Assembly (NCBI GenBank): GCA_016285085.1
Contig: JAEEQA010000002.1
Location: forward strand, 21,390-85,389
Length of the DNA: 64,000 nucleotides
DNA from: Bacteroidales bacterium
GTDB taxonomy: Bacteria; Bacteroidota; Bacteroidia; Bacteroidales; WCHB1-69
Direction of reading: 5' to 3'
In this document: piece by piece, positions 1 through 64,000 of the stretch
How the letters are laid out: the number at the start of each line of letters is the position of its first letter
How positions within the stretch are numbered: position 1 is the first letter of the stretch
The notes under the pieces: model-generated
Told to the model about the DNA's origin: nothing
The model's input: the letters and a program-made list of their open reading frames with translations, nothing else
The model's database searches: none
Translations under genes and position numbers: made by a program

Positions 1-2785
1 TCTGGGGAGTGACGACCGTGTCTTCTGGTTCAACAAACTTGATCACATAATCCTTCGGCTGAACCTTCAGGGGGTTAATCACCTTCACGTTGATAGGTCC
101 ATGGTTGTTCTTATAGGTAAGTTTGTCCATTTTGCCGTTCTTTAAAATCTGGTCGCGGCATTCGTCGGTCAGATCGAGGAAGAAACCACCATTGCCCTGT
201 CCTTCGATACGGGTAATCATCGGTTGTGTACCATACTCGCAGTTGACGACGGTACCACCATTCTCCTGTTGCGGGTCATGCGGGATGCCCACATAGGGTT
301 TACCAGAATTTTCAACATCACCGATATTGCGACGGCCGGCGAGGAAAGTGACTTTCTGTCCTTCAAGGCCATGTTCTACACCGGGTTCCGTTGAATAAGG
401 CGCGAAATTGTTGTAGGCATACGCCAAAACGAGGAAATAGTATTTTTTATGGTTAACCAGTTGGGTTGAGGTCGTTGCAAAGGCGTCTTCCGTAATCAAG
501 AAAGAGTGACGGAGACCCTGGTCTTCACCATTTACTTTCAATTGCGGGGCGCTCGTACCGATAGCGTCATCATAAACCCAGTTCACCAACTGGCTGACAC
601 CATTCTGAATATCGCACTGGGCGATCAGGCGGATTTTGTCAAGGTCACCGATATCCGTTGCGCTCACGTATTCATTGATGCACTGGTAAATCATATAACC
701 CTCAAAACGATATTTTCTGTCGTAAACAATTTCTTCAAAAGCGGAACTGTCGCGAGCCTGGAGGAGGAACGTATCTACGCCGTTGATCTGACAACGTACC
801 GTATCATAAAGAGTATAAATAACCTCGTCTATACGGGATTCTGAAATGGAAGGATCTTCTTCCTCATAGCCCTCACGGTAGTTGTTGCTGGATTCAGCAT
901 TGCTGAGATAGAGGATCAACTGGTTGTTCATTTCTTCAATGGTGAGGTCCGGAGCATCGGGGCCGTCCAAAACCTTGAAGCAGTTTTCAAACAAGGACTG
1001 GCACTTGTCGTCAGCCACTTTCAGAGCGTCAACAGAGGCGGCAGCGCCACCGCTTGTAGCGCGAGCCCACGGAATACCGACGGTAATGTAGTTGACAGCA
1101 CCGGCATGAAGGGTGAAGGGACCGGCAGACTGCATGAAACGACGGTCAGCAGGAGCATTACCGACAGCGGTTTCTGTCCAGCCGTCAGCGGAGTTGTTAT
1201 AAGTGGATGGAGCCGGTATTTCACCAAGTGTACCCCAGTTACACGGGTCGGTAAGACCGGGGAACATGAAGTCACACGGCGGACCGAAAGCACCGTTCTG
1301 CGGGTGGGCATTGGCGCCGTATTTCATTTTCAAGTTATCTTTCCAGATACCACGCAACATATTGTAGTACTCGAAAGCCACATCGGGGTCACCGACAACA
1401 GAGTTGTCATTATTGTGATAAACGAAACGGCGCATACCGAAACGTTCATTATCCACAATACCGTCACCGAAGTTCACACCGTTGATAGCTTCGGCGCGAA
1501 CCAGCACCATTGAATCCTCTACCATGACAACAGAATCGCTGTCCGGATCGGGATTCCAAGAGAAAGCCTTCATCTGGCCGTCCAAACCCACAATCTCGCA
1601 GCTTCCACCCATTGTCGGACCGAATTCAGCTGGACCGTTGAAGGAGGGGTTGTCATAACCATCGGGGTCGAGGTAAGGACCCTGGAAGAAGTCCACACCG
1701 ACCGCAGGTGGCTGGGCACCATAGTGCTGCACCAAGCCCTGACCGTCGATGTTTCTACCATTGTAGCAATAGCCCAAACCACGGGCAACATCGCAACCCA
1801 CATAGTCATCGTCGGCATAACCCAAGTCGGGGTCAACCCACTGTGAGAAATAAGTGTTGGTCAAGTCGTAGGTGGAACGGTTGATAATCTCGTAGCTGTA
1901 GAACGTCATGTTGTTCAACTCATCGTTGGTGGAGAAGCCGAATGCCTGTGCACGGATTTCCAAACCGATGGGAGAACCCTGTGATTCTGTGTGGGAGCCG
2001 CCCTTGTCGTTGAAGATCCAGTAAAGGGTCTGGTCACCTTTCAACACATGGTCGGCATAAACCATACCGGAGGAGATACCCATTCTCTCTTCGGGGGTTT
2101 TGGGCAGTTGGCCGGCAGCGGCAAGAGCGCGGTTGGCCGTGGTCCACGGGCAGAGTTCGTTGTCAAGGTCATAGTACGGATAGTCACCGTTTGCAGGGTT
2201 GTATTCACCATCTTCATCGTAGTCGAAGAAGGGGGCGAGATAATAGGATTGTCCTGCGGAAAGGTCGTACGGATGGGCCGGCCAGTCACGGATGCTGTTG
2301 GGCATCGTATAGTCTGAATTCTGCCAGTTGGCAATATGGTCTTCCACCTCTGCGCGGGTGATCTTGTAGAATTTATCGTAATCGGCGCAGGTTTGCTGGG
2401 TAATGGAAGCACCATTCAATGTGAGAGGGCCTGTCCAGAAATCGTCACCGCGTTGGCGGAAACGGACGGCGGCCAGTTTCAGCTGGTCGTTGATATCCAT
2501 ACCGCCGATCCAAAGGGCCGCAGCAAACATGGAAGTTTTTCCAGAGCCATACGGAATTTCATACTGTGCGATTTCTTCAAACCACATAGTACCGTTTGTT
2601 TCCAAGTAGGCGCGCACGTTGTTGACAAGCAGCTGGTTGGAATTGGATGCAGGCAAACAAGTAGCAGCCGCACGGGGTTGAATTCTCGAAACCGCGGAAC
2701 CGCCCCTGTACTTTTCAGCCTGAACAGAACCGAATGTCATCAACAGGGCAGCTGCGAGAACTAAAAGCTTACTGATATTTTTCAT
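1..2785 (-). CDS. large secreted protein of unknown function; 5' part only, gene runs off the left edge
   Basis: ATG on the minus strand at 2785-2783, 27 nt after the stop of the upstream receptor gene. By hand translation the frame stays open to position 1 (>=928 codons). It is absent from the ORF track, presumably because no stop lies in the window. The N-terminus MKNISKLLVLAAALLMTFGSVQA looks like a signal peptide. Track ORFs at 506-2764 are in other frames and are shadows. Confidence 0.7.
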   Translation of the reverse strand, partial: MKNISKLLVLAAALLMTFGSVQAEKYRGGSAVSRIQPRAAATCLPASNSNQLLVNNVRAYLETNGTMWFEEIAQYEIPYGSGKTSMFAAALWIGGMDINDQLKLAAVRFRQRGDDFWTGPLTLNGASITQQTCADYDKFYKITRAEVEDHIANWQNSDYTMPNSIRDWPAHPYDLSAGQSYYLAPFFDYDEDGEYNPANGDYPYYDLDNELCPWTTANRALAAAGQLPKTPEERMGISSGMVYADHVLKGDQTLYWIFNDKGGSHTESQGSPIGLEIRAQAFGFSTNDELNNMTFYSYEIINRSTYDLTNTYFSQWVDPDLGYADDDYVGCDVARGLGYCYNGRNIDGQGLVQHYGAQPPAVGVDFFQGPYLDPDGYDNPSFNGPAEFGPTMGGSCEIVGLDGQMKAFSWNPDPDSDSVVMVEDSMVLVRAEAINGVNFGDGIVDNERFGMRRFVYHNNDNSVVGDPDVAFEYYNMLRGIWKDNLKMKYGANAHPQNGAFGPPCDFMFPGLTDPCNWGTLGEIPAPSTYNNSADGWTETAVGNAPADRRFMQSAGPFTLHAGAVNYITVGIPWARATSGGAAASVDALKVADDKCQSLFENCFKVLDGPDAPDLTIEEMNNQLILYLSNAESSNNYREGYEEEDPSISESRIDEVIYTLYDTVRCQINGVDTFLLQARDSSAFEEIVYDRKYRFEGYMIYQCINEYVSATDIGDLDKIRLIAQCDIQNGVSQLVNWVYDDAIGTSAPQLKVNGEDQGLRHSFLITEDAFATTSTQLVNHKKYYFLVLAYAYNNFAPYSTEPGVEHGLEGQKVTFLAGRRNIGDVENSGKPYVGIPHDPQQENGGTVVNCEYGTQPMITRIEGQGNGGFFLDLTDECRDQILKNGKMDKLTYKNNHGPINVKVINPLKVQPKDYVIKFVEPEDTVVTPQ

Positions 2786-2812
2786 ATTCTATAATTTTTT
2801 TTCTACGGTTGA

Positions 2813-5800
2813 TTAAAAAGAGAAACTGACACCCAATACCACACGGGTAGGTCTTGTGTAGTTGTACGGATCCTGCATTCTCATCAGGTAGTAGTTGCTA
2901 TAGGAAGCGACACTGACCTGGGAGTTGATCTGTTGCTGATATTCAGTAGCGGTCAGATAACCATCATCGTCGGCGTTACCGGTATATTCATATACATAAA
3001 TAACATTCTTGAAGTTGAAGAGGTTCAACACTTCCAGATAGACATCGAGGAATCCTCTCTTGGTGGTTTCACCCTTCTCGTCTTTCTTGAGGCTCAGCAT
3101 GAAGGATTTGTTGATACGGAGGTCGCACTGGAAGATCCACGGCATATTGGAACCGTTGATGGTACCGGCGAGCTGGCTCTTCGTACCGCTGACATAGATG
3201 GAGTAGGGCTTGCTGGAACGGCTGTAAGGCATACCAGAACCTGCGGAGAAGTTGAGGTTGACGCCGAAGCCTTCCAAAACTTTGGTTTCTTTCACCTTGC
3301 CGTTCTTTTCCTTGCGGACAGTCGGGCCGTTGTAGTCGCCGCCCCAACCGAAACGGTAGTCAATCGTAGCGGCCAGTTTGTGGCGCTGGTCGAAGCTCAG
3401 GTTAGTGAGGGTACGCAAGTTGGGCTGACCGGAAGAGATGATGGCCAGACCGGAAGTGGCGGAAGAACCGGTACCTTTTGCAAACTGCAACGTGTAGCTT
3501 GCACGGAGGGTGATGTTCTTGGTGCGCTGGAGGTCATAGCTGACCGTGAAGCCCTGCACTGTACCGAAGTCGATATTGTCATAAGAATAATAGGTGGTGG
3601 GATATGCACCGGAGTAACGGTAGGCTTGGATCTGGTCACGTTCCTCTCTATAGTATGCGGCCAAGCTCAAAGCGGAGCTTTCGCCGATGGCCTGACGGAA
3701 ACCCAATTCATAGTCGATGGTCTTGGAGGGTTTCAGACGCGGGTTGTTGACGCGGGAATCGGGGGTGTTGTACTTCTCAATCCAGAGATAGCTGATCGGG
3801 TCCAGACGGAGGTAGCTCGGACGAGAGGTGATGATGTTGTAGTGGGCATAGAACAATGATTTGTTGCTCACCGGGAAGGAGAAGGAAAGACGCGGCATCA
3901 CAGACCATTGCGGTTTGTAATCTTCGAAGGCGTCGTAGTCAACCTTGGAAACGTAGGTAGCCGGGAGGGCTTTTTTCAGGATCGGACCGCCGGTGGCACC
4001 CAAAACGGTGGTCGGGTCAGTGACCTCGGCACCATTGGCGTCGTACCATGTGTTGCCACTACGGAAAGCCACGATATTGGTATTGTCGGGATCCAAGGTC
4101 ATATCGGACTGGTTCACATAGACCACCCAATCATCTGCGGCGTTGCCGGGGATGTACTTGGAATCAAAGCTTCCGCGAATTTCACCCACTCTATAGGCAT
4201 CTCTAAACAAATAGGGGTCTTTCAGAACAGACTGGTTGGCGTCGAAGCGGTCGATACGGACACCCACGTTGAACAACAGGCTCTGGATGGAGAATTTATC
4301 CTGAATATACATTGCCATATAGACGGGTTCGTAAGCACCTACGCGGTAGGTATTGTCTCCGTTTTCATCTGTTTCCGTAAAGAACTGCTCGATGTTGGTT
4401 TTGGTCTTGGTTCTCTTGGAGCCGGTGTAATCATAACCATAATAAGAAATATAGGTATTACCACCATTGAAGAGTTCACCGGGGGAGAACATGCTGAGGT
4501 CAAACTGGTCGGGAGAGAGGTTGTCCAAGTCAATCCAATCCGTACCGTCAGGATTCAAACCGAGGGAGGTACGGAGATTCCGGTCGAAAGTTGTTTGGTT
4601 CTCCCGGTCAAAATACATATCATACATCACGGTGTCGTAACCGCCAACAAAGTACGGATGATCCATATCCAACTCACTGATATGGCTGTTTGTGTTGCTA
4701 CGCATCAATGTCCACAAACCAACAGGGGCGATGGAGAAAGCTCTTGATGTACGTTTCTCAAATTGGTAACCGAGTTTGATATCGTGGTTCTTCACCGTCA
4801 TGGACAAACTCACGTTGGCGCCGATCTGTGACTCTTCCGATCTGGAGTAGCTGTTATAGACGGTTCCGGGAGCGGAGAAAAGTCCATATATGCTATTCGG
4901 GGAGTCACCGTTCAACAGGGCACCGAACTGCTGGTAAAGAGTGAGGTTGTAAGGAATCACTCCGAAGTAGTCATAAATTGTACTCGGAGAATAGGTGTCT
5001 GTGAAGTTCGTCACATAATAAATAAGGTCGGGGTTGGAGATGAGGGATTCGTCGTTGTTGCCCCACGGGGTCGGGCTGAATTCAACGATGGAGTCATAGA
5101 TGTTGGAGAGAACCGTCACACCGTAGTAATCAATACCATCAATCGTAATGAATTCATCTTGACTGAGTTTGTTGTAGTATTTGGCGCGGGTGGTCTTGAA
5201 GTAACCGATATGTCCGTAGTCGAACAGGTTCTTTTTATGACGGTTGTCCTGCGCGAGTTGGGAGAAGTGCGTATAGTTGACGTTGATGTTATACATAATG
5301 TTATCAAACACAGAGCTGGTATCCAGCGGAATTCTGTGCTGGAACTTGGCATTGATACGCCATGTGTTGTAAGTGACGTTGGCGTTGTTCTGTGCATTGA
5401 AGAGGGCTGAAGCGATACCCCAGTTTTTGGCGCGGGTGTATTCATACATACCGCCGATGGAGAGGTCTATGTTCTTTTTGGAACCCAAAAGGAAGTCCAA
5501 CTTGGCTTGACCGAGGTAGTTCTGGGAACCGGCGTGGTCTCTCACACGTTTTTTGTAGAAACTTTCTTCGGTGAGGTATTCTCCGTTGGCGTAGTTGGCA
5601 CCGATTTCAGTGGCACTGTAGCGGAGAGGGTTCTTGATGAGGTAATCGATGGTTTCATCGGTGGCGCGCCATGTGCCGCCGCGGGCGGGGCTACCGTCCT
5701 TGGTGTAGGAGGCGTCGCCGGTGATCATGAAGCCGATACGGGCGGGGTCGCCTGACTTCTTGCCGCGGAGGATGGGGCCTGTGAGGGAGACCTCCCCGAG

Positions 5801-6538
5801 GAAGTCGTTATAACCTTCGATGGAGCCGCGGAGCTCGGCGGAACCGTGGAGGTCTTTGGAGATACCCTTGGTGGTGATGACCATGAAGCTGGTACCGTCA
5901 CCATATTCAGCGGGGATACCACCCTGGATCAACTCGGCCTGTTCAACGGAAGCCATGGAAACGCCGCCGGTACCGCGGACAACCATACCGTCGATCATTG
6001 TCTTCTGACCGTCGGAGCGGGCACCACGGACACTGGTGAGGCTACCGTCAACGGAGGTGACACCTTCGGAGCTGGCCAAGGCACCGGTGATGGAACGACC
6101 CGGAGTCTGCTTGATGTCATCCACGCTGAGGGTCGTGGCGGTCTTCGTATTATCAGCGCGGAAGACCGGCTCTTTCCATGTAACCGTCACCTCGTCCAAT
6201 GCCTGAGAGGAGCAATTGATTTTGTGGTTCACGAAAAGGTCCTGACCGTTGCTGATCTTCACGCCCTTTTCCGTTTCCTGCTTACCGCAGGAGGTAATCA
6301 GCGTGGCATCGAACGTAATGTCATACGTACCTGCGGGCACACCGTGCAGGGCGTAGTTACCGTCACCATCCGTCATCGCATAGTTGACAACACTACCCTC
6401 TTTTTTCAGGAGGACGTTGGCAAACTCGATGGCGCCGCCGCCCTGGTCCGTGACCTTTCCTTTGATGGTACCCTGAGAGAACGCAAGACTGCTACAGAAT
6501 AGAACGATTCCAAGCGTCAAGAGTAACTTTTTAATCAT
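2813..6538 (-). CDS. TonB-dependent-receptor-like outer membrane protein with N-terminal carboxypeptidase-regulatory-like domain
   Basis: 1241 aa. Signal peptide MIKKLLLTLGIVLFCSSLAFSQ. CarboxypepD_reg-like segment GTIKGKVTDQGGGAIEFANVLLKK...DGDGNYALHGVPAGTYDITF. Plug-like region (TVTWKEPVF...DDIKQTPGRSITGAL...TMIDGM). Long beta-barrel-type sequence ending in an aromatic residue (LGVSFSF). Confidence 0.85.
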   Translation of the reverse strand: MIKKLLLTLGIVLFCSSLAFSQGTIKGKVTDQGGGAIEFANVLLKKEGSVVNYAMTDGDGNYALHGVPAGTYDITFDATLITSCGKQETEKGVKISNGQDLFVNHKINCSSQALDEVTVTWKEPVFRADNTKTATTLSVDDIKQTPGRSITGALASSEGVTSVDGSLTSVRGARSDGQKTMIDGMVVRGTGGVSMASVEQAELIQGGIPAEYGDGTSFMVITTKGISKDLHGSAELRGSIEGYNDFLGEVSLTGPILRGKKSGDPARIGFMITGDASYTKDGSPARGGTWRATDETIDYLIKNPLRYSATEIGANYANGEYLTEESFYKKRVRDHAGSQNYLGQAKLDFLLGSKKNIDLSIGGMYEYTRAKNWGIASALFNAQNNANVTYNTWRINAKFQHRIPLDTSSVFDNIMYNINVNYTHFSQLAQDNRHKKNLFDYGHIGYFKTTRAKYYNKLSQDEFITIDGIDYYGVTVLSNIYDSIVEFSPTPWGNNDESLISNPDLIYYVTNFTDTYSPSTIYDYFGVIPYNLTLYQQFGALLNGDSPNSIYGLFSAPGTVYNSYSRSEESQIGANVSLSMTVKNHDIKLGYQFEKRTSRAFSIAPVGLWTLMRSNTNSHISELDMDHPYFVGGYDTVMYDMYFDRENQTTFDRNLRTSLGLNPDGTDWIDLDNLSPDQFDLSMFSPGELFNGGNTYISYYGYDYTGSKRTKTKTNIEQFFTETDENGDNTYRVGAYEPVYMAMYIQDKFSIQSLLFNVGVRIDRFDANQSVLKDPYLFRDAYRVGEIRGSFDSKYIPGNAADDWVVYVNQSDMTLDPDNTNIVAFRSGNTWYDANGAEVTDPTTVLGATGGPILKKALPATYVSKVDYDAFEDYKPQWSVMPRLSFSFPVSNKSLFYAHYNIITSRPSYLRLDPISYLWIEKYNTPDSRVNNPRLKPSKTIDYELGFRQAIGESSALSLAAYYREERDQIQAYRYSGAYPTTYYSYDNIDFGTVQGFTVSYDLQRTKNITLRASYTLQFAKGTGSSATSGLAIISSGQPNLRTLTNLSFDQRHKLAATIDYRFGWGGDYNGPTVRKEKNGKVKETKVLEGFGVNLNFSAGSGMPYSRSSKPYSIYVSGTKSQLAGTINGSNMPWIFQCDLRINKSFMLSLKKDEKGETTKRGFLDVYLEVLNLFNFKNVIYVYEYTGNADDDGYLTATEYQQQINSQVSVASYSNYYLMRMQDPYNYTRPTRVVLGVSFSF

Positions 6539-6599
6539 AACTGAGATTTTATATTAAACATTAATTTACTATCCAACAAAATACACACAAATTAGGGCG

Positions 6600-6607
6600 C
6601 AAATTTA
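6600..6607 (-). promoter_or_regulatory. Bacteroidota -7 box TAAATTTG (receptor operon)
   Basis: Matches TAnnTTTG, ~60 nt upstream of ATG 6538, followed by GCGCC. Confidence 0.5.
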
Positions 6608-6666
6608 CAAAAAAATCTTTTGCAGATTCGCGCCCTTTCTTTCTTTTTTTTATTATTTATAACTTT

Positions 6667-7092
6667 CTAATTATAAGGTCTTTTCAATATTTCTGAATAA
6701 ACAATCCCTTTGTATAAATCTTCCATATCAAGCGATATTTGCATTTTTTTTCTCTCCTCATCTTCAATGTTTTGAACATTTATTTCAACATCACTCCCGG
6801 AACAACTTTTCACCGCTGACGTTTCTTCGTTGATTTCCGGTTCAAGATTTTCGTAAGTGAAATAGGGGTTGTTTTTCGGAATTTCCTCGTAAGATGTCGG
6901 CGGTTTCGCTTCCTCTTCCTGATAATCTGCCTCCAATGTTTCCCATTCAGGTTCTGACATCACAGTGGGTTGAGGAAACGGGCTTGGTTTCGGTTTGCGT
7001 TGCGCCTGTTGCTGCGCCTTTCTCTTCGATTTGCTGTATGCCCGAAGAAGCACAAACGCAATGATGCCAATTGTTATTAGGGTATCTACCAT
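6667..7092 (-). CDS. hypothetical single-pass membrane protein with acidic tail
   Basis: 141 aa. N-terminal TM helix (LITIGIIAFVLL), then a KR-rich stretch and an E/P-rich region. No recognisable domain. Confidence 0.4.
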   Translation of the reverse strand: MVDTLITIGIIAFVLLRAYSKSKRKAQQQAQRKPKPSPFPQPTVMSEPEWETLEADYQEEEAKPPTSYEEIPKNNPYFTYENLEPEINEETSAVKSCSGSDVEINVQNIEDEERKKMQISLDMEDLYKGIVYSEILKRPYN

Positions 7093-7129
7093 ATTTTTAT
7101 ATATACTATTATTAAATTATTGGTTGGGT

Positions 7130-7159
7130 TGTAGAGACGCAAAATTTTGCGTCTCTACA
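7130..7159. repeat. GTAGAGACGC palindromic element (perfect 30-nt palindrome, AT loop)
   Basis: TGTAGAGACGCAAAATTTTGCGTCTCTACA, intergenic upstream of mutS. Confidence 0.9.
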
Positions 7160-7270
7160 CACCGCCTTGTTTCACAATAACGCCCGCAAAAATACGACAA
7201 AATTACATCATTTCGTATGTAACCCGTGTTTTTTTGCAAAAATGGCGGACAAAATCTCATAAAATTCGTG

Positions 7271-7278
7271 TACCTTTG
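7271..7278 (+). promoter_or_regulatory. -7 box TACCTTTG (mutS)
   Basis: TAnnTTTG followed by CGCC, 21 nt before ATG 7299. Confidence 0.55.
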
Positions 7279-7298
7279 CGCCTCAAAATCGTGCAAGT

Positions 7299-9905
7299 AT
7301 GGGAAAACAGGCGGAAACCCCGTTAATGAGGCAGTACAACCAGTTCAAAGCGAAGTATCCGGATGCTATTTTGCTGTTTCGGGTGGGTGACTTTTATGAA
7401 ACTTTCGGCGAGGATGCCGTGAAGACCTCGCAAATTCTCGGAATTGTGCTCACCAAACGGTCGAACGGGGCCGCCGCCGACCAGGACCTTGCCGGATTTC
7501 CGCATCATGCACTCGACACCTACCTTCCCAAACTGGTCCGGGCCGGCTACCGTGTCGCCATCTGCGACCAGCTGGAAGACCCAAAACTCACCAAAACCCT
7601 TGTCAAACGCGGTATCACCGAACTGGTAACCCCCGGCATCGCCACCAACGACAAGATTTTGGAACAGAAGGAGAACAACTTCCTCGGGGCCATCCATTAC
7701 GACAGCAACTGCAGCGGCATTGCCTTTGTGGATGCCTCCACCGGCGAATTTTACCTCGCCGAAGGCAATAACGAGTACATTGACAAACTGTTGCAGAATT
7801 TCAAACCCGCTGAAATGGTGATCCAGAAGGGAAAGGTGCAGGAGTTCCGCGAACATTTCGGGGAGAAGATTCTGCTCACCACCTTTGAGGACTGGGTCTT
7901 CACCTCCGACTACACCGTGCCTCTGTTGACCCAACACTTTCAGACGAACTCTTTAAAAGGTTTCGGTATCGAAAATCTCACCAAAGGCATCATTGCTGCC
8001 GGCGCTGCCCTCCACTACCTCAGCGAAACCCAGAACCATAAGGTACAACATATTAACAAGTTGAACCGAATTGAGGAAGAACATTACGTCTGGCTCGACC
8101 GCTTCACCATCCGGAATCTGGAACTGATCCACTCCCCCAACGAAAATGCGGTGACCCTGCTGCAAATCCTTGACAAAACCCTCACCCCGATGGGCGGCCG
8201 CCTCCTCAAGAAATGGATTCTGATGCCCCTGAAGGAGAAAATGCTGATTGAGGAACGGCTTTCCGTGGTCAATTTCCTCATTGACAATGAGGAATTTAAA
8301 TGCGATATTGAAGCCCTTGTCCGCACCATTGGCGACCTGGAGCGTATCGGCTCGAAGATTGCCACGGGCAAGGTGAACCCTCGCGAACTCTTACAACTGG
8401 CGCGGGCACTCCGTTCCATCGCCGCCCTGCAGAAACTGTGCGCGGCACAGTCACAACCTGCCCTCAACAAAATGGCGGAACAACTGAATCCGTGCCTGTC
8501 GGTTTGCAAACGCATTGAAAACGAGATAAGTGAGGATGCTCCCGTGGCCATCAACAAGGGACGGATTTTCAAGAAAGGGGTGGATGCCGAATTGGACGAA
8601 CTCACCTCGCTTTCGCAGAACAGCAAGGCGATTTTGGCGGAAATCCAGCGTCGCGAGACCGAAAAAACAGGCATTTCCTCCCTCAAAATCGGATTCAACA
8701 ACGTGTTTGGCTATTATTTGGAGGTGACCAACGCCCATAAGGACAAGGTCCCGGCCGAATGGATCCGCAAGCAGACCCTCACCAACGCCGAACGCTATAT
8801 CACTGAGGAACTTAAAGAGCTAGAAAGCAAAATCCTGGGCGCAGAGGACAAAATCCTGAGCATCGAAACGCGCCTGTTCAATGAATTGGCCCTCTCCCTC
8901 ATCGACTATATCCCGATGATTCAGACGGACGCCCGTATTGTCGCCAGAATTGATGTACTTTCCTGTTTTTCAACTATTTCTAAAGAAAATCAATACATCC
9001 GGCCCGTCATTGACGACAGCACCGTGATTGACATCAAGGGTGGACGGCACGCCGTGATTGAAACGCAGCTGCCGCCAGGAGAATCGTACATTGCCAACGA
9101 TGTGTATTTGGATAACGAAAAACAGCAGATCATCATCATCACCGGACCCAACATGTCGGGTAAGTCGGCGCTGCTGCGGCAAACGGCGCTGATTGTGTTA
9201 ATGGCGCAGATGGGCTGCTACGTTCCCGCCGTCAGCGCCCGCATCGGCGTGGTGGACAAGATCTTCACACGCGTCGGGGCTTCCGACAACATCTCCACCG
9301 GTGAATCCACTTTCATGGTCGAGATGAACGAGACGGCCAGCATCCTCAACAACATCTCCAACCGGAGCCTCGTGCTTTTGGACGAAATCGGCAGAGGAAC
9401 AAGTACTTACGACGGTGTTTCCATCGCTTGGGCCATTGCCGAATATCTGCATGAACACCCCGTACACCGTGCCAAGGTGCTGTTTGCCACCCACTACCAT
9501 GAGTTGAACGATATGGCGGCGCAGTTCAAACGCATCAAGAACTACCATGTTTCCGTCAAGGAAGTGAACAATAAAATCCTGTTTTTAAGGAAGTTGAAAG
9601 AAGGAGGAAGCGAGCACAGTTTCGGTATCCACGTGGCAAGGATGGCCGGGATGCCCCAACAGGTGCTGAACCGCGCCGACGAGGTGCTGAAGCAGTTGGA
9701 GGAGAGCCACAGCAGCAAGGAGGAACGAAGCATCAAGAAGAAACCCGCCCAAGCTGGCTACCAGCTCAGCTTTATCAATCTGGACGACCCGCTGCTGCTG
9801 GACATCAAAGACATCATCATTGATTTGGATATCAATTCGTTAACACCCGTAGAGGCCTTGATGAAATTGAATGAAATCAAAACGATGCTGACACGGGGTA
9901 AATAA
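7299..9905 (+). CDS. mutS: DNA mismatch repair protein MutS
   Basis: 868 aa. N-terminus [34 protein letters not shown]. Walker [16 protein letters not shown] and [12 protein letters not shown] motifs. Confidence 0.97.
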
Positions 9906-9910
9906 TGTCA

Positions 9911-10729
9911 TTAGCGCACGGAAAACACATTTTTGCCATTCGCCTTCAACACCTCCTGTGCCGCCTGGTTCTGCATAATGGCACCGCCCCATTCGTTGAA
10001 ATCATACACATTAGGTTCTCTGAACCAATTATTTACATTCATTCTCAAGGTGATTTCCGATGTGGTGGACTCGCCTATTTCCAAAGAGGCAAGCGGCAAG
10101 GTGACGGTAAAGAAATTATGGACAAATCCCGTGATTTCCCCATCTTGATAGGTTTGGCCTATGCCGCTGTGCAGGCAGAAAGGCGTCAATTCATCGTTGG
10201 TATTCAACCACTTGCCATTGATTTGCATATAGTGGTAGCCGCCGCCGATGGGTTCAGGCCACGCCATGTTGGTTTCCGGTGGATTGACGAAAAAGCCCGT
10301 GACGTTCTGTGCGGCATCCAAGCCGAAGACAAAAGAGATGCTTTTGTATTTTCCTACAGATAACTCATCGTCAATCAACCAATTAAAGGTTGAAGAAATA
10401 TCGGAGTCGTAGTAATGGATTCCGTCATTGTCGGTAACGGACACCTGTGTGCCGTCGGATTTGGTCAGCACCACGCGGGAGATGAAGTAACGGACCTCAT
10501 TAACCTCGTAGTGATTTCCCGCATCGTTCACATAATCAAGCACATCATATTGCAAGGTATGGCCATCCACCTCGGTGACGAAATGCACTTTGAGGTGGCC
10601 TGTTGGAACGGGTTTTTTACAACCAATGAAACAAAACAGGAATAACAGCAGGAACAGAATACGTTGTAGAGACGCAAAATATTGCGTCTCTACGATTACG
10701 AATTTATGGGTTTTAACCATATTATCCAT
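9911..10729 (-). CDS. MbnP-like lipoprotein
   Basis: The track ORF 9911-10894 overlaps the upstream gene, so I start it at the internal ATG 10729 (or 10720). Lipobox LFLFCFIGC. The body resembles the MbnP family (VRYFISRVVLTKSDGTQVSV, GGGYHYMQINGKW, MNVNNWF); this is pattern-level recognition only. The n-region of the signal peptide contains a palindromic repeat (VETQYFASLQ). Confidence 0.5.
   Translation of the reverse strand: MDNMVKTHKFVIVETQYFASLQRILFLLLFLFCFIGCKKPVPTGHLKVHFVTEVDGHTLQYDVLDYVNDAGNHYEVNEVRYFISRVVLTKSDGTQVSVTDNDGIHYYDSDISSTFNWLIDDELSVGKYKSISFVFGLDAAQNVTGFFVNPPETNMAWPEPIGGGYHYMQINGKWLNTNDELTPFCLHSGIGQTYQDGEITGFVHNFFTVTLPLASLEIGESTTSEITLRMNVNNWFREPNVYDFNEWGGAIMQNQAAQEVLKANGKNVFSVR
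10666..10693. repeat. GTAGAGACGC palindromic element
   Basis: GTAGAGACGCAAAATATTGCGTCTCTAC, inside the predicted N-terminal region of the MbnP-like CDS. Confidence 0.9.
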
Positions 10730-10733
10730 TTTT

Positions 10734-10774
10734 CTACTACCCTGGCCTACGGCCACCCCTTCTACATAGAAGGG
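10734..10774. repeat. double-hairpin REP-like element (CTACTACCC-GC hairpin-ACCCCTTCT-loop-AGAAGGG)
   Basis: CTACTACCCTGGCCTACGGCCACCCCTTCTACATAGAAGGG. It fills the 50-nt gap between two minus-strand genes. Confidence 0.8.
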
Positions 10775-10779
10775 AAATT

Positions 10780-11334
10780 TTACCATTCGTCGGTTTTTTC
10801 GGCGGCGGGCTGCATGCCGTCCACCAGGGAGGAGATGAGGGCCTGGATCTGTTCGTCCACCTCCTGGAGGTTGATGAAACATTCGGGATCCCATTTTTTA
10901 TCCTCGGGATTGAGCCACCGTTCAATGGGGGCTGCAGCTGTCGCTTTTTCATTGAAATCGGTGATGGTATAGCGGTAGCGGCCGTCGCGGCACTGGAGTT
11001 TAAAATTGTAATAGACCACGTTCTTTGTCAGTTTGGAACCGTCTTTCTGGTGGGAATAGATTCGGACGGAGGAGCGGAAATCGATGACGTGGTTGGTAGC
11101 GTCGTTGTTTTTGATGACTTCGGCGGTGTTCTTGTAGAACGACTTGGCCCATTTCAAGGCGCGTTCATACAGCTCCTGTGCGGAGCCGTTTTCTTGTATA
11201 ACCTCCTTGTACGTAATAAGTTGTGTTTCATCATCAATGGGCATGTCCGGCGCAACGGGAGCGGTGCCTTTTTTCTGTGAAAAGCCTGTCATTGCTACGG
11301 CGAGCAACATAACGAACAAAAAAATCCTTTTCAT
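10780..11334 (-). CDS. DUF4468-like secreted protein
   Basis: Start taken at MKRIFLFVMLLAVAMTGFSQ (ATG 11334), preceded by a TAnnTTTG box. The upstream track extension translates the promoter. Domain call from general resemblance (YERALKWAKSFY..., RYRYTITDF). Confidence 0.55.
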   Translation of the reverse strand: MKRIFLFVMLLAVAMTGFSQKKGTAPVAPDMPIDDETQLITYKEVIQENGSAQELYERALKWAKSFYKNTAEVIKNNDATNHVIDFRSSVRIYSHQKDGSKLTKNVVYYNFKLQCRDGRYRYTITDFNEKATAAAPIERWLNPEDKKWDPECFINLQEVDEQIQALISSLVDGMQPAAEKTDEW

Positions 11335-11357
11335 AACAATTGGGTTTAATGGAGCGG

Positions 11358-11365
11358 CAAAGATA
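11358..11365 (-). promoter_or_regulatory. -7 box TATCTTTG (DUF4468 gene)
   Basis: TAnnTTTGCCGC, 24 nt before ATG 11334. Confidence 0.55.
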
Positions 11366-11404
11366 CAACTTTTCTTCAAAAGGTTTTTCTAATATTCGAT
11401 ACAA

Positions 11405-11444
11405 CTACCCCGCGCTTCGCGCACCCCTTCTTGGCAAGAAGGGG
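11405..11444. repeat. double-hairpin REP-like element
   Basis: CTACCCCGCGCTTCGCGCACCCCTTCTTGGCAAGAAGGGG. Confidence 0.8.
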
Positions 11445-11449
11445 AAGAA

Positions 11450-11482
11450 AAAAAGCCGCCCTTGGACGGAGCGGCTTTTTTT
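11450..11482. terminator. bidirectional rho-independent terminator candidate
   Basis: AAAAAGCCGC-ccttggacgga-GCGGCTTTTTTT, directly downstream of the 11499 T9SS gene. Confidence 0.65.
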
Positions 11483-11498
11483 ATGGTGATTTTAAAAA

Positions 11499-12860
11499 TT
11501 AGCGGACGATGCTCACTTTAGCGGTGGAAACTTCGTTGCCATTGACCACGCGGACGATGTAGAGACCGGCGTTGAGGTTGCTGACATTGAGGGTTTCGTT
11601 GGCTTCAGCGTTTTCGACGGACATCACTTCCTGACCGGCGATGTTGTACACAGAGATCTGTGAACCAGCAGCATTCTCCACATTGATGGTAGTGCTTGCC
11701 GGGTTCGGGGAAACCGTCAAAGTGTTTGTATTCTCGGAAATGCTAACATCATTAGCGTTGGTAACCGTGATGCAATAAGTGTCGTTATTTACATCATTAT
11801 CAATGCAGGTGTAGTTGGAAGCCATTGTATAAGTGATGTGCATGCAGAGTTCAAACGGGAAGTCATAACCCATTCCCTGAAGTTCTTCCCAAGAAGTATA
11901 ATCGGGATCGTCATTACCCGGGAAAGTGAACAAAGCGATGGGCTGCCATGAATAAATGTAACCAGCCAACATAGAATCCATAGCGCTGATGGTATCAGCC
12001 TGGAGGAAATAAGCGGGTTCAGTAGCGGTCGGGCAATCAATGTAAATATCCGTCATAAGATCGCCATAAAACATATCAATACCGTCATTGCTCACGCCAA
12101 ATCTGCAATAGAATGCATCCTGAAGGTCGGGCTTGACAGCCATAGAAGTGATACGAACAGCGCCATCTTCTTCCGGATCCAAGAAAGTGGGAACCAGGTC
12201 GCACTTATTCACATAGGGCTGACCATCGTTGTAGTACACAGCCAAGGAGAAAGGCATCGGGTCATACTCTTCAGTATCGGCATCACCGAAAATATAACTT
12301 GCGATGACATCGGGATCTGCAGCTGCAAATCTTGCAAAATTGTGTGAATGTTTAGCTGAGTCGGGGGTACCCAAACCGATGTAAGAAGTACCATCCATCA
12401 CAATACCGATACAAAGAGACTCGCCAGCCACAACGGTGTAGGGAGTGGTGAAAGGAACTTGTTGAGCATCCGTTTCCATGGGAGCAGTGTATCCCTGTGA
12501 GAAAATGAGTTCACCCGGAGTCAAATGATGCTGGTCATCAACGGAGGGGTTACGATACAGATTAATCGTGTATTCCGTATTGGTGCAGCTAACAGACTGG
12601 TTGTACACATGAATAAAATAGACTTTTTCCAAGACCGAGCCAGCAGGAATTTCATCGGCATCAATCACCAAATAATAAGCATCTTCGGCAGAGGTCTGAC
12701 GAAAACCTGATTCCCAAGAGAAAGAACCATACCAGTCGGAACGATCAATGCTGGAAATATTTCCAACATAGTGTTCATGGTCAATGGGAGAAATTCTTTG
12801 CTGTGCAAAGCCCATTACTACAAATGCAGCAAGCATCAAGAAAGTAAACAGTTTTTTCAT
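11499..12860 (-). CDS. secreted protein with T9SS C-terminal sorting domain
   Basis: 453 aa. Signal peptide MKKLFTFLMLAAFVVMGFAQ. C-terminus LTVSPNPASTTINVENAAGSQISVYNIAGQEV...LNAGLYIVRVVNGNEVSTAKVSIVR is a typical Por_Secre_tail. Confidence 0.8.
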   Translation of the reverse strand: MKKLFTFLMLAAFVVMGFAQQRISPIDHEHYVGNISSIDRSDWYGSFSWESGFRQTSAEDAYYLVIDADEIPAGSVLEKVYFIHVYNQSVSCTNTEYTINLYRNPSVDDQHHLTPGELIFSQGYTAPMETDAQQVPFTTPYTVVAGESLCIGIVMDGTSYIGLGTPDSAKHSHNFARFAAADPDVIASYIFGDADTEEYDPMPFSLAVYYNDGQPYVNKCDLVPTFLDPEEDGAVRITSMAVKPDLQDAFYCRFGVSNDGIDMFYGDLMTDIYIDCPTATEPAYFLQADTISAMDSMLAGYIYSWQPIALFTFPGNDDPDYTSWEELQGMGYDFPFELCMHITYTMASNYTCIDNDVNNDTYCITVTNANDVSISENTNTLTVSPNPASTTINVENAAGSQISVYNIAGQEVMSVENAEANETLNVSNLNAGLYIVRVVNGNEVSTAKVSIVR

Positions 12861-12897
12861 AATTATTTATTTTAGGTTAGACATAAAATTTCCGCTG

Positions 12898-12905
12898 CAA
12901 AGATA
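12898..12905 (-). promoter_or_regulatory. -7 box TATCTTTG (T9SS protein 11499-12860)
   Basis: TAnnTTTGCAGC, 38 nt before ATG 12860. Confidence 0.5.
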
Positions 12906-12971
12906 CACTTTTTTTCGCAAAGAACGGAAAATGCGAGAAAATTAATGTTTTTTAGGAAATGAAACTGTGTG

Positions 12972-14660
12972 CTATATGATTCTATCCACCTCCCGGTAGA
13001 GGGCTTCGATGTCGTTGTTGTTTTGGAGAACCACATCGGCCCGGGCGATGCAGGCGGAAAGATTCTGCTTGTTCGGGTCGGTGGAGGTCATTTCGCGCCG
13101 CTCGTTCGCCAGAAATGTTTCAAAGGTGACATGGTCGGTCTCGGAATTGCGCAGCACGGCCCGACGGTACCGAATCTCGGGATCCGCATCCACGGCCCAA
13201 AGCCGGAAGTTGCCTTTGGCTTGCAGGGAGTCAATTTCGCCAGGCGTACGGATGCTTTCAATCACCGCGTCGTAGGTCTGCTGCGCCGCACGCTCGTACA
13301 GACAGTCGGTGACGTACGAAGGCGAGTGGGCCGCACGCAACTCATTGGCCACTTGTGTGAAAGAGTCACGATTCGGCTCCATGCCACGGCGCAACACCTC
13401 CTCTTTCAGGAAATCACGGACAGAAAAATGGACAAAGCCATACTTTTCCTTCAGGTACTCCACCACTGTCCCCTTCCCTGCCCCAAGCGTGCCGGTAATG
13501 CCGATAATGCGGATTTTACGACTTGATGAAATCGCATCCTTCAGATTATCAACAATATACTTCTGCATTTCATTCGTCATTTCGGTATGCATGGGAAGCG
13601 AAAGAACCGTGTGGGAGAGCTTTTCGGCCACCGGAAAATCACCCGCCTTGCAGCCGAACTTGGCAAACGCCTTCTGTTCGTGAATCGGAACGGGATAATA
13701 GACCATTGACGGGACACCTGCCGCCTTGAGCTTTTCTTGAACCTGATTCCGGTCAATGTTTTCATCCAAACAGAGCGTGAACTGGTGGTAAACGTGCGTG
13801 GTAAACGAAGCTACAGAAGGCACGGTGATGCCCGCACAACCGGAAAGAAGCCGACCGTATGTGTCCGCCGCTTTTTGTCGGGCGGAAGTGTAACTATCCA
13901 AGTACTTGAGTTTTACATTTAAGATGGCCGCTTGGATGCTGTCTAAGCGCGAGTTCACCCCGACCAAATCGTGGTGGTACTTCACAAAAGAGCCATGGTT
14001 GGCAATACCGCGCAGCTTGGTGGCAATTTCGTCATCGTTGGTGAAGATGGCGCCGCCGTCGCCGTAGCAACCGAGGTTCTTGGAGGGAAAGAAGGAGGTG
14101 CAGCCGATGGTGCCGATGGTGCCGGCTTTTCGGCGCGAACCGTCATGGAACGTCACCTCCGCGCCAATGGCCTGGCACGCATCCTCAATGACAAAAAGTC
14201 CGTGGCGTTCAGCAATTTCCATAATCCGCTCCATATCGGCGCACTGACCAAACAGGTGGACGGGCACGATGGCTTTCGTGCGGGGCGTGATGGCCGCCTC
14301 GATTTTGTCCACATCTATGTTATAGGTGTCGGGGCGGACATCCACAAAGACGGGGGTGAGTCCAAGCAACGCCACCACTTCCACTGTGGCGATGAAGGTG
14401 AACGGGGTTGTGATGACCTCGTCACCGGGCTGGAGACCGAGGGCCATCATCGAGATCTGCAGGGCGTCGGTGCCGTTGCCACAGGTGACGACGTGCCGGC
14501 AGCCCATATATTCCGCCAGGTTCTGTTGGAATTCTTTGACAATCGGTCCGTTTATAAACGCTGTTGAATCAATGACTTTTGAAATCTCGTTATCAATTTC
14601 TTCTTTAATTTTCCGGTATTGGCCTTTGAGGTCCACCATTGAAATCGTCGGGTTTTCCAT
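12972..14660 (-). CDS. fusion protein: DegT/DnrJ/EryC1/StrS-family sugar aminotransferase (N) + P-loop nucleotide/NMP-kinase-like domain (C)
   Basis: 562 aa. Residues 1-~370 are DegT-like (MVDLKGQYRKIKEEID..., TGTDALQISMMALG, FFPSKNLGCYGDGGAIFTND). Residues ~375-562 carry Walker A GITGTLGAGKGT and an NMP-kinase-like layout. Confidence 0.8.
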   Translation of the reverse strand: MENPTISMVDLKGQYRKIKEEIDNEISKVIDSTAFINGPIVKEFQQNLAEYMGCRHVVTCGNGTDALQISMMALGLQPGDEVITTPFTFIATVEVVALLGLTPVFVDVRPDTYNIDVDKIEAAITPRTKAIVPVHLFGQCADMERIMEIAERHGLFVIEDACQAIGAEVTFHDGSRRKAGTIGTIGCTSFFPSKNLGCYGDGGAIFTNDDEIATKLRGIANHGSFVKYHHDLVGVNSRLDSIQAAILNVKLKYLDSYTSARQKAADTYGRLLSGCAGITVPSVASFTTHVYHQFTLCLDENIDRNQVQEKLKAAGVPSMVYYPVPIHEQKAFAKFGCKAGDFPVAEKLSHTVLSLPMHTEMTNEMQKYIVDNLKDAISSSRKIRIIGITGTLGAGKGTVVEYLKEKYGFVHFSVRDFLKEEVLRRGMEPNRDSFTQVANELRAAHSPSYVTDCLYERAAQQTYDAVIESIRTPGEIDSLQAKGNFRLWAVDADPEIRYRRAVLRNSETDHVTFETFLANERREMTSTDPNKQNLSACIARADVVLQNNNDIEALYREVDRII

Positions 14661-14673
14661 TTCTTTAAATTTG

Positions 14674-14730
14674 GCGGCAAAAATACCATAAAATCAGTTA
14701 TAAAGTTGCAGGTTCATCAAGTTCATCAAG
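14674..14730 (-). repeat. left copy of a 56-bp inverted repeat (promoter/leader module of the degT-kinase fusion gene)
   Basis: GCGGCAAAAATACCATAAAATCAGTTATAAAGTTGCAGGTTCATCAAGTTCATCAAG. Its reverse complement matches 19476-19531 with 2 mismatches by hand alignment. Confidence 0.85.
14678..14685 (-). promoter_or_regulatory. -7 box TATTTTTG (degT-kinase fusion)
   Basis: TAnnTTTGCCGCC, 18 nt before ATG 14660. Confidence 0.55.
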
Positions 14731-14772
14731 TAAAAGGTAAATGGTAGAAAGTAGGGAGTTAAAAGGTGAAAA
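14731..14772 (+). repeat. degenerate heptad array (TAAAAGG TAAATGG TAGAAAG TAGGGAG TTAAAAG GTGAAAA)
   Basis: 7-nt periodicity read directly. Preceded by a 2x GTTCATCAA 9-mer. Confidence 0.7.
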
Positions 14773-14790
14773 GAGTTTGAAAGTTTGTTG

Positions 14791-14798
14791 TAACTTTG
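14791..14798 (+). promoter_or_regulatory. -7 box TAACTTTG (pfkB-ispE operon)
   Basis: TAnnTTTGCGGCC, 22 nt before ATG 14820. Confidence 0.55.
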
Positions 14799-14819
14799 CG
14801 GCCTCAAATTTCACAAATC

Positions 14820-15797
14820 ATGAAAAGAGTTTTAGGCGTAGGAAACGCATTGGTGGACGTGATTGTCAATCTTCCCGATGAGGCTTTGTTTCAGGAATTT
14901 TCCTTGCCGAAAGGCGGAATGGAAATGATTGATGTCGAGCGGAAAAGAAAGCTTCACGCGGCCATTTCAAGCATGAAACAGAAGCTGGCTTCGGGCGGCT
15001 CCACCTCCAACACCATCCACGGACTGGCCCGTTTGGGCGCACCGACCGGTTACATCGGAAAGGTGGGAAACGACGAAATGGGTGATTTTTTTGAAGCCGA
15101 CATGAAAAAAAGCGGCATCCATCCCCACCTCATCCACACCTCGGAAACGGACACGGGCATTGCCACCACGCTGATGACGCAGGATGCGGAACGCACTTTC
15201 GCAACCTACCTCGGCGCGGCAGCCTCTATGTCACCGGAAGAAATTGACAATGAGATATTTAAAAATTACGACTGCATCCATGTGGAGGGTTATCTGATTT
15301 TCAACCACGATCTTATTCTGGAGATCTGCAAAAAAGCCAAAGCCAACGGCCTGAAAATCTCGATGGACATGGCTTCCTTCAATTTGGTGAAAGACCACCA
15401 CGATTTTGTGGAAATGCTTCTGAAAGAATACGTTGACATCCTGTTTGCGAACGAAGAAGAAGCGGCAGCGTTCACCGGCAAAAGCGGCGAAGAGTCGTTA
15501 GACATCCTTTCCCAATACTGTGAAACGTGCGTGGTGAAACTCGGGAAACACGGCTCGGTGGCGAACATCAACGGACAGAAAGCCCGCATCGGGACGAGCG
15601 GCGTGAAGGCTCTCGACACCAACGGAGCGGGCGATGCCTACGCTTCCGGATTCCTCTATGGCCTTATCAATCAGTACACTCCGGAAAAAACGCTCCGTTT
15701 GGCTTCCCGCATCGCGGACGAAATCATCGTGACTGCCGGTGCCAAACTTTCGGACGAACAATGGGCGAAAATCCGCAACGAAAAAGAACTGTTTTGA
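14820..15797 (+). CDS. PfkB-family carbohydrate/adenosine kinase
   Basis: Start at MKRVLGVGNALVDV (ATG 14820; the track starts at an upstream TTG). PfkB motifs GGSTSNT and DTNGAGDAYASGFLYG. Confidence 0.8.
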   Translation: MKRVLGVGNALVDVIVNLPDEALFQEFSLPKGGMEMIDVERKRKLHAAISSMKQKLASGGSTSNTIHGLARLGAPTGYIGKVGNDEMGDFFEADMKKSGIHPHLIHTSETDTGIATTLMTQDAERTFATYLGAAASMSPEEIDNEIFKNYDCIHVEGYLIFNHDLILEICKKAKANGLKISMDMASFNLVKDHHDFVEMLLKEYVDILFANEEEAAAFTGKSGEESLDILSQYCETCVVKLGKHGSVANINGQKARIGTSGVKALDTNGAGDAYASGFLYGLINQYTPEKTLRLASRIADEIIVTAGAKLSDEQWAKIRNEKELF

Positions 15798-16588
15798 CCG
15801 GAAAATCCAATTTCAAAATCAATCTGGGACTGTACGTCACCGAAAAGCGTCCTGACGGCTTCCACAATTTGGAAACGGTCTTCTATCCTGTTGACAATCT
15901 GTGCGATACTATTGAGATAGAACCTGCCGACGAAGTCACCTTCGAGATGGTGGGCGGGGATTTTACGACAGACCCAGAAAAGAACCTGTGTGTCAAGGCG
16001 TTCCGGATATTACAGAAAACATATCTTCTCCCTGGCGCTTCCATTCGATTGGACAAAAAAATTCCGTCAGGTGCTGGCCTCGGCGGGGGATCAGCGGATG
16101 CGGCGACGGTGCTGAAATTGACGAACGAACTTTTCAACTTACAGATTTCCAATAGTTTGATGAAAGAGTACGCCGCCTCACTCGGCAGCGACTGCGCCTT
16201 TTTCATTGACAACGTTCCATCCTACGCCACCGGTAAAGGGGAGCTATTGACCCCCATCAATGTAAATCTGGCGGGCAAGGTGATTTCCGTTTTCAAGCCG
16301 AAAGTGTCGGTTTCCACCGCCGAAGCTTACGCGCACGTCACTCCCCTACCCGGCCGACCGAACCTCCGAGATTTGACAAAAGAGCCGATTGAACGATGGA
16401 AATATTTGATTGTCAATGATTTTGAAAAATCAGTATTTCAGAAATTTCCTGTTTTAGCCGATATTAAAAACAAGTATTACGCGTTAGGCGCAGACTACGC
16501 TTCTATGTCAGGCAGCGGATCAGCACTGTTCGCCATTGCCGACAAACCCATCCAACTTTGTCCCTATTTTTCTGGTATTGATTTATAA
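15761..16588 (+). CDS. ispE: 4-diphosphocytidyl-2-C-methyl-D-erythritol kinase
   Basis: KINLGLYVTEKRPDGFHNLETVF and the GHMP motif PSGAGLGGGSADAA. The start is uncertain: ATG 15761 (37-nt overlap with the upstream gene) or TTG 15794 (4-nt overlap). The longer track ORF (15527) is an out-of-frame read through the pfkB gene. Confidence 0.85.
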   Translation: MGENPQRKRTVLTGKSNFKINLGLYVTEKRPDGFHNLETVFYPVDNLCDTIEIEPADEVTFEMVGGDFTTDPEKNLCVKAFRILQKTYLLPGASIRLDKKIPSGAGLGGGSADAATVLKLTNELFNLQISNSLMKEYAASLGSDCAFFIDNVPSYATGKGELLTPINVNLAGKVISVFKPKVSVSTAEAYAHVTPLPGRPNLRDLTKEPIERWKYLIVNDFEKSVFQKFPVLADIKNKYYALGADYASMSGSGSALFAIADKPIQLCPYFSGIDL

Positions 16589-16606
16589 ATGAGATAATTA
16601 ACCGAA

Positions 16607-17923
16607 ATGTCCCCTACCCTATCCGAGCAAAATATCAACGTTTCCATCATCGGCACCGGCAATGTCGCTTCGTGGCTTGTTTTCGCCCTGAACCGAGCGG
16701 GCATTTCCATTCGGCAAATCTATGGGAGAAATCTTCAAAAGTGCCAAAATTTGGCAGCTTCCTGCGGTGCCGAAGCCATCAATGACTTATCGGAAATCAA
16801 AGAAAACAGCGACTTATATCTATTTTCCCTGAAAGATGATGCCTACAAAACGGTGATTTCGTCGGTACCTTTCCGTCTGCCGATGGCGGCCATCACCGCC
16901 GGGTCGGTATCGCAGGAGGTCCTCTCCCCTATCGCCGACCGTTTCGGGGTGTTTTATCCTTACCAAACTTTGACGCAAGGTATTGATTTTAAAGATATTG
17001 AAGTTCCTCTCTGCATAGAAGGCAACACGGACGAAGCCGCTCGCTTCCTTTTTGACATTGCTCAAAAAATAAGTAGCAACGTACAGTATATCAATGAACA
17101 GCAGCGGAAAAGACTGCACCTGGCCGCGGTTTTCGCCTCCAACTTCAGCAATGCAATGTACGGCATCGGATTTGACCTTTTGGAACAGGAAGGCATTCAA
17201 CCCAAAATGCTGCTGCCACTGCTTCACAACACGCTTGACAAGCTACAGACGCTGCACCCATGGCAGTCGCAGACGGGTCCTGCGCGCCGAGGCGACACCG
17301 AGGTGATGAAAAGTCACATCCATTTACTGAAAAACACTGAGTTACAAAATATCTACCGACTACTTTCGCAGTACATCCAGAAAAAAACAAACCTCAGCAA
17401 TATGGAGCAATACAAAGATAAGTTACAGAAAATCACGACATTCATTTTTGATTTTGACGGCGTTTTGTCCGACGGAAAAGTCCTGGTCCTGCCCGACGGT
17501 GACCAGCTGCGTTCAACCAACGTCAAGGACGGGTACGCCATCCAATACGCTCTGCGAAAGGGATATAACGTGGCCATCATCTCTGGCGGCTACTCCGAAA
17601 CGATGCGCCTGCGGTACAATAGCTTCCCGAACATCGACATTTATCTGAAGGTGCCTGACAAAGTGGCGAAACTGAAAGAGTATATGGCGGAAAAGTCGCT
17701 GACATCGGAGCAGTTACTGATCATGGGAGACGACATTCCCGACATCAAAATGATGCAGATGGCCGCGTTAAAATGCGCTCCGGCCGATGCTGCGGAAGAA
17801 GTAAAAGCCATTTCCGACTATGTTTCGTTCCAAAACGGCGGCAACGGAGCCGTCCGCGACGTCATTGAGCAGACCATCAAGGCACAAAACCGCTGGATGG
17901 AAGACGACGCCTGCTTGTGGTAA
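16607..17923 (+). CDS. fusion protein: DUF2520/Rossmann-like oxidoreductase domain (N) + KdsC-type HAD phosphatase (C)
   Basis: 438 aa. N-terminal part has IIGTGNVASW and QTGPARRGD. C-terminal part has FIFDFDGVLSDG...KDGYAIQYAL...GDDIPD, matching 3-deoxy-D-manno-octulosonate-8-phosphate phosphatase. Confidence 0.75.
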   Translation: MSPTLSEQNINVSIIGTGNVASWLVFALNRAGISIRQIYGRNLQKCQNLAASCGAEAINDLSEIKENSDLYLFSLKDDAYKTVISSVPFRLPMAAITAGSVSQEVLSPIADRFGVFYPYQTLTQGIDFKDIEVPLCIEGNTDEAARFLFDIAQKISSNVQYINEQQRKRLHLAAVFASNFSNAMYGIGFDLLEQEGIQPKMLLPLLHNTLDKLQTLHPWQSQTGPARRGDTEVMKSHIHLLKNTELQNIYRLLSQYIQKKTNLSNMEQYKDKLQKITTFIFDFDGVLSDGKVLVLPDGDQLRSTNVKDGYAIQYALRKGYNVAIISGGYSETMRLRYNSFPNIDIYLKVPDKVAKLKEYMAEKSLTSEQLLIMGDDIPDIKMMQMAALKCAPADAAEEVKAISDYVSFQNGGNGAVRDVIEQTIKAQNRWMEDDACLW

Positions 17924-17925
17924 CG

Positions 17926-18468
17926 CTAAAACGGCGTGACAAATTCCCGCAGGGTCGGACCAATTTTATCCTTGTCAGAAAGAATCGGGTTCTCTATCCC
18001 CCACTCCACATGGATGTCGGGATCGTTGTAAACAATATTTCCCTCCGACTCTTTATGATAGAAATCGGAACATTTGTAGGCAAAAATCGTGTTGTCCTCC
18101 AAAACGGAAAAACCATGTGCAAATCCTTTTGGGACAAATAGTTGATGGTGATTTTCACCTGTCAACACAGCTGAAACATACTGGCCGTAGGTCGGACTTC
18201 CCGCACGCAAATCCACGGCCACATCCAGAACGGCGCCCTGGATCACGCTCACCAATTTGGCCTGCGTGAACGGCGGCTTCTGGAAATGGAGGCCCCGCAC
18301 CACATTCTTCTGCGAAAATGACTGGTTGTCCTGTACAAACGTTTCGCAAACGCCTGCGGCACGGTATCGCTCTTCATTGTAAGTTTCGAAAAACCAGCCT
18401 CTTGCATCGCCAAAAATCTGAGGCTCAATCAATAAAACGCCTTCAATGGGTAATTTTGTGACTTTCAT
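17926..18468 (-). CDS. rfbC: dTDP-4-dehydrorhamnose 3,5-epimerase
   Basis: 180 aa. GVLLIEPQIFGDARGWFFETY, RGLHFQ, KLVSVIQGAVLDVAVDLR, FVPKGFAHGF. Confidence 0.92.
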   Translation of the reverse strand: MKVTKLPIEGVLLIEPQIFGDARGWFFETYNEERYRAAGVCETFVQDNQSFSQKNVVRGLHFQKPPFTQAKLVSVIQGAVLDVAVDLRAGSPTYGQYVSAVLTGENHHQLFVPKGFAHGFSVLEDNTIFAYKCSDFYHKESEGNIVYNDPDIHVEWGIENPILSDKDKIGPTLREFVTPF

Positions 18469-18490
18469 AATTTATTTGGTTCTGTTTGTC

Positions 18491-18518
18491 GTGGAGACGC
18501 GATGAATCGCGTCTCCAC
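18491..18518. repeat. palindromic element variant (GTGGAGACGC), likely also a terminator hairpin
   Basis: GTGGAGACGCGATGAATCGCGTCTCCAC, a 13-bp stem between the radical SAM gene and rfbC. Confidence 0.85.
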
Positions 18519-18525
18519 AATTGCA

Positions 18526-19299
18526 TTATTCATACACACGTGCCTCAATGCCGAGGGCACGGACTTGGTCGGCAATCTTTTCCAACTCGGCTTTGTAAAC
18601 TTTAACTAACTGTTTGGCAGGTGTTTCACGATCAAGGGAATAGAGAACCACCCGCTTCGGTCGGAGCTCACCCACAATCTTGAGCCAGGCCGAAACATTC
18701 TCCTCGGAGGTGTTGTCGAACGGCACATCTTCAATGATGCCCTTCAGGAACATCGACTGCATGATGAACTTGCCGTGAAAATGGCGCAGTCCCTCCACCG
18801 TCTGTTCCATCGTGATCGGAATGGTGGGCCGGTTGATGAGCTGGTACAGTTCCGGAAGCCCGGCGTCCAACTTCAGCATCGGATTTTCAATTTTCAACAG
18901 GGCATCACGAACCGCATCGTTCTGCAACTGAGTGGCATTTGACAAACAGGTAATGACCGAATCGGAATAGTATTTATCACGAATAACCAACAGTCCATCA
19001 ATAATTTCCGGAAATTGAGGATGCAAAGTGGGTTCGCCGTTCCCGGAAAAGGTGATGCTGTCGATGTGCGTGTTTTCCGCCTTGCATTTTTGCAACTTCG
19101 CTTCAATGGCCTGCAAGATGATATCAGCAGGTGCAAAATTCTTTGCATCAATATCTTTCCGCAACGTCCAGCCACATTCGCAGTAAATGCAGTCAAACGA
19201 GCAGATTTTCACATCGGTAGGGGAAACATTGATTCCCAAGGAGCTGCCCAAACGGCGGCTGTGAATTGGTCCGAAAGCGATGGATTCCCAGAGGAACAT
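18526..19299 (-). CDS. radical SAM protein
   Basis: 257 aa. CX3CX2C cluster motif CSFDCIYCEC near the N-terminus, and GNGEPTLHP. Confidence 0.75.
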   Translation of the reverse strand: MFLWESIAFGPIHSRRLGSSLGINVSPTDVKICSFDCIYCECGWTLRKDIDAKNFAPADIILQAIEAKLQKCKAENTHIDSITFSGNGEPTLHPQFPEIIDGLLVIRDKYYSDSVITCLSNATQLQNDAVRDALLKIENPMLKLDAGLPELYQLINRPTIPITMEQTVEGLRHFHGKFIMQSMFLKGIIEDVPFDNTSEENVSAWLKIVGELRPKRVVLYSLDRETPAKQLVKVYKAELEKIADQVRALGIEARVYE

Positions 19300-19300
19300 A

Positions 19301-19335
19301 GGTTATAGGTTATAGGGGATAGGGGATAGTAATTA
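19301..19335 (+). repeat. heptad array GGTTATA GGTTATA GGGGATA GGGGATA GTAATTA
   Basis: Begins 1 nt from the start codon (19299) of the minus-strand radical SAM gene. Confidence 0.85.
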
Positions 19336-19464
19336 GATTTTCAAACGAAGCCGCCTCTTGTTTATTGTTTGTTTTTTCAATCTTTTCAACCTTCTGCATT
19401 ATACCTTTTACCTTACATTTTCTTTGATTGAACGAACGATCGTGCTAATGCTGAGAGCACGGTT

Positions 19465-19476
19465 GTGCGTCTCTAC
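19465..19476. repeat. half copy of the palindromic element (right arm only)
   Basis: TGTGCGTCTCTAC with no matching left arm. Confidence 0.6.
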
Positions 19477-19531
19477 TTGATGAACTTTATAAACCTGCAA
19501 CTTTATAACTGATTTTATGGTATTTTTGCCG
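19476..19531 (+). repeat. right copy of the 56-bp inverted repeat (promoter/leader module of folA)
   Basis: CTTGATGAACTTTATAAACCTGCAACTTTATAACTGATTTTATGGTATTTTTGCCG. Confidence 0.85.
19521..19528 (+). promoter_or_regulatory. -7 box TATTTTTG (folA)
   Basis: TAnnTTTGCCG, 17 nt before ATG 19545. Confidence 0.55.
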
Positions 19532-19544
19532 AAAATTTCAAACG

Positions 19545-20036
19545 ATGATCCACATTATTGTAGCCATTGGAAATCAAGGCGAAATCGGGTATAAGAACCA
19601 GTTGTTGTGCCATCTTCCGGCGGATTTGAAACACTTCAAGGAGCTGACCACAGGGCATACCATTCTGATGGGACGGAAAACGTGGGATTCTTTGCCGAAG
19701 AAACCGTTGCCGAACAGACGTAACCTTGTCATTTCCAGAAACAAAGACTTGCAACTGGAAGGAGCTGAAGTTTTTGCTTCTCCGGAAGAAGCATTAAAAA
19801 ACATCGGAATAGGGGAGGAGGTCTTTATCATTGGCGGAGAACAAATTTATCAACTATTTGTAAACAAAGCAGATAAGATTCACTTAACGCACATTTTGGC
19901 CGATTTTGAAGCGGATGCCTTCTTTCCGAAAATCAATCCCGAAGAGTGGTACCTTTGCGAGGAAGTGCCATTTGAAAAAGACGAAAAGAATCCTTATAAC
20001 TTTATATTCCAGACTTTTATAAGAAAACAAAAGTGA
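19545..20036 (+). CDS. folA: dihydrofolate reductase
   Basis: 163 aa. IIVAIGNQGEIGYKNQLLCHLPADLKHFKELTTGHTILMGRKTWDSLP. Confidence 0.92.
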   Translation: MIHIIVAIGNQGEIGYKNQLLCHLPADLKHFKELTTGHTILMGRKTWDSLPKKPLPNRRNLVISRNKDLQLEGAEVFASPEEALKNIGIGEEVFIIGGEQIYQLFVNKADKIHLTHILADFEADAFFPKINPEEWYLCEEVPFEKDEKNPYNFIFQTFIRKQK

Positions 20037-20602
20037 AACGACTGTTCATTGCCTTCAAGACGGAACTGGCTTCGGAATACGATACAATGCTGAAGCAGCT
20101 GAAACTGTCCACCCGTTACGACGACATCAAGTGGGTGGAAGGCCATTTGCAACATCTGACGCTCAAATTTTTAGACAAAACACCTGAATCTAAAATAGGC
20201 CCATTATGCCAGATTCTGGCAGAAATAGCGAAAGAAATGGAACCTTTTGAAATGAAAATCAACAAATTGGGTGTTTTCGGAAGTCAGTACCATCCCACAA
20301 CCTTATGGCTTGGTTTTGAAAAACAACCCGTTTTGAACCAGTTGTTTGAAAAAGTGGAAAAGAGGCTTACTTCCGAACTGGGTTTTAAAGCCAACGATGG
20401 CAATTTCGTGCCGCATCTTAGCCTCGGACGTATCAAAAAAATGGATAGCAAAAAACGCTTTTGGGAAGCTGTAAATAAAAACCAACCATCTTATTTTCAG
20501 AATTTTATAATGGATGAGATGATATTATACCGAAGCCAGCTGGAAAAAACAGGGCCTATTTATACGGAAGTGGGGAAATGGAGATTAGGGATTAGTAATT
20601 AG
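20033..20602 (+). CDS. thpR: RNA 2',3'-cyclic phosphodiesterase (2H family)
   Basis: 189 aa. Two HxT/S motifs (HLTLKFL, HLSLGR). The GTG start overlaps the folA stop (GTGA). Confidence 0.8.
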   Translation: MKRLFIAFKTELASEYDTMLKQLKLSTRYDDIKWVEGHLQHLTLKFLDKTPESKIGPLCQILAEIAKEMEPFEMKINKLGVFGSQYHPTTLWLGFEKQPVLNQLFEKVEKRLTSELGFKANDGNFVPHLSLGRIKKMDSKKRFWEAVNKNQPSYFQNFIMDEMILYRSQLEKTGPIYTEVGKWRLGISN

Positions 20603-20622
20603 GGAATAGGGGATAGAAAGTA
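20581..20622 (+). repeat. heptad array GAGATTA GGGATTA GTAATTA GGGAATA GGGGATA GAAAGTA
   Basis: Overlaps the last codons and the stop codon (20602) of thpR. Confidence 0.8.
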
Positions 20623-20635
20623 AAAGCTATACCAT

Positions 20636-20672
20636 GGTAAGCCCCGTAGGGCCGAAGGAATACAGAAGGGTG
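20636..20672. repeat. degenerate copy of the double-hairpin element
   Basis: GGTAAGCCCCGTAGGGCCGAAGGAATACAGAAGGGTG shares GAATACAG(C)AGAAGGG with the copies at 40861-40877. Confidence 0.45.
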
Positions 20673-20696
20673 TGAAATGCCCGCATAAATAAACGG

Positions 20697-21731
20697 ATGA
20701 AATACAATACAATGAGCCAAAAGAAGTTGTGGTTTTTTATCGGAGCAATTGTAACCATTGTCGTCGGGGCGGTGGCGGCGGTATGTGTGGGGGTGATCCA
20801 GATCCCGGCAGACGCTGTTTTTGGCATTGTGAAGGCAAAGATTTGCGGACAGGAAGTTCCTATGGAGTGGCAAACCTACGACATCACGGTATGGAATCTG
20901 CGGATTCCGAGAGTTTTACTGAGCCTGTTAGCCGGGGCGGCCCTTTCTCTTTGCGGGGCGGCTTTCCAGACCATTTTCCGCAACCCCATTTGTGATCCTT
21001 ACATTTTGGGTATTTCGTCAGGTGCTTCGCTCGGCGCGGCCATCGCCATCATCACCGGACTGGACGCCTACTTTTTCGGTCTTACGGGACTGGCGCTGGT
21101 AACATCCATACTCACCCTCGTTTTGATTCTTGCCATTGCTTCCGTTGGAAAACGTAAATCAGTGGAAACCATACTATTATCAGGTGTAGCCGTCAACTTT
21201 CTCGTTTCTGCCGGCATCACCCTGCTGATGGTTCTACATCAGGAAAATTTAGATGAAATCATCTTCTGGACGATGGGGAGTTTTGCCTCCTCCACATGGG
21301 AAGAGATTGCAGGACTTTTAACAGTTTTTATCATTGTAGGAGGATTTCTCTATTTCTACTCTAAAGAATTGAATATCTTACAATTAGGAATAGAAACAGC
21401 ACAAACAACGGGCGTAAATACAAAGAAAATGACCATTTCTGTCCTCATTTTTTCTTCCATATTGGTCGCTACGGCTGTTTCATGCTGCGGAGTCATTGGA
21501 TTTGTTGGGTTGATGATTCCCCATATTGTCCGACTTATATTCGGAAACGAAACACGCACTGTTTTCACCTTTTCCATACTCTTTGGCGCTATTTTCTGTC
21601 TATTGGCCGACACCTGTGCCCGCACGCTGGCAGCACCTGCGGAATTACCTGTCGGAAGCATCACCGCCATCGTCGGCGCACCCTACTTTATTTTCCTTTT
21701 GCTCACACAACGCAGGCTTTCAGCAAAATAA
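20697..21731 (+). CDS. FecCD-family (iron-siderophore/B12 type) ABC transporter permease
   Basis: 344 aa, polytopic. Typical FecCD sequence (LLSLLAGAALSLCGAAFQTIFRNPICDPYILGISSGASLG ... GSITAIVGAPYFIFLL). No ATPase or binding-protein gene is adjacent. Confidence 0.85.
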   Translation: MKYNTMSQKKLWFFIGAIVTIVVGAVAAVCVGVIQIPADAVFGIVKAKICGQEVPMEWQTYDITVWNLRIPRVLLSLLAGAALSLCGAAFQTIFRNPICDPYILGISSGASLGAAIAIITGLDAYFFGLTGLALVTSILTLVLILAIASVGKRKSVETILLSGVAVNFLVSAGITLLMVLHQENLDEIIFWTMGSFASSTWEEIAGLLTVFIIVGGFLYFYSKELNILQLGIETAQTTGVNTKKMTISVLIFSSILVATAVSCCGVIGFVGLMIPHIVRLIFGNETRTVFTFSILFGAIFCLLADTCARTLAAPAELPVGSITAIVGAPYFIFLLLTQRRLSAK

Positions 21732-22133
21732 ATTTTTAACACTATAATGTTGAAAAATGATGATATTTTCTAATAAAACCCACCCTCAAACCATCCGTAA
21801 AAAATCCAAAAAAATCTTTCAATTTTTATCGAAATAATACTGACTTTTTATCCATCGATTATCAACAAATTTCCGAAAAATTTCCTTCTTTTTTTATCAA
21901 CAAAAGAGGTTTTCAACACAAAAAAAAGTAATCAACTCTATCAATACAATCAAGGGCTTACAAAAAAAATGCCTGTTTATTCCATGTTAGTAAAGGCTGA
22001 AAACCATAAATCCAAATAAAATTTGAAAAACTTATCAAAGATACAAACAGCTATTAATATTCATCTTTTTCCTTTTTTTAAAACAAAAAAGAATAAATGA
22101 AATATAAGGATGTTGGCGACGTTTAAAAAAAAT

Positions 22134-22913
22134 ATGAAAAAACTGTTCTTTTTCCTCCTTGCGTTTCTATTGTCACAGGCGCTTTCAGCGCAGACTATAT
22201 CGTTCAAGGGCACGGTGTATGATGCAGTGGCATACATTCCGGTGAAGGCGGCCAACATCTTGAACTTGAATACTGGAAAGTACCAGTTTACCAATGCGGA
22301 AGGCGTTTTTATTATGAATGTTTCGCTTCATGACACGTTGATCATCTCCACTTCCACTTATCGCCAAAAAGTGGTCATTATCGATGAAAAAATGTACAAA
22401 AAGGGCCATGAAGACATTCTTTTGTACCATAAGGCATTTATGTTGCAGGAGGTACGGGTGGTGGCCTTGAATCCGACGTATGAGGGATTCAAGCGTGACA
22501 TTGCCAATGCCAAGCTGCCGGATTCGTACAAGAACCTGGAAGGTGTTCACCTTACCAAGGAAGAAAAGTTTAATGCTACTTACAAAGAAGAGCCTAACAT
22601 ACTGAAAAACACGGCAATAGGAAGTCCTATCTCCTTCTTGTACAGTAAGTTCAACAAGCATGAAAAAACGAAGCGGTTGTTTTACGAAATGCAGGGTTAT
22701 GGGGATGAGGTGCAACAGGTTCCAATCAAGTACAACCGTGAAATTGTGTCTAAAATCACCGGCCTGTCAGGGAAGGATCTGATGGAGTTTATGGTGTTCT
22801 GCCGTTTCAGCTATTATGATCTGGTGCGTTGGGACAGCAATGAGATTATTTCGGCCATCCGTTACAAATTTTCTGAATATCAATATTATAAAGCATTGGA
22901 GGAGGAGGAATAA
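22134..22913 (+). CDS. carboxypeptidase-regulatory-like domain protein, secreted
   Basis: Start at MKKLFFFLLAFLLSQALSAQ (9th codon of the track ORF 22110-22913). ISFKGTVYDAVAYIPVKAANILNLNTGKYQFTNAEGVF resembles CarboxypepD_reg. Coordinates follow the track frame. Confidence 0.55.
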   Translation: MKKLFFFLLAFLLSQALSAQTISFKGTVYDAVAYIPVKAANILNLNTGKYQFTNAEGVFIMNVSLHDTLIISTSTYRQKVVIIDEKMYKKGHEDILLYHKAFMLQEVRVVALNPTYEGFKRDIANAKLPDSYKNLEGVHLTKEEKFNATYKEEPNILKNTAIGSPISFLYSKFNKHEKTKRLFYEMQGYGDEVQQVPIKYNREIVSKITGLSGKDLMEFMVFCRFSYYDLVRWDSNEIISAIRYKFSEYQYYKALEEEE

Positions 22914-23123
22914 ATGAAGGAATTCTGGCAAAAAAATATGACATGGTTCCACATTGCATCGATCCTGATCTGTGTGCTTTTTGCTGTATTTTATTGGTGG
23001 AAAGCGGGCCAGTTTTCGGAATATTTCTTCAAAAACCGGTGGTATCTGATGGTACTTTGGGGAATATTGGTGGGATGGATCACCGGTGACTTTCTGAATG
23101 GAGCCAAAAACAGGAAAGAGTAG
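22914..23123 (+). CDS. small membrane protein, hypothetical
   Basis: 69 aa. The ATG directly follows the previous stop. Two hydrophobic helices. Confidence 0.35.
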   Translation: MKEFWQKNMTWFHIASILICVLFAVFYWWKAGQFSEYFFKNRWYLMVLWGILVGWITGDFLNGAKNRKE

Positions 23124-23131
23124 GGGAGGGG

Positions 23132-25084
23132 TTAATATCCGACAATGGTAAATTCGGTCCGGCGGTTCAATGCACGTCCCTCTTCCGTGTCGTTGGTGGC
23201 GATAGGCTTGCTCATGCCGTATCCTTTATAACTCATTCTGTTAGAATTAATTCCTTTATTTACAAGATAGTCGTAAACGGCTTTGGCGCGGTCGTTGGAA
23301 AGCTTTTCATTGTAACTTTCACTGCCTTGGTTATCGGTGTGTCCGCCAATTTCAATTTTTATTCCTTTATTAGAGGTCAAATAATCGACTAATTTGTTCA
23401 ATTCAACTTCCGACTCTTTTTTCAGCGTACTCTTGTCAAAATCAAAGAAAACGTTCCTTAAAACGAAAGATTCGCCCACTTCCGGACGTTTTAGTGCAAT
23501 ATTTTTCAAATAAGGTTCCAGTTCTGTATAGTTTTTCTCAATTTGGAAGTTTTCGGAATAAAGGAGGTAGTAAGGGTGTGAAACATTCATCAGGATGTTG
23601 CTTCCTGTGAGAATACAGGCGAGAAATTCGCCGGTAACAGGATCGGAGGAGGTGGAAGTGGTGACCTTGTTTGTGTTGAGGTCTATCATTTCGATGGAGG
23701 CATGCACAGGTTCGTGCGTTTTCTCGTCGATTACTTTTCCTTTCATGTATGTAACGGGCGTGGGGCGCAGTTGTGGGTCAAGGTTGAAATAGTAGAGGTC
23801 CTGACCGCCATAGCCGCCTTCCTTATCGGTTGAAAAATAGGCAGTTGTACCTGCTGCATTGATAAGGATGTTGATTTCGTCGGCAGGCGTGTTGATGGGA
23901 TAACCGAGGTTAACGGGTTTAGTCCAGCCAGTATCGGTCAGGGTAGAATAGAAGACATCCATACCTCCCATTCCGGGGTGTCCGTCTGATGCAAAATAGA
24001 GGGTTTTTCCATCCGCATGGATGAAAGGCGCGGCATCTTCACCGTCGGTATTGATTTTTTTGCCGAGGTTTTCGGGGACGGTAAACAGGCCCTCTTCTGT
24101 CATTGTGGTTTTCCATATATCCATTTTTCCAAAGCCGTCCGGTCGGTTGGAGGCAAAGTAAATGGTTTTTCCGTCGGGTGCAATAGAAGGCTGTGATTCC
24201 CAGAACTTTGTACAAACAGGTGCATCAAAATTACGAGGTCTAGACCAGCGGTTTCCAATACGTTTTGCCCAATAAAGGTCACAGCTGCCGTTTCCGAAGT
24301 CGGTGTTGCAGATGGTGTAAAACAGGTATTTTCCGTCGGGAGAAATACATTGTGCACCTTCATTGTAACCTGTATTTATGGGATAATCAAGTTTATAACG
24401 AGGTTTCCATTCACCGTTTCCCCTTTTGCTGGCATAAAAGTCCTCCTCCATCTGACAAAAAGCGCATTGGGTGTTTTCATCGCGAGGGCGCATTACCGTA
24501 AAGATGATTTCAGATTCATCGGCTACGACTGCAGGAAGGTATTCGTCATATTCCGAATTGATGTTGGGTCCGATATTGATGGGAGAGAAGTCCACGGGAT
24601 TTTTAATGGCATTAATTGCAAACTCGCACGTTTCCAATCCTTTATGTGTTTCTTTCATTAAAGGACAGTTGGGAAGAGTTTTGTCAAGATAGATGTTGTA
24701 ATGGTCTCTTGCGCTTTCGTACCGGCCCACTTTCACCTCTTCTTCGGCTGTAATGAAATAGAGGATGGGTTTGGGATTTTTTGCGAAACGTATGGCCTTG
24801 TTATAGTTGTCGGCGGCTTCTGCTGATTTCAAGGTGAAGTTATACATATCTCCTTGAATTACATAGATATCCGCGAACGTGGAGTCAATTTTTTTTGCTT
24901 TTGCCAAATAGTTTTCAACCTTTTTGAAATTCTTGTTATTGAGTTCAACTTTTGCTTTTTTGCACAGATCAATCACTTTTTGGTTGGTATTTTGGGCAAA
25001 AACAGAAAAAGAAAGTGCGGTAATAAACACAAAAATCGGCAAAATCCTGCCGATTTTTAGAAGTGTATGGAAAATCATATTCAT
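23132..25084 (-). CDS. OmpA-family protein with TPR and TolB-like beta-propeller repeats
   Basis: 650 aa. The C-terminus is an OmpA_C peptidoglycan-binding domain: IEIGGHTDNQGSESYNEKLSNDRAKAVYDYLV...NRRTEFTIV. The middle has repeated PxxSPDGKxLYFxS beta-propeller motifs. Confidence 0.85.
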   Translation of the reverse strand: MNMIFHTLLKIGRILPIFVFITALSFSVFAQNTNQKVIDLCKKAKVELNNKNFKKVENYLAKAKKIDSTFADIYVIQGDMYNFTLKSAEAADNYNKAIRFAKNPKPILYFITAEEEVKVGRYESARDHYNIYLDKTLPNCPLMKETHKGLETCEFAINAIKNPVDFSPINIGPNINSEYDEYLPAVVADESEIIFTVMRPRDENTQCAFCQMEEDFYASKRGNGEWKPRYKLDYPINTGYNEGAQCISPDGKYLFYTICNTDFGNGSCDLYWAKRIGNRWSRPRNFDAPVCTKFWESQPSIAPDGKTIYFASNRPDGFGKMDIWKTTMTEEGLFTVPENLGKKINTDGEDAAPFIHADGKTLYFASDGHPGMGGMDVFYSTLTDTGWTKPVNLGYPINTPADEINILINAAGTTAYFSTDKEGGYGGQDLYYFNLDPQLRPTPVTYMKGKVIDEKTHEPVHASIEMIDLNTNKVTTSTSSDPVTGEFLACILTGSNILMNVSHPYYLLYSENFQIEKNYTELEPYLKNIALKRPEVGESFVLRNVFFDFDKSTLKKESEVELNKLVDYLTSNKGIKIEIGGHTDNQGSESYNEKLSNDRAKAVYDYLVNKGINSNRMSYKGYGMSKPIATNDTEEGRALNRRTEFTIVGY

Positions 25085-25108
25085 TTTTCAGAGATTTTAA
25101 TACATAAA

Positions 25109-25876
25109 TCAGCATTTTTTCGCCTCTTGCCAGAGGATTTCCATTTCATCCAGAGAAAGATCTGCGATGCTTTTTCCGCTTTCTTTTGCTTTTTGTTCAA
25201 TGAAATTGAAACGTTTGATAAATTTCTTGTTGGTTTTTTCAAGGGCGTCTTCCGGATGGATTCCGTTATGGCGTGCGAAATTGACAAGGGCAAAGAGAAG
25301 ATCGCCGAATTCTTCTTCCATTTTTTCGGAATTTTTATCCAGTTCTGCCTTGAATTCGTCCATTTCTTCCTTCACTTTATCCCAAACCTGTTCGGAATTG
25401 TCCCAGTCGAAGCCGACACCGTGAGCTTTGTCTTGAATCCGATAGGCTTTGATGATGGCGGGCAGGGAAGAGGGCACACCTCCTAGAACGGTTTTGTTTT
25501 TTCCTTCTTTCAGCTTGATTTTTTCCCAGTTAACCTTCACGTCTTCAGCGTCTTTCACTTGAGTGGTGCTAAAAATGTGGGGATGCCGGCGAATCAGTTT
25601 TTCGCATATTCCGTTCAGAACGTCTGTAATGTTGAAAAGTCCTTTTTCGTCGCCGATTTTAGCGTAGAAAACAAGGTGTAACATCAAGTCACCGAGTTCA
25701 GTACGCATTTCGTTGTAATTTTTTTCAATGATGGCGTCGGTGAGTTCGTAGGTTTCCTCGATGGTGAGGCAACGGAGCGAATCAAAGGTTTGGGTGCTGT
25801 CCCACGGACACTTGACGCGCAGTTCGTCCATAATGTCCAAAAGGCGTTTGAAAGCTTGTGTCCGGGGATCTTCCAT
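25109..25876 (-). CDS. mazG: nucleoside triphosphate pyrophosphohydrolase MazG
   Basis: 255 aa. LRVKCPWDSTQTFDSLRCLTIEETYELTDAI, EELGDLMLHLVFYA-type motifs and a duplicated MazG domain. Confidence 0.88.
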   Translation of the reverse strand: MEDPRTQAFKRLLDIMDELRVKCPWDSTQTFDSLRCLTIEETYELTDAIIEKNYNEMRTELGDLMLHLVFYAKIGDEKGLFNITDVLNGICEKLIRRHPHIFSTTQVKDAEDVKVNWEKIKLKEGKNKTVLGGVPSSLPAIIKAYRIQDKAHGVGFDWDNSEQVWDKVKEEMDEFKAELDKNSEKMEEEFGDLLFALVNFARHNGIHPEDALEKTNKKFIKRFNFIEQKAKESGKSIADLSLDEMEILWQEAKKC

Positions 25877-25901
25877 GGCGAAAAAAAGGTAAAAAAAAAA
25901 G

Positions 25902-25974
<73 letters not shown>

Positions 25975-25977
25975 TTT

Positions 25978-26001
25978 AAAAAGGTTGACGAGCAACCTTT
26001 T
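25978..26001 (-). terminator. rho-independent terminator candidate after the Cys-rich lipoprotein gene
   Basis: Hairpin AAGGTTG-acgag-CAACCTT, followed on the minus strand by a T run. Confidence 0.45.
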
Positions 26002-26023
26002 ATATTATACTAAGTGAAAGAAC

Positions 26024-26503
26024 TTATTTCTGGCAGGTTTCGCCTTCCTTCTGGCAGCAGCCTTCGCCTTCGTGCTTTTCGCAACCTTCCTTACCGCAGC
26101 ACTCTTTCTTGCAGCAACCGTCCTTCGGGCAGAATTTCTGCATCAGAGCGTCCATCTCGTCGATGAGGGCTTTTTTACCGGCTTGGTCAGCTTCAGCGTA
26201 CTCTTTGTTCCATTTTTCAACGAAAGCGCCGAGTTCAGCTTTCATTTCGGGACATTCGATTTCCTCGATGTTCTTTTCGGCGAACATGGCAGTGATTTTC
26301 TCACCACGTTTCTCGATCAGAGCGGCCTGTTCTTCTGCGGTCTTGTTGTCGAAGTCGGCCCAATCCTTCATCATTTGGCAGCAGGGATGTTCTTCTTCCA
26401 CGACTGCGGTGGTATCGGTTTCGGGTTCAACCACTTCGGCGGGTTTGTTGTTGCAAGCTACCATCACGAGGCAAGCGGCAACCAAAAGCATTAATTTTTT
26501 CAT
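26024..26503 (-). CDS. lipoprotein with Cys/His/Glu-rich C-terminal tail
   Basis: Start at MKKLMLLVAACLVMVACNNK (ATG 26503, lipobox VAC). The track extension upstream translates the promoter. Contains HPCCQMM and the tail KDGCCKKECCGKEGCEKHEGEGCCQKEGETCQK. Confidence 0.65.
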   Translation of the reverse strand: MKKLMLLVAACLVMVACNNKPAEVVEPETDTTAVVEEEHPCCQMMKDWADFDNKTAEEQAALIEKRGEKITAMFAEKNIEEIECPEMKAELGAFVEKWNKEYAEADQAGKKALIDEMDALMQKFCPKDGCCKKECCGKEGCEKHEGEGCCQKEGETCQK

Positions 26504-26538
26504 TTTTTTCTTTGATTTGGTTATTGAATTTCGGGCGG

Positions 26539-26546
26539 CAAAAATA
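26539..26546 (-). promoter_or_regulatory. -7 box TATTTTTG (Cys-rich lipoprotein)
   Basis: TAnnTTTGCCGCC, 36 nt before ATG 26503. Confidence 0.5.
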
Positions 26547-26617
26547 CAACTATTTTTGATTTCTGCTTGCTTTGAAAAAAAACTTTTTCCAAAAGATGGT
26601 AATATCATTTATTTTTG

Positions 26618-26625
26618 TATTTTTG
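26618..26625 (+). promoter_or_regulatory. -7 box TATTTTTG (tRNA-Cys)
   Basis: 12 nt before the tRNA 5' end. Confidence 0.55.
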
Positions 26626-26637
26626 CAGCCCGTTAAT

Positions 26638-26711
26638 GGTCGTGTGGCCGAACAGTCAGGCACAGGTCTGCAAAACCTGCTAAAGCGGTGCGACTCCGCT
26701 CGCGACCTCCA
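26638..26711 (+). tRNA. tRNA-Cys (anticodon GCA), CCA encoded
   Basis: Acceptor GGTCGTG/CGCGACC (one G-U pair), anticodon arm CAGGT-CTGCAAA-ACCTG, T arm AGCGG-TGCGACT-CCGCT, discriminator T + CCA. A -7 box lies 12 nt upstream. The T loop reads TGC instead of the usual TTC, so a tRNA scanner should confirm it. Confidence 0.7.
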
Positions 26712-26753
26712 CAAAAGTCTATTGTGTATCAATGCAATAGACTTTTTTTGTAA

Positions 26754-27266
26754 ATGAAATCAATCGTATTGGTCGGCTTTCCCGGATCGGGAAAAAGTAC
26801 AGTCGGAAGGCGTCTTGCTTCGCGGCTTTCGCTTCCATTTTACGATACGGATTCCTATTTTGAGGAGAAATATCGTATAACGGTTTCGGATTTTTTCGCA
26901 AAGTATGGGGAGAATTTTTTCCGGATTTGCGAAAAGTCGGTGTTGGAGGAGTTGCTTTCTTTTCCGCCATGTGTGATTGCGGCGGGAGGGGGCACGCCAT
27001 GTTATTTCAATTCCATGGAGTTGATCAACGGGTCGGCTTTGTCTGTTTATATTCGGCTGTCACCCAAATCTTTGTTTGAGAGGCTTTCCCATTCCCGGAA
27101 AGTACGTCCGTTGTTGTCTGGAAAATCTCCGGAGGAGTTGCTTGCCTACATTGAGGAGGTTCTTCCGCAGCGGGAAATTTTTTACACCCAGGCTGCGCTT
27201 TGTGTAAAAGGGGAGAATATGGATGTAAATGTGCTTGTGGATTCAGTCCAAAAGCTTTTGTTATAA
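26754..27266 (+). CDS. aroK: shikimate kinase
   Basis: 170 aa. VLVGFPGSGKSTVGRRLASRLSLPFYDTD. Confidence 0.9.
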   Translation: MKSIVLVGFPGSGKSTVGRRLASRLSLPFYDTDSYFEEKYRITVSDFFAKYGENFFRICEKSVLEELLSFPPCVIAAGGGTPCYFNSMELINGSALSVYIRLSPKSLFERLSHSRKVRPLLSGKSPEELLAYIEEVLPQREIFYTQAALCVKGENMDVNVLVDSVQKLLL

Positions 27267-27289
27267 AGGATTAAGGGAGGAAAAGTTTG

Positions 27290-27361
27290 TAGCCCCGCCG
27301 GGAATCGAACCCGAATTTAAAGTTTAGGAAACTTCCGTTCTATCCATTGAACTACAAGGCC
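27290..27361 (-). tRNA. tRNA-Arg (anticodon CCT)
   Basis: D arm GTTC-AATGGATA-GAAC, anticodon arm GAAGT-TTCCTAA-ACTTT, T arm TCGGG-TTCGATT-CCCGG. The acceptor stem GGCCTTG/CGGGGCT has three G-U pairs including 1-72, which is unusual. A -7 box lies 12 nt upstream. Confidence 0.75.
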
Positions 27362-27373
27362 TGAAACAGGCGG

Positions 27374-27381
27374 CAAAATTA
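27374..27381 (-). promoter_or_regulatory. -7 box TAATTTTG (tRNA-Arg)
   Basis: TAnnTTTGCCGCC, 12 nt before the tRNA 5' end. Confidence 0.55.
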
Positions 27382-27417
27382 CGCAACTTTTTTCAATCTC
27401 CTTCTAATTATTTTCTT

Positions 27418-27425
27418 TAATTTTG
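27418..27425 (+). promoter_or_regulatory. -7 box TAATTTTG (ybeY-mnmG)
   Basis: TAnnTTTGCGCC, 19 nt before ATG 27444. Confidence 0.55.
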
Positions 27426-27443
27426 CGCCTCAAATTTGATGCA

Positions 27444-27863
27444 ATGATTCTTTTTCATTCCGAGACGGATTTCCAGCTTACCCGAAAACTCCTGCACAAG
27501 CGTTGGCTTGCGGCGTTGGCTGCCCATGAGGGTTTCAAGATAGGGGAGGTCAACTATATTTTTTGTGATGACGATTATCTTTTGAAGATCAATTTGGCGT
27601 ATTTGAATCACGACACGCTGACGGACATCATCACTTTTGATTATGTTGAGGGAAAGCTTTTGAATGGTGATATATTCATTAGTATTGAGAGAGTTAGAGA
27701 AAATTCTAAACTATTTTCTGTCTCTTTTGAGCAGGAACTTTTGCGTGTCCTCTCCCATGGGTTGCTCCATTTGTGCGGATATAAGGACAAGAGTGATGAG
27801 GATGCGGTGGTGATGCGTGGCAAGGAGGATTTTGCCATCCAACTTTTTTCGACGATACATTGA
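27444..27863 (+). CDS. ybeY: rRNA maturation RNase YbeY
   Basis: Start at the ATG of MILFHSE. Metal-binding motif SHGLLHLCGYKD. Confidence 0.88.
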   Translation: MILFHSETDFQLTRKLLHKRWLAALAAHEGFKIGEVNYIFCDDDYLLKINLAYLNHDTLTDIITFDYVEGKLLNGDIFISIERVRENSKLFSVSFEQELLRVLSHGLLHLCGYKDKSDEDAVVMRGKEDFAIQLFSTIH

Positions 27864-27880
27864 TTTTTTCACGTGAAAAC
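27863..27880. promoter_or_regulatory. 18-nt motif ATTTTTTCACGTGAAAAC with palindromic core TTTTCACGTGAAAA (copy 1)
   Basis: Spans from the ybeY stop codon to 2 nt before the mnmG ATG. An identical 18-mer occurs at 30750. Confidence 0.4.
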
Positions 27881-27882
27881 TG

Positions 27883-29757
27883 ATGGGCGATAAAGTTTAC
27901 GATGTTTTGGTGATCGGAGCGGGCCACGCGGGATGTGAAGCTGCGGTGGCTGCAGCGCGGATGGGCGCCCAGACGCTGCTTGTCACAATGAACCTTTATT
28001 TGGTGGCGCAGATGTCGTGCAATCCTGCCATCGGTGGAATTGCAAAGGGGCAGATTGTCCGTGAAATCGACGCGCTTGGCGGCATGACGGGTGTGGTCAC
28101 CGACCATACGATGATACAGTTCAGGATGCTCAACCGTTCCAAAGGACCGGCCATGTGGAGCCCGCGAGCGCAGTGTGATAAACAGGCGTTCTCGCTTTAT
28201 TGGAAGTCGGTTTTGGAAAACCAGACCAACCTTGAGCTCCGACAGGATGTGGTGGACAGTTTGATTATTGACGATAGTGTGGTGACGGGAGTGGTCACGG
28301 TGGCGGGAAAACGTCTCATGGCCCGTAAAGTGATTGTTACGGCCGGCACGTTTCTGAACGGACGTATCCACATCGGCGAGGTGAATTTCGCTGGAGGCCG
28401 GCTCGGTGAAATGGCCTCTTTCCATCTTTCCGACCAACTTTCCGCCGCCGGCATTTTGACGAAAAAGCTGAAAACCGGCACACCGGTCCGCATTGACGGT
28501 CGTTCGGTGGATTTTTCCAAAATGGAGGAGCAACCCGGAGATGAGGAGCCTGGCGCTTTTTCTTTCTCCACCCGTACGCGACTACAAAACCAGTTGCCGT
28601 GCTATATCACCTACACGGATGAGGCGGTTCATTCCATTCTCAGAAAAGGTTTCGCCAAATCACCGATGTTCCAGGGCCGTATTCAGGGGGTGGGTCCGCG
28701 CTATTGTCCGTCCATTGAGGATAAGATCGAGCGCTTTGCCGACCGAAACCGCCACCAGTTGTTTTTGGAACCGGAAGGAAGAAGCACCTATGAATATTAT
28801 TTGAACGGTTTTTCCTCCTCCCTTCCGGAAGAAATTCAGATAGAAGCTCTTCACCATCTTCCCGGTTTGGAAAATGCAGTGGTTTTGAAGCCTGGCTATG
28901 CCATTGAATACGATTATTTTGATCCGATGCAGCTTCATTTTACGCTGGAATCAAAAGTGATTGGAAACCTGTATCTTGCCGGACAAGTAAATGGCACAAC
29001 CGGCTATGAGGAGGCTGCGTGTCAGGGGCTGATGGCGGGTATAAATGCCGTGCTTTCGTTGCGGGGCGATTCCCCTCTGGTGCTCAGTCGCAGCGAAGCC
29101 TACATAGGTGTTCTTATCGACGATTTGATTACCAAGGGCGTACAAGATCCTTATAGAATGTTCACTTCCCGTGCGGAGTATCGGACCCTTCTTCGTCAGG
29201 ATAATGCCGATCACCGTCTTATGCCCATTGGCCATCGACTAAGTCTTGTAAACGACATGCAGTATCAAGCGATGCTTGAAAAGTACCGGATACAATCAGA
29301 AATCGTTGATTATTTGAAGGTTAATGCAGCTTCGCCGGTTGAGGTCAATCCTTATTTGGAATCGGTGTCCACTCCACCGATACAGCAAAAGGTGAAATAT
29401 GAGGTTTTGCTCCGTCGTCCAAATGTACAACTTGCTGATTTGATACGGGTTATACCGAACCTGATGGAGGATTTAAATAGGTTGGGGGCCACGCCGGAAA
29501 TCGTTGTCCAGGCCGACTCGGATATCAAATATGCTTCCTATATAGAGAAGGAGCGGGAGTTGGCAAAGCGGATGGTGAATTTGGAAAATGTGAAAATTCC
29601 GGTGGAGATGGAATATGATGATTTGAATTTTCTGTCAAAGGAGGCACGTGAGAAGCTGTCTCGTGTAAGGCCTTTGAATTTGGGGCAGGCCTCCCGGATA
29701 AGTGGGGTTAGCCCGTCTGACATCGCCGGTTTGATGGTTTTCCTTTCCCACCGTTAG
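27883..29757 (+). CDS. mnmG: tRNA uridine 5-carboxymethylaminomethyl modification enzyme MnmG
   Basis: 624 aa. [49 protein letters not shown]. Confidence 0.97.
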
Positions 29758-29900
29758 TATTTCTTTGAAAATCAGATAGCATTGAAAAAACGGCCGATTT
29801 TTTAGAGTGAAATCAGTCATTGATAGTTTGGCTTCATTTTTTTTAGAAGTATCAAATTATCGACCGTTTTGTTTAAAACATTGTATTATAGATACTTAAA

Positions 29901-30656
29901 TCATCCAAGCCGTTTCAGCATATCTTTGAGTCGTGCCGCAAAGATGCGGGAAACTTTAAAAGTTTGGTTTTTGATGTAGATGGTGTTTTTTTCATACTTG
30001 TCGATTCGGTTGTAGTTGACGACAATGGATTTGTTGATGCGTATGAAGTTTTCAGCGGGCAGGATGGCAAGAAATTGTTTCAGTGTTGAGTCGTGGTAGC
30101 ATACTTTGTTGTTTGTGCTTTCAATCCGCAGGCAGTTCCCTGTGTTCCGAATAAACAGGATGTCGTCGAATGTCACCTTGATGTTCATTTTCTTATATCG
30201 GACGAACGTGTGTCCTTTCATTTTGGGACGGCTTTTGGAGGCATAATATACAGGAAGGGCTTCATTTACTTGTGGTTCTTTTTTGGGCGACATGCAATTG
30301 TAAATGTATAATATCTTACTGATTTTTCGGCAGATATCTTCCATTTCAACGCTGCTTCCGATGAAGTCGAATACGCCTAAATCCAGGAATGACTGTAGGT
30401 TGTTCTTTTTGTCGGTTATACCGATGATGAAGGGTGGTCTTTGAACCAATTTGATGATTTCGGCGAATTTTGTTTCTTTGTTGTCAAGGTTGATAAAGAG
30501 AAGGTCGGTTTGAGTCCTGTTTAGTTTTTCTATCAGTCGTGCGCTAGTTTTGATGATTTCGGTTATTTCGATGGAGTCAAATGCATGGATACGCTGAATC
30601 AGTTTTTCTTCGATGGAGTTGTCCATCATAAATGTTACACAGGATATAGCTTTCAT
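29901..30656 (-). CDS. LytTR-family DNA-binding regulator with receiver-like N-terminal domain
   Basis: Start at MKAISCV (ATG 30656). The C-terminal LytTR domain reads VTFDDILFIRNTGNCLRIESTNNKVCYHDSTLKQFLAILPAENFIRINKSIVVNYNRI. Confidence 0.75.
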   Translation of the reverse strand: MKAISCVTFMMDNSIEEKLIQRIHAFDSIEITEIIKTSARLIEKLNRTQTDLLFINLDNKETKFAEIIKLVQRPPFIIGITDKKNNLQSFLDLGVFDFIGSSVEMEDICRKISKILYIYNCMSPKKEPQVNEALPVYYASKSRPKMKGHTFVRYKKMNIKVTFDDILFIRNTGNCLRIESTNNKVCYHDSTLKQFLAILPAENFIRINKSIVVNYNRIDKYEKNTIYIKNQTFKVSRIFAARLKDMLKRLG

Positions 30657-30749
30657 AGTTAAATGGTTTAATATTAATAATGATGTTAACAAAAGTAGTC
30701 CTTGTTTGCATACCAAAATGCCCTCTATGAAAAAATATGACGAAAACTA

Positions 30750-30767
30750 ATTTTTTCACGTGAAAAC
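30750..30767. promoter_or_regulatory. 18-nt motif ATTTTTTCACGTGAAAAC (copy 2)
   Basis: Lies in the divergent intergenic region between the LytTR regulator (start 30656) and comEC (start 30924). Confidence 0.4.
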
Positions 30768-30896
30768 AGCAAAAAAACGATTGTTTGCAGCAAAAGTGTC
30801 AATTATTTCCTTTTTTTTGTAAAAAGTAGCATTTTATCAGAAAGATAGGACCAATTTTTAATTTTCTGCTTTCTTTGTTGTTTTTAAAATTATATG

Positions 30897-30904
30897 TAAC
30901 TTTG
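30897..30904 (+). promoter_or_regulatory. -7 box TAACTTTG (comEC)
   Basis: 20 nt before ATG 30924. Confidence 0.5.
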
Positions 30905-30923
30905 ATAAAATAGAATTAAGGTT

Positions 30924-33011
30924 ATGAATTTCGCAAAGTATCCCCTTCTCAGGGGTCTCGTCCCCTATATTTCTGGTATTTTATTGGCCAAATATTTTCC
31001 TTTTTATTCATTCAATTTATTGATTGTATTGATTTTATCCTCTACTTTTGTCCTAGTCGTATGGAGCACTCTTTGCAAATTTTTTCATTCTTTGCAAGGC
31101 ATTGGTAAATTTGTGTTTTTTGTTCTATTTTTACTTTCAGGGTTTGCAATGACAAACATAAAAAATTTTTCCGCTTCCTTTTTTCTTTGTCAGGAACAAG
31201 TCTGTTTTTCCGGAAAACAGGTAGTGCAGATTTTGGAAAATCCTTGCAAAAAAGGAAAAAGTGTCCGTATAATTGCAAAAATTAAAAATTCGGCCGATGG
31301 CAGTATTGCACCCAAAGTCATGCTTTATTTAAAGAGGGATTCCGCTTCCTTGTCCCTTTCGCGTGGAGATTTATTGCTGATTGATGCAGACCTTCGTCCC
31401 CCGGCGGCTCCGAAGAACCCCGATGCCTTTGATTACAAAGCCTACCTTTCCCGGCACGGGGTCGTTCTCACCGGGTATCTCGGCTCCCATTCGTGGATCC
31501 TATTGGAACACCGGAGTCCGCATACCCTTTCTTCATTCGCCTCCTCCGTGCAGTCGCGGTTTTCCAGCTTCTTTGCCGCCAACGGACTGTCCGGACCGGA
31601 GTATTCGGTTATTACCGCCATCCTGCTTGGGAACGATGACACAATGGATCCCGACCTGAAGGCGAACTATGCGGCTGCCGGTGTCAGCCATATCCTCTGT
31701 GTTTCAGGGATGCATGTTGGCATTATCTATATGATACTCAATTTTTTGCTTAAACCTTTGGACTACTCCCGCCGGCTTCGATTCCTGAAATCGCTTTTGC
31801 TGATTTTGGCCGTGTGGTTCTATGCCGCCGTCACCGGCCTCGCCCCGTCGGTGCAGCGTTCCGCCACCATGTTCACGTTCGTGACCTTCGGCGGACTGCT
31901 GCGTCGAAATGTCGATATCTTCCACAGCCTCTTCGCCTCAATGTTTCTCCTTCTTTTGATTAACCCATTGTTAATCTTTGAGATAGGATTTCAGATGAGC
32001 TATCTCGCCGTTTTCGGGATCGTCGTCTTCCAACCCCGTCTGTCCGCGCTGTATGTTGCGAAAACCCGCGTGGGAAACTACTTTTGGGAACTCATTTGTG
32101 TTTCCGTGGCGGCGCAGCTGGCCACCTTCCCGCTCTCTGTCCACTATTTCGGACAGTTCCCGAACTATTTTCTCCTCTCCAATCTTTCGGTGATGTCGCT
32201 CTCCTTTGTCGTGATCGTCACCGGGGTGACACTCCTCGTCCTGTCGTGGTGGCCGACGGTCGCCGGAGCGGTCGGCTGGCTCCTCACCAAGGAGATCCAA
32301 CTGATGAACGGCATCATTGGCTTTATCCGGGGACTGCCCTGTTCTGTTACTGACCAGATCTATTTCACTTTTCCGCAAACTCTGCTGATTTATGGCATCA
32401 TTGTCTTCTTTTTCATTTATCTTGTTAAAAAGATTAAATTGTTGAAATTCTGTTCTTTGTCATTGACTATAATCCTTTTGTTTACGTTTACCCTTCGCCT
32501 TTTAAACCGGCAGGATCAGGCGGAAATCACCTTTTATTCCATTGACAGGAAAACCGTGGTCGGCGTCAATCAAGGGAGATGCGGCATGCTGCTTTTGGAT
32601 TCGGCCGCGCTCGCCTCCACCGATTGGTATGACTTCAACGTGAAAAACCACGAATGTCGCTTGGGAATCCAGAGCCAAATGGTAAGTTTGGACAGCACTA
32701 TTTCGGAAGGATATTTTGCAATGCATCATAACTTTCTCATTTTTAATGATAAAACCTTCTACTTTCTTTCCAAGCGTACTCATTTCCATCCCCATTCGCC
32801 ACCCCTGCCCGTTGATTACCTGTTTGTGGAGGACAATAGCAAGATTCCCTTTCAAAAAATTTTGAAAACATTTGATATAAAACATGTTATCATCGGGAAT
32901 GGCGTTTCTGGCTATTACGAAAAACGGTGGTGTGATTCCTGTGCGGCGCACCATATTCCCGTCCATTCCCTGCGCGAAAACGGTTATTTGACATTAAAGA
33001 CTGACATATAA
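30924..33011 (+). CDS. comEC: ComEC/Rec2-family DNA internalization protein
   Basis: 695 aa, polytopic. AAAGVSHILCVSGMHVGIIY and the competence-domain layout. Confidence 0.85.
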   Translation: MNFAKYPLLRGLVPYISGILLAKYFPFYSFNLLIVLILSSTFVLVVWSTLCKFFHSLQGIGKFVFFVLFLLSGFAMTNIKNFSASFFLCQEQVCFSGKQVVQILENPCKKGKSVRIIAKIKNSADGSIAPKVMLYLKRDSASLSLSRGDLLLIDADLRPPAAPKNPDAFDYKAYLSRHGVVLTGYLGSHSWILLEHRSPHTLSSFASSVQSRFSSFFAANGLSGPEYSVITAILLGNDDTMDPDLKANYAAAGVSHILCVSGMHVGIIYMILNFLLKPLDYSRRLRFLKSLLLILAVWFYAAVTGLAPSVQRSATMFTFVTFGGLLRRNVDIFHSLFASMFLLLLINPLLIFEIGFQMSYLAVFGIVVFQPRLSALYVAKTRVGNYFWELICVSVAAQLATFPLSVHYFGQFPNYFLLSNLSVMSLSFVVIVTGVTLLVLSWWPTVAGAVGWLLTKEIQLMNGIIGFIRGLPCSVTDQIYFTFPQTLLIYGIIVFFFIYLVKKIKLLKFCSLSLTIILLFTFTLRLLNRQDQAEITFYSIDRKTVVGVNQGRCGMLLLDSAALASTDWYDFNVKNHECRLGIQSQMVSLDSTISEGYFAMHHNFLIFNDKTFYFLSKRTHFHPHSPPLPVDYLFVEDNSKIPFQKILKTFDIKHVIIGNGVSGYYEKRWCDSCAAHHIPVHSLRENGYLTLKTDI

Positions 33012-33021
33012 AAAAAAAGAG

Positions 33022-33029
33022 TATCTTTG
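33022..33029 (+). promoter_or_regulatory. -7 box TATCTTTG (bamD-to-thyA co-directional cluster)
   Basis: 17 nt before ATG 33046. Confidence 0.5.
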
Positions 33030-33045
33030 CAAGTTGAAAAAGTTT

Positions 33046-34041
33046 ATGCAGTTGTATTGTAAAATACTGGTAATTAGCATTTTATCTGTTGTTTTCATGT
33101 TGAAAACGACGGAATGTGCTGTGCTTGTTTCCGAAAATCAGGCACCCGAGCAGTGTGCCGCATCCCTTGAGTCTTCCAAAGCGTGTCAAACGGATGCGAA
33201 TGCTTCTGTATTAGATATTTCCAGAAAAAAACCGAAAGGTGAAAAACCTGCGGCCGGAAAGGGTGGCAAAAAAGTGACCTTTGAAACGTTTGAAGAGAAC
33301 CTTCACAAGGCGCAGGATTACTACAACCGGCAGCTGTACATCAGTGCCGCTAAACTTTTCGAGGAGCTTTACCCGCTTTCAATGGGCACGCCTTACGCCG
33401 ACACGATTCTTTTCCTGTTTGCGGACTGCTATTACCAGAACCGCGACTATGAGATGGCGGCTTTCCATTACAAGGAGTATGCGAACCGCTATTCCTCCAG
33501 TCCGCGAGCGGAAGAAGCTCATTATAATGCAATTAGGGCAATTTCAAAACTTTCTCCCGAATACAGCCTGGATCAGACAGAAACCTACTATGCGATTGAA
33601 GAGATCAACCTTTTCATCCGCAATTACCCCAACAGTCCCTATATGGCGGAGTGCAATGCACTGTTGGACCGCATGCGGGAGAAGCTGGCGCTGAAATCGT
33701 TTGAGATCCTGAAACTGTACTACAACACAGAGAATTACAAGGCTGCGCAGATTGCGGCCAAAAATTTCCTGAAAGAATTTTCCTACTCGACCTATGCGGA
33801 TGACGCCTACTTGATTTTAGTCAAGAACAACTACGATTTTGCTTCCAAAAGTGTGGAAAGCAAGAAGTTGGAACGTTATACCGCTTGTGTGGACGCATAT
33901 AACAGCATGAAAGCAAGTTATCCCTACTCGCTTCATTTGGGCGAGGCAAAAAAAGTCGCAGATGATGCTTCAGTGAAAATCCAGAAAATCAACCATAAAA
34001 TAGATTCCAAAACATCAAAAAGAAGAAATAATGAAGACTGA
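33046..34041 (+). CDS. bamD: outer membrane protein assembly factor BamD (TPR lipoprotein)
   Basis: TPR-rich (LFADCYYQNRDYEMAAFHYKEYANRYSSSPRAEEAHYNAIRA). ATG 33046 fits the -7 box at 33022 better than the TTG at 33034. Confidence 0.75.
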   Translation: MQLYCKILVISILSVVFMLKTTECAVLVSENQAPEQCAASLESSKACQTDANASVLDISRKKPKGEKPAAGKGGKKVTFETFEENLHKAQDYYNRQLYISAAKLFEELYPLSMGTPYADTILFLFADCYYQNRDYEMAAFHYKEYANRYSSSPRAEEAHYNAIRAISKLSPEYSLDQTETYYAIEEINLFIRNYPNSPYMAECNALLDRMREKLALKSFEILKLYYNTENYKAAQIAAKNFLKEFSYSTYADDAYLILVKNNYDFASKSVESKKLERYTACVDAYNSMKASYPYSLHLGEAKKVADDASVKIQKINHKIDSKTSKRRNNED

Positions 34042-34372
34042 TTTCAAAAAAAGCAACGCAGAGACGATGGCAATCACAAGAAACGTCCGTGATTTTGACA
34101 AAGACACCGACAACATTTACGAGTCCGTGGTCATCATGTCAAAGAGAGCCAACCAGATTTCCCTTGAAATCAAGGAGCAGATGCAGGAGGAGATGCAGGA
34201 GTTTACGCCGGCACAGGACACCCTCGACGAGGTTTACGAAAACCGCGATATGATTGAGCTGGCGAAGTCATACGAAAGACTCCCCAAGCCGGCTTCCATG
34301 GCCATTGAGGAGTTCTTGGAGAAGAAGATTTATTTCAAGGAATCTCCTGACGCAGAGGCGCAAAATGTGTAA
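34031..34372 (+). CDS. rpoZ: DNA-directed RNA polymerase omega subunit-like protein
   Basis: 113 aa. NIYESVVIMSKRANQIS motif. Sits in the conserved bamD-rpoZ-coaBC position. Confidence 0.55.
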   Translation: MKTDFKKSNAETMAITRNVRDFDKDTDNIYESVVIMSKRANQISLEIKEQMQEEMQEFTPAQDTLDEVYENRDMIELAKSYERLPKPASMAIEEFLEKKIYFKESPDAEAQNV

Positions 34373-35579
34373 GGATTTGCACATAGTCATTGGAATTACG
34401 GGAGGGATAGCGGCGTATAAGTCACTATCTCTCATTCGTTTATTCAAGAAGGCGGGCGCCGAAGTGAGGGTCGTGGCCACGCCCCACGCTTTGGAATTCG
34501 TCACTCCGCTCACCCTGCAGACTTTGTCGCAGAACAGTGTCTATACAGACCTTTTCGCCACGACGGAAAAGGTTGATGTAGAGCATATTTCACTGGCAGA
34601 ATGGGCCGATGCCGTCGTGGTGGCCCCCGCCACGGCCAACCTCATCGGGAAGTACGCCAACGGGATTGCCGACGACGCGCTTTCGACAATGCTGCTGGCT
34701 TGCGCCTGCCCCGTTTTCATGGCCCCCGCCATGAACAAGAATATGCTGGCCCATCCCGCCGTGCAGGAAAATCTCCAGACCTTGCAGAAACGCGGCGTGC
34801 TCCTCATCGGACCCGACGCCGGTTTCCTCGCTTGCGGCACGACAGGGGAGGGGAGGATGAAAGAGCCCGAAGAGATTTTCTCCACCGTCCAGGAATTTTT
34901 CGCCAAAAACCTGACATTGAACGGGAAACGCGCACTCGTTACCGCTGGTCCGACCTACGAGCCGATCGATCCGGTCCGTTTCATCGGAAACCACTCTTCC
35001 GGCTTGATGGGCTTTGCCTTGGCCGAAACGCTTGCCCGCCGCGGCGCGCAGGTCACTTTGGTGACAGGTCCAACCCACCTGAAGTCGCAAAATCCTTTGA
35101 TTGAGCGTGTTGACGTTAAGACGGCTGCCCAAATGCTGGAGGCGTGCCAACGTGTGGCGCCCACCGCCGACATCATCATCATGTCTGCGGCCGTGGCTGA
35201 CTATACACCCGAAACCGTCGCTCCGGAAAAGATCAAGAAGAATGACGCAAGCCTGGTGCTGAATCTGAAAAAAACGACGGACATTTTAGCTACATTGGGA
35301 AGGCAAAAAACTGAAAATCAATGTATTGTTGGTTTTGCCCTTGAAACGGAACACGAGGAAGCCAATGCGCTGGCCAAACTGAAAAATAAAAATGCCGACC
35401 TCATCGTTTTAAATTCGCTGCGGAATGAAGGCGCCGGTTTCCAGTGTTCGACCAACCGCGTCACCATTCTGGACCGGAACGGGAACAAAGTGGAGGGCGA
35501 TTTGAAAGACAAAACACAAGTGGCGGAAGATATTGTGACGTATGTTATTGATTATATGAACAATAAAAAATCCTTATAG
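34365..35579 (+). CDS. coaBC: bifunctional phosphopantothenoylcysteine decarboxylase / phosphopantothenate-cysteine ligase
   Basis: Start at MCKDLHIVIGITGGIAAYK (ATG 34365, 8-nt overlap with rpoZ). APAMNKNM, TAGPTYEPIDPVRFIGNHSSG. Confidence 0.93.
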   Translation: MCKDLHIVIGITGGIAAYKSLSLIRLFKKAGAEVRVVATPHALEFVTPLTLQTLSQNSVYTDLFATTEKVDVEHISLAEWADAVVVAPATANLIGKYANGIADDALSTMLLACACPVFMAPAMNKNMLAHPAVQENLQTLQKRGVLLIGPDAGFLACGTTGEGRMKEPEEIFSTVQEFFAKNLTLNGKRALVTAGPTYEPIDPVRFIGNHSSGLMGFALAETLARRGAQVTLVTGPTHLKSQNPLIERVDVKTAAQMLEACQRVAPTADIIIMSAAVADYTPETVAPEKIKKNDASLVLNLKKTTDILATLGRQKTENQCIVGFALETEHEEANALAKLKNKNADLIVLNSLRNEGAGFQCSTNRVTILDRNGNKVEGDLKDKTQVAEDIVTYVIDYMNNKKSL

Positions 35580-36488
35580 ATGATGATTATGAAAAAAATT
35601 AGCCTTTTCTTGTTTCTGATCGTCCTCTCGTTTGGGATAATGGCGCAGGATTTTCAGTGCCAGATGTCGGTGAACGCCACCCAGATTGCCGGTTCTAACC
35701 GTAACAGATTCAACACGTTGCAGCAGGATTTGCATAAATTCATCAATGATCGCAAATGGTGCCAATACACGTTCAAGACCAACGAACGTATTGAGTGCGC
35801 CATCATGATCAATGTTACCTCGATGGCCGGCGACACCTACGAAGCGACATTGACCATCCAGCTGCAGCGGCCGATATACGGCACGAACTACAAGTCGCCG
35901 GTGCTCAACTTTCAGGACAAGAACGTGAAGTTTGAATACGAGGAGGGCACTCCGCTTGAATATGCGGAAAACAGCAATCTTTCGCAGCTCACCTCGTTGA
36001 TTGCCTACTATCTGAATGTGTTCCTTGCGCTTGATTTCGACACCTTCTCCCTGAACGGCGGTTCGCCCTATTATGATAAGGCTCAGGCCGTTGTGAACGC
36101 CTGCCAGAATGCGACCGAACCGGGTTGGAAGTCGTACGAAACGGGTCAGCGCAACCGTTACTGGATGATTGAAAACCTGACGAACCCCACCTACGGAAAA
36201 ATCCATGACTTTTTGTATAAATATCACCGTTTGGGTTTGGATATGATGCAGGAATCAACGGATGTGGGACGTGCTTCCGTTTTGGAGGCCATCCGCGATT
36301 TGCAGAAAGTAAATTCCCAGAAATCAAACATTTACATTGTCCAAATCATGGTTCAGGCAAAGGCAGATGAAATCGTGAACATCTTCAAAGAAGCCACTCC
36401 GTCGGAAAAAACCGAAGTCGTCCGCCTGATGAAACAACTTGATCCCTCGAACGGCTCCAAATACGATGCCATCAACAAGACGAACTAA
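35580..36488 (+). CDS. DUF4835-family secreted protein
   Basis: 302 aa with a signal peptide. Family-typical sequence (NRFNTLQQDLHKFINDRKW...ERIEC) and the conserved coaBC-DUF4835-recN position. Confidence 0.65.
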   Translation: MMIMKKISLFLFLIVLSFGIMAQDFQCQMSVNATQIAGSNRNRFNTLQQDLHKFINDRKWCQYTFKTNERIECAIMINVTSMAGDTYEATLTIQLQRPIYGTNYKSPVLNFQDKNVKFEYEEGTPLEYAENSNLSQLTSLIAYYLNVFLALDFDTFSLNGGSPYYDKAQAVVNACQNATEPGWKSYETGQRNRYWMIENLTNPTYGKIHDFLYKYHRLGLDMMQESTDVGRASVLEAIRDLQKVNSQKSNIYIVQIMVQAKADEIVNIFKEATPSEKTEVVRLMKQLDPSNGSKYDAINKTN

Positions 36489-36493
36489 CGTGT

Positions 36494-38149
36494 ATGCTCC
36501 GCTCGCTTCACATTGAGAATTACGCACTTATCCGTTCTTTGCAAATCCAGTTTGACAAGGGGCTGACGGTAATTACAGGTGAAACGGGCGCCGGAAAGTC
36601 CATCCTAATGGGTGCGTTGTCGCTGATTCTGGGCAATCGCGCCGATTTGAACGTGCTTTTCGACAATACGAAAAAGTGTTCGGTGGAGGCGGTTTTCGAT
36701 GTGGCGGGTCTGGACCTTGCCGCTTTTTTTGAACAAAACGACCTTGATTATCAAGATAATACTATCATCCGTCGGGAGATTACCGAAAGTGGGAAGTCGC
36801 GGGCGTTCATCAACGACACGCCGGTGAACCTCACGGTTTTGAAGGAGCTCGCCTCGCGCCTGATCGATATCCATTCGCAGCACCAGAACCTGCTGTTCCA
36901 GAATGAAGATTTCCGGATGGAGGTGATTGACGAGTTCGCCCAAATTCGTCCGGAAGTTCTTGTGTATCGTTCTGTTTTTAAGGAGTTTAAACAGAATGAA
37001 ACGGAATTGGCCCAGTTACGGGAAAAACAGCAGAACCGGCTGGAGAAGAGGGACTTTCTGCAATTTGTTTACGACGAGCTTTCCAAAGCAAACTTGCAGG
37101 CGGACGAACAGGAGCAGTTGGAGCAGGAAATCGACTTTCTTTCCCATGCGGAAACCATTAAGGAGCATTGCTTCCAGATTTCGCAGCTTCTTTCCGAAAG
37201 CGAAGCGAGCGTGCTGAACCAGCTGCACGATGTGCGTTCCCTTTCCTCGCAAATATCTTCCTACCATTCTGATATTAAGACTATTAATGAACGGTTGGAG
37301 AGTTCTTTTATTGAACTGAAGGATCTATCCAATGAGATTGTGTCGCTGAACGACAAGGTGGAGTATGACCCGGAATTGCTGGAAAGCAAACGGCAACGTC
37401 TTGATTTGCTGAACAGTCTGCAACAGAAACACCATGTCTCCTCTATTGAGGCGTTGATTGAAAAACGGGATGCGATACAGAAAGAGTTGTCGGATTTTTC
37501 CGATGACGAACAAGCCATTGCGCAGTTGAAAGGCCGGTGCGAGCAGCTGAAGGCCGAAGCTATGGAACGTGCGGCGGCTCTTTCCGAAAAACGTGTGTCG
37601 GTTCTTCAGACGTTACAGGATAAAATTTTGGAAAAAGCCCATCAGTTGGGAATGCCTGATGCTCAATTTGTTATCAAAATTTTGCAAAGTAATACTTTGC
37701 AAAAAAACGGTATAGACAGTGTGCAGTACCTGTTTTCGGCCAATAGGGGAGTGGCGATGGCGGAATTGGAAAAGGTGGTGTCGGGCGGCGAGATGTCGCG
37801 CCTGATGCTGGCGGTGAAGTCGGTGATTTCCGACCGCTCCGTTCTGCCGACGGTGGTCTTTGACGAGATTGACACGGGCATTTCGGGCGAGATGGCCGGC
37901 AAGGTGGCGAAGCTGATGAAGGAGATGGCGAGCGCCCGCCAGCTGCTGGTGATTACCCATCTTCCGCAGATTGCGGCCAAGGGAACAACTCACTATCAGG
38001 TGTTTAAGCAGGTGGTAGGGGAGAAGAGCCACACGCAGGTTCGGAAATTGGAACCGGCGGGGCGGATTGAGGAAATTGCAAAAATGATGAGCGGTGATGC
38101 GTGCGGCGAAGCTGCACTCCAAGCCGCGAAAGAACTTATAGAACAATAA
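36494..38149 (+). CDS. recN: DNA repair protein RecN
   Basis: 551 aa. MLRSLHIENYALI, GETGAGKSILMGAL, C-terminal SGGEMSRLMLA and VFDEIDTGISG. Confidence 0.95.
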   Translation: MLRSLHIENYALIRSLQIQFDKGLTVITGETGAGKSILMGALSLILGNRADLNVLFDNTKKCSVEAVFDVAGLDLAAFFEQNDLDYQDNTIIRREITESGKSRAFINDTPVNLTVLKELASRLIDIHSQHQNLLFQNEDFRMEVIDEFAQIRPEVLVYRSVFKEFKQNETELAQLREKQQNRLEKRDFLQFVYDELSKANLQADEQEQLEQEIDFLSHAETIKEHCFQISQLLSESEASVLNQLHDVRSLSSQISSYHSDIKTINERLESSFIELKDLSNEIVSLNDKVEYDPELLESKRQRLDLLNSLQQKHHVSSIEALIEKRDAIQKELSDFSDDEQAIAQLKGRCEQLKAEAMERAAALSEKRVSVLQTLQDKILEKAHQLGMPDAQFVIKILQSNTLQKNGIDSVQYLFSANRGVAMAELEKVVSGGEMSRLMLAVKSVISDRSVLPTVVFDEIDTGISGEMAGKVAKLMKEMASARQLLVITHLPQIAAKGTTHYQVFKQVVGEKSHTQVRKLEPAGRIEEIAKMMSGDACGEAALQAAKELIEQ

Positions 38150-38152
38150 GAT

Positions 38153-38794
38153 ATGAAAAAGATTGCAGGAATTTTGGCGTTTGTTTGTCTGGTTTTGACT
38201 TCTACGGCTCTTTTTGGCCAAAACATGCAGAACACGAAGCACTATCGTTCCCATTTTGTCTATATGACCACCGGCGGCTTTAATTCCGGCGTAGGGACTC
38301 TGCATTACGGAAACAGCAAGATGCAGAATAAGATCCCGATGTTTAGTGTAAACCAAATGATTGGTTATCAGTTTAATCCGTATGTTTCTTTGGGAGTTGA
38401 GCTGGGTTTGGACGTGTGGAAACACACCGCTTTCATTCCGGTCGCGGCCAACCTGACGGTTGAATTTATGGATCGTGTGGCCACTCCGCTCTGGTATATG
38501 AATGCCGGTTACGCTTTCAAATGGTATGTTTCTTCGAAGCCCGAAAAGATGACCCATGTCATCCATGGCGCGAAGCCGGGGCTGCACCTTAATACGGGCA
38601 TTGGCGCTAAAGTTCAGATTAAGGAGAAGTTGCACCTGTTTATTGCTGCCGATTACAAAGTGCAGCACACCACTCTCCAGTATTCGGTCGTCAATCCCGG
38701 CGATTTGTATGACTATTCTTCCATTACCACCAACCGTACCGATAAGAAATTTTACCATTTCATCGGGTTGAGAATAGGTTTTATGTATTGGTAA
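38153..38794 (+). CDS. outer-membrane beta-barrel protein, hypothetical
   Basis: 213 aa. Signal peptide, alternating amphipathic strands, C-terminal LRIGFMYW. Confidence 0.5.
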   Translation: MKKIAGILAFVCLVLTSTALFGQNMQNTKHYRSHFVYMTTGGFNSGVGTLHYGNSKMQNKIPMFSVNQMIGYQFNPYVSLGVELGLDVWKHTAFIPVAANLTVEFMDRVATPLWYMNAGYAFKWYVSSKPEKMTHVIHGAKPGLHLNTGIGAKVQIKEKLHLFIAADYKVQHTTLQYSVVNPGDLYDYSSITTNRTDKKFYHFIGLRIGFMYW

Positions 38795-38815
38795 GTTCTT
38801 AAAAAATAAAAGATT

Positions 38816-39385
38816 ATGGAAAGAAAGGTCATTGTTTTTTCCGCACCTTCCGGAGCCGGCAAAACCTCCATTGTCCGCTACCTTTTGGAGCAGAATCCCC
38901 AGCTCTCCTTTTCCATTTCCGCCACCACCCGCGCCAAACGCGAGATGGAGGTGGATGGCCGCGACTACTATTTCATTTCCGTCCCCGAATTTCAGAAACG
39001 CATTGAGAATGAAGCCTTTCTGGAATGGCAGGAGGTGTACAAGGGACAATACTATGGTTCCTTGAAATCGGAAGTGGACCGCCTCTGCGGCGAAGGCAAA
39101 GTGGTACTGTTCGATGTGGATGTACTTGGCGGACTGAACATTAAGAAATACTACAAGGACGAAGCCCTTGCTATTTTCGTACAACCGCCCACGTTGGAAA
39201 CCCTGAAGGAGCGGTTGATTGGCCGCGGCACCGAAACGCCCGAATCATTGAAGAAACGCTTGGACAAAGCGGAATATGAAATGTCGTTCGCACCCCAGTT
39301 TGACGTGATTCTGATCAACGACCAGTTGGAGGACGCCCGCAACGAAGCCACCCGTTTAATCCGCGACTTCCTATGCCAAAAATAG
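38816..39385 (+). CDS. gmk: guanylate kinase
   Basis: 189 aa. FSAPSGAGKTSIV, ATTRAKREMEVDGRDYYF. Confidence 0.93.
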   Translation: MERKVIVFSAPSGAGKTSIVRYLLEQNPQLSFSISATTRAKREMEVDGRDYYFISVPEFQKRIENEAFLEWQEVYKGQYYGSLKSEVDRLCGEGKVVLFDVDVLGGLNIKKYYKDEALAIFVQPPTLETLKERLIGRGTETPESLKKRLDKAEYEMSFAPQFDVILINDQLEDARNEATRLIRDFLCQK

Positions 39386-39963
39386 GTCTTTTCTTCGGTT
39401 CATTCAATCCTATCCATATTGGCCATCTTATTATGGCTGAATATTTTGTGGAAAACACCGATTTGAAGGAAGTGTGGTTTGTGGTGTCGCCGAACAGTCC
39501 CATGAAAAAGAAAGAGTCGCTGTTGAGCGAGCACCAGCGGTTGTATATGGTCAACCTTGCGGTGGAGGACGACGCCCGCTTCCGTTCCTGCGACATCGAG
39601 TTCCATCTCTCGCTCCCCTCCTACACCTGCCACACGCTGGTGCATCTGCAGGAAAAATACCCCGACAAGGAGTTCGTGCTGATTATGGGGGAGGACAACC
39701 TGGAGACGATTGAGAAGTGGAAAAACTACGAGTTCATTTTGGAGAACTTCTCCATATATGCCTATCCCAGAATTGGTTCCGACGGCGGAAAGTACAAAAA
39801 CCATCCGCATGTGAAGTTCGTGGACGCCCCCTATATCGGGATTTCCGCCACGATGATCCGGAACGGCATCGCCGAAGGGAAAACCATGCACTACTTTATG
39901 CATCCGAAAGTGGCGCAGTTCATTGACGAGATGCGCCTCTATACCAAAAAGAAACCATTATGA
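39373..39963 (+). CDS. nadD: nicotinate-nucleotide adenylyltransferase
   Basis: 196 aa. [22 protein letters not shown]. Confidence 0.9.
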
Positions 39964-40754
39964 AACAGTACCTTGACCTATTGCAAACCATTCTGAATGA
40001 GGGACATGAAAAATCCGACCGCACCGGCACCGGCACGGTCAGCATTTTCGGGTATCAGATGCGGTTCAATCTGCAGGAGGGCTTCCCCCTGCTGACAACC
40101 AAAAAGTTGCACCTCCGTTCCATCATTTACGAACTGCTGTGGTTCCTGCAGGGCAACACTAATGTCGCCTATCTGCACGACCACAAGGTGACGATTTGGG
40201 ACGAGTGGGCCGACCCGAACGGCGACCTCGGTCCCATTTACGGCAAGCAGTGGCGTTCGTGGGCCTGTGCCGACCACCGCACCGTTGACCAAATCTCGCA
40301 GGTACTCAATGATATACAGAAAAATCCCGACTCGCGCCGGCTGATTGTGAGTGCGTGGAATGTGGGCGAAATTGAGAAAATGGCACTGCCCCCCTGCCAT
40401 GTGATGTTCCAGTTCTACGTTTGCAACGGCGAGTTGTCGTGCCAGCTGTACCAGCGCAGTGCCGACGTGTTCCTCGGCGTACCGTTCAACATCGCTTCCT
40501 ACGCCCTCCTCACCCTGATGATGGCGCAGGTGACCGGCCTCAAGCCCGGCAGTTTCATCCATACCCTCGGCGACGCCCACCTCTATTCCAACCATCTGGA
40601 ACAGGCACGGTTGCAACTCACCCGCGAGCCCCGGAAGCTGCCCGTGATGAAGCTGAACCCCGCCGTGAAATCGTTGTTTGATTTCCAATACGAGGATTTC
40701 ACCCTTGAAGGGTACGACCCGCACCCGCACATCAAAGCCGACGTTTCGGTGTAG
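39960..40754 (+). CDS. thyA: thymidylate synthase
   Basis: 264 aa. [31 protein letters not shown], catalytic-region motifs. Confidence 0.97.
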
Positions 40755-40816
40755 GGTACAGGGTACAGGGGATAGGGTACAGGGGACAGGGGACAGGGGA
40801 CAGGGGACAGGGGACA
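40754..40816 (+). repeat. heptad array GGGTACA x2, GGGGATA, GGGTACA, GGGGACA x5 (G-quadruplex-type motif)
   Basis: 9 units starting on the last base of the thyA stop codon. Nine consecutive G3-4 runs with 3-4-nt spacers. Confidence 0.9.
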
Positions 40817-40819
40817 GTT

Positions 40820-40861
40820 CCCCTTCTTTGAAGAAGGGGTGCCCGAAGGGCGGGGTAGTAG
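40820..40861. repeat. double-hairpin REP-like element, opposite orientation
   Basis: CCCCTTCTTTGAAGAAGGGGTGCCCGAAGGGCGGGGTAGTAG. Confidence 0.8.
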
Positions 40862-40869
40862 AATACAGC

Positions 40870-40899
40870 AGAAGGGGTGGCCGTAGGCCGGGGTAGTAG
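40870..40899. repeat. partial double-hairpin element, opposite orientation
   Basis: AGAAGGGGTGGCCGTAGGCCGGGGTAGTAG is the reverse complement of the 10734 copy core. Confidence 0.75.
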
Positions 40900-40968
40900 A
40901 ACACAATACCAACCTCGCCCCGTAAGGACAAAAGAAAATAGAATGAAATAATCAAAAACACCCATATT

Positions 40969-42186
40969 ATGAAATACCGTTTAGTTTGCAAAAAATGCGG
41001 CCACGTCATTCCGTCGTTCAAGGAGTGGTTTGCCGCCGATCAGGTTTGTCCCGAATGTGGAAGCAATTATGTGGAAGTCAGTTACAACGCTGACTATTCC
41101 AAATTGAAGGAGTTGTACAAAGAAGATGCTGCCAATTTCTGGCACTATTTCGACTACCTTCCGTTGGAGGACAAGGCCAACGAGATTACCTGTAACGAGG
41201 GGGCTATTCCGATGGAGGAGTGGGATTATCTGGAGAAGTTCGCCAAGGAGCAGTACGGCATCGACTGCAAGGTGATGGTGTACCGCAACGACCTCAACGG
41301 CGGCACCAACACCTTCAAGGATGTGGCGGCGGCGTTGGCGGCATCCGTGATGAAGGAGAACGGCATTAAGGAGTACTGTGTGGCCTCTACGGGCAACACG
41401 GCCACGGCCTTCAGCAAGTACTTGGCGAAGGCGGGCATCCGGCTGAGTGTGTTCGTGCCGAACTGCGTGTGCGAGGACACGGTGAAGGAGATCCGTTCCT
41501 ACGGCCAGAACCTCGTGATTTCGGAAGGAGACTATGGGGCGGCCAAGAAGGAAGCCGCTGATTACCACAAGAATAACCACGTCTTGATTTCCGGCGGCAA
41601 CATCGACCCGCTGCGGGTGGAGGCGAAGAAAACGATGGTGTTCGAGTTCATGCGCCAGATGGGACGGATGCCCGACGTGTATGTGCAGGCGGTGAGTGGC
41701 GGTACGGGCCCGATTGCCGTGGACAAGGGGGTGCGGGAGATACAGGACGTGTATCCCGAAGTGAAACTGCCGAAACTGCTTCTGGTGCAGCAGGATACGT
41801 GCGACCCGATGGTGCAGGGCTGGGAGAATGCGGTAAAGGCCGGTTTTCCGGAAGGCTACGAGAAAAACTTCCCCTCCATTCCGAACCCGCAGACGATGGT
41901 GTCGATTCTTTCGACGGGCACGCCGGGTATGTTCCCGATTGTGGCTCCGATCGTGCGGAAGAGCGGCGGCGGCTTTCTGCGTGTAAAAGAAGCTGATTTG
42001 GTGAACATTGCGCGTATTGCGTACAAGGAGCGGAACGTGTTGCTCGGCCCCGCCGCCGCCGTATGTTTGGCCGGTTTCTACGAGGCGTTGAAGGAGGGCA
42101 AGATCCAGAACGGGCAGACCGTACTGGTGAACACCGGCGAGGGTGCCGACCGTGCCCGGCAGTTCGCCGCCGAGGTGAAAGGGTGA
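40969..42186 (+). CDS. threonine-synthase-like PLP-dependent enzyme (possibly cysteate-synthase-like)
   Basis: 405 aa. N-terminal zinc ribbon CKKCGH...CPECGS. PLP-lysine context TNTFKD. ASTGNTATAF. The subfamily assignment is not resolved from sequence reading alone. Confidence 0.65.
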   Translation: MKYRLVCKKCGHVIPSFKEWFAADQVCPECGSNYVEVSYNADYSKLKELYKEDAANFWHYFDYLPLEDKANEITCNEGAIPMEEWDYLEKFAKEQYGIDCKVMVYRNDLNGGTNTFKDVAAALAASVMKENGIKEYCVASTGNTATAFSKYLAKAGIRLSVFVPNCVCEDTVKEIRSYGQNLVISEGDYGAAKKEAADYHKNNHVLISGGNIDPLRVEAKKTMVFEFMRQMGRMPDVYVQAVSGGTGPIAVDKGVREIQDVYPEVKLPKLLLVQQDTCDPMVQGWENAVKAGFPEGYEKNFPSIPNPQTMVSILSTGTPGMFPIVAPIVRKSGGGFLRVKEADLVNIARIAYKERNVLLGPAAAVCLAGFYEALKEGKIQNGQTVLVNTGEGADRARQFAAEVKG

Positions 42187-42209
42187 GGATGCGGGGATGC
42201 GAGGGCAAT

Positions 42210-43025
42210 TTATTTTGTATTTTGAAACACAGAAGGGTTCCACTTTTGTAAGTTTTGCAGAACCTCGTATGTAGGGCTACTGCTGTAAGGCAGGCATCTT
42301 TTTTCACCGTTAAGAGTCATATAAACGTTGCGTGTGGTATAGTTTACAATATGGCTGTACATTATGACGCATCGTCGGTTGATGCGCAGATAGGATTTAG
42401 GAGGCAGTAATTTTTCAATTTCAGAAAAAGTCCTTTCCTGAATATAGGTATCGGAATCAGCAAAGATAGTAACTTCTCTTTTTCTGATTTCAAAAAAGGA
42501 AATTTCATCCAGTGAAATCTCATGGCTCGTATTGGAGCCGAGAAAAACAATTTTGCCTGTAAGACTGGATATATATTTTTCTCCTTTTTGCACCGCTTTT
42601 GCGCTTAACAAGTATAATTTATATAAGGTAGAAAACATTAGAAAACACCCGTTGCGCAATGTAACGGAAACATAGGTATCATACACGTACCAATAGTAGT
42701 TTGAGGTGGTTCCATACGGAAGCACGCAGTTGCGGATATGGTCGATACAAAAAAGTTCCTCAATGCAAGCTGTTACAAGTGCAAGCGCCACGCATATCAT
42801 GCAATATAATAATTTTTTGTTCTTTAGCCATAATTTGGGAATCAGGACAAAAATATTGGTATAAACAATCCCTATGATAAGCAGGTAACAGATTAATACG
42901 TAAGTAATGCTCATTTTAGGTCGCAGGAGGGCGGTATGGAGAAACCTTCCTAAAACAATTATCCAAAAGAACACATGGGCAATAATCTCCACAACGGTTT
43001 TGGCATTTATTTTTTTGTTCATCAT
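42210..43025 (-). CDS. membrane-anchored LytTR-domain regulator
   Basis: 271 aa. About 4 N-terminal TM helices, then LytTR (ISLDEISFFEIRKREVTIFADSDTYIQERTFSEIEKLLPPKSYLRINRRCVIMYSHI). AT-rich. Confidence 0.75.
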   Translation of the reverse strand: MMNKKINAKTVVEIIAHVFFWIIVLGRFLHTALLRPKMSITYVLICYLLIIGIVYTNIFVLIPKLWLKNKKLLYCMICVALALVTACIEELFCIDHIRNCVLPYGTTSNYYWYVYDTYVSVTLRNGCFLMFSTLYKLYLLSAKAVQKGEKYISSLTGKIVFLGSNTSHEISLDEISFFEIRKREVTIFADSDTYIQERTFSEIEKLLPPKSYLRINRRCVIMYSHIVNYTTRNVYMTLNGEKRCLPYSSSPTYEVLQNLQKWNPSVFQNTK

Positions 43026-43251
43026 CGATGCTGTTCTAAAACAGTTGCAATAATACGAAAATGTTTATTAAAAAGGCAGGAGTATGTTTCTTTTCATCCC
43101 CAAAGGGCACTATTAAAAAAAGCCCCTGAATTTTTGGGACGTAATTGGGATTGATTTGGGACGAAATTGGGGAAGATGAAATCACAAATCATTATTATTC
43201 AAATAAATGTAAACTTTTGTAAAAAATTTTTGGTATTATTCAAAACGCAAT

Positions 43252-43259
43252 TAACTTTG
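43252..43259 (+). promoter_or_regulatory. -7 box TAACTTTG (Cys-rich lipoprotein 43327)
   Basis: TAnnTTTGCAGCG, ~68 nt before the ATG. Confidence 0.45.
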
Positions 43260-43326
43260 CAGCGACAAAATTCATGTTTTTGTTCAAACACTGTACAATC
43301 ATTATTAATTTCAAAATTTATCACAA

Positions 43327-43848
43327 ATGAAAACAATTTTTTTATCAAAGACATTGCCTGTCATGATGACGTTATGCATGACATTTCTTCTTTTCACTGC
43401 CTGTGAAAAAAGGCAAGCGGGAGAAAATCTTTACGACCACACGGCCCAATTGATTCCTGACAATCGTAAGACAGGATCTTTGTATAGTATCAATACAAGT
43501 TGTGGCCACACAGCCTCGCAATGTCCCAATGGATGTATTCATACTCCGAGTGGCAGTTTTCATGTTGATTGTCAGGGATGGGGTAATACGTGTGCGAAAG
43601 TAGCTTCTCTCTATGTTGTTTCTGTTTCCGGTGGTCTTTACACGGCGACGACGCAGGACAGCACCGACCTGACGAGCGAGGAGTTCTTCAATATGCCGGC
43701 GCGGTCGTTGTATACGGGTTTGGACAATTCAGGTGCCCCCCGCTGGCTCAACATTCCGGCGCAGTTCTCCATCCGCGACAGCGTCACCCGTCTCTTCACT
43801 TTCAACGGTGTCTATTTTACCCAGCAGCAGGTGTATAAGAACCAATAG
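43327..43848 (+). CDS. Cys-rich lipoprotein, hypothetical
   Basis: 173 aa. Lipobox LLFTAC. Six Cys in NTSCGHTASQCPNGCIHTPSGSFHVDCQGWGNTC. Confidence 0.6.
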   Translation: MKTIFLSKTLPVMMTLCMTFLLFTACEKRQAGENLYDHTAQLIPDNRKTGSLYSINTSCGHTASQCPNGCIHTPSGSFHVDCQGWGNTCAKVASLYVVSVSGGLYTATTQDSTDLTSEEFFNMPARSLYTGLDNSGAPRWLNIPAQFSIRDSVTRLFTFNGVYFTQQQVYKNQ

Positions 43849-43890
43849 TACTGAAATGCAAGGATGCGATTATACGATGAAACTATAACG

Positions 43891-43918
43891 TAGAAAGTAA
43901 TAGGTAAAAAGTAAAAGG
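43891..43918 (+). repeat. heptad array TAGAAAG TAATAGG TAAAAAG TAAAAGG
   Basis: Between the 43327 gene and leader copy A. Same word family as 14731. Confidence 0.7.
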
Positions 43919-43944
43919 TTTCCAACGCACGCCCCCTCTTTCAG

Positions 43945-44109
43945 ACCTCCTACTTGTTACCTATCACCTTTTATGAACCCTCCGATTAGCCGCCATACTA
44001 CGACAAAACTACCTAAAGAAAACCTTCACATCTTCACACCTTCACTTCTTAGTTTCTTAACTCCTTAACTCTAAACTTTAGACTTTAAACTTTTAAATCC
44101 AAAATAATT
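43945..44109 (+). repeat. G-depleted leader module, copy A (ends at ATG 44110)
   Basis: Hand-aligned with copies B and C. ACCNNNN heptads, core CCGATTAGCCGCCATACTA, then CTT-type heptads. Confidence 0.85.
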
Positions 44110-45708
44110 ATGAAAACCACCCAAACCCTTCTCAAATCCTTTCTCCTTCTGTCGCTGCTGATAGTGACGGGAGGAACGATGTGTGGCCAGCATATTGTGT
44201 ATGAGCCGTACGATTTTCGGCAGGTGAACGCCGATGGCGACACCCTCTATTACCGTATAACTTCCTATACAGAACCTTACACCGTGGCGGTGACCCGCTG
44301 CCACGACTCCACTTACCATCTGTTACCCCAGCCCAGTTATGAATGGCAGATTGGGCAGCCAGGATTCGCTTATCCAGTCTATGACTATGATTCGCTCATC
44401 AACATACCTCCGACCGTTACGTACGACGATGTGATATACACAGTGACAGCCATTGACATTGAGGCTTTTTATAACCAAAAAGGAATAAGTGTAGTGAATT
44501 TGCCATCCACCATTGAAACCATTGATTCGGCTGCCTTTTATCTGTCATCATTGACAGAAATTTCGTTGCCAGAAAATTTGCGATCGATAAAATATGAAGC
44601 ATTTCTTCGCACACCAATTAGTGAAATACACCTACCCCAATCCTTATCGCATATTGGAGCTTTAGCTTTTGCTCACACTAATATTTCAGAGGTTGACTTA
44701 CCCAGTGGCGTTGATACATTACGGTATCTGGCTTTTTGCGGATGTCCTATTGAAAAAATCACCTTGCCGGAAGGTCTTGTCGTTATAGAAGAGAGGGCTA
44801 TTACATGCGAGTACTTGGACACGCTCATTTTCCCGAGCAGTTTGAAATGTGTTGGCTCTTTATTTAGAAGCATATCCTCGAATTTTGATAATTTCACGGA
44901 ATGGAATCAATTAAAATATGTGAAATTCACAAATGGGCCAGAACCCTTGTCGCTTGGCAAGCGTTGTTTGGCCGGATGCCCTCATTTGGAGACATTGATA
45001 CTCTCTGACAATATAGTAAGTTTTGGTGAGGAATGCTTTTCTTACAGCACTATTGACACGATGGTGATACCTCAAAATGTCAGAATGATACCAGGCCATT
45101 GTTTTTTTCATTGTGATTCATTACGGAGTGTTATTTTCCCTGAACACCTTGACACTATATCCCATTATGCATTTTCTTTTTGTCCATTATTGGAATCCAT
45201 TGTTCTCCCTAATGATTTAAAATACATAGGAGGATATGCATTTAATGCCTATAATGGAGATTCTATCGGAGTGAAAGAGATTCGTGTTCTTAGTGAGGAA
45301 CCGCCTGTATTACATTGTAATAATTATGTATTTCCTCGGATTTGGCCCATAATGTGCACAATCCCTTGTGGAACTTTATCCGATTATCAGAATAGCATTT
45401 GGGGTGCTGTTTATACAAATTTGTCTTTCTACGAAGATTGCGATGCTGTGGAGGAGCACACTGATTCTGAAATTAGAATTTACCCCAATCCCGTAAGCGA
45501 TGTGATTTATATAGAGCTGTTAGAACAAAAGGAGAATACAAACAAACAGGCGTCTGTCTATACTATTACAGGCCAAATGATTGATTCATATATTTTTAAT
45601 TCTCATGATTTTGAAATCAACTTGCAGGATTATCCAAGCAGTGTTTATATTCTTAAGGTGACCGACAACTCGGGAATATTTTTACAGGAAAAAATCATAA
45701 AACAATAA
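44110..45708 (+). CDS. BspA-type leucine-rich-repeat surface protein with T9SS C-terminal sorting domain
   Basis: 532 aa with a signal peptide. Repeated ~22-aa LRR units (IxxxAFxxCxxLxxIxLPxxL). C-terminus IRIYPNPVSDVIYIEL...VYTITGQMI...SVYILKVTDNSGIFLQEKIIKQ. Confidence 0.85.
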   Translation: MKTTQTLLKSFLLLSLLIVTGGTMCGQHIVYEPYDFRQVNADGDTLYYRITSYTEPYTVAVTRCHDSTYHLLPQPSYEWQIGQPGFAYPVYDYDSLINIPPTVTYDDVIYTVTAIDIEAFYNQKGISVVNLPSTIETIDSAAFYLSSLTEISLPENLRSIKYEAFLRTPISEIHLPQSLSHIGALAFAHTNISEVDLPSGVDTLRYLAFCGCPIEKITLPEGLVVIEERAITCEYLDTLIFPSSLKCVGSLFRSISSNFDNFTEWNQLKYVKFTNGPEPLSLGKRCLAGCPHLETLILSDNIVSFGEECFSYSTIDTMVIPQNVRMIPGHCFFHCDSLRSVIFPEHLDTISHYAFSFCPLLESIVLPNDLKYIGGYAFNAYNGDSIGVKEIRVLSEEPPVLHCNNYVFPRIWPIMCTIPCGTLSDYQNSIWGAVYTNLSFYEDCDAVEEHTDSEIRIYPNPVSDVIYIELLEQKENTNKQASVYTITGQMIDSYIFNSHDFEINLQDYPSSVYILKVTDNSGIFLQEKIIKQ

Positions 45709-45721
45709 GGCAGAAAATCAT

Positions 45722-45729
45722 TACTTTTG
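45722..45729 (+). promoter_or_regulatory. -7 box TACTTTTG upstream of leader copy B
   Basis: TAnnTTTGCCGCC, 223 nt before ATG 45952. This implies the leader module is transcribed as a 5' UTR. Confidence 0.45.
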
Positions 45730-45782
45730 CCGCCTGAAACTCCAACTGCACCGAATGCACGCGGCGCGTTCCTGCAACCCAA

Positions 45783-45951
45783 ACTGAAAATTGTAAACCT
45801 CCTACCTGTCACCTATCACCTTTTACTACCCCACCGATAGCCGCCATACTATGACGGCACTACCAAAAGAGAACCTTCACTCCTTCACTTCTTAGTTTCT
45901 TCACTTCTTAACTCTAAACTATAGACTTTTAACTTTAAAACCCAAATAGTT
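45783..45951 (+). repeat. G-depleted leader module, copy B (ends at ATG 45952)
   Basis: Starts ACTGAAAATTGTAAACCTCCTACCTGTCACCTATCACC. Preceded by a -7 box at 45722. Confidence 0.85.
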
Positions 45952-46896
45952 ATGAAAAAAATTGCAATAACTTTTTTCTTTTATGTAGTCATTCTATCCA
46001 GCTACCCGCAAATATCAATTTGTAATAACCAAATATGGGCGTCTGATACAATTTCAAATAATTATATCGACGGACATATCTATTACTCGGCAGAAACACG
46101 GACTTTAACCCTTGATAACGCTCAAATAGATGTCCCATGGCCCAACGACGACCATATTACGGATGTATTGTTTCTGTCTGAATGTCAACTAGAGATACAC
46201 CTTATAGGTGAGAATACTATTTCAGGTATATTTCCAATTAATTTATTTCGTTCAAACTGTGTGATATCTGGTTCTGGGAAATTGATACTGAGGACATTGA
46301 ATTTCGTTCATTGTTGTAGCGTTAATTTTCAAGACACACTTACCACACTCTCTATCCAAAACAATGCAGAAGTAGAGTGTTATGCCTATAATGAATGGAA
46401 TACAGGTGCCGGATTCAGAGGACATGGATACGATTGGAATGATACGACTATAGCTCTTTCAGAACGAAGTACTGAATATGCAGGAAACGTATTCGTTAAT
46501 TCAGCTACGCTACGGATAAATGCTGACATGTGCATATATCGGTTGGCAGATTTACGACTGGACGGTTGTCATTTTTCCAGTCCGGAGAATGCTTATTTTG
46601 ATTCTGATCTTCACACAGTGGTCAGTTCGGAGCAAATGGTAACGGAGTATCTGGAAGTGTTGCCTGGGTCAGTGGGCATCCCAAATGTTCAGTTAGAGAC
46701 AGAACGTGCATGGGGAGCATTGGGGTCAATCCATATAGAAAATGTGTCGTATGGACAATCGGTAAAAATATACAATATAACGGGTCAGGAGATTTATCGA
46801 ACGAAGGCACATTCATCCAAAATCAAATTGGAAACCTCTCCTGGTATATATATTGTTCGATTCCAAAATCATAGTCAAAAAGTTGTAGTTTATTAA
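45952..46896 (+). CDS. secreted protein with T9SS C-terminal sorting domain
   Basis: 314 aa with a signal peptide. C-terminus IHIENVSYGQSVKIYNITGQEIY...SPGIYIVRFQNHSQKVVVY. Confidence 0.75.
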   Translation: MKKIAITFFFYVVILSSYPQISICNNQIWASDTISNNYIDGHIYYSAETRTLTLDNAQIDVPWPNDDHITDVLFLSECQLEIHLIGENTISGIFPINLFRSNCVISGSGKLILRTLNFVHCCSVNFQDTLTTLSIQNNAEVECYAYNEWNTGAGFRGHGYDWNDTTIALSERSTEYAGNVFVNSATLRINADMCIYRLADLRLDGCHFSSPENAYFDSDLHTVVSSEQMVTEYLEVLPGSVGIPNVQLETERAWGALGSIHIENVSYGQSVKIYNITGQEIYRTKAHSSKIKLETSPGIYIVRFQNHSQKVVVY

Positions 46897-46910
46897 AGGC
46901 CAGTACAATT

Positions 46911-47315
46911 ATGAGAAAAAGTATAGTTTTTATTGTCGTATTTTTGCTAATCACATTGATTTCCAAGGCACAGAGCGAATCTTATTACATTTATGATAAG
47001 GTGAGAATTTTAACAGAAAACGCTTCAATATATCATTTACAATTACAGCCCGGCCTCTCTGAAAGACAACAGTATATCATAGACAGTTTAGTTCGGGTTA
47101 ATTCATCTCAAGTCATTGTGACAGGGAATAATCATTATATCATTCAAGTTGACGACCACAATGCACAAAGAATAAAAAGAGAGATACTTTCATGCTCTAA
47201 TAGCATACTTTATTTCTCAAAAGAGTACCTATTTGCGCCGCACGAAGAACCAGTAGAAGGTAGGAAGTATAAAGTAGGAGGTCAATTCAACAGTTCAACA
47301 ATTCAACAACCATGA
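46911..47315 (+). CDS. small secreted protein, hypothetical (resembles the N-terminal pro-region of the nearby S8 peptidase)
   Basis: 134 aa. Signal peptide MRKSIVFIVVFLLITLISKAQ. Its 3' end overlaps the next gene by 4 nt. Confidence 0.55.
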   Translation: MRKSIVFIVVFLLITLISKAQSESYYIYDKVRILTENASIYHLQLQPGLSERQQYIIDSLVRVNSSQVIVTGNNHYIIQVDDHNAQRIKREILSCSNSILYFSKEYLFAPHEEPVEGRKYKVGGQFNSSTIQQP

Positions 47316-47719
47316 AAACAACCAACATTTTCCAAACCCTTCTGCTCGCGCTGTTGCTGGCGGCGGGAGAATTAGTATTAACAAACTGCGTTAAGCAGAA
47401 AAACTGTAAAATAACAAAAAAAACATTTTGTGTTGAAGGAATGCTTTTTTATATCTCTAAAGAAAAAGCATATATAGATGTCACTGATACAACACCTCAT
47501 GTAATTTTCGTTGAAGGAGATACAATTACTATGTACAACACCTGTAGGTGGACAATAGAGCCATCCGACATTCCCACAAAATATCAGGTTGACGGAATAG
47601 AAGTACGAGCCTCATTGCTGAACAAAGGAGTTGTGTTGGATTGGGTATCAGCAGGAGATAGCAGTAATGAGGCTGTTCTTGCCCCATACAGAGTGAAATG
47701 TATTGAATCAATAAAATAA
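47312..47719 (+). CDS. small lipoprotein, hypothetical
   Basis: 135 aa. MKTTNIFQTLLLALLLAAGELVLTNC. The N-terminus is related to those of the 44110 and 52162 genes. Confidence 0.55.
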   Translation: MKTTNIFQTLLLALLLAAGELVLTNCVKQKNCKITKKTFCVEGMLFYISKEKAYIDVTDTTPHVIFVEGDTITMYNTCRWTIEPSDIPTKYQVDGIEVRASLLNKGVVLDWVSAGDSSNEAVLAPYRVKCIESIK

Positions 47720-47729
47720 AATTAAAGCA

Positions 47730-50700
47730 ATGAAAAAATTTATATTTTTCACGTGTCTGATTTTGGTTATTCATTTGATTTATGGACAGAGTGGAGGCAA
47801 TTTTTATTATGCCGAGGGTCAACAGCATTTCTTTTCAACGGATTCTACATCTGTTAATATCCTTGTCAGAAATATGCAACATTATGACACTATTGCAAAA
47901 GCTATATCTGCTTTTTATTCTGATTCTTCTGAATATGCGGTATACTATGACAATGAAGACGATAACATTATTGTAAGTAGCAAATCTATTGTGCTGCGAA
48001 ATATCGATTCCTTGCTACAACAACTTGCTCCAAATAATAACGACATTGCTTTTATCAGCTATGCCAAACAAATTGGTGGTAGTCATTTTTGGTTAAGGAA
48101 TGAAGTGTATGTGAAATATAGGGATTCTCTTCAAGCTGTAGCAGATTTATCAAATGTTTTATCCTTATACACAGTTGAGCAGGTTGTATATGAAGGTGAT
48201 TATGAATACAGACTGATCATCAACGACGAAAATCAACTATTGAACCTTGCTAATTCGTTATATGATACGTCTAAGGTAATATATTCTACCCCTGACTTTT
48301 ACGGCGAAATAGAACTTAACACCTCCGATACGTATTTTGAAAGACAATGGGGGTTATTGAATATTGGCCAAGAAGGCGGACAATCAGGATATGACATTAA
48401 TGCCGAATTAGCGTGGGATTTTTTAAGTGACCTTTTTGGAAATTCCACATTCCCTACAATCAAGGTGGCAGTCATTGACGATGGTGTTGAAAATCATGAA
48501 GATATGTATGACTCAAATGGGCAAAGTAAGGTCTTACAAGGATGTACTCCAGGATGGACGGACCACGGTGCACCAGTCCCTAAGAGCAAACATGGTGAAT
48601 GTTGCGCTGGTATAATAGCTGCCTCTCACAATTCCATTGGTATAGCCGGAGTTGCAGAAAACACTCAAATAATCCCGATAAGAATCTTCAAAAGAACAAA
48701 TTTAAAAGCATTCAGTTACGCTCGCATTGCAAAAGGTATTACTAAGGCGTGGAAAGAACTTGGTGCAGATATTCTTAGTAACTCTTGGTCTGAAAAAGAT
48801 ATTACTGTATCAAATGACAAATTAAACAATGCTATAACAAAAGCATTGTCAAGTGGTCGTAATAACAAAGGATGCGTTGTTGTTTTTTCTTCAGGGAACA
48901 ATAATACTTTCGTTAACTATCCTGCAAATCAAAGTGGGGTTATTGCAGTTGGAGGTATTGAACGATGTGGCTGGAGAGCAGGGAACCATCTTACTGCATA
49001 TATGTGTGACCATTGGAATGGTTCTTCCTATGGCAGTTGCTTTGGCAGTGCTTTGAGTGTGGTTGCACCTGCAACTAATATTTGGGCTACAGATAGACAG
49101 GGTAATGGGTATGGCTACGATGAATATAGTAAATATATCACATTTAATGGAACATCCGCTGCTTGCCCTCACGTTTCGGGGGTTGCTGCGCTAATGCTAA
49201 GCGTTAATCCCTCTTTAACACAGAATCAAATACACTCTATTATCAATAGTACAGCCCAAAAGATCACTCATTACGAATTCGTCATCAGCAATGGTCACAA
49301 TGATGGCACATGGAACAATGACGTTGGATACGGTCTTGTTGATGCACACAAGGCTGTCTGTGAAGCTAGGTTGTTTGGACATTCCTTTGCCATCCAAGGT
49401 GCAACAACAGTGAACACCTGTTCTAATTATACTTATTCTTTAATTGGGAATTTGCCACCTGAATTCAATATCGTTTGGGAAGTGAATCCCCAAATGATTA
49501 TCATTGAAGGTCAAGGAACCACTCAGGTATTAGTTAAACCCGTATATCCAGCAACAGGAAACACTGTAGTTGCCCATATTTGTCATGGTGGGGAAATAAT
49601 TAGGACTATTGACAATTTAGGATACATTGTTTCTTATGGTACAAACTATTCTATGGCGATTTCGTCAGATAGCACATTGACATCCAATATTATTTGGGGA
49701 GACAAAAGACAATTGGCCTATACTCTTTCCATTGATTCATTGGCTACTCTTACCATTACAGATACTCTGCTTTGCGTTTCTGGTTCCCGCATCATCGTGC
49801 GTCCGGGCGGGAAGCTCATCGTGAACGGCGGCACGCTCACCAATGCGTGCGATGGCGAGATGTGGGAGGGCATCTTCGTGGAAGGCAACCGAGACCTGCG
49901 GCAGCTGGCAACAAGGCAGGGCAGCGTCATCCTTACCAATGCCACCATCGAAAACGCCCGCAACGCCATCTCCACACGGGGCTTTGAAGAAAGCACCTGG
50001 TGGTACAAGACGGGCGGCATCGTTCAGGCCACCAACACGCTGTTCCGCAACAACCGCCGCAGTGTTGAGTTCCTCGACTACGAGAACCACAAGTCAAGCG
50101 GAGGCATCGCCAGCAACGCCAGCCACTTTGACCGTTGCACCTTCACGGTGGACGACGACAACCTGTTCGCTGAAAACGACGCTACCTTCGGCAGCCATGT
50201 GACGATGTGGAAAGTCCGCGGCGTGAAGTTCAACGGCTGCACCTTCCGCAACGAGACGGTTGAGCATGTGGGGCTGACACGGGGCAGTGCCATCACTGCG
50301 GAGGAGGCGGGGTTCTTTGCCCAGCGAGTGTGCCCGCGCGTGTTGCCCCAAGACCCGTGTATGTGCCTTCCGTTGGGCAGCGACACGGTGACGCGCTGCA
50401 GTTTCGAAGGGTTCCACAAAGCGGTGAATGCCACCAACACCTTCGGGAACTACGACATCACCCTCGACAACTGCGACTTCGCCCACAACCACGCGGGTGC
50501 AACGCTGTCTGCAGCGGACAACGCAAGAGTGAGCTTCTGCGACTTCGACCTGTCGGACACGCTCTCCTACTGCGGGATAGAACTCGAAAACAGCACGGGC
50601 TACACGGTGGAGGAAAACTTTTTCCACAGACAGTACAACACCAATGCCTACAAAGTGACCGGAATCTATGTGGGAAACAGCGGCACGTCGGAGAATGTGA

Positions 50701-51995
50701 TCCGCAAGAACAGCTTCAGCAACGTCAATTGGGGAATCGCAGCCACAGGGACAAATGCCCTCAATTCAAGGACAAGGATTCCCGGCCTTCAATTTGAATG
50801 CAATAGTTTTGCTGGTGGCAAGACCGACATTTCTGTGAACAGTGGCACCGTCCGAGGGACACAAGGTTCCGCTTCTGCAGGAGCTGACAACGTGTTCACC
50901 GGCTTGTGGTCAAGCCAGAGCATTGTGCTGTCCGCCGCCAACAACATAACCTATTATTACAGCAATGGAACAAATCATATTCCGAACAATTCCAGCACAG
51001 GGGTGACACCAGTGGGTTCCGCTACGGCCAACGGCTGCGCCTCAAGCCTGTGCGGCATGCAGGTGAACCCGAAGGGCACCGGAACAGCCCTGGCGCAATA
51101 CCGTGCGCTGGCGGAAGAATATGCGGATCTGGCAGAGACGTGGTGCACCGCGTCTCTACAGCCAACCGACACGATGATGCCCGACAATCCGCAGGATGCG
51201 GAAACCGCCACCCTGCAATCGCGGCTGTCGGACCTGTCGGCGGCGATGGGCGACCTTGCCCGCACCGAAATCCGCGCCATCCTGTCCGACACCGTGGTGG
51301 ATATGGCGCTGCTGAAGGAATGGTACCGCGCCATTGTAGAGGCGTGGTGCACCGCGCCTCTACAGGACACCATACAAACCGACATCCCTGTGGCGGCCTA
51401 CCAGCTGGCGGAGGTGTACAGCCACGAGGGGGATTACGCCGCGGCCAACGCCGTGCTGTCCTCCCTCCCTGAACGGTTCAACCCGGACGAGGCCTCGCGG
51501 AACGAATACGGCAACTACCTCGCCCTCCAGCGGCTGCGGGAGAATGTGTCGGGCAACTGGTACCGCCAGACGGACACGGAAATCGCCGACCTGCAACGGG
51601 TGGCGGAATACGACAACGGCCGCGCCGCCCGCATGGCGAAGGAAATCCTCTGTTTCTTCCACCACATCTGTTATGAGGACGAACCGATTCTGCCGGAATT
51701 GTCCGATGGTGCAATCGGGGAACGCAACGCCCGTAGAGACGGGGCGCGCCCCGTCTCTACGACAACCGGCAATCTCACCCTCCACCCCAACCCCGCGCAC
51801 ACCACCCTCACGGTGGAATCCGACAGCCCCGTCCGCGAAATCACCATCTACGACCTGACGGGAAAAACGATGATGACAGTTGGAAATTGTCCGTCGCCCG
51901 CAACCGTAAATGTTGTATCTTTGCCGCGTGGCATCTACCTGCTCCGCGCCGTGACGGAAGAGGGGGCGCAGACAGCACGGTTCGTAAAGAACTGA
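47730..51995 (+). CDS. S8 (subtilisin-family) serine peptidase with parallel beta-helix region and T9SS C-terminal sorting domain
   Basis: 1421 aa. Catalytic motifs VAVIDDGV (Asp), HGECCAGIIAA (His), GTSAACPHVSGVAALM (Ser). Residues ~690-1050 have beta-helix-like repeats (NCxF/NNxA). C-terminus LTLHPNPAHTTLTVES...IYDLTGKTM...GIYLLRAVTEEGAQTARFVKN. Confidence 0.9.
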   Translation: MKKFIFFTCLILVIHLIYGQSGGNFYYAEGQQHFFSTDSTSVNILVRNMQHYDTIAKAISAFYSDSSEYAVYYDNEDDNIIVSSKSIVLRNIDSLLQQLAPNNNDIAFISYAKQIGGSHFWLRNEVYVKYRDSLQAVADLSNVLSLYTVEQVVYEGDYEYRLIINDENQLLNLANSLYDTSKVIYSTPDFYGEIELNTSDTYFERQWGLLNIGQEGGQSGYDINAELAWDFLSDLFGNSTFPTIKVAVIDDGVENHEDMYDSNGQSKVLQGCTPGWTDHGAPVPKSKHGECCAGIIAASHNSIGIAGVAENTQIIPIRIFKRTNLKAFSYARIAKGITKAWKELGADILSNSWSEKDITVSNDKLNNAITKALSSGRNNKGCVVVFSSGNNNTFVNYPANQSGVIAVGGIERCGWRAGNHLTAYMCDHWNGSSYGSCFGSALSVVAPATNIWATDRQGNGYGYDEYSKYITFNGTSAACPHVSGVAALMLSVNPSLTQNQIHSIINSTAQKITHYEFVISNGHNDGTWNNDVGYGLVDAHKAVCEARLFGHSFAIQGATTVNTCSNYTYSLIGNLPPEFNIVWEVNPQMIIIEGQGTTQVLVKPVYPATGNTVVAHICHGGEIIRTIDNLGYIVSYGTNYSMAISSDSTLTSNIIWGDKRQLAYTLSIDSLATLTITDTLLCVSGSRIIVRPGGKLIVNGGTLTNACDGEMWEGIFVEGNRDLRQLATRQGSVILTNATIENARNAISTRGFEESTWWYKTGGIVQATNTLFRNNRRSVEFLDYENHKSSGGIASNASHFDRCTFTVDDDNLFAENDATFGSHVTMWKVRGVKFNGCTFRNETVEHVGLTRGSAITAEEAGFFAQRVCPRVLPQDPCMCLPLGSDTVTRCSFEGFHKAVNATNTFGNYDITLDNCDFAHNHAGATLSAADNARVSFCDFDLSDTLSYCGIELENSTGYTVEENFFHRQYNTNAYKVTGIYVGNSGTSENVIRKNSFSNVNWGIAATGTNALNSRTRIPGLQFECNSFAGGKTDISVNSGTVRGTQGSASAGADNVFTGLWSSQSIVLSAANNITYYYSNGTNHIPNNSSTGVTPVGSATANGCASSLCGMQVNPKGTGTALAQYRALAEEYADLAETWCTASLQPTDTMMPDNPQDAETATLQSRLSDLSAAMGDLARTEIRAILSDTVVDMALLKEWYRAIVEAWCTAPLQDTIQTDIPVAAYQLAEVYSHEGDYAAANAVLSSLPERFNPDEASRNEYGNYLALQRLRENVSGNWYRQTDTEIADLQRVAEYDNGRAARMAKEILCFFHHICYEDEPILPELSDGAIGERNARRDGARPVSTTTGNLTLHPNPAHTTLTVESDSPVREITIYDLTGKTMMTVGNCPSPATVNVVSLPRGIYLLRAVTEEGAQTARFVKN
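51134..51157. repeat. palindromic element inside the S8 peptidase CDS
   Basis: AGAGACGTGGTGCACCGCGTCTCT, translated AETWCTASLQ. Confidence 0.8.
51335..51364. repeat. palindromic element variant inside the S8 peptidase CDS
   Basis: TGTAGAGGCGTGGTGCACCGCGCCTCTACA, translated VEAWCTAPLQ. Confidence 0.85.
51732..51761. repeat. palindromic element inside the S8 peptidase CDS (perfect 30-nt palindrome, GC loop)
   Basis: CGTAGAGACGGGGCGCGCCCCGTCTCTACG, translated RRDGARPVST. Confidence 0.9.
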
Positions 51996-52161
51996 AAATT
52001 GAAAACCTCCTACCTGTCACCTATCACCTTTTACGAACCTGCCGATTAGCCGCCATACTATGACGGCTCTACCAAATTAGAACCGTACCCCCCTTCACTT
52101 CTTAGTTTCTTAACTCCTTAACTCTAAACTTTAGACTTTTCACTTTACCCCCCAAATAGTT
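51991..52161 (+). repeat. G-depleted leader module, copy C (ends at ATG 52162)
   Basis: Starts ACTGAAAATTGAAAACCTCCTACCTGTCACCTATCACC. The TGA inside ACTGAAA is the stop codon of the S8 peptidase. Confidence 0.85.
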
Positions 52162-53340
52162 ATGAAAACACCCCGAACCTTTTTCCGAGCATTTCTCCTT
52201 CTGACGCTGCTGGTGGCGGGAGGGAACATCGCGGTGGCGCAAACAGACAGTTGTGCCGTGAACGTGATCCACACCTATATGAATGGGCGGCTTATCCCGT
52301 GGGACAGCGTGAAAATCAAGGTTTGTGAGCCCCCTTGTGAGAGGCCCTACCATTACCACACTTTTATGCTCTATTGGCCCGACACGTTGCTGACCAATTG
52401 TACAACAGGCATAGAGGAGTACGTCTCGGCACAGGAGACAGAGTTGTCACAAGTCTTTCCAAACCCCTGTGCTGGAACGAGCCAAGTGAAGCTGACCTTA
52501 CGGAATTCAGGAATAGTTTCTGTGAGTGTGATGGATTTGCAAGGACGGCTTTGTTGCCGGAAAACGCTGCAACTTTCGTCTGGCGAGCACCTGTTATCGC
52601 TGACGCTGCCCCAAAACGGGTTCTACTTTGTGCAGGCCGAAAGCCCGCAGGGCAGCGAAGTGTGCAAGGTGCTCTGTACGGAGGGTGAAGGCTCTGATTT
52701 CGACATCCGTCTGACATCCACCTCTTTCCAAACAATGGAAAGGATTGAAAAAGCAAGCAAAGGGGGCGAGGGATTATTCAATATGACGGACAAGATGCTA
52801 ATCACCGCGTACATTACATATACAGGGGAAGTGAGAACTTGGCAATGGAGTATAAATTACGATTTGGAGTTGGATGGGGAAGTGACTAGTGAGTGGATGT
52901 CAAATATTGGATCCCTAAATATTCATTATACTGAAACTGACAGTTGTGATAACTTCACTCTTTCTGACAGAAATTTCAACGTGATTATTGCGAGTAGTAT
53001 TTGTTTGCCAACAATGGAATATCCTGTGGGTTATCGTGTTACATTCTATGATTCAACTTTTTATTCAGAGCCGACCTCCTTAGCAGCATATACAAGTTCC
53101 ACTTGGTATTTTAATGGGTGGTACAAATATCGGTATTACCCCGAAGATCTTGGAGGATGTATTTGCATCGGAGATATAAATGGGGAGATGCCACCTGAAC
53201 ATATTGATTACTATGGACAACTATCACCTTATGATTATTGCATACGACACTTGGACAAATTAACTTGCAATGAATTTAAACTTTATAAATTCACAGTATA
53301 TGGGAATGATGATGTGGAAGTTTTTGTTAGTAACGAATAA
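52162..53340 (+). CDS. secreted protein with an internal T9SS-CTD-like domain, hypothetical
   Basis: 392 aa. Signal peptide MKTPRTFFRAFLLLTLLVAGGNIAVAQ. Residues ~94-175 (LSQVFPNPCAGTSQVKLTL...GFYFVQAESPQGSEVCKVL) look like a Por_Secre_tail but are followed by ~220 more residues. Paralog of the gene at 63292. Confidence 0.65.
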   Translation: MKTPRTFFRAFLLLTLLVAGGNIAVAQTDSCAVNVIHTYMNGRLIPWDSVKIKVCEPPCERPYHYHTFMLYWPDTLLTNCTTGIEEYVSAQETELSQVFPNPCAGTSQVKLTLRNSGIVSVSVMDLQGRLCCRKTLQLSSGEHLLSLTLPQNGFYFVQAESPQGSEVCKVLCTEGEGSDFDIRLTSTSFQTMERIEKASKGGEGLFNMTDKMLITAYITYTGEVRTWQWSINYDLELDGEVTSEWMSNIGSLNIHYTETDSCDNFTLSDRNFNVIIASSICLPTMEYPVGYRVTFYDSTFYSEPTSLAAYTSSTWYFNGWYKYRYYPEDLGGCICIGDINGEMPPEHIDYYGQLSPYDYCIRHLDKLTCNEFKLYKFTVYGNDDVEVFVSNE

Positions 53341-53350
53341 ATTGAAAAAT

Positions 53351-53755
53351 ATGAAAGCAGCAATAAAAATATTGTTTATAGTCTGTGGTTTTATCTTTTT
53401 GTTCGTTTTCCACCCTTGTTTCGGACAAACACAGGACAAAGAAAGCATCTATGACAGACAAGGAAATAAAATATATTTTGACAAGGTAGAGGATGTCTTT
53501 CATATCGGATTTGCAGAAGGAACGGAGGCTAATACAAGAAATGAGGTACTAGCAGATCTTTCAAATATTGCTAACTACACTATGTTTCCCGACAGTTCGT
53601 ATCGTCTTATTATAAAACAAGGCTGTTCTGCTTTTTTCAAAGAAAAAGCATTAAAGAACAATGTTGTGACCTATTGTACCACCTTACAATACCGACGATT
53701 AGACGCACAACCGTGCGTCTCTACATACATTTTCCTCTTAACTCTTGACTCTTGA
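53351..53755 (+). CDS. small secreted protein, hypothetical
   Basis: Start at MKAAIKILFIVCGFIFLF (ATG 53351 inside the track ORF 53270). The C-terminal 20 codons run through a palindromic repeat and into the CTCTTRA array. Confidence 0.5.
   Translation: MKAAIKILFIVCGFIFLFVFHPCFGQTQDKESIYDRQGNKIYFDKVEDVFHIGFAEGTEANTRNEVLADLSNIANYTMFPDSSYRLIIKQGCSAFFKEKALKNNVVTYCTTLQYRRLDAQPCVSTYIFLLTLDS
53701..53724. repeat. palindromic element, left arm partly degraded
   Basis: AGACGCACAACCGTGCGTCTCTAC, in the last codons of the 53351 CDS (DAQPCVSTY). Confidence 0.7.
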
Positions 53756-53832
53756 CTCTTGACTCTTGACTCTTGACTCTTGACTCTTAACTCTTAACTC
53801 TTAACTCTTAACTCTTAACTCTTAACTTCTAA
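53735..53832 (+). repeat. tandem heptamer array CTCTTAA x1, CTCTTGA x6, CTCTTAA x6, CTTCTAA x1
   Basis: Counted by hand. The stop of the plus-strand gene (53755) and the stop of lspA (53829-53831, minus strand) both lie inside it. Confidence 0.9.
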
Positions 53833-54407
53833 CTCCCCGCCTCTTCCTTCTTATCCGAAAAATCCTTTAAGAAGAACAGCAGGCCGATGAGTCCCACGGT
53901 GACACAGCTGTCGGCGAAGTTGAAAATGGCAGGGAAGAAATACTCGCCGCCGAAGACCGGGAACCAGTCGGGCAGCAGGAACAGCGGGAAGTAGAACATA
54001 TCGACCACGCTTCCGTACAAAAACGGCGCGTAGCCGAAAATCACGCCGTAAAACAGGGAGTCAACGATATTGCCGATCGCGCCGGCCAGCACCATCGACG
54101 AAAGGATAACCGTGCCCGTGCGCAACTTCCCCAATTTAATCAGTTTGAACACATAGTAGGTCAGGAACCCGACCACGCCGATGCGGAAGAGCGACAGCAG
54201 CAGTTTGCCGATATTCTGACCAAAACTCACGCCGAAGGCAATCCCTTCGTTTTCGACAAAATGAAGAAGGAACCAGTGCCCGATGACGGGAATGGTTTCT
54301 CCGGGGGTCATGTTCGTTCTGACCAAAATCTTGATAATCTGGTCAATGACAACCAACACAACCATAACGATGATGGCCGTGAGGGTTAATTTCTTGCTCT
54401 TTTCCAC
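53829..54407 (-). CDS. lspA: lipoprotein signal peptidase (signal peptidase II)
   Basis: 192 aa. FVENEGIAFG, GAIGNIVDS, IFNFADS motifs. 4 TM helices. Confidence 0.9.
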   Translation of the reverse strand: MEKSKKLTLTAIIVMVVLVVIDQIIKILVRTNMTPGETIPVIGHWFLLHFVENEGIAFGVSFGQNIGKLLLSLFRIGVVGFLTYYVFKLIKLGKLRTGTVILSSMVLAGAIGNIVDSLFYGVIFGYAPFLYGSVVDMFYFPLFLLPDWFPVFGGEYFFPAIFNFADSCVTVGLIGLLFFLKDFSDKKEEAGS

Positions 54408-54419
54408 CTTGCAGAAGTT

Positions 54420-54812
54420 CTATTTACGTTGGTTTTTGGCTTCCACGCTGAGGGTGGCGTGAGGCACGCAGCGAAGGCGTTCCTTGGGAATCAGCTTGCC
54501 GGTGACGCGGCAGATGCCGTACGTCTTGTTCTCAATACGTCCCAAAGCGGCTTCCAGGTTGTTGATGAATTTCTCCAGACGGGCGGCCTGCTGGGCGTTC
54601 TCTTCCTTGGCCAACACGTTGCTTCCCTCCTCCAGGTACTTGAACGACGGCGACGTGTCGAGCTCTTCATTGGAATTTCCGGTCGCTTCGACATAAAATT
54701 CCAGACTTTTTTTGGCTTCGGCAATCTTTGCCAGTATAATTTGGCGGAATTCCTCCAACTCTTCGTCAGAATAGCGGACGGGAACCTCGGGGTTTTGTAC
54801 GTTCTCTTCCAT
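54420..54812 (-). CDS. DksA/TraR-family protein
   Basis: 130 aa. Coiled-coil N-terminal part and C-terminal YGICRVTGKLIPKERLRCVPHATL (Bacteroidota-type degenerate zinc finger). Confidence 0.7.
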   Translation of the reverse strand: MEENVQNPEVPVRYSDEELEEFRQIILAKIAEAKKSLEFYVEATGNSNEELDTSPSFKYLEEGSNVLAKEENAQQAARLEKFINNLEAALGRIENKTYGICRVTGKLIPKERLRCVPHATLSVEAKNQRK

Positions 54813-54837
54813 AGTTACTGGTTTTTAAAGTGAGCGG

Positions 54838-54845
54838 CAAAAATA
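54838..54845 (-). promoter_or_regulatory. -7 box TATTTTTG (dksA-like/lspA)
   Basis: TAnnTTTGCCGC, 26 nt before ATG 54812. Confidence 0.5.
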
Positions 54846-54857
54846 ATAAAAAAAACG

Positions 54858-54865
54858 TACTTTTG
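54858..54865 (+). promoter_or_regulatory. -7 box TACTTTTG (CCA-type nucleotidyltransferase)
   Basis: 18 nt before ATG 54883. Confidence 0.5.
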
Positions 54866-54882
54866 CACGCTTTTTGTGAAAT

Positions 54883-56304
54883 ATGAAAGACTATCTGAAA
54901 GAACTCCGCAATCCTATCTACGAATTTGTGGGCGAAGTGGCCGAACAAACCGGCGTTTCCGCCTACGCGGTCGGCGGTGTGGTGCGCGACATGCTCCTGC
55001 ACCGGGAGTCAAAGGATATCGACATCGTGGTCGTCGGCAGCGGCATCGAGTTGGCCAAGGCGGTGGCCCGCAAACTCTCCCCAAAACTGAAAGTGAACGT
55101 TTACAAAAACTTTGGAACGGCGCAGTTTACTTGGAAAGAGGAACTTGTGGAGTTTGTGGGCGCCCGCCGTGAGTCGTACGACCGCAACTCCCGCAAGCCG
55201 CATGTGGAGGACGGCACGTTGGAGGATGATCTCAGCCGCCGCGACTTCACCGTCAATGCCCTTGCCGTCGCCCTCAACGGTCCCGAAAAAGGACAGATCA
55301 TCGACCGTTTCAATGGGTTGGAGGACCTTGACAACAAGCTGATACGCACACCATTAGACCCCGACATCACTTTTTCTGACGACCCGCTCCGAATGCTGCG
55401 TGCCATCCGGTTTGCTTCGCAGTTGAGGTTTCAAATCGTGCCGGAAACCTACGAGGCCATCGTCCGCAACGCCTACCGCTTGGAAATCATCTCCAAGGAA
55501 CGCATCGCCGACGAGATGAACAAGATTCTGCTCTCGCCGCAACCCTCCATCGGCATCAAGCTGCTGGAGGAGTCGGGGCTGTTGAAGCTCTTTCTCCCGG
55601 AACTTGTTGATTTGAAAGGTATTGAAAAGCGGGGAGAACACGGGCACAAGGACAATTTCCTGCACACCCTCGAAGTGGTGGACAAGGTGGCGATGGTGAG
55701 CAACAACCTGTGGCTGCTGTGGGCGGCGCTCTTGCACGACATCGCCAAGCCCCGCACCAAACGGTACGACCCGAAGGTGGGCTGGACCTTCCACGGGCAC
55801 GAGTTCATCGGTTCAAAGATGGTGCCGGAAATTTTTAAGGCCATGAAATTGCCCTGCAACGAGAAGATGAAGTATGTCCAAAAGTTGGTGGGGTTGCATC
55901 TTCGTCCGCAAGCCCTTGTGGATGAAAGTATTACTGATTCGGCGGTGCGGCGTCTGCTTTTCGAGGCGGGCGACGATGTGGACGACCTGATGTTGCTTTG
56001 CGAGGCCGACATCACCTCGAAAAATATGGCAAAGGTGAAAAAGTACCTCGACAACTTCGCCATCGTGCGGCAGAAGTTCGTTGAAATCGAGGAGAAGGAC
56101 AAGATCCGCAACTGGAGGCCTCCGATTGACGGAGAGTTGATTATGAAAACCTTCAACCTGCGGCCATCACGCGAAGTCGGCATCATCAAGGATGCGGTCT
56201 GCAACGCCATTCTGGACGGACTCATCGGCAACAATTACGAGGAGGCGTACCAGAAAATGCTTGAGGAGGGAGAAAAACTTGGTTTTAAGGTGGTTACTGC
56301 GTAG
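54883..56304 (+). CDS. CCA-adding enzyme / poly(A) polymerase-family tRNA nucleotidyltransferase with HD domain
   Basis: 473 aa. AVGGVVRDMLLHRESKDIDIVVVG, RRDFTVNALA, HD region LLHDIAKP. Confidence 0.85.
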   Translation: MKDYLKELRNPIYEFVGEVAEQTGVSAYAVGGVVRDMLLHRESKDIDIVVVGSGIELAKAVARKLSPKLKVNVYKNFGTAQFTWKEELVEFVGARRESYDRNSRKPHVEDGTLEDDLSRRDFTVNALAVALNGPEKGQIIDRFNGLEDLDNKLIRTPLDPDITFSDDPLRMLRAIRFASQLRFQIVPETYEAIVRNAYRLEIISKERIADEMNKILLSPQPSIGIKLLEESGLLKLFLPELVDLKGIEKRGEHGHKDNFLHTLEVVDKVAMVSNNLWLLWAALLHDIAKPRTKRYDPKVGWTFHGHEFIGSKMVPEIFKAMKLPCNEKMKYVQKLVGLHLRPQALVDESITDSAVRRLLFEAGDDVDDLMLLCEADITSKNMAKVKKYLDNFAIVRQKFVEIEEKDKIRNWRPPIDGELIMKTFNLRPSREVGIIKDAVCNAILDGLIGNNYEEAYQKMLEEGEKLGFKVVTA

Positions 56305-56647
56305 GAAGCTGTGATTTTTTCTCATCAATCTGAGACTTCGCCCGTTTCATGATATCCTCCATCCGTTTTTTGTCTGAAAAATAATAGGTTAATGAGGACT
56401 GATAACGGGGTATAGTAATATTGTATTTTTCAAGAAGTTGTGCATAGAGCGCCCGTGTCAGGGTGTCTTTGTTGTACTGCGGCGGCGCATTGAAAACAAG
56501 TGACTCTACAATCAGTTGGTCGGCAACTATCTGCACTATTGTATCTTTTCCGATGAGGTCGGCGGGGGGCTTCACGACTGGCTTGGACGAGCAGGCGGCC
56601 AGGAAAAGCAGGGGCAAGAATAGGAAAATACGGGCTGTTTTTTTCAC
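56294..56647 (-). CDS. DUF4296-like lipoprotein
   Basis: 117 aa. GTG start 5 nt after a -7 box. Lipobox LFLAAC. Confidence 0.5.
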   Translation of the reverse strand: MKKTARIFLFLPLLFLAACSSKPVVKPPADLIGKDTIVQIVADQLIVESLVFNAPPQYNKDTLTRALYAQLLEKYNITIPRYQSSLTYYFSDKKRMEDIMKRAKSQIDEKKSQLPTQ

Positions 56648-56652
56648 GGCGG

Positions 56653-56660
56653 CAAAAGTA
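56653..56660 (-). promoter_or_regulatory. -7 box TACTTTTG (DUF4296 gene, near-leaderless)
   Basis: TAnnTTTGCCGCC, only 5 nt before the GTG start at 56647. Confidence 0.45.
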
Positions 56661-56666
56661 CGAATA

Positions 56667-56701
56667 AATTGAAAACTGAAAATTGAAAACTGAAAGTTTG
56701 A
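56667..56701 (+). repeat. heptad array AAATTGA AAACTGA AAATTGA AAACTGA AAGTTTG
   Basis: Upstream of the minus-strand DUF4296 gene. The same words ACTGAAAATTGAAAAC open leader copies B and C. Confidence 0.75.
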
Positions 56702-56742
56702 GATGATCTGGTAGTCGGTCTGGGTGTTTTTTTTACGTTTTT

Positions 56743-56778
56743 AAAAAAAAAGCGGAACAGGTGGGTGTTCCGCTTTTC
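56743..56778 (-). terminator. rho-independent terminator after the small lipoprotein gene
   Basis: Hairpin GCGGAAC-aggtgggt-GTTCCGC, flanked by an A8 run (a T run on the minus strand) and by TTTT on the plus strand. Confidence 0.7.
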
Positions 56779-56797
56779 TTTCAATGCTTGGTTTCAA

Positions 56798-57013
56798 TTA
56801 CTTGCACTCGATGCCATTTTTACCGTTGCCATTATCGTAAATTGCAGTAACGGCATAGTCTGAACATTTCTTATCGGAATCTTTGTCAATTTTGTAGGTG
56901 TTGGTAGCTGTGACTTTGCCATCCTTGTAGGTTTTGCAAGTACACTCTTTGCTGCAGGAAGTGAGAGCGCCGACGAAAGCGATGCAAGCGATGATAACTA
57001 ATGCTTTTTTCAT
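56798..57013 (-). CDS. small Cys-containing lipoprotein, hypothetical
   Basis: 71 aa from MKKALVIIACIAFVGALTSC. The longer track ORF (to 57400) is antisense to the GAPDH gene start and crosses the promoter. Confidence 0.55.
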   Translation of the reverse strand: MKKALVIIACIAFVGALTSCSKECTCKTYKDGKVTATNTYKIDKDSDKKCSDYAVTAIYDNGNGKNGIECK

Positions 57014-57052
57014 GATTAAATTTTTTAAGGTTAATAAAATTGATTCACGCGG

Positions 57053-57060
57053 CAAAAGTA
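57053..57060 (-). promoter_or_regulatory. -7 box TACTTTTG (small lipoprotein 56798-57013)
   Basis: TAnnTTTGCCGCG, 40 nt before ATG 57013. Confidence 0.5.
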
Positions 57061-57126
57061 CACTTTTTTCAAATGTAAACAGATAGGTTTTTCTTGATTT
57101 TTCCTCAAAAATATGTGGAAATCGTG

Positions 57127-57134
57127 TAAATTTG
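57127..57134 (+). promoter_or_regulatory. -7 box TAAATTTG (GAPDH-like / dikinase-like operon)
   Basis: 72 nt before ATG 57206. Confidence 0.45.
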
Positions 57135-57205
57135 CAACTCTTTTCCAGAAACATTGGAAATATTATAACTATTTTATTCTCAATAAGATAAAAAAGCAAA
57201 GAAGT

Positions 57206-58213
57206 ATGACATCTGTAAAAATCGGAATCAACGGCTTTGGAAGAATCGGAAAGATGGTTTTCCGGTTGTTGGAAGGCCGCGAGGATTTTGTCGTCACCCA
57301 TATCAACGACAAGATGGACACGCGCCTGATGGCACATCTGTTGAAATACGACAGCATTCACGGGCGGTTCGGTGCGGAAATCGGCTTTGACGAATCGCAC
57401 ATCATCGTCAACGGACGGTCCATTCTCGTTACCAACTACCCGTCACCGGAGCAGATTCCGTGGGACACGACCGGTGTCACGTACGTCATCGACTCGTGCG
57501 GGAGGTTCAAGACCCGGCCGGCCTTGCAAGGCCACCTGCGCGGCGGAGTGAAGCGCGTCATCCTCAGCTGCCCTCCCGACGACGCCTCCATCGAGCGTAC
57601 CGTGGTGATGGGGGTCAACCACCTCACACTCAGACCTGAAGACGACATCATCTCCAACGCCTCCTGCACCACCAACTGTATTGCCGTGATGCTCAAGGTG
57701 GTGAACGACGAGTTCGGCATCCGCCGCGGCTTCATGAACACCGTCCACCCGATGACCAACAACCAGAACCTGCAGGACGGCTTCCACAGCGACTACCGCC
57801 GCGCACGCTCCGCCCTCGCCAACATCATCCCCACCACCTCGTCCGCCATCCGCGCCACGCAGCTGGTCATCCCGGAAATGAAGAACATTTTCGACGGTTT
57901 CGCCACCCGCGTGCCCGTCGCCGACTGCTCCTTCGTGGAACTCACCGCGGAGCTGCATCACGAAACCACCGCGCACGACATCCGCGAAACCTTCCGCCGC
58001 TACGCCGAAGGGCCGCTCAAAGGCTTCCTCGAATTCACCGACGACCCCATCGTCAGCAGCGACATCACCAACAACCCGCACTCCGCCATCTTCGACGCCA
58101 TCGCCACCAAAGTAATCGGCGGCAACTTCATCCAAATCCTCGGCTGGTACGACAACGAGTGCGGCTATTCATCCAGAATCATCGACCTTATTAAATACGT
58201 AGAAACCTTATGA
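57206..58213 (+). CDS. glyceraldehyde-3-phosphate dehydrogenase family protein (divergent paralog)
   Basis: 335 aa from MTSVKIGINGFGRIGK. LLKYDSIHGRF, catalytic SNASCTTNC, WYDNECGYSSR. The usual S-loop segment STGAAKAVGKV is replaced by TSSAIRATQLV. Confidence 0.85.
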   Translation: MTSVKIGINGFGRIGKMVFRLLEGREDFVVTHINDKMDTRLMAHLLKYDSIHGRFGAEIGFDESHIIVNGRSILVTNYPSPEQIPWDTTGVTYVIDSCGRFKTRPALQGHLRGGVKRVILSCPPDDASIERTVVMGVNHLTLRPEDDIISNASCTTNCIAVMLKVVNDEFGIRRGFMNTVHPMTNNQNLQDGFHSDYRRARSALANIIPTTSSAIRATQLVIPEMKNIFDGFATRVPVADCSFVELTAELHHETTAHDIRETFRRYAEGPLKGFLEFTDDPIVSSDITNNPHSAIFDAIATKVIGGNFIQILGWYDNECGYSSRIIDLIKYVETL

Positions 58214-61200
58214 CCAACGAAATAAACTCCAAAGCCTTAGAGGTCAACCTCAAAAACACGAATGTAGAATACGTCATTCCCGACGAACACCAGTGGTTCA
58301 TCAAACAGTCGGAAAACCAGTGGGGCTTGCACAAACGCGTGGTGGAATTCTTCACCGAGTACGACCACCCGATGTCGAACCGCACCGAAGTGGTGAAGGC
58401 GCTGCCCAACGTCACCATCAGCGACTTCTGGCTCTACAAGGAACTTCCTCTCGAAGACCAGAAACGCATCGTGGACATCGTCCTCGCCATCTACGACAAG
58501 CTGTTGAGCGAGAAGCTGCCCCACACCAAAGCCAAGGACCTCGTCACTTACTTCCTCCGCTTCATCGACAGCAACGACGGCGTGCTCAACGCCTGCGGCG
58601 ACGGGGTGAAACGGTGCATCCAGATTTTGGACAAATACTTGGATGACAATGCATTCAGCTATTATTGCCATATCGGTCAATTCAAGGTAAAACTGGCAAA
58701 GGCCGCCAACAACCCCGACACGGCGGACATCACCTTCAAGATGATGCAACGTTTGGTGAAGAGCCATATCCAATATTGGCGCGAAACCACCCAGATTATG
58801 CAGTGGTACGAAAGCCATAAGGCCAAAATGTCCCGTGATTATTCACAAGAACTTGAAACATTGGGGGATAAAATGTTTGATGAGTTTGTGGGATTGGCTG
58901 ACAATGCAAAAAGTTGGCAGGAACTCTGTGACAACGCTTTCACGTTCGGCGACATCATCAAGGCGTTCCAAAGCAAGATTTATGTCTTTGCACACACCTC
59001 CGAACAGTTCAGCTACATCTTCTACCTGCTGCATCTTCCCGGCACGGTCGATAACCATCCGCAGCTCTTGGTAGAACTGAACAAGGTGATCAAACACGTT
59101 AGCAATGAGAAAGATGAGGACCTTTGCATTGCCTCCATCGACAACCTGTTTGAGCAGTTTGCCGACTTCCGCGACAGCCATCTGAACCTCATCCTTGATT
59201 CCATTTTTGAATTGGGAAAGGAAATCATCCATACCGACAATCACCGTCTGATCCGTCATTTGGAGAAGAAAATCATTGATTTCGGCTTTGTTACGCCCGG
59301 CGTGAAGTACGTCACCAACGACTGGGAACTGAAGGTGAACCCGTGCCACATCAAGAATGTGCGGGTGTGGCTCGAACTGGTGGAGCTGGCGCCCGAAACG
59401 ATGCAGCGTCTTCTTTCCGCCCTCATCATCAACCTGCGGATCGGCGGCATCTTCGTTTTCGACACCGACTTCTTCCAGAAGGACATCACCAAACTGCTCA
59501 ACTCCGAAATCTCGCCTGTTTACAAACAGACCAAGCAGTTGGCCCGTATTTTCCCCGTCTATTTCAACGAAATCGGTGCGGAAGGGCAGCTCCGCGATGT
59601 CTCCACCAAGGTTGACGAGCTTTCGCACCGCAACGACAAACTGATTCATTTCCTCCGTAAGCAAATCCACACGGAAGGCAATAACTCCCACATACAGATT
59701 ACGTTGGATGTCATCAGTTTCTGGTACGACCGCAAGAAGGAGCGTCTGCACGAGATTCTTCCGCCCAATGTGTACGAACTGGTGGAAGACCACGGCATTT
59801 GGGTGGACGGTGTCCACGACTGCCTGCACAAGTTCTGTGAGTTTGCCAATGTTCCGTTGGAGGAACTCATTGAAATGAAGAAAGATAAGGTGGAGCAAAT
59901 CGGCCGCAAAATCAACCATCCCGACGAGATCGACGTGCAGCGTGTGTGCCTCATCATCGAGCTTTACCAGCTTTTGAAAGAGAAATACATCTTCGACTCC
60001 ACCAATATCATCAACATCATGCGGCGCAACAGCTTTGTGGAAACCGAAGATGTGAACACGTTGGAAGAGTTGCTGAAAGGGAAGGATACGGTGGCCACGT
60101 TGGAGCATATCTTCTCCATAATGAGAAAGTTGAACGAAATCATTTTTGATCCGAAGCCGAGCACGGGGTGGGAAAATGTGGTCTATAAACGGCACATTGC
60201 CTTCGGCATCCCGTCGATGTACGGCTACTACCGCGAGAACAAGTTCGACGCTTTGGGACTGATTTTCCGTCTGGAGCGAATTGTCACCGTGCTTGTTCAC
60301 GACCTCATCGAGAACATCAACACCAGCATCTTCACCCTCAAGGCCATCAAGGAGATCTGCAGCACCATCCAGCTGCTGTACGAAGGGCTGAAACTTGACG
60401 GTGTCAGCGACCAGGGGTTCGAGTCGAACCTCAAGATGCTCCAATATAGTTTGAACTCCGGCTGTTTCACTACCGAGCAGTATATCAATCTGTTCCAGTT
60501 TATGGGAAGCAGCTTGAACGAAATCATCAGCAACTATTTCATTCGTCCGTACGAGCCGCTGCTGAAGATCATCATCCCGCAATTGATGGAAGAGAACATA
60601 ACGGACAAGGTGGAGTTGAAGAAGATTCTGGCCCAAAAGTCGGAGGTGTTCTACCGCGAACTGCTCTCCTCCTCGTTCCTTATCCAGCAGGTGGACAACT
60701 TCATCGGTGAAATTCTGAACAACCTCCGCACGCAGGCCAACCTGCTGTCGCCGGAGGAGGCGCAGAACCTGATGACCTACGACCAAGAGCTGGCTATCAG
60801 TCCGTTGTACCAGGAAACGCCGGCGGTCGATAACAAAGTGTTCCTCGGCGCGAAGGCGTACTACCTGAAACGGCTGGTGCTGGGCGGCTACCCCGTCCCG
60901 CCGGGCTTCGTGGTGACCACCGAGGTGTTCCGCCGTATGAACGCCATCCTGAAGGTGGCGCCCATCAACCGCGAGTTGGATCGGATGATTAAGCGGCAAC
61001 TGACTGCCATCGAGAAGATTACGGGACAAGAGTTCGGCAATCCGAAGAACCCGCTGTTGCTGAGTGTCCGTTCCGGCTCTGCCATTTCCATGCCGGGTGC
61101 CATGAACACGTTCCTCAATGTCGGCATGAACGACGAAATCACGGAACAGCTCAGCAAGCAGGACAACTACGCATGGACCTCGTGGGATTGCTACCGCCGT

Positions 61201-62313
61201 CTGCTGCAGACGTGGGGCATGGCGCATGGCCTCGACCGTAACGACTTTGACCAGATCATCTTGAATTACAAGAAGAAATACAACGTAACGCAGAAAATCG
61301 GGTTCACGCCTGAGAACATGCGGGAGATTGCGTTCGCCTACAAGCAGTTCCTCACCGACAACGGTATCGCCTTCGAGAGTGACCCGTTCAAGCAGTTGAA
61401 GAAGGCCATCCTGTGCGTGTTTGAGTCGTGGAACTCGCCGCGTGCCAAGGTCTATCGCAGCCAGATGCACATTGCGGAAGAGTGGGGCACGGCAGCCACC
61501 ATCCAGAAGATGGTGCTGGGCAACATCCACCGCGAGTCCGGTTCCGGCGTGGTGTTCACTCGCGATGTGAAAGAGAACCGCGCCAACATCCGCCTCACCG
61601 GCGACTTCTCGTTCCTCAGCCAGGGCGAGGATATCGTGGGCGGCTTGGTCAACACGCTGCCTATCAGCGAGGCACAGCGGGAGACGGGCTATCAGAATTG
61701 TCCCTTCTCGTTGCAATCACAATACCCCGAGATTTACAACAAACTGTTGGAGGTGGCGAAGAACATGATCGAGAAGGATGGTTTCAGCCATCAGGAAATC
61801 GAGTTCACCTTTGAAACGGCGAAGGGCGAGGATCTGTACATCCTGCAAACCCGCAACATGGTGGTTTCCAACCAGACATCAGTGGAAACCTTCGGCGAAA
61901 AACCGGAAAACATGGACAAGGTTGGAACGGGTATCGGCATCGGCAACGGCGTGCTGAACGGCATCATCGTGTTCGACATGGACGACATCCGCAAGGTGCG
62001 CAACGGCGACGACCCGACGCAGCAGATTGTGCTGGTGCGTCCCGACACCGTGCCGGACGATATCGAGCTGATCATCGAGTGCGACGGCTTGCTGACGGCC
62101 CGTGGCGGCGCCACTTCCCACGCAGCCGTGACGGCGGCGGCACTCGGAAAAACCTGCGTAGTGAACTGCGAGGCCCTGCACGTCCACGAGAAGGAAAAGA
62201 GCTGCACCATCAACGGCGTTCCCTTCAAGGTGTTCGACCCTGTCGCCATCGACGGCCGCAACGGCATCATCTACAAGGGAAATTACTTGGTCGTGCTGGA
62301 CGACTTCAACTAA
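58210..62313 (+). CDS. orphan dikinase-like protein: ~800-aa unknown N-terminal region + PPDK-type ATP-grasp and phosphohistidine swivel domains, no PEP/pyruvate TIM-barrel
   Basis: 1367 aa. Its ATG overlaps the GAPDH stop (ATGA). The C-terminal third has PPDK N-terminal signatures: LSVRSGSAISMPGAMNTFLNVG, GTAATIQKMVLGN, GSGVVFTRD, SQGEDIVGG, EIEFTFE..LYILQTR, and the swivel-His motif TARGGATSHAAVTAAALGKTCV. The protein ends ~55 aa later. Confidence 0.8.
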   Translation: MTNEINSKALEVNLKNTNVEYVIPDEHQWFIKQSENQWGLHKRVVEFFTEYDHPMSNRTEVVKALPNVTISDFWLYKELPLEDQKRIVDIVLAIYDKLLSEKLPHTKAKDLVTYFLRFIDSNDGVLNACGDGVKRCIQILDKYLDDNAFSYYCHIGQFKVKLAKAANNPDTADITFKMMQRLVKSHIQYWRETTQIMQWYESHKAKMSRDYSQELETLGDKMFDEFVGLADNAKSWQELCDNAFTFGDIIKAFQSKIYVFAHTSEQFSYIFYLLHLPGTVDNHPQLLVELNKVIKHVSNEKDEDLCIASIDNLFEQFADFRDSHLNLILDSIFELGKEIIHTDNHRLIRHLEKKIIDFGFVTPGVKYVTNDWELKVNPCHIKNVRVWLELVELAPETMQRLLSALIINLRIGGIFVFDTDFFQKDITKLLNSEISPVYKQTKQLARIFPVYFNEIGAEGQLRDVSTKVDELSHRNDKLIHFLRKQIHTEGNNSHIQITLDVISFWYDRKKERLHEILPPNVYELVEDHGIWVDGVHDCLHKFCEFANVPLEELIEMKKDKVEQIGRKINHPDEIDVQRVCLIIELYQLLKEKYIFDSTNIINIMRRNSFVETEDVNTLEELLKGKDTVATLEHIFSIMRKLNEIIFDPKPSTGWENVVYKRHIAFGIPSMYGYYRENKFDALGLIFRLERIVTVLVHDLIENINTSIFTLKAIKEICSTIQLLYEGLKLDGVSDQGFESNLKMLQYSLNSGCFTTEQYINLFQFMGSSLNEIISNYFIRPYEPLLKIIIPQLMEENITDKVELKKILAQKSEVFYRELLSSSFLIQQVDNFIGEILNNLRTQANLLSPEEAQNLMTYDQELAISPLYQETPAVDNKVFLGAKAYYLKRLVLGGYPVPPGFVVTTEVFRRMNAILKVAPINRELDRMIKRQLTAIEKITGQEFGNPKNPLLLSVRSGSAISMPGAMNTFLNVGMNDEITEQLSKQDNYAWTSWDCYRRLLQTWGMAHGLDRNDFDQIILNYKKKYNVTQKIGFTPENMREIAFAYKQFLTDNGIAFESDPFKQLKKAILCVFESWNSPRAKVYRSQMHIAEEWGTAATIQKMVLGNIHRESGSGVVFTRDVKENRANIRLTGDFSFLSQGEDIVGGLVNTLPISEAQRETGYQNCPFSLQSQYPEIYNKLLEVAKNMIEKDGFSHQEIEFTFETAKGEDLYILQTRNMVVSNQTSVETFGEKPENMDKVGTGIGIGNGVLNGIIVFDMDDIRKVRNGDDPTQQIVLVRPDTVPDDIELIIECDGLLTARGGATSHAAVTAAALGKTCVVNCEALHVHEKEKSCTINGVPFKVFDPVAIDGRNGIIYKGNYLVVLDDFN

Positions 62314-62352
62314 GAACTAAGAGTTAAGAACCAAGAACTAAGAGTTAAGAGT
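62311..62352 (+). repeat. heptad array TAAGAAC TAAGAGT TAAGAAC CAAGAAC TAAGAGT TAAGAGT
   Basis: Starts exactly on the TAA stop of the 1367-aa gene. TTAAGAG is the reverse complement of the CTCTTAA unit at 53735. Confidence 0.85.
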
Positions 62353-62362
62353 GCTTGCATAA

Positions 62363-62818
62363 ATGACCGATAAACAGAAACAATACGAGCTGTTGTACAA
62401 GCAGCTGCTGGCTTTGGCGGAAGGCGAAAGCGATGAGGTGGCGTTGATGGCCAATGCGGCTGCGTTGCTGCACGATGCCTTCCATTTCTGGTGGACGGGG
62501 TTTTACCGTGTGGTGGGCGAGGAGCTGGTATTGGGGCCGTTCCAGGGACCGGTTGCATGTACCCGTATTCCGTTCGGCCGCGGGGTGTGCGGCACGGCGT
62601 GGAAGATGCGGCAAACCATCATCGTGCCCGATGTGGAGCAATTCCCGGGGCACATTGCCTGCAGCAGCGCCTCCCGCAGTGAAATCGTGGTGCCATTGTT
62701 CCGCGACGACCGTGTGGTCGCTGTTTTAGACATCGACAGCGAGCATCTCGCCACGTTCGACGAAACCGACCGGGTTGGTTTGGAAAAACTGGCGGGAATT
62801 TTAGGGGATAGTAAATAG
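62363..62818 (+). CDS. GAF-domain protein (free methionine-R-sulfoxide reductase / YebR-like)
   Basis: 151 aa. WTGFYRVVGEELVLGPFQGPVACTRIPFGRGVCGTAW...SEIVVPL. Confidence 0.8.
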   Translation: MTDKQKQYELLYKQLLALAEGESDEVALMANAAALLHDAFHFWWTGFYRVVGEELVLGPFQGPVACTRIPFGRGVCGTAWKMRQTIIVPDVEQFPGHIACSSASRSEIVVPLFRDDRVVAVLDIDSEHLATFDETDRVGLEKLAGILGDSK

Positions 62819-62873
62819 GGTATAGGGGTTAGGGGATAGTAATTAGTAGTTAGTAGTTAGTAATTAGGGGGTA
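62804..62873 (+). repeat. heptad array, 10 units (GGGGATA GTAAATA GGGTATA GGGGTTA GGGGATA GTAATTA GTAGTTA GTAGTTA GTAATTA GGGGGTA)
   Basis: Overlaps the last codons and the TAG stop (62816-62818) of the GAF gene. Confidence 0.85.
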
Positions 62874-63178
62874 GGAAAGGAGATAGGCAAAACGTTTCTT
62901 CTTTTTTTGATATTATGCCTTTTATCCATTTTCACAAAGGCACAGTCCTTTCTTTCATGGTTTGACTCCAATGTACGGAATGTGCAGTCGGACGGGCGGT
63001 TTTCTCCGAAATGCCGCCAAAATAATCCTCATGTGTCTGGTCTACATCATAATGAGATGTGAGCAAATCAAGTAATTAAGCATGATTCTACACCTATAAC
63101 ATATTGATTATTAGTATATTACCCCCTATTTTTGACAAAAAATTTATAGTAAACCCTTGGAAATCAGAATATAATATG

Positions 63179-63186
63179 TACTTTTG
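63179..63186 (+). promoter_or_regulatory. -7 box TACTTTTG (gene at 63292)
   Basis: TAnnTTTGCCGCG, ~105 nt before the ATG. Confidence 0.45.
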
Positions 63187-63291
63187 CCGCGTTGTGTTTT
63201 CTGTTTCTGTTCAAGGGACTTCGCAGAGGCGGAAAGTATAGCACACACAGAGAAAACAGAAGTCCTCTCTCAATCAAGAAGATAATCAATT

Positions 63292-64000
63292 ATGAAGAAA
63301 CTATTCCTTGTAACAGTATTTGTAATATTGGAATTCTGTCTGTTTGCACAACCAATCCCCATTTCTTTTCAAGGAAGGGATGCCAACAACAATTGGATTC
63401 AACTTAACCGTGTAATGATTACCAATATTACCGAAGGATGGCAGGAGACCATTTATTGGCCTGATACAACTTTGGTTGTGGAGAACGGAACGGGCATTCA
63501 TGATGTAGAGGTGTGCCATAGCGCATCGTTACAATTATCCCAAAACAACCCCAACCCGTTCAACGGTACCACCGACGTTTTGCTGTCAGTAGCGGATGCG
63601 GGTGCACTGACGTTGGAAATCGCGGATGTGAACGGGCGTATTGTCGTTCCCGCAATGGATATATCAACCTTCATACGGTCGAATGATTATTCGCCCCGAC
63701 ATCAATTCCGCATTTCCTTGTCAGTCGCCGGCACATACGTTATGACTGCCCGCCAAAACGGGAAAACATCGTCCATAAAAATGGTGAATAACGGCGGAGA
63801 AAACAGCGATGGCATTGAATACATGGGCATCGTTTCCGCCACACCAAAATCCCACATCCGCGGCAACAGCACCAATCCGTTCCATTTCGGCGATTTGATG
63901 GAATATGTGGGATACGCCACCATTAACGGCAATGAAACCGAAAGCCAGGTAATATCACAAATCCAGGAACATTCAGAAACTATCATATTGCAATTTACAG
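63292..64000 (+). CDS. secreted protein with internal T9SS-CTD-like domain, 5' part only (runs off the right edge); paralog of 52162-53340
   Basis: ATG 63292 with signal peptide MKKLFLVTVFVILEFCLFAQ. Hand translation is open to position 64000, and the ORF is not in the track because no stop lies in the window. Shares YWPDT..L....TGI and LSQNNPNPFNGTT...GTYVMTARQNGKTSSIKMV with the 52162 protein. Confidence 0.65.
   Translation, partial: MKKLFLVTVFVILEFCLFAQPIPISFQGRDANNNWIQLNRVMITNITEGWQETIYWPDTTLVVENGTGIHDVEVCHSASLQLSQNNPNPFNGTTDVLLSVADAGALTLEIADVNGRIVVPAMDISTFIRSNDYSPRHQFRISLSVAGTYVMTARQNGKTSSIKMVNNGGENSDGIEYMGIVSATPKSHIRGNSTNPFHFGDLMEYVGYATINGNETESQVISQIQEHSETIILQFT

Follow-up and report, generated by a model that had tools for sequence, protein, structure and literature searches.

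A 28-nt palindromic repeat in a rumen Bacteroidales genome corresponds to the double-foot REPs of TnpA-REP subclass 2.4

The palindromic elements of the window, the whole 64-kb stretch of DNA analysed here, are very probably 'double-foot' REPs spread by a subclass-2.4 TnpA-REP (RAYT Group 4) encoded elsewhere in the genome. The first-pass annotation had read them as a REP-like hairpin with a RAYT-like enzyme acting in trans, and this interpretation is supported. The repeat is known from earlier work on Bacteroidota, cyanobacteria and further phyla, and the finding is thus real but ordinary.

RESULTS

Detection and anatomy of the repeat

A 28-nt unit with the pattern GT[AG]GAG[AG]CG-N10-CG[CT]CTC[CT]AC occurs eight times in the window, five copies being intact and three decayed (Table 1), whereas shuffled sequences contain almost none. 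Exact matching of GTAGAGRCG-N(4-14)-CGYCTCTAC yielded four copies against 0.00 expected from 100 dinucleotide shuffles, a generic scan for GT[AG]G...C[TC]AC hairpins yielded five against 0.22 in shuffles, adding the 18491 copy, and relaxed arm matching added the copies at 51132 and 53697. All eight sites listed in the first-pass annotation are real, though two copies begin slightly upstream of where it placed them (at 51132 rather than 51134, and at 53697 rather than 53701), and the supposed lone right arm at 19465-19476 retains a decayed left arm, with a 1-nt deletion and without its foot. Both of its perfect 30-nt palindromes were recovered.

Table 1. REP copies in the window; the last column gives the exact matches to GTAGAGRCG-N(4-14)-CGYCTCTAC
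Position	Strand	Type	Sequence	Remark	Exact match
7130..7159	.	intact REP	TGTAGAGACG-CAAAATTTTG-CGTCTCTACA	perfect 30-nt palindrome; 28-nt core 7131-7158	7131-7158
10666..10693	.	intact REP	centre CAAAATATTG	one asymmetric loop base	10666-10693
18491..18518	.	intact REP	GTGGAGACG-CGATGAATCG-CGTCTCCAC	GTGG/CCAC feet	
19453..19476	.	decayed REP	GAGA-GCAC-GGTT-GTGCGTCTCTAC	fold -5.9 kcal/mol	
51132..51159	.	REP	GCAGAGACG-TGGTGCACCG-CGTCTCTAC	left foot mutated to GCAG	
51336..51363	.	REP	GTAGAGGCG-TGGTGCACCG-CGCCTCTAC	compensated arms GAGGCG/CGCCTC	51336-51363
51733..51760	.	intact REP	GTAGAGACG-GGGCGCGCCC-CGTCTCTAC	51732-51761 a perfect 30-nt palindrome	51733-51760
53697..53724	.	decayed REP	GATTAGACG-CACAACCGTG-CGTCTCTAC	left foot gone	

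The unit is exactly a 28-mer, identical 28-mers recurring between unrelated flanks, and consists of a 5' GT[AG]G foot, a 12-bp stem and a complementary C[TC]AC foot. Conservation covers the lower 9 bp of the stem (GTAGAGACG/CGTCTCTAC, or variants with compensating changes), and the upper stem and loop are variable. As single-stranded DNA, the intact copies form 12-13 bp stems at -13 to -15 kcal/mol (z -5.5 to -9). The centre is 10 nt long in every window copy; across 92 copies whose centre has this length, complementarity of the centre pairs stands at 85-98%, compared to 25% by chance, and many pair types are used, which bears out the earlier description of conserved arms around variable, themselves palindromic, centres. 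Centre subfamilies recur within the window (CAAAAT[T/A]TTG, TGGTGCACCG and CACGGTTGTG, two copies each), indicating that REP units have been copied. The centre of the 19453 copy, CACGGTTGTG, is the reverse complement of that of the 53697 copy, and this shared centre in opposite orientation places the two in one subfamily.

Among 196 distinct copies, no target-site duplication was detected (2-nt: 14 versus 12 expected), and the flanking bases are Y at -1 and R at +1; together these features fit HUH/IS200-type chemistry.

Distribution and association with RAYT genes

The pattern is abundant far outside the window, as expected of the dispersed family proposed earlier: a genome scan found at least 120 loci, which were fetched as 8-kb loci. 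The 120 matches listed include at least 46 from Cyanobacteria, 43 from Bacteroidota, 11 from Chloroflexota and 6 from other FCB-group members, with a further 13 taxa contributing one or two matches each. Six of the 120 listed loci (L020, L022, L053, L081, L104 and L112) carry a subclass-2.4-like RAYT gene, compared to an estimated 0.4 or so if the positions were unrelated. The six proteins have NH[FL]H, WQ and YIxNNP motifs and match NCBIfam NF047646, 'REP-associated tyrosine transposase' (E 1e-9 to 1e-18), and, weakly, Pfam Y1_Tnp; their sole PDB match is 4ER8, E. coli TnpA-REP. REPs lie on both sides of the RAYT gene in L022, L053 and L104 and in frame within it in L020, L081 and L112. That the palindrome flanks or interrupts RAYT genes in six genomes among the matches listed supports the suggestion that a RAYT-like enzyme acting in trans recognises the arms. 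No RAYT gene is encoded in the 64-kb window, as had been noted, and we infer that this rumen bacterium has, or had, a cognate one.

The earlier label 'REP/MITE-like' holds in its first half, the elements matching subclass 2.4 as presented by Quentin et al. (2018; PMC6006769). Its second half is not supported in the sense of TIRs with a DDE transposase, no target-site duplication occurring in the 196 copies. It is scarcely credible that the unit is a minimal MITE of two abutted TIRs moved by a DDE transposase or that, alternatively, it is bound as double-stranded DNA by a dimeric protein, either as a palindromic operator or as a target of restriction-modification (head-to-head BsmBI/Esp3I sites). 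Many copies are perfectly symmetric in double-stranded form through to the innermost loop bases, which favours such readings and counts against a hairpin-recognition model, since the latter does not require it; furthermore, both arms contain GAGACG/CGTCTC, and GAGACG is somewhat rarer outside the REPs than shuffles predict (10 versus about 22.6). However, target-site duplication is lacking, the centre varies too much for a dimer to bind it by sequence, the compensatory arm variants GAGGCG and GCGGCG destroy the BsmBI site, the sister families GTAGGGGCG and GTAGAGACA lack it, the repeat is distributed over many phyla, and the recurrent neighbour gene encodes a Y1 HUH enzyme rather than a DDE transposase or a restriction-modification system. 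The link to type IIS enzymes, which the first-pass annotation had itself flagged as possibly coincidental, is not sustained, with sister arms GAGGCG, GGGGCG and GAGACA lacking the site and GAGACG not enriched overall, and the BsmBI site in the arms appears coincidental.

Genomic placement

The copies are mostly extragenic, with a minority in frame inside genes: 9 of 113 lie deep in long open frames, compared to 555 of 1190 random positions. In the window, two occupy divergent 5' regions and three or four lie in coding sequence. Divergent spacers hold the 7130 copy, flanked by a YqfB-like gene (6667-7092, minus) and mutS (7299-9905, plus), and the 19453 copy, located between the radical SAM gene (minus) and a DHFR gene (19545-20036, plus). 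The 18491 copy occupies the 57-nt spacer of the co-directional minus-strand radical SAM (18526-19299) and dTDP-sugar isomerase (17926-18468) genes, and the 53697 copy a convergent 3' spacer, abutting a CTCTTGA/CTCTTAA tandem array. The 10666 copy follows the upstream gene's stop codon and precedes the signal peptide of a minus-strand MbnP-like lipoprotein, and reads in frame on the minus strand as VETQYFASLQ. The 28-mer of the 7130 copy recurs, with unrelated flanks, in four genome loci and five viral loci, and that of the 10666 copy is also found in 15 viral loci. These 28-mers are also frequent in contigs from tailed phages without a RAYT.

Host-selected regulatory RNA or DNA hairpins (terminators, mRNA stabilisers or processing sites) that arose and persist for such a primary role, without a transposase, would account for the stable folds and for the 18491 and 53697 copies, in the short spacer of an apparent operon and a convergent 3' region, respectively, and such roles are proposed for REPs in parts of the literature. 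This origin is nevertheless very unlikely, because no window copy is followed by a T tail, a scan of 6000-20500 gave no terminator-like score for any of the four copies there (18491 included), the window hairpins match no Rfam family, the 28-mer recurs in unrelated settings across several phyla and in phages, and the element is physically tied to RAYT genes. The divergent 5' and coding copies count against it too, and confirm that the elements are not purely 3'-end terminators, in line with the first-pass annotation.

A single S8 protease/T9SS gene (ORF 47730-51995) carries three copies. The 51132 copy is in frame as AETWCTASLQ (residues about 1135-1144), where homologues have REP-encoded peptides with other centres, or none. 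The 51336 copy is in frame as VEAWCTAPLQ (residues about 1203-1212), where homologues have VETMCTSSLQ, VETFHETSLQ, METQNFASPQ, VGTCHGVSLQ or a gap. The 51733 copy uses the other open frame (RRDGARPVST), about 17 residues ahead of the T9SS C-terminal sorting domain; in strain contig L162 this position is occupied by GTGGCGGCG-TGGTGCACCG-CGCCGCCAC. The module of linker, REP and sorting domain is also found on C10 and C25 peptidases. Some copies have thus clearly spread with a host-gene module (linker and T9SS sorting domain) by recombination, not transposition.

Gain, loss and conservation among relatives

The comparison of orthologous loci suggested earlier revealed presence/absence variation among relatives at two window sites. 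Both the mutS and the MbnP-like site carry a REP in the window lineage and in L128 and L130, relatives with 77-79% protein identity, but not in another relative, L129, or in more distant orthologues; the 7130 REP is missing from the alignable spacer of L129. At the 10666 junction, L128 has a REP with centre TGCCATGGCG and that of L130 is decayed; L129 and all orthologues of 55% identity or less have none, the lipoprotein ATG abutting the upstream stop. At this junction none of the 18 arm bases differs between the window and L128, whereas the centres differ at 8 of 10 bases, and arms unchanged while centres and flanks diverged argue for continuing constraint or homogenisation. Intact copies number one in 249 kb of related loci and five in the 64-kb window. 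Among strains, the 7130 copy is identical in all seven contigs carrying the YqfB-like gene, with no insertion polymorphism among these; L161-L163 match the window, and the 53697 copy is unchanged in L162 and L163. The strain contigs thus show no insertion polymorphism and give no sign of current REP activity.

This lack of polymorphism would also be expected of fossil REPs, inert relics of a RAYT once present and since lost, kept by vertical descent and recombination of host sequences. The decay of three of the eight window copies, the lack of a RAYT in the window, the occupancy of the same sites in the 77-79% relatives and the movement of the T9SS-adjacent REP with its module among S8, C10 and C25 protease genes agree with this explanation. 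However, it is rather unlikely, given the unchanged arms of orthologous copies, the five intact window copies, their density far above that in related loci and the identical 28-mers shared with phage contigs.

DISCUSSION

Double-foot REPs (5' GT[AG]G, 3' C[TC]AC) are assigned to TnpA-REP subclass 2.4 by Quentin et al. (2018; Quentin, Siguier, Chandler and Fichant, BMC Genomics 19:475, PMC6006769). The elements described there share with the window copies the 28-nt length, the GT[AG]G foot, the 12-bp stem with a 4-nt loop, the C[TC]AC foot, the occurrence in Bacteroidetes, Cyanobacteria and scattered phyla, and in-frame insertion in genes, the RAYT gene included. Table S1 of that paper contains the arms GTAGAGACG...CGTCTCTAC, pairs GTAGAGACGCACGGCCGTGCGTCTCTAC with a subclass-2.4 gene of Chloroflexus aggregans, and gives the sister forms GTAGGGGCG... 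and GTAGAGACA...; its authors suggest that a double-foot REP could come from central deletion of an inverted dimer. The window copies show no structural difference from these elements. As far as we can tell, that paper does not cover how centres vary at a given site, the missing target-site duplication or the copies in phage contigs. Subclass 2.4 corresponds to Group 4 in the RAYT classification of Bertels et al. (2017), who used 16-mers as their criterion and left Group 4 (14 occurrences) out of the clearly REP-associated groups; such a measure would be lowered by the variable centre. TnpA-REP experiments cover the E. coli, S. maltophilia and Marinomonas systems, and we found in this literature no biochemical test of a subclass-2.4 enzyme or double-foot REP.

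By analogy with the homologous TnpA-REPs of E. coli, Stenotrophomonas and Marinomonas, from which the catalytic steps are extrapolated, double-foot REPs may spread as follows. In single-stranded DNA, for example at a replication fork, the 28-nt unit would fold as a hairpin and be bound by a chromosomal HUH/Y1 enzyme, the subclass-2.4 TnpA-REP (RAYT Group 4), a putatively domesticated single-strand DNA transposase. This enzyme would read the GTAG foot and lower stem, and both strands would offer the same substrate because the unit is a palindrome. It would cut and rejoin single strands, so that units spread by copying or relocation and leave no target-site duplication. Inserted copies would then be inherited vertically, the arms constrained and the centre drifting with pairing kept, until eventual decay, and those in an open frame in tolerant linkers may persist as peptide insertions of about 10 residues.

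Rickettsia palindromic elements (RPE) are 100-150 bp long, whereas the window elements add only about 10 residues. Like RPE and the intragenic REPs of Di Nocera et al. (2013), described in that study as CGTC-tagged, the window copies include in-frame palindromes in genes that apparently still function; no RAYT association for them was found in the literature consulted. The E. coli REP/BIME system (RAYT Group 2, subclass 2.2) shares the GTAG at the hairpin foot, the mostly extragenic location, the single-stranded hairpin substrate and an HUH/Y1 enzyme in a REPtron flanked by its own REPs. However, E. coli REPs have a single foot, an imperfect stem with a bulge needed for recognition and an arrangement in BIME pairs, whereas the window unit forms a perfect, self-complementary hairpin that has feet on both strands and is free at its centre. 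REPINs (Bertels and Rainey, 2011) are likewise non-autonomous, with two inverted REP halves, replication by a single-copy RAYT and within-genome sequence populations that include subfamilies, but comprise two separate REP hairpins and a spacer, whereas the double-foot REP is one 28-nt hairpin. The subterminal hairpins of IS200/IS605 resemble the window repeat in combining a hairpin with a guide tetranucleotide, a Y1 HUH transposase, single-strand chemistry and no target-site duplication; they bound an element with tnpA/tnpB, whereas the window repeat is the hairpin alone and its enzyme would be the product of a single-copy chromosomal gene.

Copies in the window

Exact matches to GTAGAGRCG-N(4-14)-CGYCTCTAC begin at 7131, 10666, 51336 and 51733, four against none expected in 100 dinucleotide-preserving shuffles, and a sequence-agnostic scan for hairpins starting with GT[AG]G and ending with C[TC]AC added the copy at 18491 (GTGG/CCAC), giving five against 0.22 in shuffles. 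The repeat family reported in the first-pass annotation is thus real and non-random. Relaxed arm matching recovered the 51132 copy, with the left foot GCAG, and the 53697 copy, whose left foot is decayed. At 19465–19476, previously described as a right arm only, a decayed left arm is present from 19453, and the centre is the reverse complement of that of the 53697 copy. Eight copies, named by their starts, therefore lie in 64 kb against roughly 0–1 expected, and three or four of the eight in this window are intragenic. Five have both feet (GTAG/CTAC in four, GTGG/CCAC in one) and three have one decayed foot; the length is 28 nt and the centre 10 nt in all copies, and two are perfect 30-nt palindromes. 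The earlier list of copies and palindromes was correct apart from small coordinate details of the 19465, 51132 and 53697 copies. When folded as single-stranded DNA, the intact copies reached −13 to −15 kcal/mol (z −5.5 to −9), forming 28-nt hairpins with an approximately 12-bp stem and a loop of 3–4 nt, a geometry shared by published examples.

The window belongs to an uncultured member of the Bacteroidales. Its genes recur on metagenome contigs prefixed WILK20, XIEF21 and JAEEG, which are taken to be from ruminant-gut samples. Rfam returned three tRNAs only in the window; these genes lie in a low-G+C stretch and are unrelated to the REPs.

Positions and settings of the REP copies, related loci and neighbouring features (window coordinates unless a locus is named)
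Feature	Position	Setting	Peptide, motif or centre
REP 7130	7130 (core 7131)	Divergent spacer, YqfB-like gene/mutS	
REP 10666	10666	Between the upstream gene's stop and the MbnP-like lipoprotein signal peptide	In-frame VETQYFASLQ
REP 18491	18491	57-nt spacer separating a co-directional gene pair	
REP 19453	19453	Divergent spacer, radical-SAM gene/DHFR	
REP 51132	51132–51159	In frame within one intact 1421-aa ORF	AETWCTASLQ
REP 51336	51336	Same ORF, in frame	VEAWCTAPLQ
REP 51733	51733	Same ORF, in frame	RRDGARPVST
REP 53697	53697–53724	Convergent 3' spacer	
S8/T9SS ORF	47730–51995		
C25 peptidase gene	L162 106–2334	Same position as the S8/T9SS ORF	
RAYT protein	L022		NHFH...WQSRYHDH...YIFNNP
RAYT proteins	L053, L081, L104, L112		NHLH and YI[KRSI]NNP
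RAYT protein	L020		YIIDNP
MbnP-like junction	Window	REP	Centre CAATATTTTG (gene-strand reading)
MbnP-like junction	L128 (79% identity)	REP	Centre TGCCATGGCG
MbnP-like junction	L130 (77% identity)	Decayed REP	
Second repeat	10733–10765	Minus strand	
Second repeat	40829–40863		
Second repeat	40870–40902		
Second repeat	L129	Upstream of MbnP-like gene	
Second repeat	L080 6305–6345		
tRNA genes	25902–25974, 26638–26708, 27290–27361		
Tandem octamers	40755–40817	Intergenic	GGGGACAG/GGGTACAG
Tandem heptamers	53738–53830	Intergenic	CTCTTGA/CTCTTAA

Identity of the repeat and its probable enzyme

Quentin et al. (2018; PMC6006769) split TnpA-Y1 proteins into subclasses and link subclass 2.4 to 'double foot' REPs with a 5' GT[AG]G and a 3' C[TC]AC, which are frequently inserted in frame within genes, tnpA-REP itself included. 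Their Table S1 gives GTAGAGACGCACGGCCGTGCGTCTCTAC beside a subclass-2.4 gene of Chloroflexus aggregans and the sister forms GTAGGGGCG...CGCCCCTAC and GTAGAGACA...TGTCTCTAC; the window arms GTAGAGACG/CGTCTCTAC equal those of the C. aggregans entry. Judged by its sequence, the window element is the published double-foot REP of RAYT Group 4/TnpA-REP subclass 2.4, a kind already known. A literature search with the raw arms returned primer noise only.

When one genome per species was scanned with the pattern GTAGAGACG-N(6-12)-CGTCTCTAC, at least 120 loci matched; among the matches listed, 46 are in Cyanobacteria, 43 in Bacteroidota, 11 in Chloroflexota and six in other members of the FCB group, and the remaining ones are single or double in 13 other taxa (Acidobacteriaceae twice). 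Six of these 8-kb loci encode subclass-2.4-like proteins bearing the motifs NH[FL]H, WQ and YIxNNP, where approximately 0.4 chance co-occurrences in 120 blocks are estimated on the assumption of one or two gene copies per genome. REPs stand on both sides of the RAYT gene in L022, L053 and L104 and in frame inside it in L020, L081 and L112, so that the REPtron, a RAYT gene with its REPs, is found in these six loci of other genomes. The trimmed proteins measure 177–241 aa with REP inserts included (approximately 190 aa in subclass 2.4) and agree with the subclass 2.4/Group 4 signature of HuH motif NH[IFV]H, W motif WQ and Y motif YIxNNP, WQ being missing from the L053 and L112 proteins. Their match to Pfam Y1_Tnp is weak, whereas E-values against NCBIfam NF047646 ('REP-associated tyrosine transposase') run from 1e-9 to 1e-18. 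The sole PDB match, which covers the HuH and WQ...Y regions, is E. coli TnpA-REP (4ER8). The arms of the Table S1 entry and these genes beside REPs bear out the earlier interpretation as a REP-like dispersed hairpin. The window was also said to hold no candidate enzyme, and a motif regex, tblastn with the six RAYTs and a custom HMM run on all ORFs of at least 40 aa agree, returning REP-encoded peptides only from the 64 kb. To judge by the 28-mers, this rumen Bacteroidales lineage carries, or once carried, a Group 4 RAYT.

Near Group 4 genes, Bertels et al. (2017) found 16-mers to be only moderately abundant (14 occurrences), as expected if conservation is limited to the 9-nt arms; k-mer methods undercount double-foot REPs because the centre is variable. 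These are the least studied REP type, and the biochemical REP literature reviewed used none. Only the phage copies and the palindromy through the loop described below go beyond the literature found.

Across genomes, nine of 113 copies (8%) lie deep in long ORFs, compared with 47% of random positions. An origin as purely regulatory hairpins is contradicted by the genomic contexts, by the absence of T tails and by dispersal across phyla and phages. Intrinsic terminators close a transcription unit with a G+C-rich hairpin and a T run after it; most copies are not at 3' ends, all eight lack a T tail, and none of the four copies scored in the stretch 6000–20500 was terminator-like, in line with the earlier view that these are not simple terminators.

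Repeat unit, centre pairing and insertion

The repeat unit is the 28-mer itself, since the same 28-mer is found between flanks that have nothing in common. BLAST extensions to the viral loci L240 and L249 hinted at a larger conserved unit, which was rejected since the flanks share nothing past the 28-mer. Complementarity at the five centre pairs, scored in 92 genome copies whose centre is 10 nt long, is 92, 95, 98, 90 and 85%, compared with 25% by chance, and the pair types are numerous. The centre sequence is thus free while its pairing is maintained, the four 'loop' bases of the genome set included. These innermost bases are palindromic in 85–90% of chromosomal copies, and in phage copies the complementarity of one loop pair drops to 50%. 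The loop palindromy hints that the hairpin may be corrected or regenerated on its own template.

Among 196 distinct copies, direct repeats of 1–5 nt in the flanks, as a target-site duplication would leave, occur at chance frequency, and the unit is preceded by T or C (position −1) in 72% and followed by A or G (position +1) in 78%. The lack of target-site duplication and the flank bias fit single-strand chemistry of the HUH/IS200 type and argue against a DDE-type MITE, so that the earlier term 'MITE-like' does not apply in the DDE-transposase sense. The same lack of duplication contradicts an operator or a type IIS restriction target, as do arm variants whose compensating changes remove the BsmBI site. 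The possible BsmBI link is further weakened by the total of GAGACG sites in the window, 22 against 22.6 expected, 12 of the 22 being inside REPs. Outside REPs, 10 GAGACG/CGTCTC sites compare with approximately 22.6 (sd 4.9) in shuffles of the whole window, a weak under-representation.

In characterised systems, a perfect stem is important, single-stranded DNA is cleaved and strand-transferred, and cleavage depends on the GTAG foot; in S. maltophilia, a GCAG foot is hardly cut, and GTTG and GTAC feet escape cleavage altogether. By homology with these systems, we propose the following scenario. The Y1 HUH enzyme would bind the single-stranded hairpin and would cleave it and transfer the strand on single-stranded DNA, and a double-foot REP would offer the same substrate on both strands. 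The catalytic steps of the subclass-2.4 enzyme are thus inferred by analogy. At 2416–2455 of the viral locus L168, and likewise in L167, L169, L171 and L194, a partial extra right arm directly follows the REP (GCGTCTCTAC-GG-CGTCTCTAC), which may be the footprint of aberrant cleavage and rejoining.

Gain, loss and constraint among relatives

Orthologous loci of the MbnP-like junction were retrieved with the MbnP-like protein. Beyond the three REP-bearing junctions in the table, no REP was present in L129 or in any orthologue of 55% identity or less, in many of which the lipoprotein ATG abuts the upstream stop, and the mutS spacer of L129 also holds none. Between the REPs of the window and L128, 0 of 18 arm bases and eight of 10 centre bases differ; arm conservation is the sole significant signal of this comparison, and the arms are constrained while the centre is not. 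Accelerated turnover of the centre at orthologous sites was considered and rejected, as four of five changed pairs at approximately 79% protein identity do not clearly exceed neutral drift. Intact REPs number one in 249 kb of related loci versus five in the 64-kb window.

The 7130 copy is present in all seven contigs encoding the YqfB-like protein, among which an apparent 26-nt length difference proved to be a difference in gene calls only. Of the strain contigs, L161 and L163 show no difference from the window, L162 matches it at 98.8% identity, and no presence/absence polymorphism was found among the seven YqfB-like contigs or L161–L163. This uniformity, together with the decay of three copies, would suit fossil REPs in a lineage that has since lost its RAYT; the conservation of the arms argues for continuing constraint, and we regard such fossils as improbable.

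At the MbnP-like lipoprotein (region 10660–10790, minus strand), no ATG, GTG or TTG separates the REP from the signal peptide. Unless an uncommon start codon is used, translation must therefore begin farther upstream (MDNMVKTHKFVIVETQYFASLQRILFLLL...) and cross the REP. The REP probably accounts for the extended N-terminus of the lipoprotein.

REPs in the S8 protease gene

The 1421-aa ORF encodes a Peptidase_S8 domain at residues 244–535 and a T9SS sorting domain at residues 1352–1418, and an exact look-up of the protein gave no match. Its three REPs leave the ORF intact, an in-frame, non-disrupting insertion that is also seen in the RAYT genes of L020, L081 and L112. The 28-mers explain the odd peptides VETxxxxSLQ and RRDxxxxVST in this secreted protease, which is relevant mainly to annotation. 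Homologues of the S8 C-terminus carry REP peptides with other centres at the same three sites, REP peptides at further sites, or none. A module of linker, REP and sorting domain is common to C10, C25 and S8 peptidases (C10 from other metagenomes), and some copies have therefore spread by recombination of host genes.

The strain contig L162 differs at the 51733 site, GTAGAGACG...GGGCGCGCCC in the window versus GTGGCGGCG...TGGTGCACCG in L162, with flanks approximately 99% identical. This apparent REP replacement was rejected as proof of turnover because of a 12-nt indel downstream and of homology that sets in only approximately 20 nt upstream; the REP at this site may be part of a divergent paralogue recombined onto a homogenised sorting domain. 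The L162 gene in the same position encodes a 742-aa C25 peptidase and shares only the last approximately 280 nt, the T9SS sorting domain, at approximately 99% identity, which suggests, from the sequence comparison, that catalytic domains may be cassette-swapped onto a constant secretion tag. The G+C content jumps along the window ORF, from approximately 37–42% in the 5' 2-kb windows to 59% in the 50001–52000 window.

REPs in phage contigs

The exact double-foot REP pattern is frequent in IMG/VR, with at least 150 copies in at least 120 stretches and a density of up to four per 19–25-kb contig. The REP-bearing viral contigs are fragments of tailed phages, with genes for portal, terminase, tape measure, tail sheath and Mu-like transposase; a Microviridae origin of the small contigs, prompted by the PHROG label 'DNA pilot', was rejected on this ground. 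The REPs are mostly intergenic, between head, portal, terminase and tail genes, and two REPs flank a major head gene (examples of REP loci: L168 559–2443, L171 and L231). Two window 28-mers reappear there with unrelated flanks, the 10666 one in 15 viral loci and the 7131 one in five. No RAYT of the subclass-2.4 type was found in 1.06 Mb of IMG/VR loci (L164–L283), and the words 'phage genome' are absent from the REP/RAYT literature checked.

It is conceivable, though we hold it with considerable doubt, that double-foot REPs of the host type invade the genomes of tailed phages in trans. Were a chromosomal RAYT to place REPs in phage DNA during its replication, phages would not only record their host range but also carry the repeats, which could explain identical arms, and even identical 28-mers, across phyla. 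The RAYT-less phage contigs with REPs offer a testable lead on REP movement between genomes.

Other repeats nearby

A second, unrelated small repeat, AGAAGGGGTG[G/C]CCG[T/A]AGG[C/G]C[A/G]GGGTAGTAGAA, forms the hairpin GGGTGNCC-GNA-GGNCNGGG with GTAGTAG on its 3' side. Its 22-nt core occurs twice in the window versus none expected; one copy adjoins the 10666 REP, and near 40.85 kb a tandem pair lies beside the tandem octamers listed in the table. The heptamer array of approximately 13 units adjoins the decayed 53697 REP.

Follow-up and report, generated by a model that had tools for sequence, protein, structure and literature searches.

Period-7 arrays in the window

The 64,000-nt stretch of DNA analysed here (the window) carries short arrays of seven-nucleotide units that abut or overlap the ends of genes. 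The question is whether these arrays are functional elements or repeats that are merely tolerated. The host is an uncultured rumen or gut Bacteroidales.

Arrays were called strong at a lag-match score of at least 11; the others are weak or degenerate. Seven period-7 arrays reach this score in the whole window, and none was found in 30 runs of block shuffles. At the same score the other periods from 4 to 15 yielded zero to two arrays each, except period 14 (2x7), which yielded four. The same arrays were recovered independently by Tandem Repeats Finder (TRF). The period-7 arrays are real and are specific to that period. The original prediction counted at least ten loci; the window has seven strong arrays and about four that are weak or degenerate. 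Units below are written on the + strand.

14731..14779, +: weak array TAAAAGG TAAATGG TAGAAAG TAGGGAG TTAAAAG GTGAAAA; degenerate, below the score threshold
19298..19334, +: strong array ATAGGTT x2, ATAGGGG x2, ATAGTAA, TTAG; lag-match and TRF
20583..20620, +: weak array GATTAGG GATTAGT AATTAGG GAATAGG GGATAGA; TRF; contains the thpR stop
40752..40817, +: strong array TAGGGTA CAGGGTA CAGGGGA TAGGGTA CAGGGGA x5, 9.3 units; lag-match and TRF; first triplet is the thyA stop
43890..43919, +: weak array GTAGAAA GTAATAG GTAAAAA GTAAAAG; TRF; 41 nt past the stop of gene 43327-43848
44067..44093, +: strong array AACTCTA AACTTTA GACTTTA AACTTT; lag-match; 3' end of leader module A
51988..52006, +: AACTGAA AATTGAA AAC, 2.4 units; spans the S8 peptidase stop TGA (51993-51995)
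53735..53834, +: largest strong array, CTCTTAA, CTCTTGA x6, CTCTTAA x6, CTTCTAA, 14 units; lag-match and TRF
56666..56695, +: strong array AAATTGA AAACTGA x2 (4 units); lag-match and TRF
62308..62352, +: strong array TAAGAAC TAAGAGT TAAGAAC CAAGAAC TAAGAGT TAAGAGT; lag-match and TRF
62801..62878, +: strong array of 11 units, each starting TAG (TAGGGGA TAGTAAA TAGGGTA TAGGGGT TAGGGGA TAGTAAT TAGTAGT TAGTAGT TAGTAAT TAGGGGG TAGGAAA); lag-match and TRF

All seven strong arrays lie within the non-coding 12-13% (approximately) of the window. Arrays cover 5.4% of the non-coding bases, and without eight of them the lag-7 autocorrelation of non-coding DNA drops from 0.304 to the background value of 0.276. 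The period-7 excess is thus present and located in discrete arrays, and the term "pervasive" originally applied to it is an overstatement. Period 7 is also the commonest period of long simple sequence repeats (SSRs) in 80 loci of other genomes, in agreement with Mrazek (2007). Octamer arrays occur too.

Placement relative to genes

The predicted placement at stop codons holds for five real genes (thpR, thyA, lspA, a 1367-aa PPDK_N/PEP-utilizer gene and a GAF gene), in each of which the stop lies in the array or is its first triplet. The thpR stop TAG (20600-20602) is inside its array, which encodes the last six or so codons. The thyA stop is TAG 40752-40754. On the minus strand, the lspA stop (53829-53831) falls in the last unit of the 53735..53834 array, which reads TTAAGAG/TCAAGAG in the direction of lspA. 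The 1367-aa gene ends in TAA 62311-62313, the first triplet of an array that occupies the 49-nt spacer as far as the GAF start, and the GAF stop is the TAG of the third unit of its array (62816-62818). Of 54 arrays, 13 overlap a stop codon, against 7.8% for random non-coding placement.

Two further stop placements were not upheld. The short repeat at the S8 peptidase stop is the 5' edge of a repeated leader module of about 165 nt (module C) and not an independent array. The reading frame 53351-53755, whose stop (53755) was said to carry an array, is probably not a gene; Pfam gave no hit, the protein collection does not contain its exact product, and in a public assembly that encodes an identical LspA no gene is called in the equivalent stretch.

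Other arrays adjoin gene starts and promoters. The 19298..19334 array touches the radical SAM start codon (19297-19299, minus strand), as predicted, and is pyrimidine-rich on the sense strand of that gene. A DegT-like and a PfkB-like gene diverge from the spacer that holds the 14731..14779 array, which lies immediately upstream of the PfkB -7 box, and the 56666..56695 array begins 5 nt upstream of the -7 promoter box of a DUF4296 gene (56650-56660, minus strand). The 44067..44093 array ends leader module A, 16 nt ahead of the start of a T9SS-cargo LRR gene; its heptads are repeated in module C (52120-52146), and module B has a matching stretch that aligns with them. The same heptads also occur at the lspA 3' end in locus L009.

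The arrays are polar with respect to gene ends. Within 60 nt of a stop, 24 of 29 are purine-rich on the sense strand, and the purine-rich strand reads away from the nearest gene end in 10 of the 11 window arrays. In metagenomes, (TGAAAAT)n repeats abut stops 19 times in sense and 7 times in antisense orientation.

Variation between strains and lineages

The arrays are true VNTRs, with lengths that differ between strains at GAF, thyA and lspA. Strains whose 151-aa GAF proteins are identical carry GAF arrays of 10, 10', 11 or 13 units, and the close relative L009 lacks the array. Across these four alleles every unit keeps TAG (TAA in one), and positions 4-7 vary. At thyA, lineages that are more than 90% identical in amino acid sequence differ in unit number (2, 4.5 or 9); the arrays of 2 or 4.5 units (TAGGGTA) start from the same stop codon, and one lineage has no array. 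The lspA site holds 14 heptamers, no array, three other arrays, or 6-10 octamers beside LspA proteins that are identical or more than 95% identical. Octamer counts of 6 and 10 were found with identical LspA, and strain homology ends at the stop codon.

Where the stop lies inside the array (GAF, lspA, thpR), the C-terminal tail of the protein varies. Members of the GAF cluster have the array-encoded tails GDSK, GNRG, GIGIRE and GIGNRD, plus a 187-aa read-through form, and ThpR proteins end in ...RLGISN or ...RLGDAISD. The ThyA and radical SAM proteins are constant in length.

Unit families are replaced at fixed sites, namely the radical SAM start, the stop of the 1367-aa gene and the lspA stop. 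In L114 the radical SAM start has AATGGTA GAAGGTA AAAGGTA AAAAGTA between conserved flanks. The same locus has GGTTAGG AGTTAGG AATTAGG AGTTAGG at the thpR site and GTAAAAG GTAAAAG GCAGAAA ACAGAAA in the spacer orthologous to 14731..14779. At the 56666..56695 site L082 has four units with substitutions (TTTTCCA for TTTTCAG), and L009 has no array.

Ten strain loci share an unchanged array in the spacer that separates the 1367-aa gene from GAF, while the adjacent GAF array varies. In eight other species loci a short tandem array of 2-9 copies begins at the same stop, with other units (TGAAAAT, TAATAGT and so on) and even with a different downstream gene. Seven of these are of period 7; the period in L018, and probably in L005, is about 8-9. 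Copy number differs between the sister species L003 and L007, and arrays are absent from 8 of the 16 species loci compared.

Origin of the arrays

The arrays are probably heptanucleotide SSRs of this uncultured Bacteroidales, generated by slippage and tolerated only outside coding sequence. They would form and turn over in a 7-nt register, by slipped-strand mispairing or by unequal recombination. Because a 7-nt indel shifts the reading frame, only arrays in non-coding spacers or within the last few codons of a gene would persist. Spacers are short in this compact genome, so an array would grow to a constrained boundary, which may be a stop codon, a start codon or a -7 promoter box. Duplication of a heptamer with a stop in it could leave the protein unharmed, and stop-bearing units would permit invasion of a dispensable C-terminal tail, since another in-frame stop follows within two to three units at most. 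Such survivorship would give gene stops in phase with the array and array-encoded tails that vary between strains. Slippage would then be the generator, selection would act as a filter rather than for a function, and arrays may be seeded from the stop codon.

Variants in the 53735..53834 array are sorted into blocks (A, G x6, A x6), an arrangement with as few runs occurring in 13 of 1716 cases (p = 0.008, hand count), and five identical units stand at the 3' end of the thyA array. Both patterns are what slippage would be expected to leave. The specificity for period 7, the confinement to non-coding DNA, the variable copy numbers, the replacement of unit families at fixed sites and the variable protein tails also count in favour of this reading. 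Slippage of DNA alone, however, does not predict the non-random orientation of arrays relative to genes. The invariant spacer array, the conserved TAG of the GAF units and the enrichment of stop triplets given below were also counted against slippage as the sole cause. Of 17 loci, 8 (the window and seven species, at 67-97% protein identity) have a heptamer array where the 1367-aa gene stops. This greatly exceeds the background rate for a spacer and suggests a hot spot or maintenance by selection.

Alternative explanations

The original prediction proposed frame-independent stop pads, in which period-7 stop triplets would halt ribosomes in any frame as a back-up against read-through or frameshift. 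Most units do contain a stop triplet on the + strand, 59 of 69 (86%) against 45% for random heptamers of intergenic composition. The stop codon is in phase with the periodic stop triplet in the five real genes, arrays overlap stops more often than random placement gives, and a TAG or TAA persists in every unit of the GAF alleles. The enrichment nevertheless follows from composition alone, since in purine-rich units a single T gives rise to T-R-R triplets, and three of the four such triplets are stops, and an array that overlaps a gene end necessarily contains a stop, which is a survivorship effect. In hand-delimited arrays stop triplets appeared conserved (p = 1e-6; in the stop-proximal ones, variation of 0.11 at stop positions versus 0.25), but this conservation disappeared in an unbiased per-array test with algorithmically delimited arrays, 16 having lower and 17 higher variation. 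Stops in all three frames, as predicted, are not found in the thyA array (GGGGACA), the strongest one that abuts a stop, which covers a single frame. Arrays with an invariant TAG also lie antisense to the adjacent gene and beside a start codon (19298), others lie in a leader or upstream of -7 promoter boxes, and most units in L023 and L024, from other Bacteroidota lineages (AAGGCGG, AAAGTCG, GATTTCG, AATTACG), have no sense stop. Arrays are also lost or replaced beside an identical protein (lspA), and the GAF array is absent in L009. Selected stop pads are thus highly improbable. G-quadruplex (G4) or other non-B DNA, through which the G-rich family (GGGGACA, TAGGGGA, ATAGGGG) would modulate termination, replication or mRNA decay at gene ends, is very unlikely as the general explanation. 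The suggested G4 potential is predicted to be strong for the thyA array, a canonical repeat that fits the motif GGGG-N3 (predicted energy -41 versus -3.4 kcal/mol), and is weak for the GAF array. Near-identical GGGGA(C/T)T repeats, stop-proximal on the coding strand, form G4 in vitro (Rehm et al. 2015, PMC4692102), but that study could not assign a regulatory role to them. A four-tract G4 is possible in only 1-2 of the 11 window arrays and impossible for most families (CTCTTAA, TAAGAAC, AAATTGA, GTAAAAG), and the thyA array is down to two units in a related lineage.

Cis elements acting at the RNA level, either unstructured strand-asymmetric spacers or sites for single-strand-binding proteins (cold-shock or S1-like, about one per heptamer), are a rather unlikely primary explanation. 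With 3' ends rich in purines and 5' leaders rich in pyrimidines, intergenic mRNA would stay single-stranded, and in the Shine-Dalgarno-poor Bacteroidota this could help ribosomes to start on the following gene or determine how stable the mRNA is. The suggested lack of structure is supported in that single strands have minimum free energies of about 0 to -5 kcal/mol, and 8 of 10 tested strands are among the least structured 1-12% (approximately) of genomic segments of the same length; shuffles are equally unstructured, however, and low structure is a direct by-product of the skewed composition. The polarity relative to gene ends, the fact that arrays between co-directional genes fill the spacer as far as the following ATG, and the spacer array unchanged in 10 strains are consistent with such a role, and MacGregor (2015, PMC4679880) argues for cold-shock, S1 or Csr binding of start-proximal heptamer repeats. 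Many orthologous spacers have no array (half of the species loci lack one after the 1367-aa gene), and the unit sequence at a given site is not conserved, which argues against a sequence-specific binder. As a secondary contribution, a role at the RNA or transcription level, for example as an unstructured or protein-binding spacer, is possible because pure slippage leaves the polarity of the purine strand unexplained. It is distinctly unlikely that the arrays are primarily recombination junctions, that is, microhomology tracts at gene boundaries that promote cassette exchange or are left by it and that form one mosaic intergenic repeat system with REP-like hairpins and leader modules. Strain homology does stop exactly at the lspA stop and array, beyond which at least four lineages have different genes, and collinearity of the window with L009 ends 5 nt ahead of the GAF array. 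Arrays at the stop of the 1367-aa gene persist despite a different downstream gene, intergenic DNA combines arrays, palindromes and promoter modules in mosaics that show presence/absence polymorphism, and the L023 and L024 arrays are inverted pairs around 250-350-nt segments. Hypervariable spacers mark the ends of alignable blocks in any case, however, and the thyA-PALP and 1367-aa gene-GAF junctions retain arrays with synteny intact; no association with a transposase or integrase was seen, and few junctions were compared. Almost no weight can be given to assembly artefact or chance low-complexity sequence. Short-read contigs at times end inside arrays (L107, L109), a sign that the repeats are hard for assemblers, but identical arrays occur in independent assemblies and samples (L001, L122, L126), related arrays occupy orthologous sites in many species, and neither the shuffles nor the specificity for period 7 fits such an origin.

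Comparison with known heptanucleotide repeats

The arrays had been thought to match no described element class. Heptanucleotide SSRs with the same stop-proximal, strand-polar placement and G4 potential have in fact been described by Rehm et al. (2015, PMC4692102), who reported G-rich heptamers (GGGAATC/GGGGA(C/T)T) of the same placement and variability, whose function was not found; the GGGNATC/GGGGAYT G-quadruplex repeats are from Xanthomonas and Nostoc. MacGregor (2015, PMC4679880) described heptamer arrays beside start codons, Bacteroidetes included, with TAACTGA repeats in Beggiatoaceae, cyanobacteria and five Bacteroidetes. The cyanobacterial STRRs are heptanucleotide "long SSRs" of the same kind as the window arrays. 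The window arrays are members of a class known from cyanobacteria, Xanthomonas and a few Bacteroidetes.

Period-7 arrays in the window

Tandem Repeats Finder places period-7 arrays at 19298, 19312, 20583, 40753, 43890, 44067, 53735, 56666, 62308 and 62802-62867, with 9.3 copies at 40753 and 14.4 at 53735. A lag-match score (+1 for a match, -2 for a mismatch, arrays called at a score of at least 11) gives seven arrays at period 7; 30 block shuffles yield none, and the remaining periods between 4 and 15 give zero to two each, except period 14, which is twice 7. The agreement of the two methods and the empty shuffles bear out the original prediction that the arrays are real. The strong loci it listed stand, and those at 14731, 20583, 43890 and 51988 are weak. 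At least four unit families are present: (A/T)TAGNNN/GGGGACA, CTCTTRA (equivalent to TAAGAGT), AAAYTGA and GTAAAAG.

The arrays had been called pervasive, which they are not. In non-coding window DNA the autocorrelation is 0.304 at lag 7 and about 0.277 at the lags on either side; masking eight arrays brings the lag-7 value down to 0.276. Discrete arrays, which occupy 5.4% of non-coding bases, thus account for the signal, rather than a pervasive periodicity. The register is also not strictly 7, since octamer arrays occur, including ATGTGAAG at the lspA stop and others in the window beside the heptamers at 24109-24131, 44024-44050, 45875-45913 and 47283-47309.

All seven strong arrays lie in non-coding DNA, which makes up 12-13% of the window on the hand-checked gene map, and only one of 54 arrays from 15 loci is mostly coding. 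Automatic greedy ORF maps mis-called antisense ORFs over the G-rich array, so the window map was corrected by hand. The single array flagged as coding is that at thyA, which underlies a spurious antisense ORF because the C-rich strand of the array is stop-free. Long antisense ORFs of this kind are a general hazard of the arrays. An Rfam search of the window found no RNA family overlapping any array, its sole matches being three tRNA genes.

Probably spurious ORF and tRNA genes in the window
39978-41021, minus strand: probably spurious ORF, antisense, spanning thyA and the stop-free strand of its array
25902-25974, minus strand: tRNA gene
26638-26708, plus strand: tRNA gene
27290-27361, minus strand: tRNA gene

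Two short-read metagenome contigs (L107 and L109) end inside arrays. The repeats thus break short-read assemblies of this clade, and copy numbers taken from short reads need caution.

Placement at gene ends and promoters

Placement was read from a gene map checked by hand, with Pfam matches. The stop codon lies inside an array, or is its first triplet, at thpR, thyA, lspA, GAF and the PPDK_N/PEP-utilizer gene directly upstream of GAF (the 1367-aa gene). Array 19298 contacts the start codon of the radical-SAM gene, as had been predicted. Two further predicted stop-codon sites were lost. The ORF at 53351-53755 has no Pfam match, no exact product among 15 billion proteins, and no gene call in the matching stretch of a public assembly with identical LspA. 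It is probably not a gene, so the 100-nt array there adjoins the lspA stop only. The supposed array at the S8 peptidase stop (51988) has just 2.4 units and is the 5' edge of a leader module of about 165 nt. This module occurs three times, each copy upstream of a T9SS-cargo gene; several window proteins carry a T9SS C-terminal sorting domain, and DUF4296 was also found.

A probably spurious ORF and leader modules in the window
53351-53755, plus strand: probably spurious ORF, no family match, carrying a REP-like palindrome
43925-44109, 45785-45951 and 51996-52161: leader modules of about 165 nt, C/T-rich and G-poor, with a near-identical core, directly upstream of genes for T9SS-secreted proteins

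The leader modules terminate in ...AAATAGTTATGAAA. In L009, a close species representative, the 3' part of the module sits at the 3' end of lspA, so either the module or its tail of heptads is mobile or prone to recombine.

Two arrays lie at promoters rather than at stops. Array 56666 begins 5 nt upstream of a -7 promoter box, and array 14731 sits between two divergent promoters; in all, two of the 11 window arrays are between divergent genes. The Bacteroidetes promoter consensus is TAnnTTTG. The extended motif TAnnTTTGCCG has 12 sites in the window against 0.61 expected, nearly always a short way before the start of a gene or tRNA and correctly oriented, and is presumably the -7 box lengthened by GCCG. 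Identical copies of a 40-nt promoter module stand at 14675-14714 (minus strand) and 19492-19531 (plus strand). From their position, the promoter-proximal arrays 56666 and 14731 could change spacing upstream of the -7 box.

Examples of TAnnTTTGCCG (5 of the 12 window sites)
14675-14685, minus strand
19521-19531, plus strand
54835-54845, minus strand
56650-56660, minus strand
63179-63189, plus strand

The window has two other dispersed repeats. One is a family of REP-like palindromes of the form GTAGAGACGC-N8-GCGTCTCTAC, whose arms are conserved and whose loops vary; the family shows presence/absence polymorphism between strains. In the comparison loci L094-L103 the palindrome is followed by four GCGTCTCAAAA repeats of about 23 nt, and its loop is flipped between samples (GGTC versus GACC). 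The other is a GC-rich element of about 35 nt (GAAGGGGTGCCCGAAGGGCGGGGTAGTAGAAYACA) with a short GCCC-GAA-GGGC hairpin and no Rfam match; in the spacers of thyA and thpR it comes after the heptad array, and it is kept in the comparison loci L084 and L114.

Dispersed repeats
7131-7158, 10666-10693, about 19453-19476 and 53697-53724: REP-like palindromes, also found after the thyA array in L094-L103 and in the DegT/PfkB spacer of L114
40833-40867 and 40871-40905, plus strand: GC-rich element
10728-10762 and 11396-11430, minus strand: GC-rich element
20636-20675: related to the GC-rich element

Variation between strains and species

The nearest GAPDH loci among GTDB species representatives (76-96% identity) are from uncultured Bacteroidales of rumen, yak, sheep, deer and horse gut, and a public metagenome contig of 4.6 kb matches part of the window at 100% identity. 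The heptamers at first pointed to a cyanobacterial host; that reading is rejected, since the T9SS sorting domains, DUF4296, the rumen Bacteroidales relatives and the -7 box TAnnTTTG(CCG) mark the host as a member of the Bacteroidales. The GAPDH/1367-aa gene pair is kept in 16 species loci that hold the end of the 1367-aa gene. A heptamer array starts exactly at the stop of this gene in the window and in 7 of the 16; L018, and probably L005, have a tandem repeat of period about 8-9 there, and eight species have nothing. The arrays are present despite differing downstream genes. In several loci the unit opens with the gene's own stop triplet, and sister species differ in unit number (two in L003 versus seven in L007).

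Array units at the stop of the 1367-aa gene
TAAGAAC: window
TGAAAAT: L007 and L003
TAAAAAC/TGAAAAT: L009
TAATAGT: L015

Other sites vary among closer relatives. At the thyA stop, three lineages with more than 90% identical ThyA share one G-rich unit family, which runs from the TAG in 9, 4.5 or 2 copies, and a fourth lineage has no array; within each of two lineages the array is identical across ten samples. GAF array alleles of 10, 10', 11 and 13 units accompany an identical 151-aa GAF protein. Within the 90% GAF protein cluster, the array encodes the tails GDSK, GNRG, GIGIRE and GIGNRD, together with a 187-aa read-through form, and in L009, the closest named species representative, the array is absent. 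The lspA stop has 14 heptamers in the window, no array in strains with identical LspA, and in further strains either three other heptamer arrays or an octamer array of 6 or 10 copies. Nucleotide homology to the strains compared at lspA stops at the stop codon. The octamer array there is that of ATGTGAAG in L106-L110, with 6 and 10 copies in two samples that share an identical LspA. At the radical-SAM start, a strain with 82% nucleotide identity has a wholly different unit family between two conserved flanks. Unlike these sites, the spacer between the 1367-aa gene and GAF has the same array in 10 of 10 strain loci.

The predicted VNTR behaviour is thus seen at GAF, thyA and lspA, in both unit number and sequence. 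The arrays are neither strain-invariant nor indistinguishable from generic low-complexity sequence, and are genuine VNTRs.

Window positions 57117-62900, which span GAPDH, the 1367-aa gene and GAF, are 93.6% identical in nucleotide sequence to positions 1454-7230 of L082, and the rest of the same 199-kb metagenome scaffold (L082, L114) is 82-84% identical to the window. These sequence comparisons suggest that the GAPDH-to-GAF block recombined recently, leaving a mosaic relatedness to the scaffold.

Distribution in other genomes

In every group among the 80 loci taken from other genomes, long SSRs most often have a period of 7. Array density is very uneven, and most of these genomes have no arrays. 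At 5-11 arrays per 21 kb, three unrelated Bacteroidota MAGs (L023, L024 and L026) and a Muiribacterium MAG (L038) are rich in them, and their units are wholly unlike those of the window: AAGGCGG, AAAGTCG, GATTTCG, AATTACG, AATTCTA and TGATAAC. The last, from L026, is TAACTGA permuted.

In L023 and L024 heptamer arrays also form inverted pairs, such as GATTTCG x4 with CGAAATC x4 and AATTACG x3 with CGTAATT x3. The pairs enclose segments of 250-350 nt with GC-rich hairpins, a MITE-like architecture.

Inverted pairs of heptamer arrays
L023: 5048-5441, 11019-11301 and 17875-18118
L024: 4415-5103 and 11018-11070

Orientation of the arrays

Of 29 arrays lying no more than 60 nt from a stop, 24 have purines prevailing on the sense strand, and arrays that abut a start are pyrimidine-rich on that strand. 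In the window the purine-rich strand reads away from the nearest gene end in 10 of 11 arrays, the exception being 14731. An independent sample, metagenome contigs containing (TGAAAAT)3, has 19 sense and 7 antisense arrays at stop codons. Since homologous sites are counted among these arrays, p-values on the polarity should be read as soft. In that scan 48 of the 129 hits fell within long open frames, mostly antisense ORFs that exist because the complementary strand is stop-free, and were set aside; adjacency to start codons was not used, as TTG within the unit inflates it. An origin of this orientation in leading-strand replication agrees with 8 of 10 window arrays and fails at 44067 and 53735. 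It is probably the less good explanation, as in these 64 kb the nearest gene end predicts the orientation of 10 of 11 arrays.

Stop triplets, RNA structure and G-quadruplexes

The original prediction proposed that period-7 stop triplets halt ribosomes in any frame at gene ends. Stop triplets are indeed frequent: 86% of window units hold one on the plus strand, against 45% expected, and 13 of 54 arrays (24%; 15 loci) overlap a stop codon, against 7.8% under random non-coding placement. The latter excess is not taken as evidence for function, since arrays filling short spacers would give the same result. The frames themselves argue against such pads. The thyA array, the strongest of those abutting a stop, has a stop in one frame only, and many arrays in the Bacteroidota MAGs L023 and L024 have stops in none. 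Stops occur in all three frames of 17 stop-proximal arrays in the sense direction and 12 in the antisense direction, of 29, and an array with an invariant TAG (19298) is also antisense to its adjoining gene. The arrays are dispensable between strains, the lspA array being missing beside an identical LspA and the GAF array missing in L009. Purine units with a lone T necessarily hold T-R-R triplets, three-quarters of which are stops, and a stop is unavoidable in an array that extends into the end of a gene. Arrays delimited by eye had less variable stop-triplet positions (0.11 versus 0.25, p = 1e-6). In algorithmically delimited arrays stop triplets are not preferentially conserved (16 arrays lower, 17 higher), which marks the former result as ascertainment bias. 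With stop-free frames at thyA, loss of arrays between strains and no unbiased conservation, we conclude that stop content follows from composition and survivorship and is not a demonstrated function; that the arrays act as frame-independent stop pads is highly improbable.

Two further readings concern structure. The arrays were expected to be unstructured as RNA, and their predicted folding energies are about 0 to -5 kcal/mol, which places 8 of 10 strands tested among the least structured 1-12%, approximately, of same-length genomic segments. The property is real, and mononucleotide shuffles are equally unstructured, so it follows from composition. The suggestion that G-rich arrays form G-quadruplexes fits the thyA array, a textbook GGGG-N3 repeat with an in silico G4 energy of -41 kcal/mol, and marginally the GAF array (-6.1 kcal/mol in silico). 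The other families are predicted to be incapable of it and most arrays lack G-tracts, so G4 formation is very unlikely as an explanation of the arrays. One idea that arises from the sequence of a single spacer is long-range pairing between array 43890, which is purine-rich, and array 44067, which is pyrimidine-rich; these are a candidate pair.

Origin and maintenance of the arrays

Most likely, the arrays are heptanucleotide SSRs that would be made by slippage or unequal recombination and then filtered by selection. The variants in the 14-unit array (53735) are sorted in blocks, with as few runs in only 13 of 1716 arrangements (p = 0.008, hand count), and the thyA array has five identical distal units in a row; both fit local duplication. 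Under this model a 7-nt register would be lethal within reading frames, and arrays would build up in spacers, extending until a stop codon, start codon or promoter box is met. Units with a stop triplet could duplicate without harm and so would invade dispensable C-terminal tails.

The slippage model leaves three features unaccounted for: the polarity, the way arrays recur at the 1367-aa gene's stop, and one invariant operon-internal spacer. On this account an RNA-level spacer or binding role keeps some weight, though it is unlikely; a role as recombination junctions is more doubtful still; and stop pads and G-quadruplexes are each fainter prospects than either. A broader proposal, for which the odds are similarly poor to those for recombination junctions, is that the arrays are a selected polar "gene-end module" shared by Bacteroidota, cyanobacteria and Xanthomonas, and in addition serve as microhomology junctions for cassette exchange. 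If so, a purine-rich heptad tract would be seeded on a stop codon or on the complement of a start codon, its purine-rich strand would always point away from the gene, and it would insulate gene ends at the level of RNA or transcription. Such a module might block read-through or antisense transcription, release ribosomes in any frame, or leave an unstructured stretch where translation of the next gene could begin independently of a Shine-Dalgarno sequence. That arrays return at one stop over deep divergence, with complete turnover of unit sequence, would then mean that the tract is maintained and not its sequence.

Comparison with known repeat systems

Short tandemly repeated repetitive (STRR) heptanucleotides were reportedly described by Mazel et al. 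in 1990 in the heterocystous cyanobacteria Calothrix and Anabaena, and their units are said to be CCCCAGT, TTGGTCA or CAACAGT. The Calothrix heptanucleotides cited by Rehm et al. are presumably these same repeats. Like STRR, the window arrays are head-to-tail 7-nt units in several families per genome, intergenic, strain-variable and without known function, which gives them the features of long, STRR-like SSRs (tandem 7-nt units, non-coding, VNTR, several families). The nearest unit is GGGGACA, against GGGGACT (the complement of CCCCAGT, permuted), and both GGGGACA and GGGGATA are one base from STRR1-type GGGGA(C/T)T. They are not STRR in the strict sense, as the host is a rumen Bacteroidales and most units differ (CTCTTAA, TAAGAAC, AAATTGA, GTAAAAG). 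STRR serve in strain fingerprinting (PMC5088731), and the present arrays would make good strain-typing markers in this clade.

Rehm et al. (2015; PMC4692102) described G-rich heptamers, GGGAATC in Xanthomonas and GGGGA(C/T)T in Nostoc PCC 7120, with 2-26 units and a preference for four, over-represented in non-coding DNA, under-represented between divergent genes, and forming G4 in vitro. Close relatives differ widely in length and sequence at conserved positions, and a function was sought and none found (PMC4692102). Those heptamers have their G-rich strand as the coding strand within 50 bp after a stop, overlap included, or as the non-coding strand ahead of an ORF (PMC4692102). The present arrays have the same placement and polarity, with 24 of 29 purine-rich near stops, pyrimidine-rich arrays at starts, and 19 sense versus 7 antisense. 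They differ in that only the thyA array, and weakly that at GAF, is G4-capable, and in their phylum. This suggests that polarity relative to genes is a general property of bacterial heptamer SSRs, now seen in a third phylum.

MacGregor (2015; PMC4679880) reported TAACTGA direct repeats in marine Beggiatoaceae, 15 cyanobacteria and five Bacteroidetes, often a few nucleotides from start codons and sometimes just after stops, with long arrays in some Bacteroidetes. Further heptamer repeats share the TAACTGA spacers, and cold-shock and S1-like proteins are the candidate binders (PMC4679880). The resemblance lies in intergenic heptamer direct repeats with stop triplets in the "forward" orientation. 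The 64-kb window has no exact TAACTGA array; AAACTGA/AAATTGA (equivalent to TGAAAAC/TGAAAAT; 56666 and 51988) are one-base variants, and the L026 arrays have exact TGATAAC, equivalent to TAACTGA. Unlike TAACTGA repeats, the window arrays adjoin stops more than starts, and many unrelated unit families occur together.

Mrazek et al. (2007), as represented in PMC4692102, found heptamers over-represented among bacterial long SSRs, possibly through polymerase slippage. In that survey, units are 5-11 nt, heptanucleotides are most abundant, phylogenetic spread is sporadic, and units not a multiple of three are kept out of coding DNA. Period 7 likewise leads in our 80 comparison loci. This uncultured lineage was outside the survey, as was the question of how units are phased with stop codons.

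Contingency-locus SSRs drive phase variation, for example through hepta- and tetranucleotides in Haemophilus and Neisseria (PMC2651432; PMC12721329). They resemble the present arrays in hypermutable unit number, in promoter, 5'-UTR or ORF-end sites, and in altered protein ends. The window arrays fall outside this class, lying mostly on or after the stops of the housekeeping genes thyA, lspA and thpR, where changes to the units affect just a few residues at the C terminus and give no on/off switch; window arrays are not enriched at the 5' ends of surface-antigen genes.

A search of the literature library found no paper joining heptanucleotide repeats with Bacteroides. The arrays had been put forward as an undescribed class of element; the class, its placement at stops, its polarity and variability, and the G4 idea are all published (PMC4692102, PMC4679880), and the arrays are no new class. 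They extend STRR-like heptanucleotide arrays to uncultured rumen and gut Bacteroidales and yield strain-specific C-terminal protein tails. What is new is the lineage of the host, the locking of gene stops in phase with the units, the strain-variable tails, and the turnover of unit families at fixed sites.
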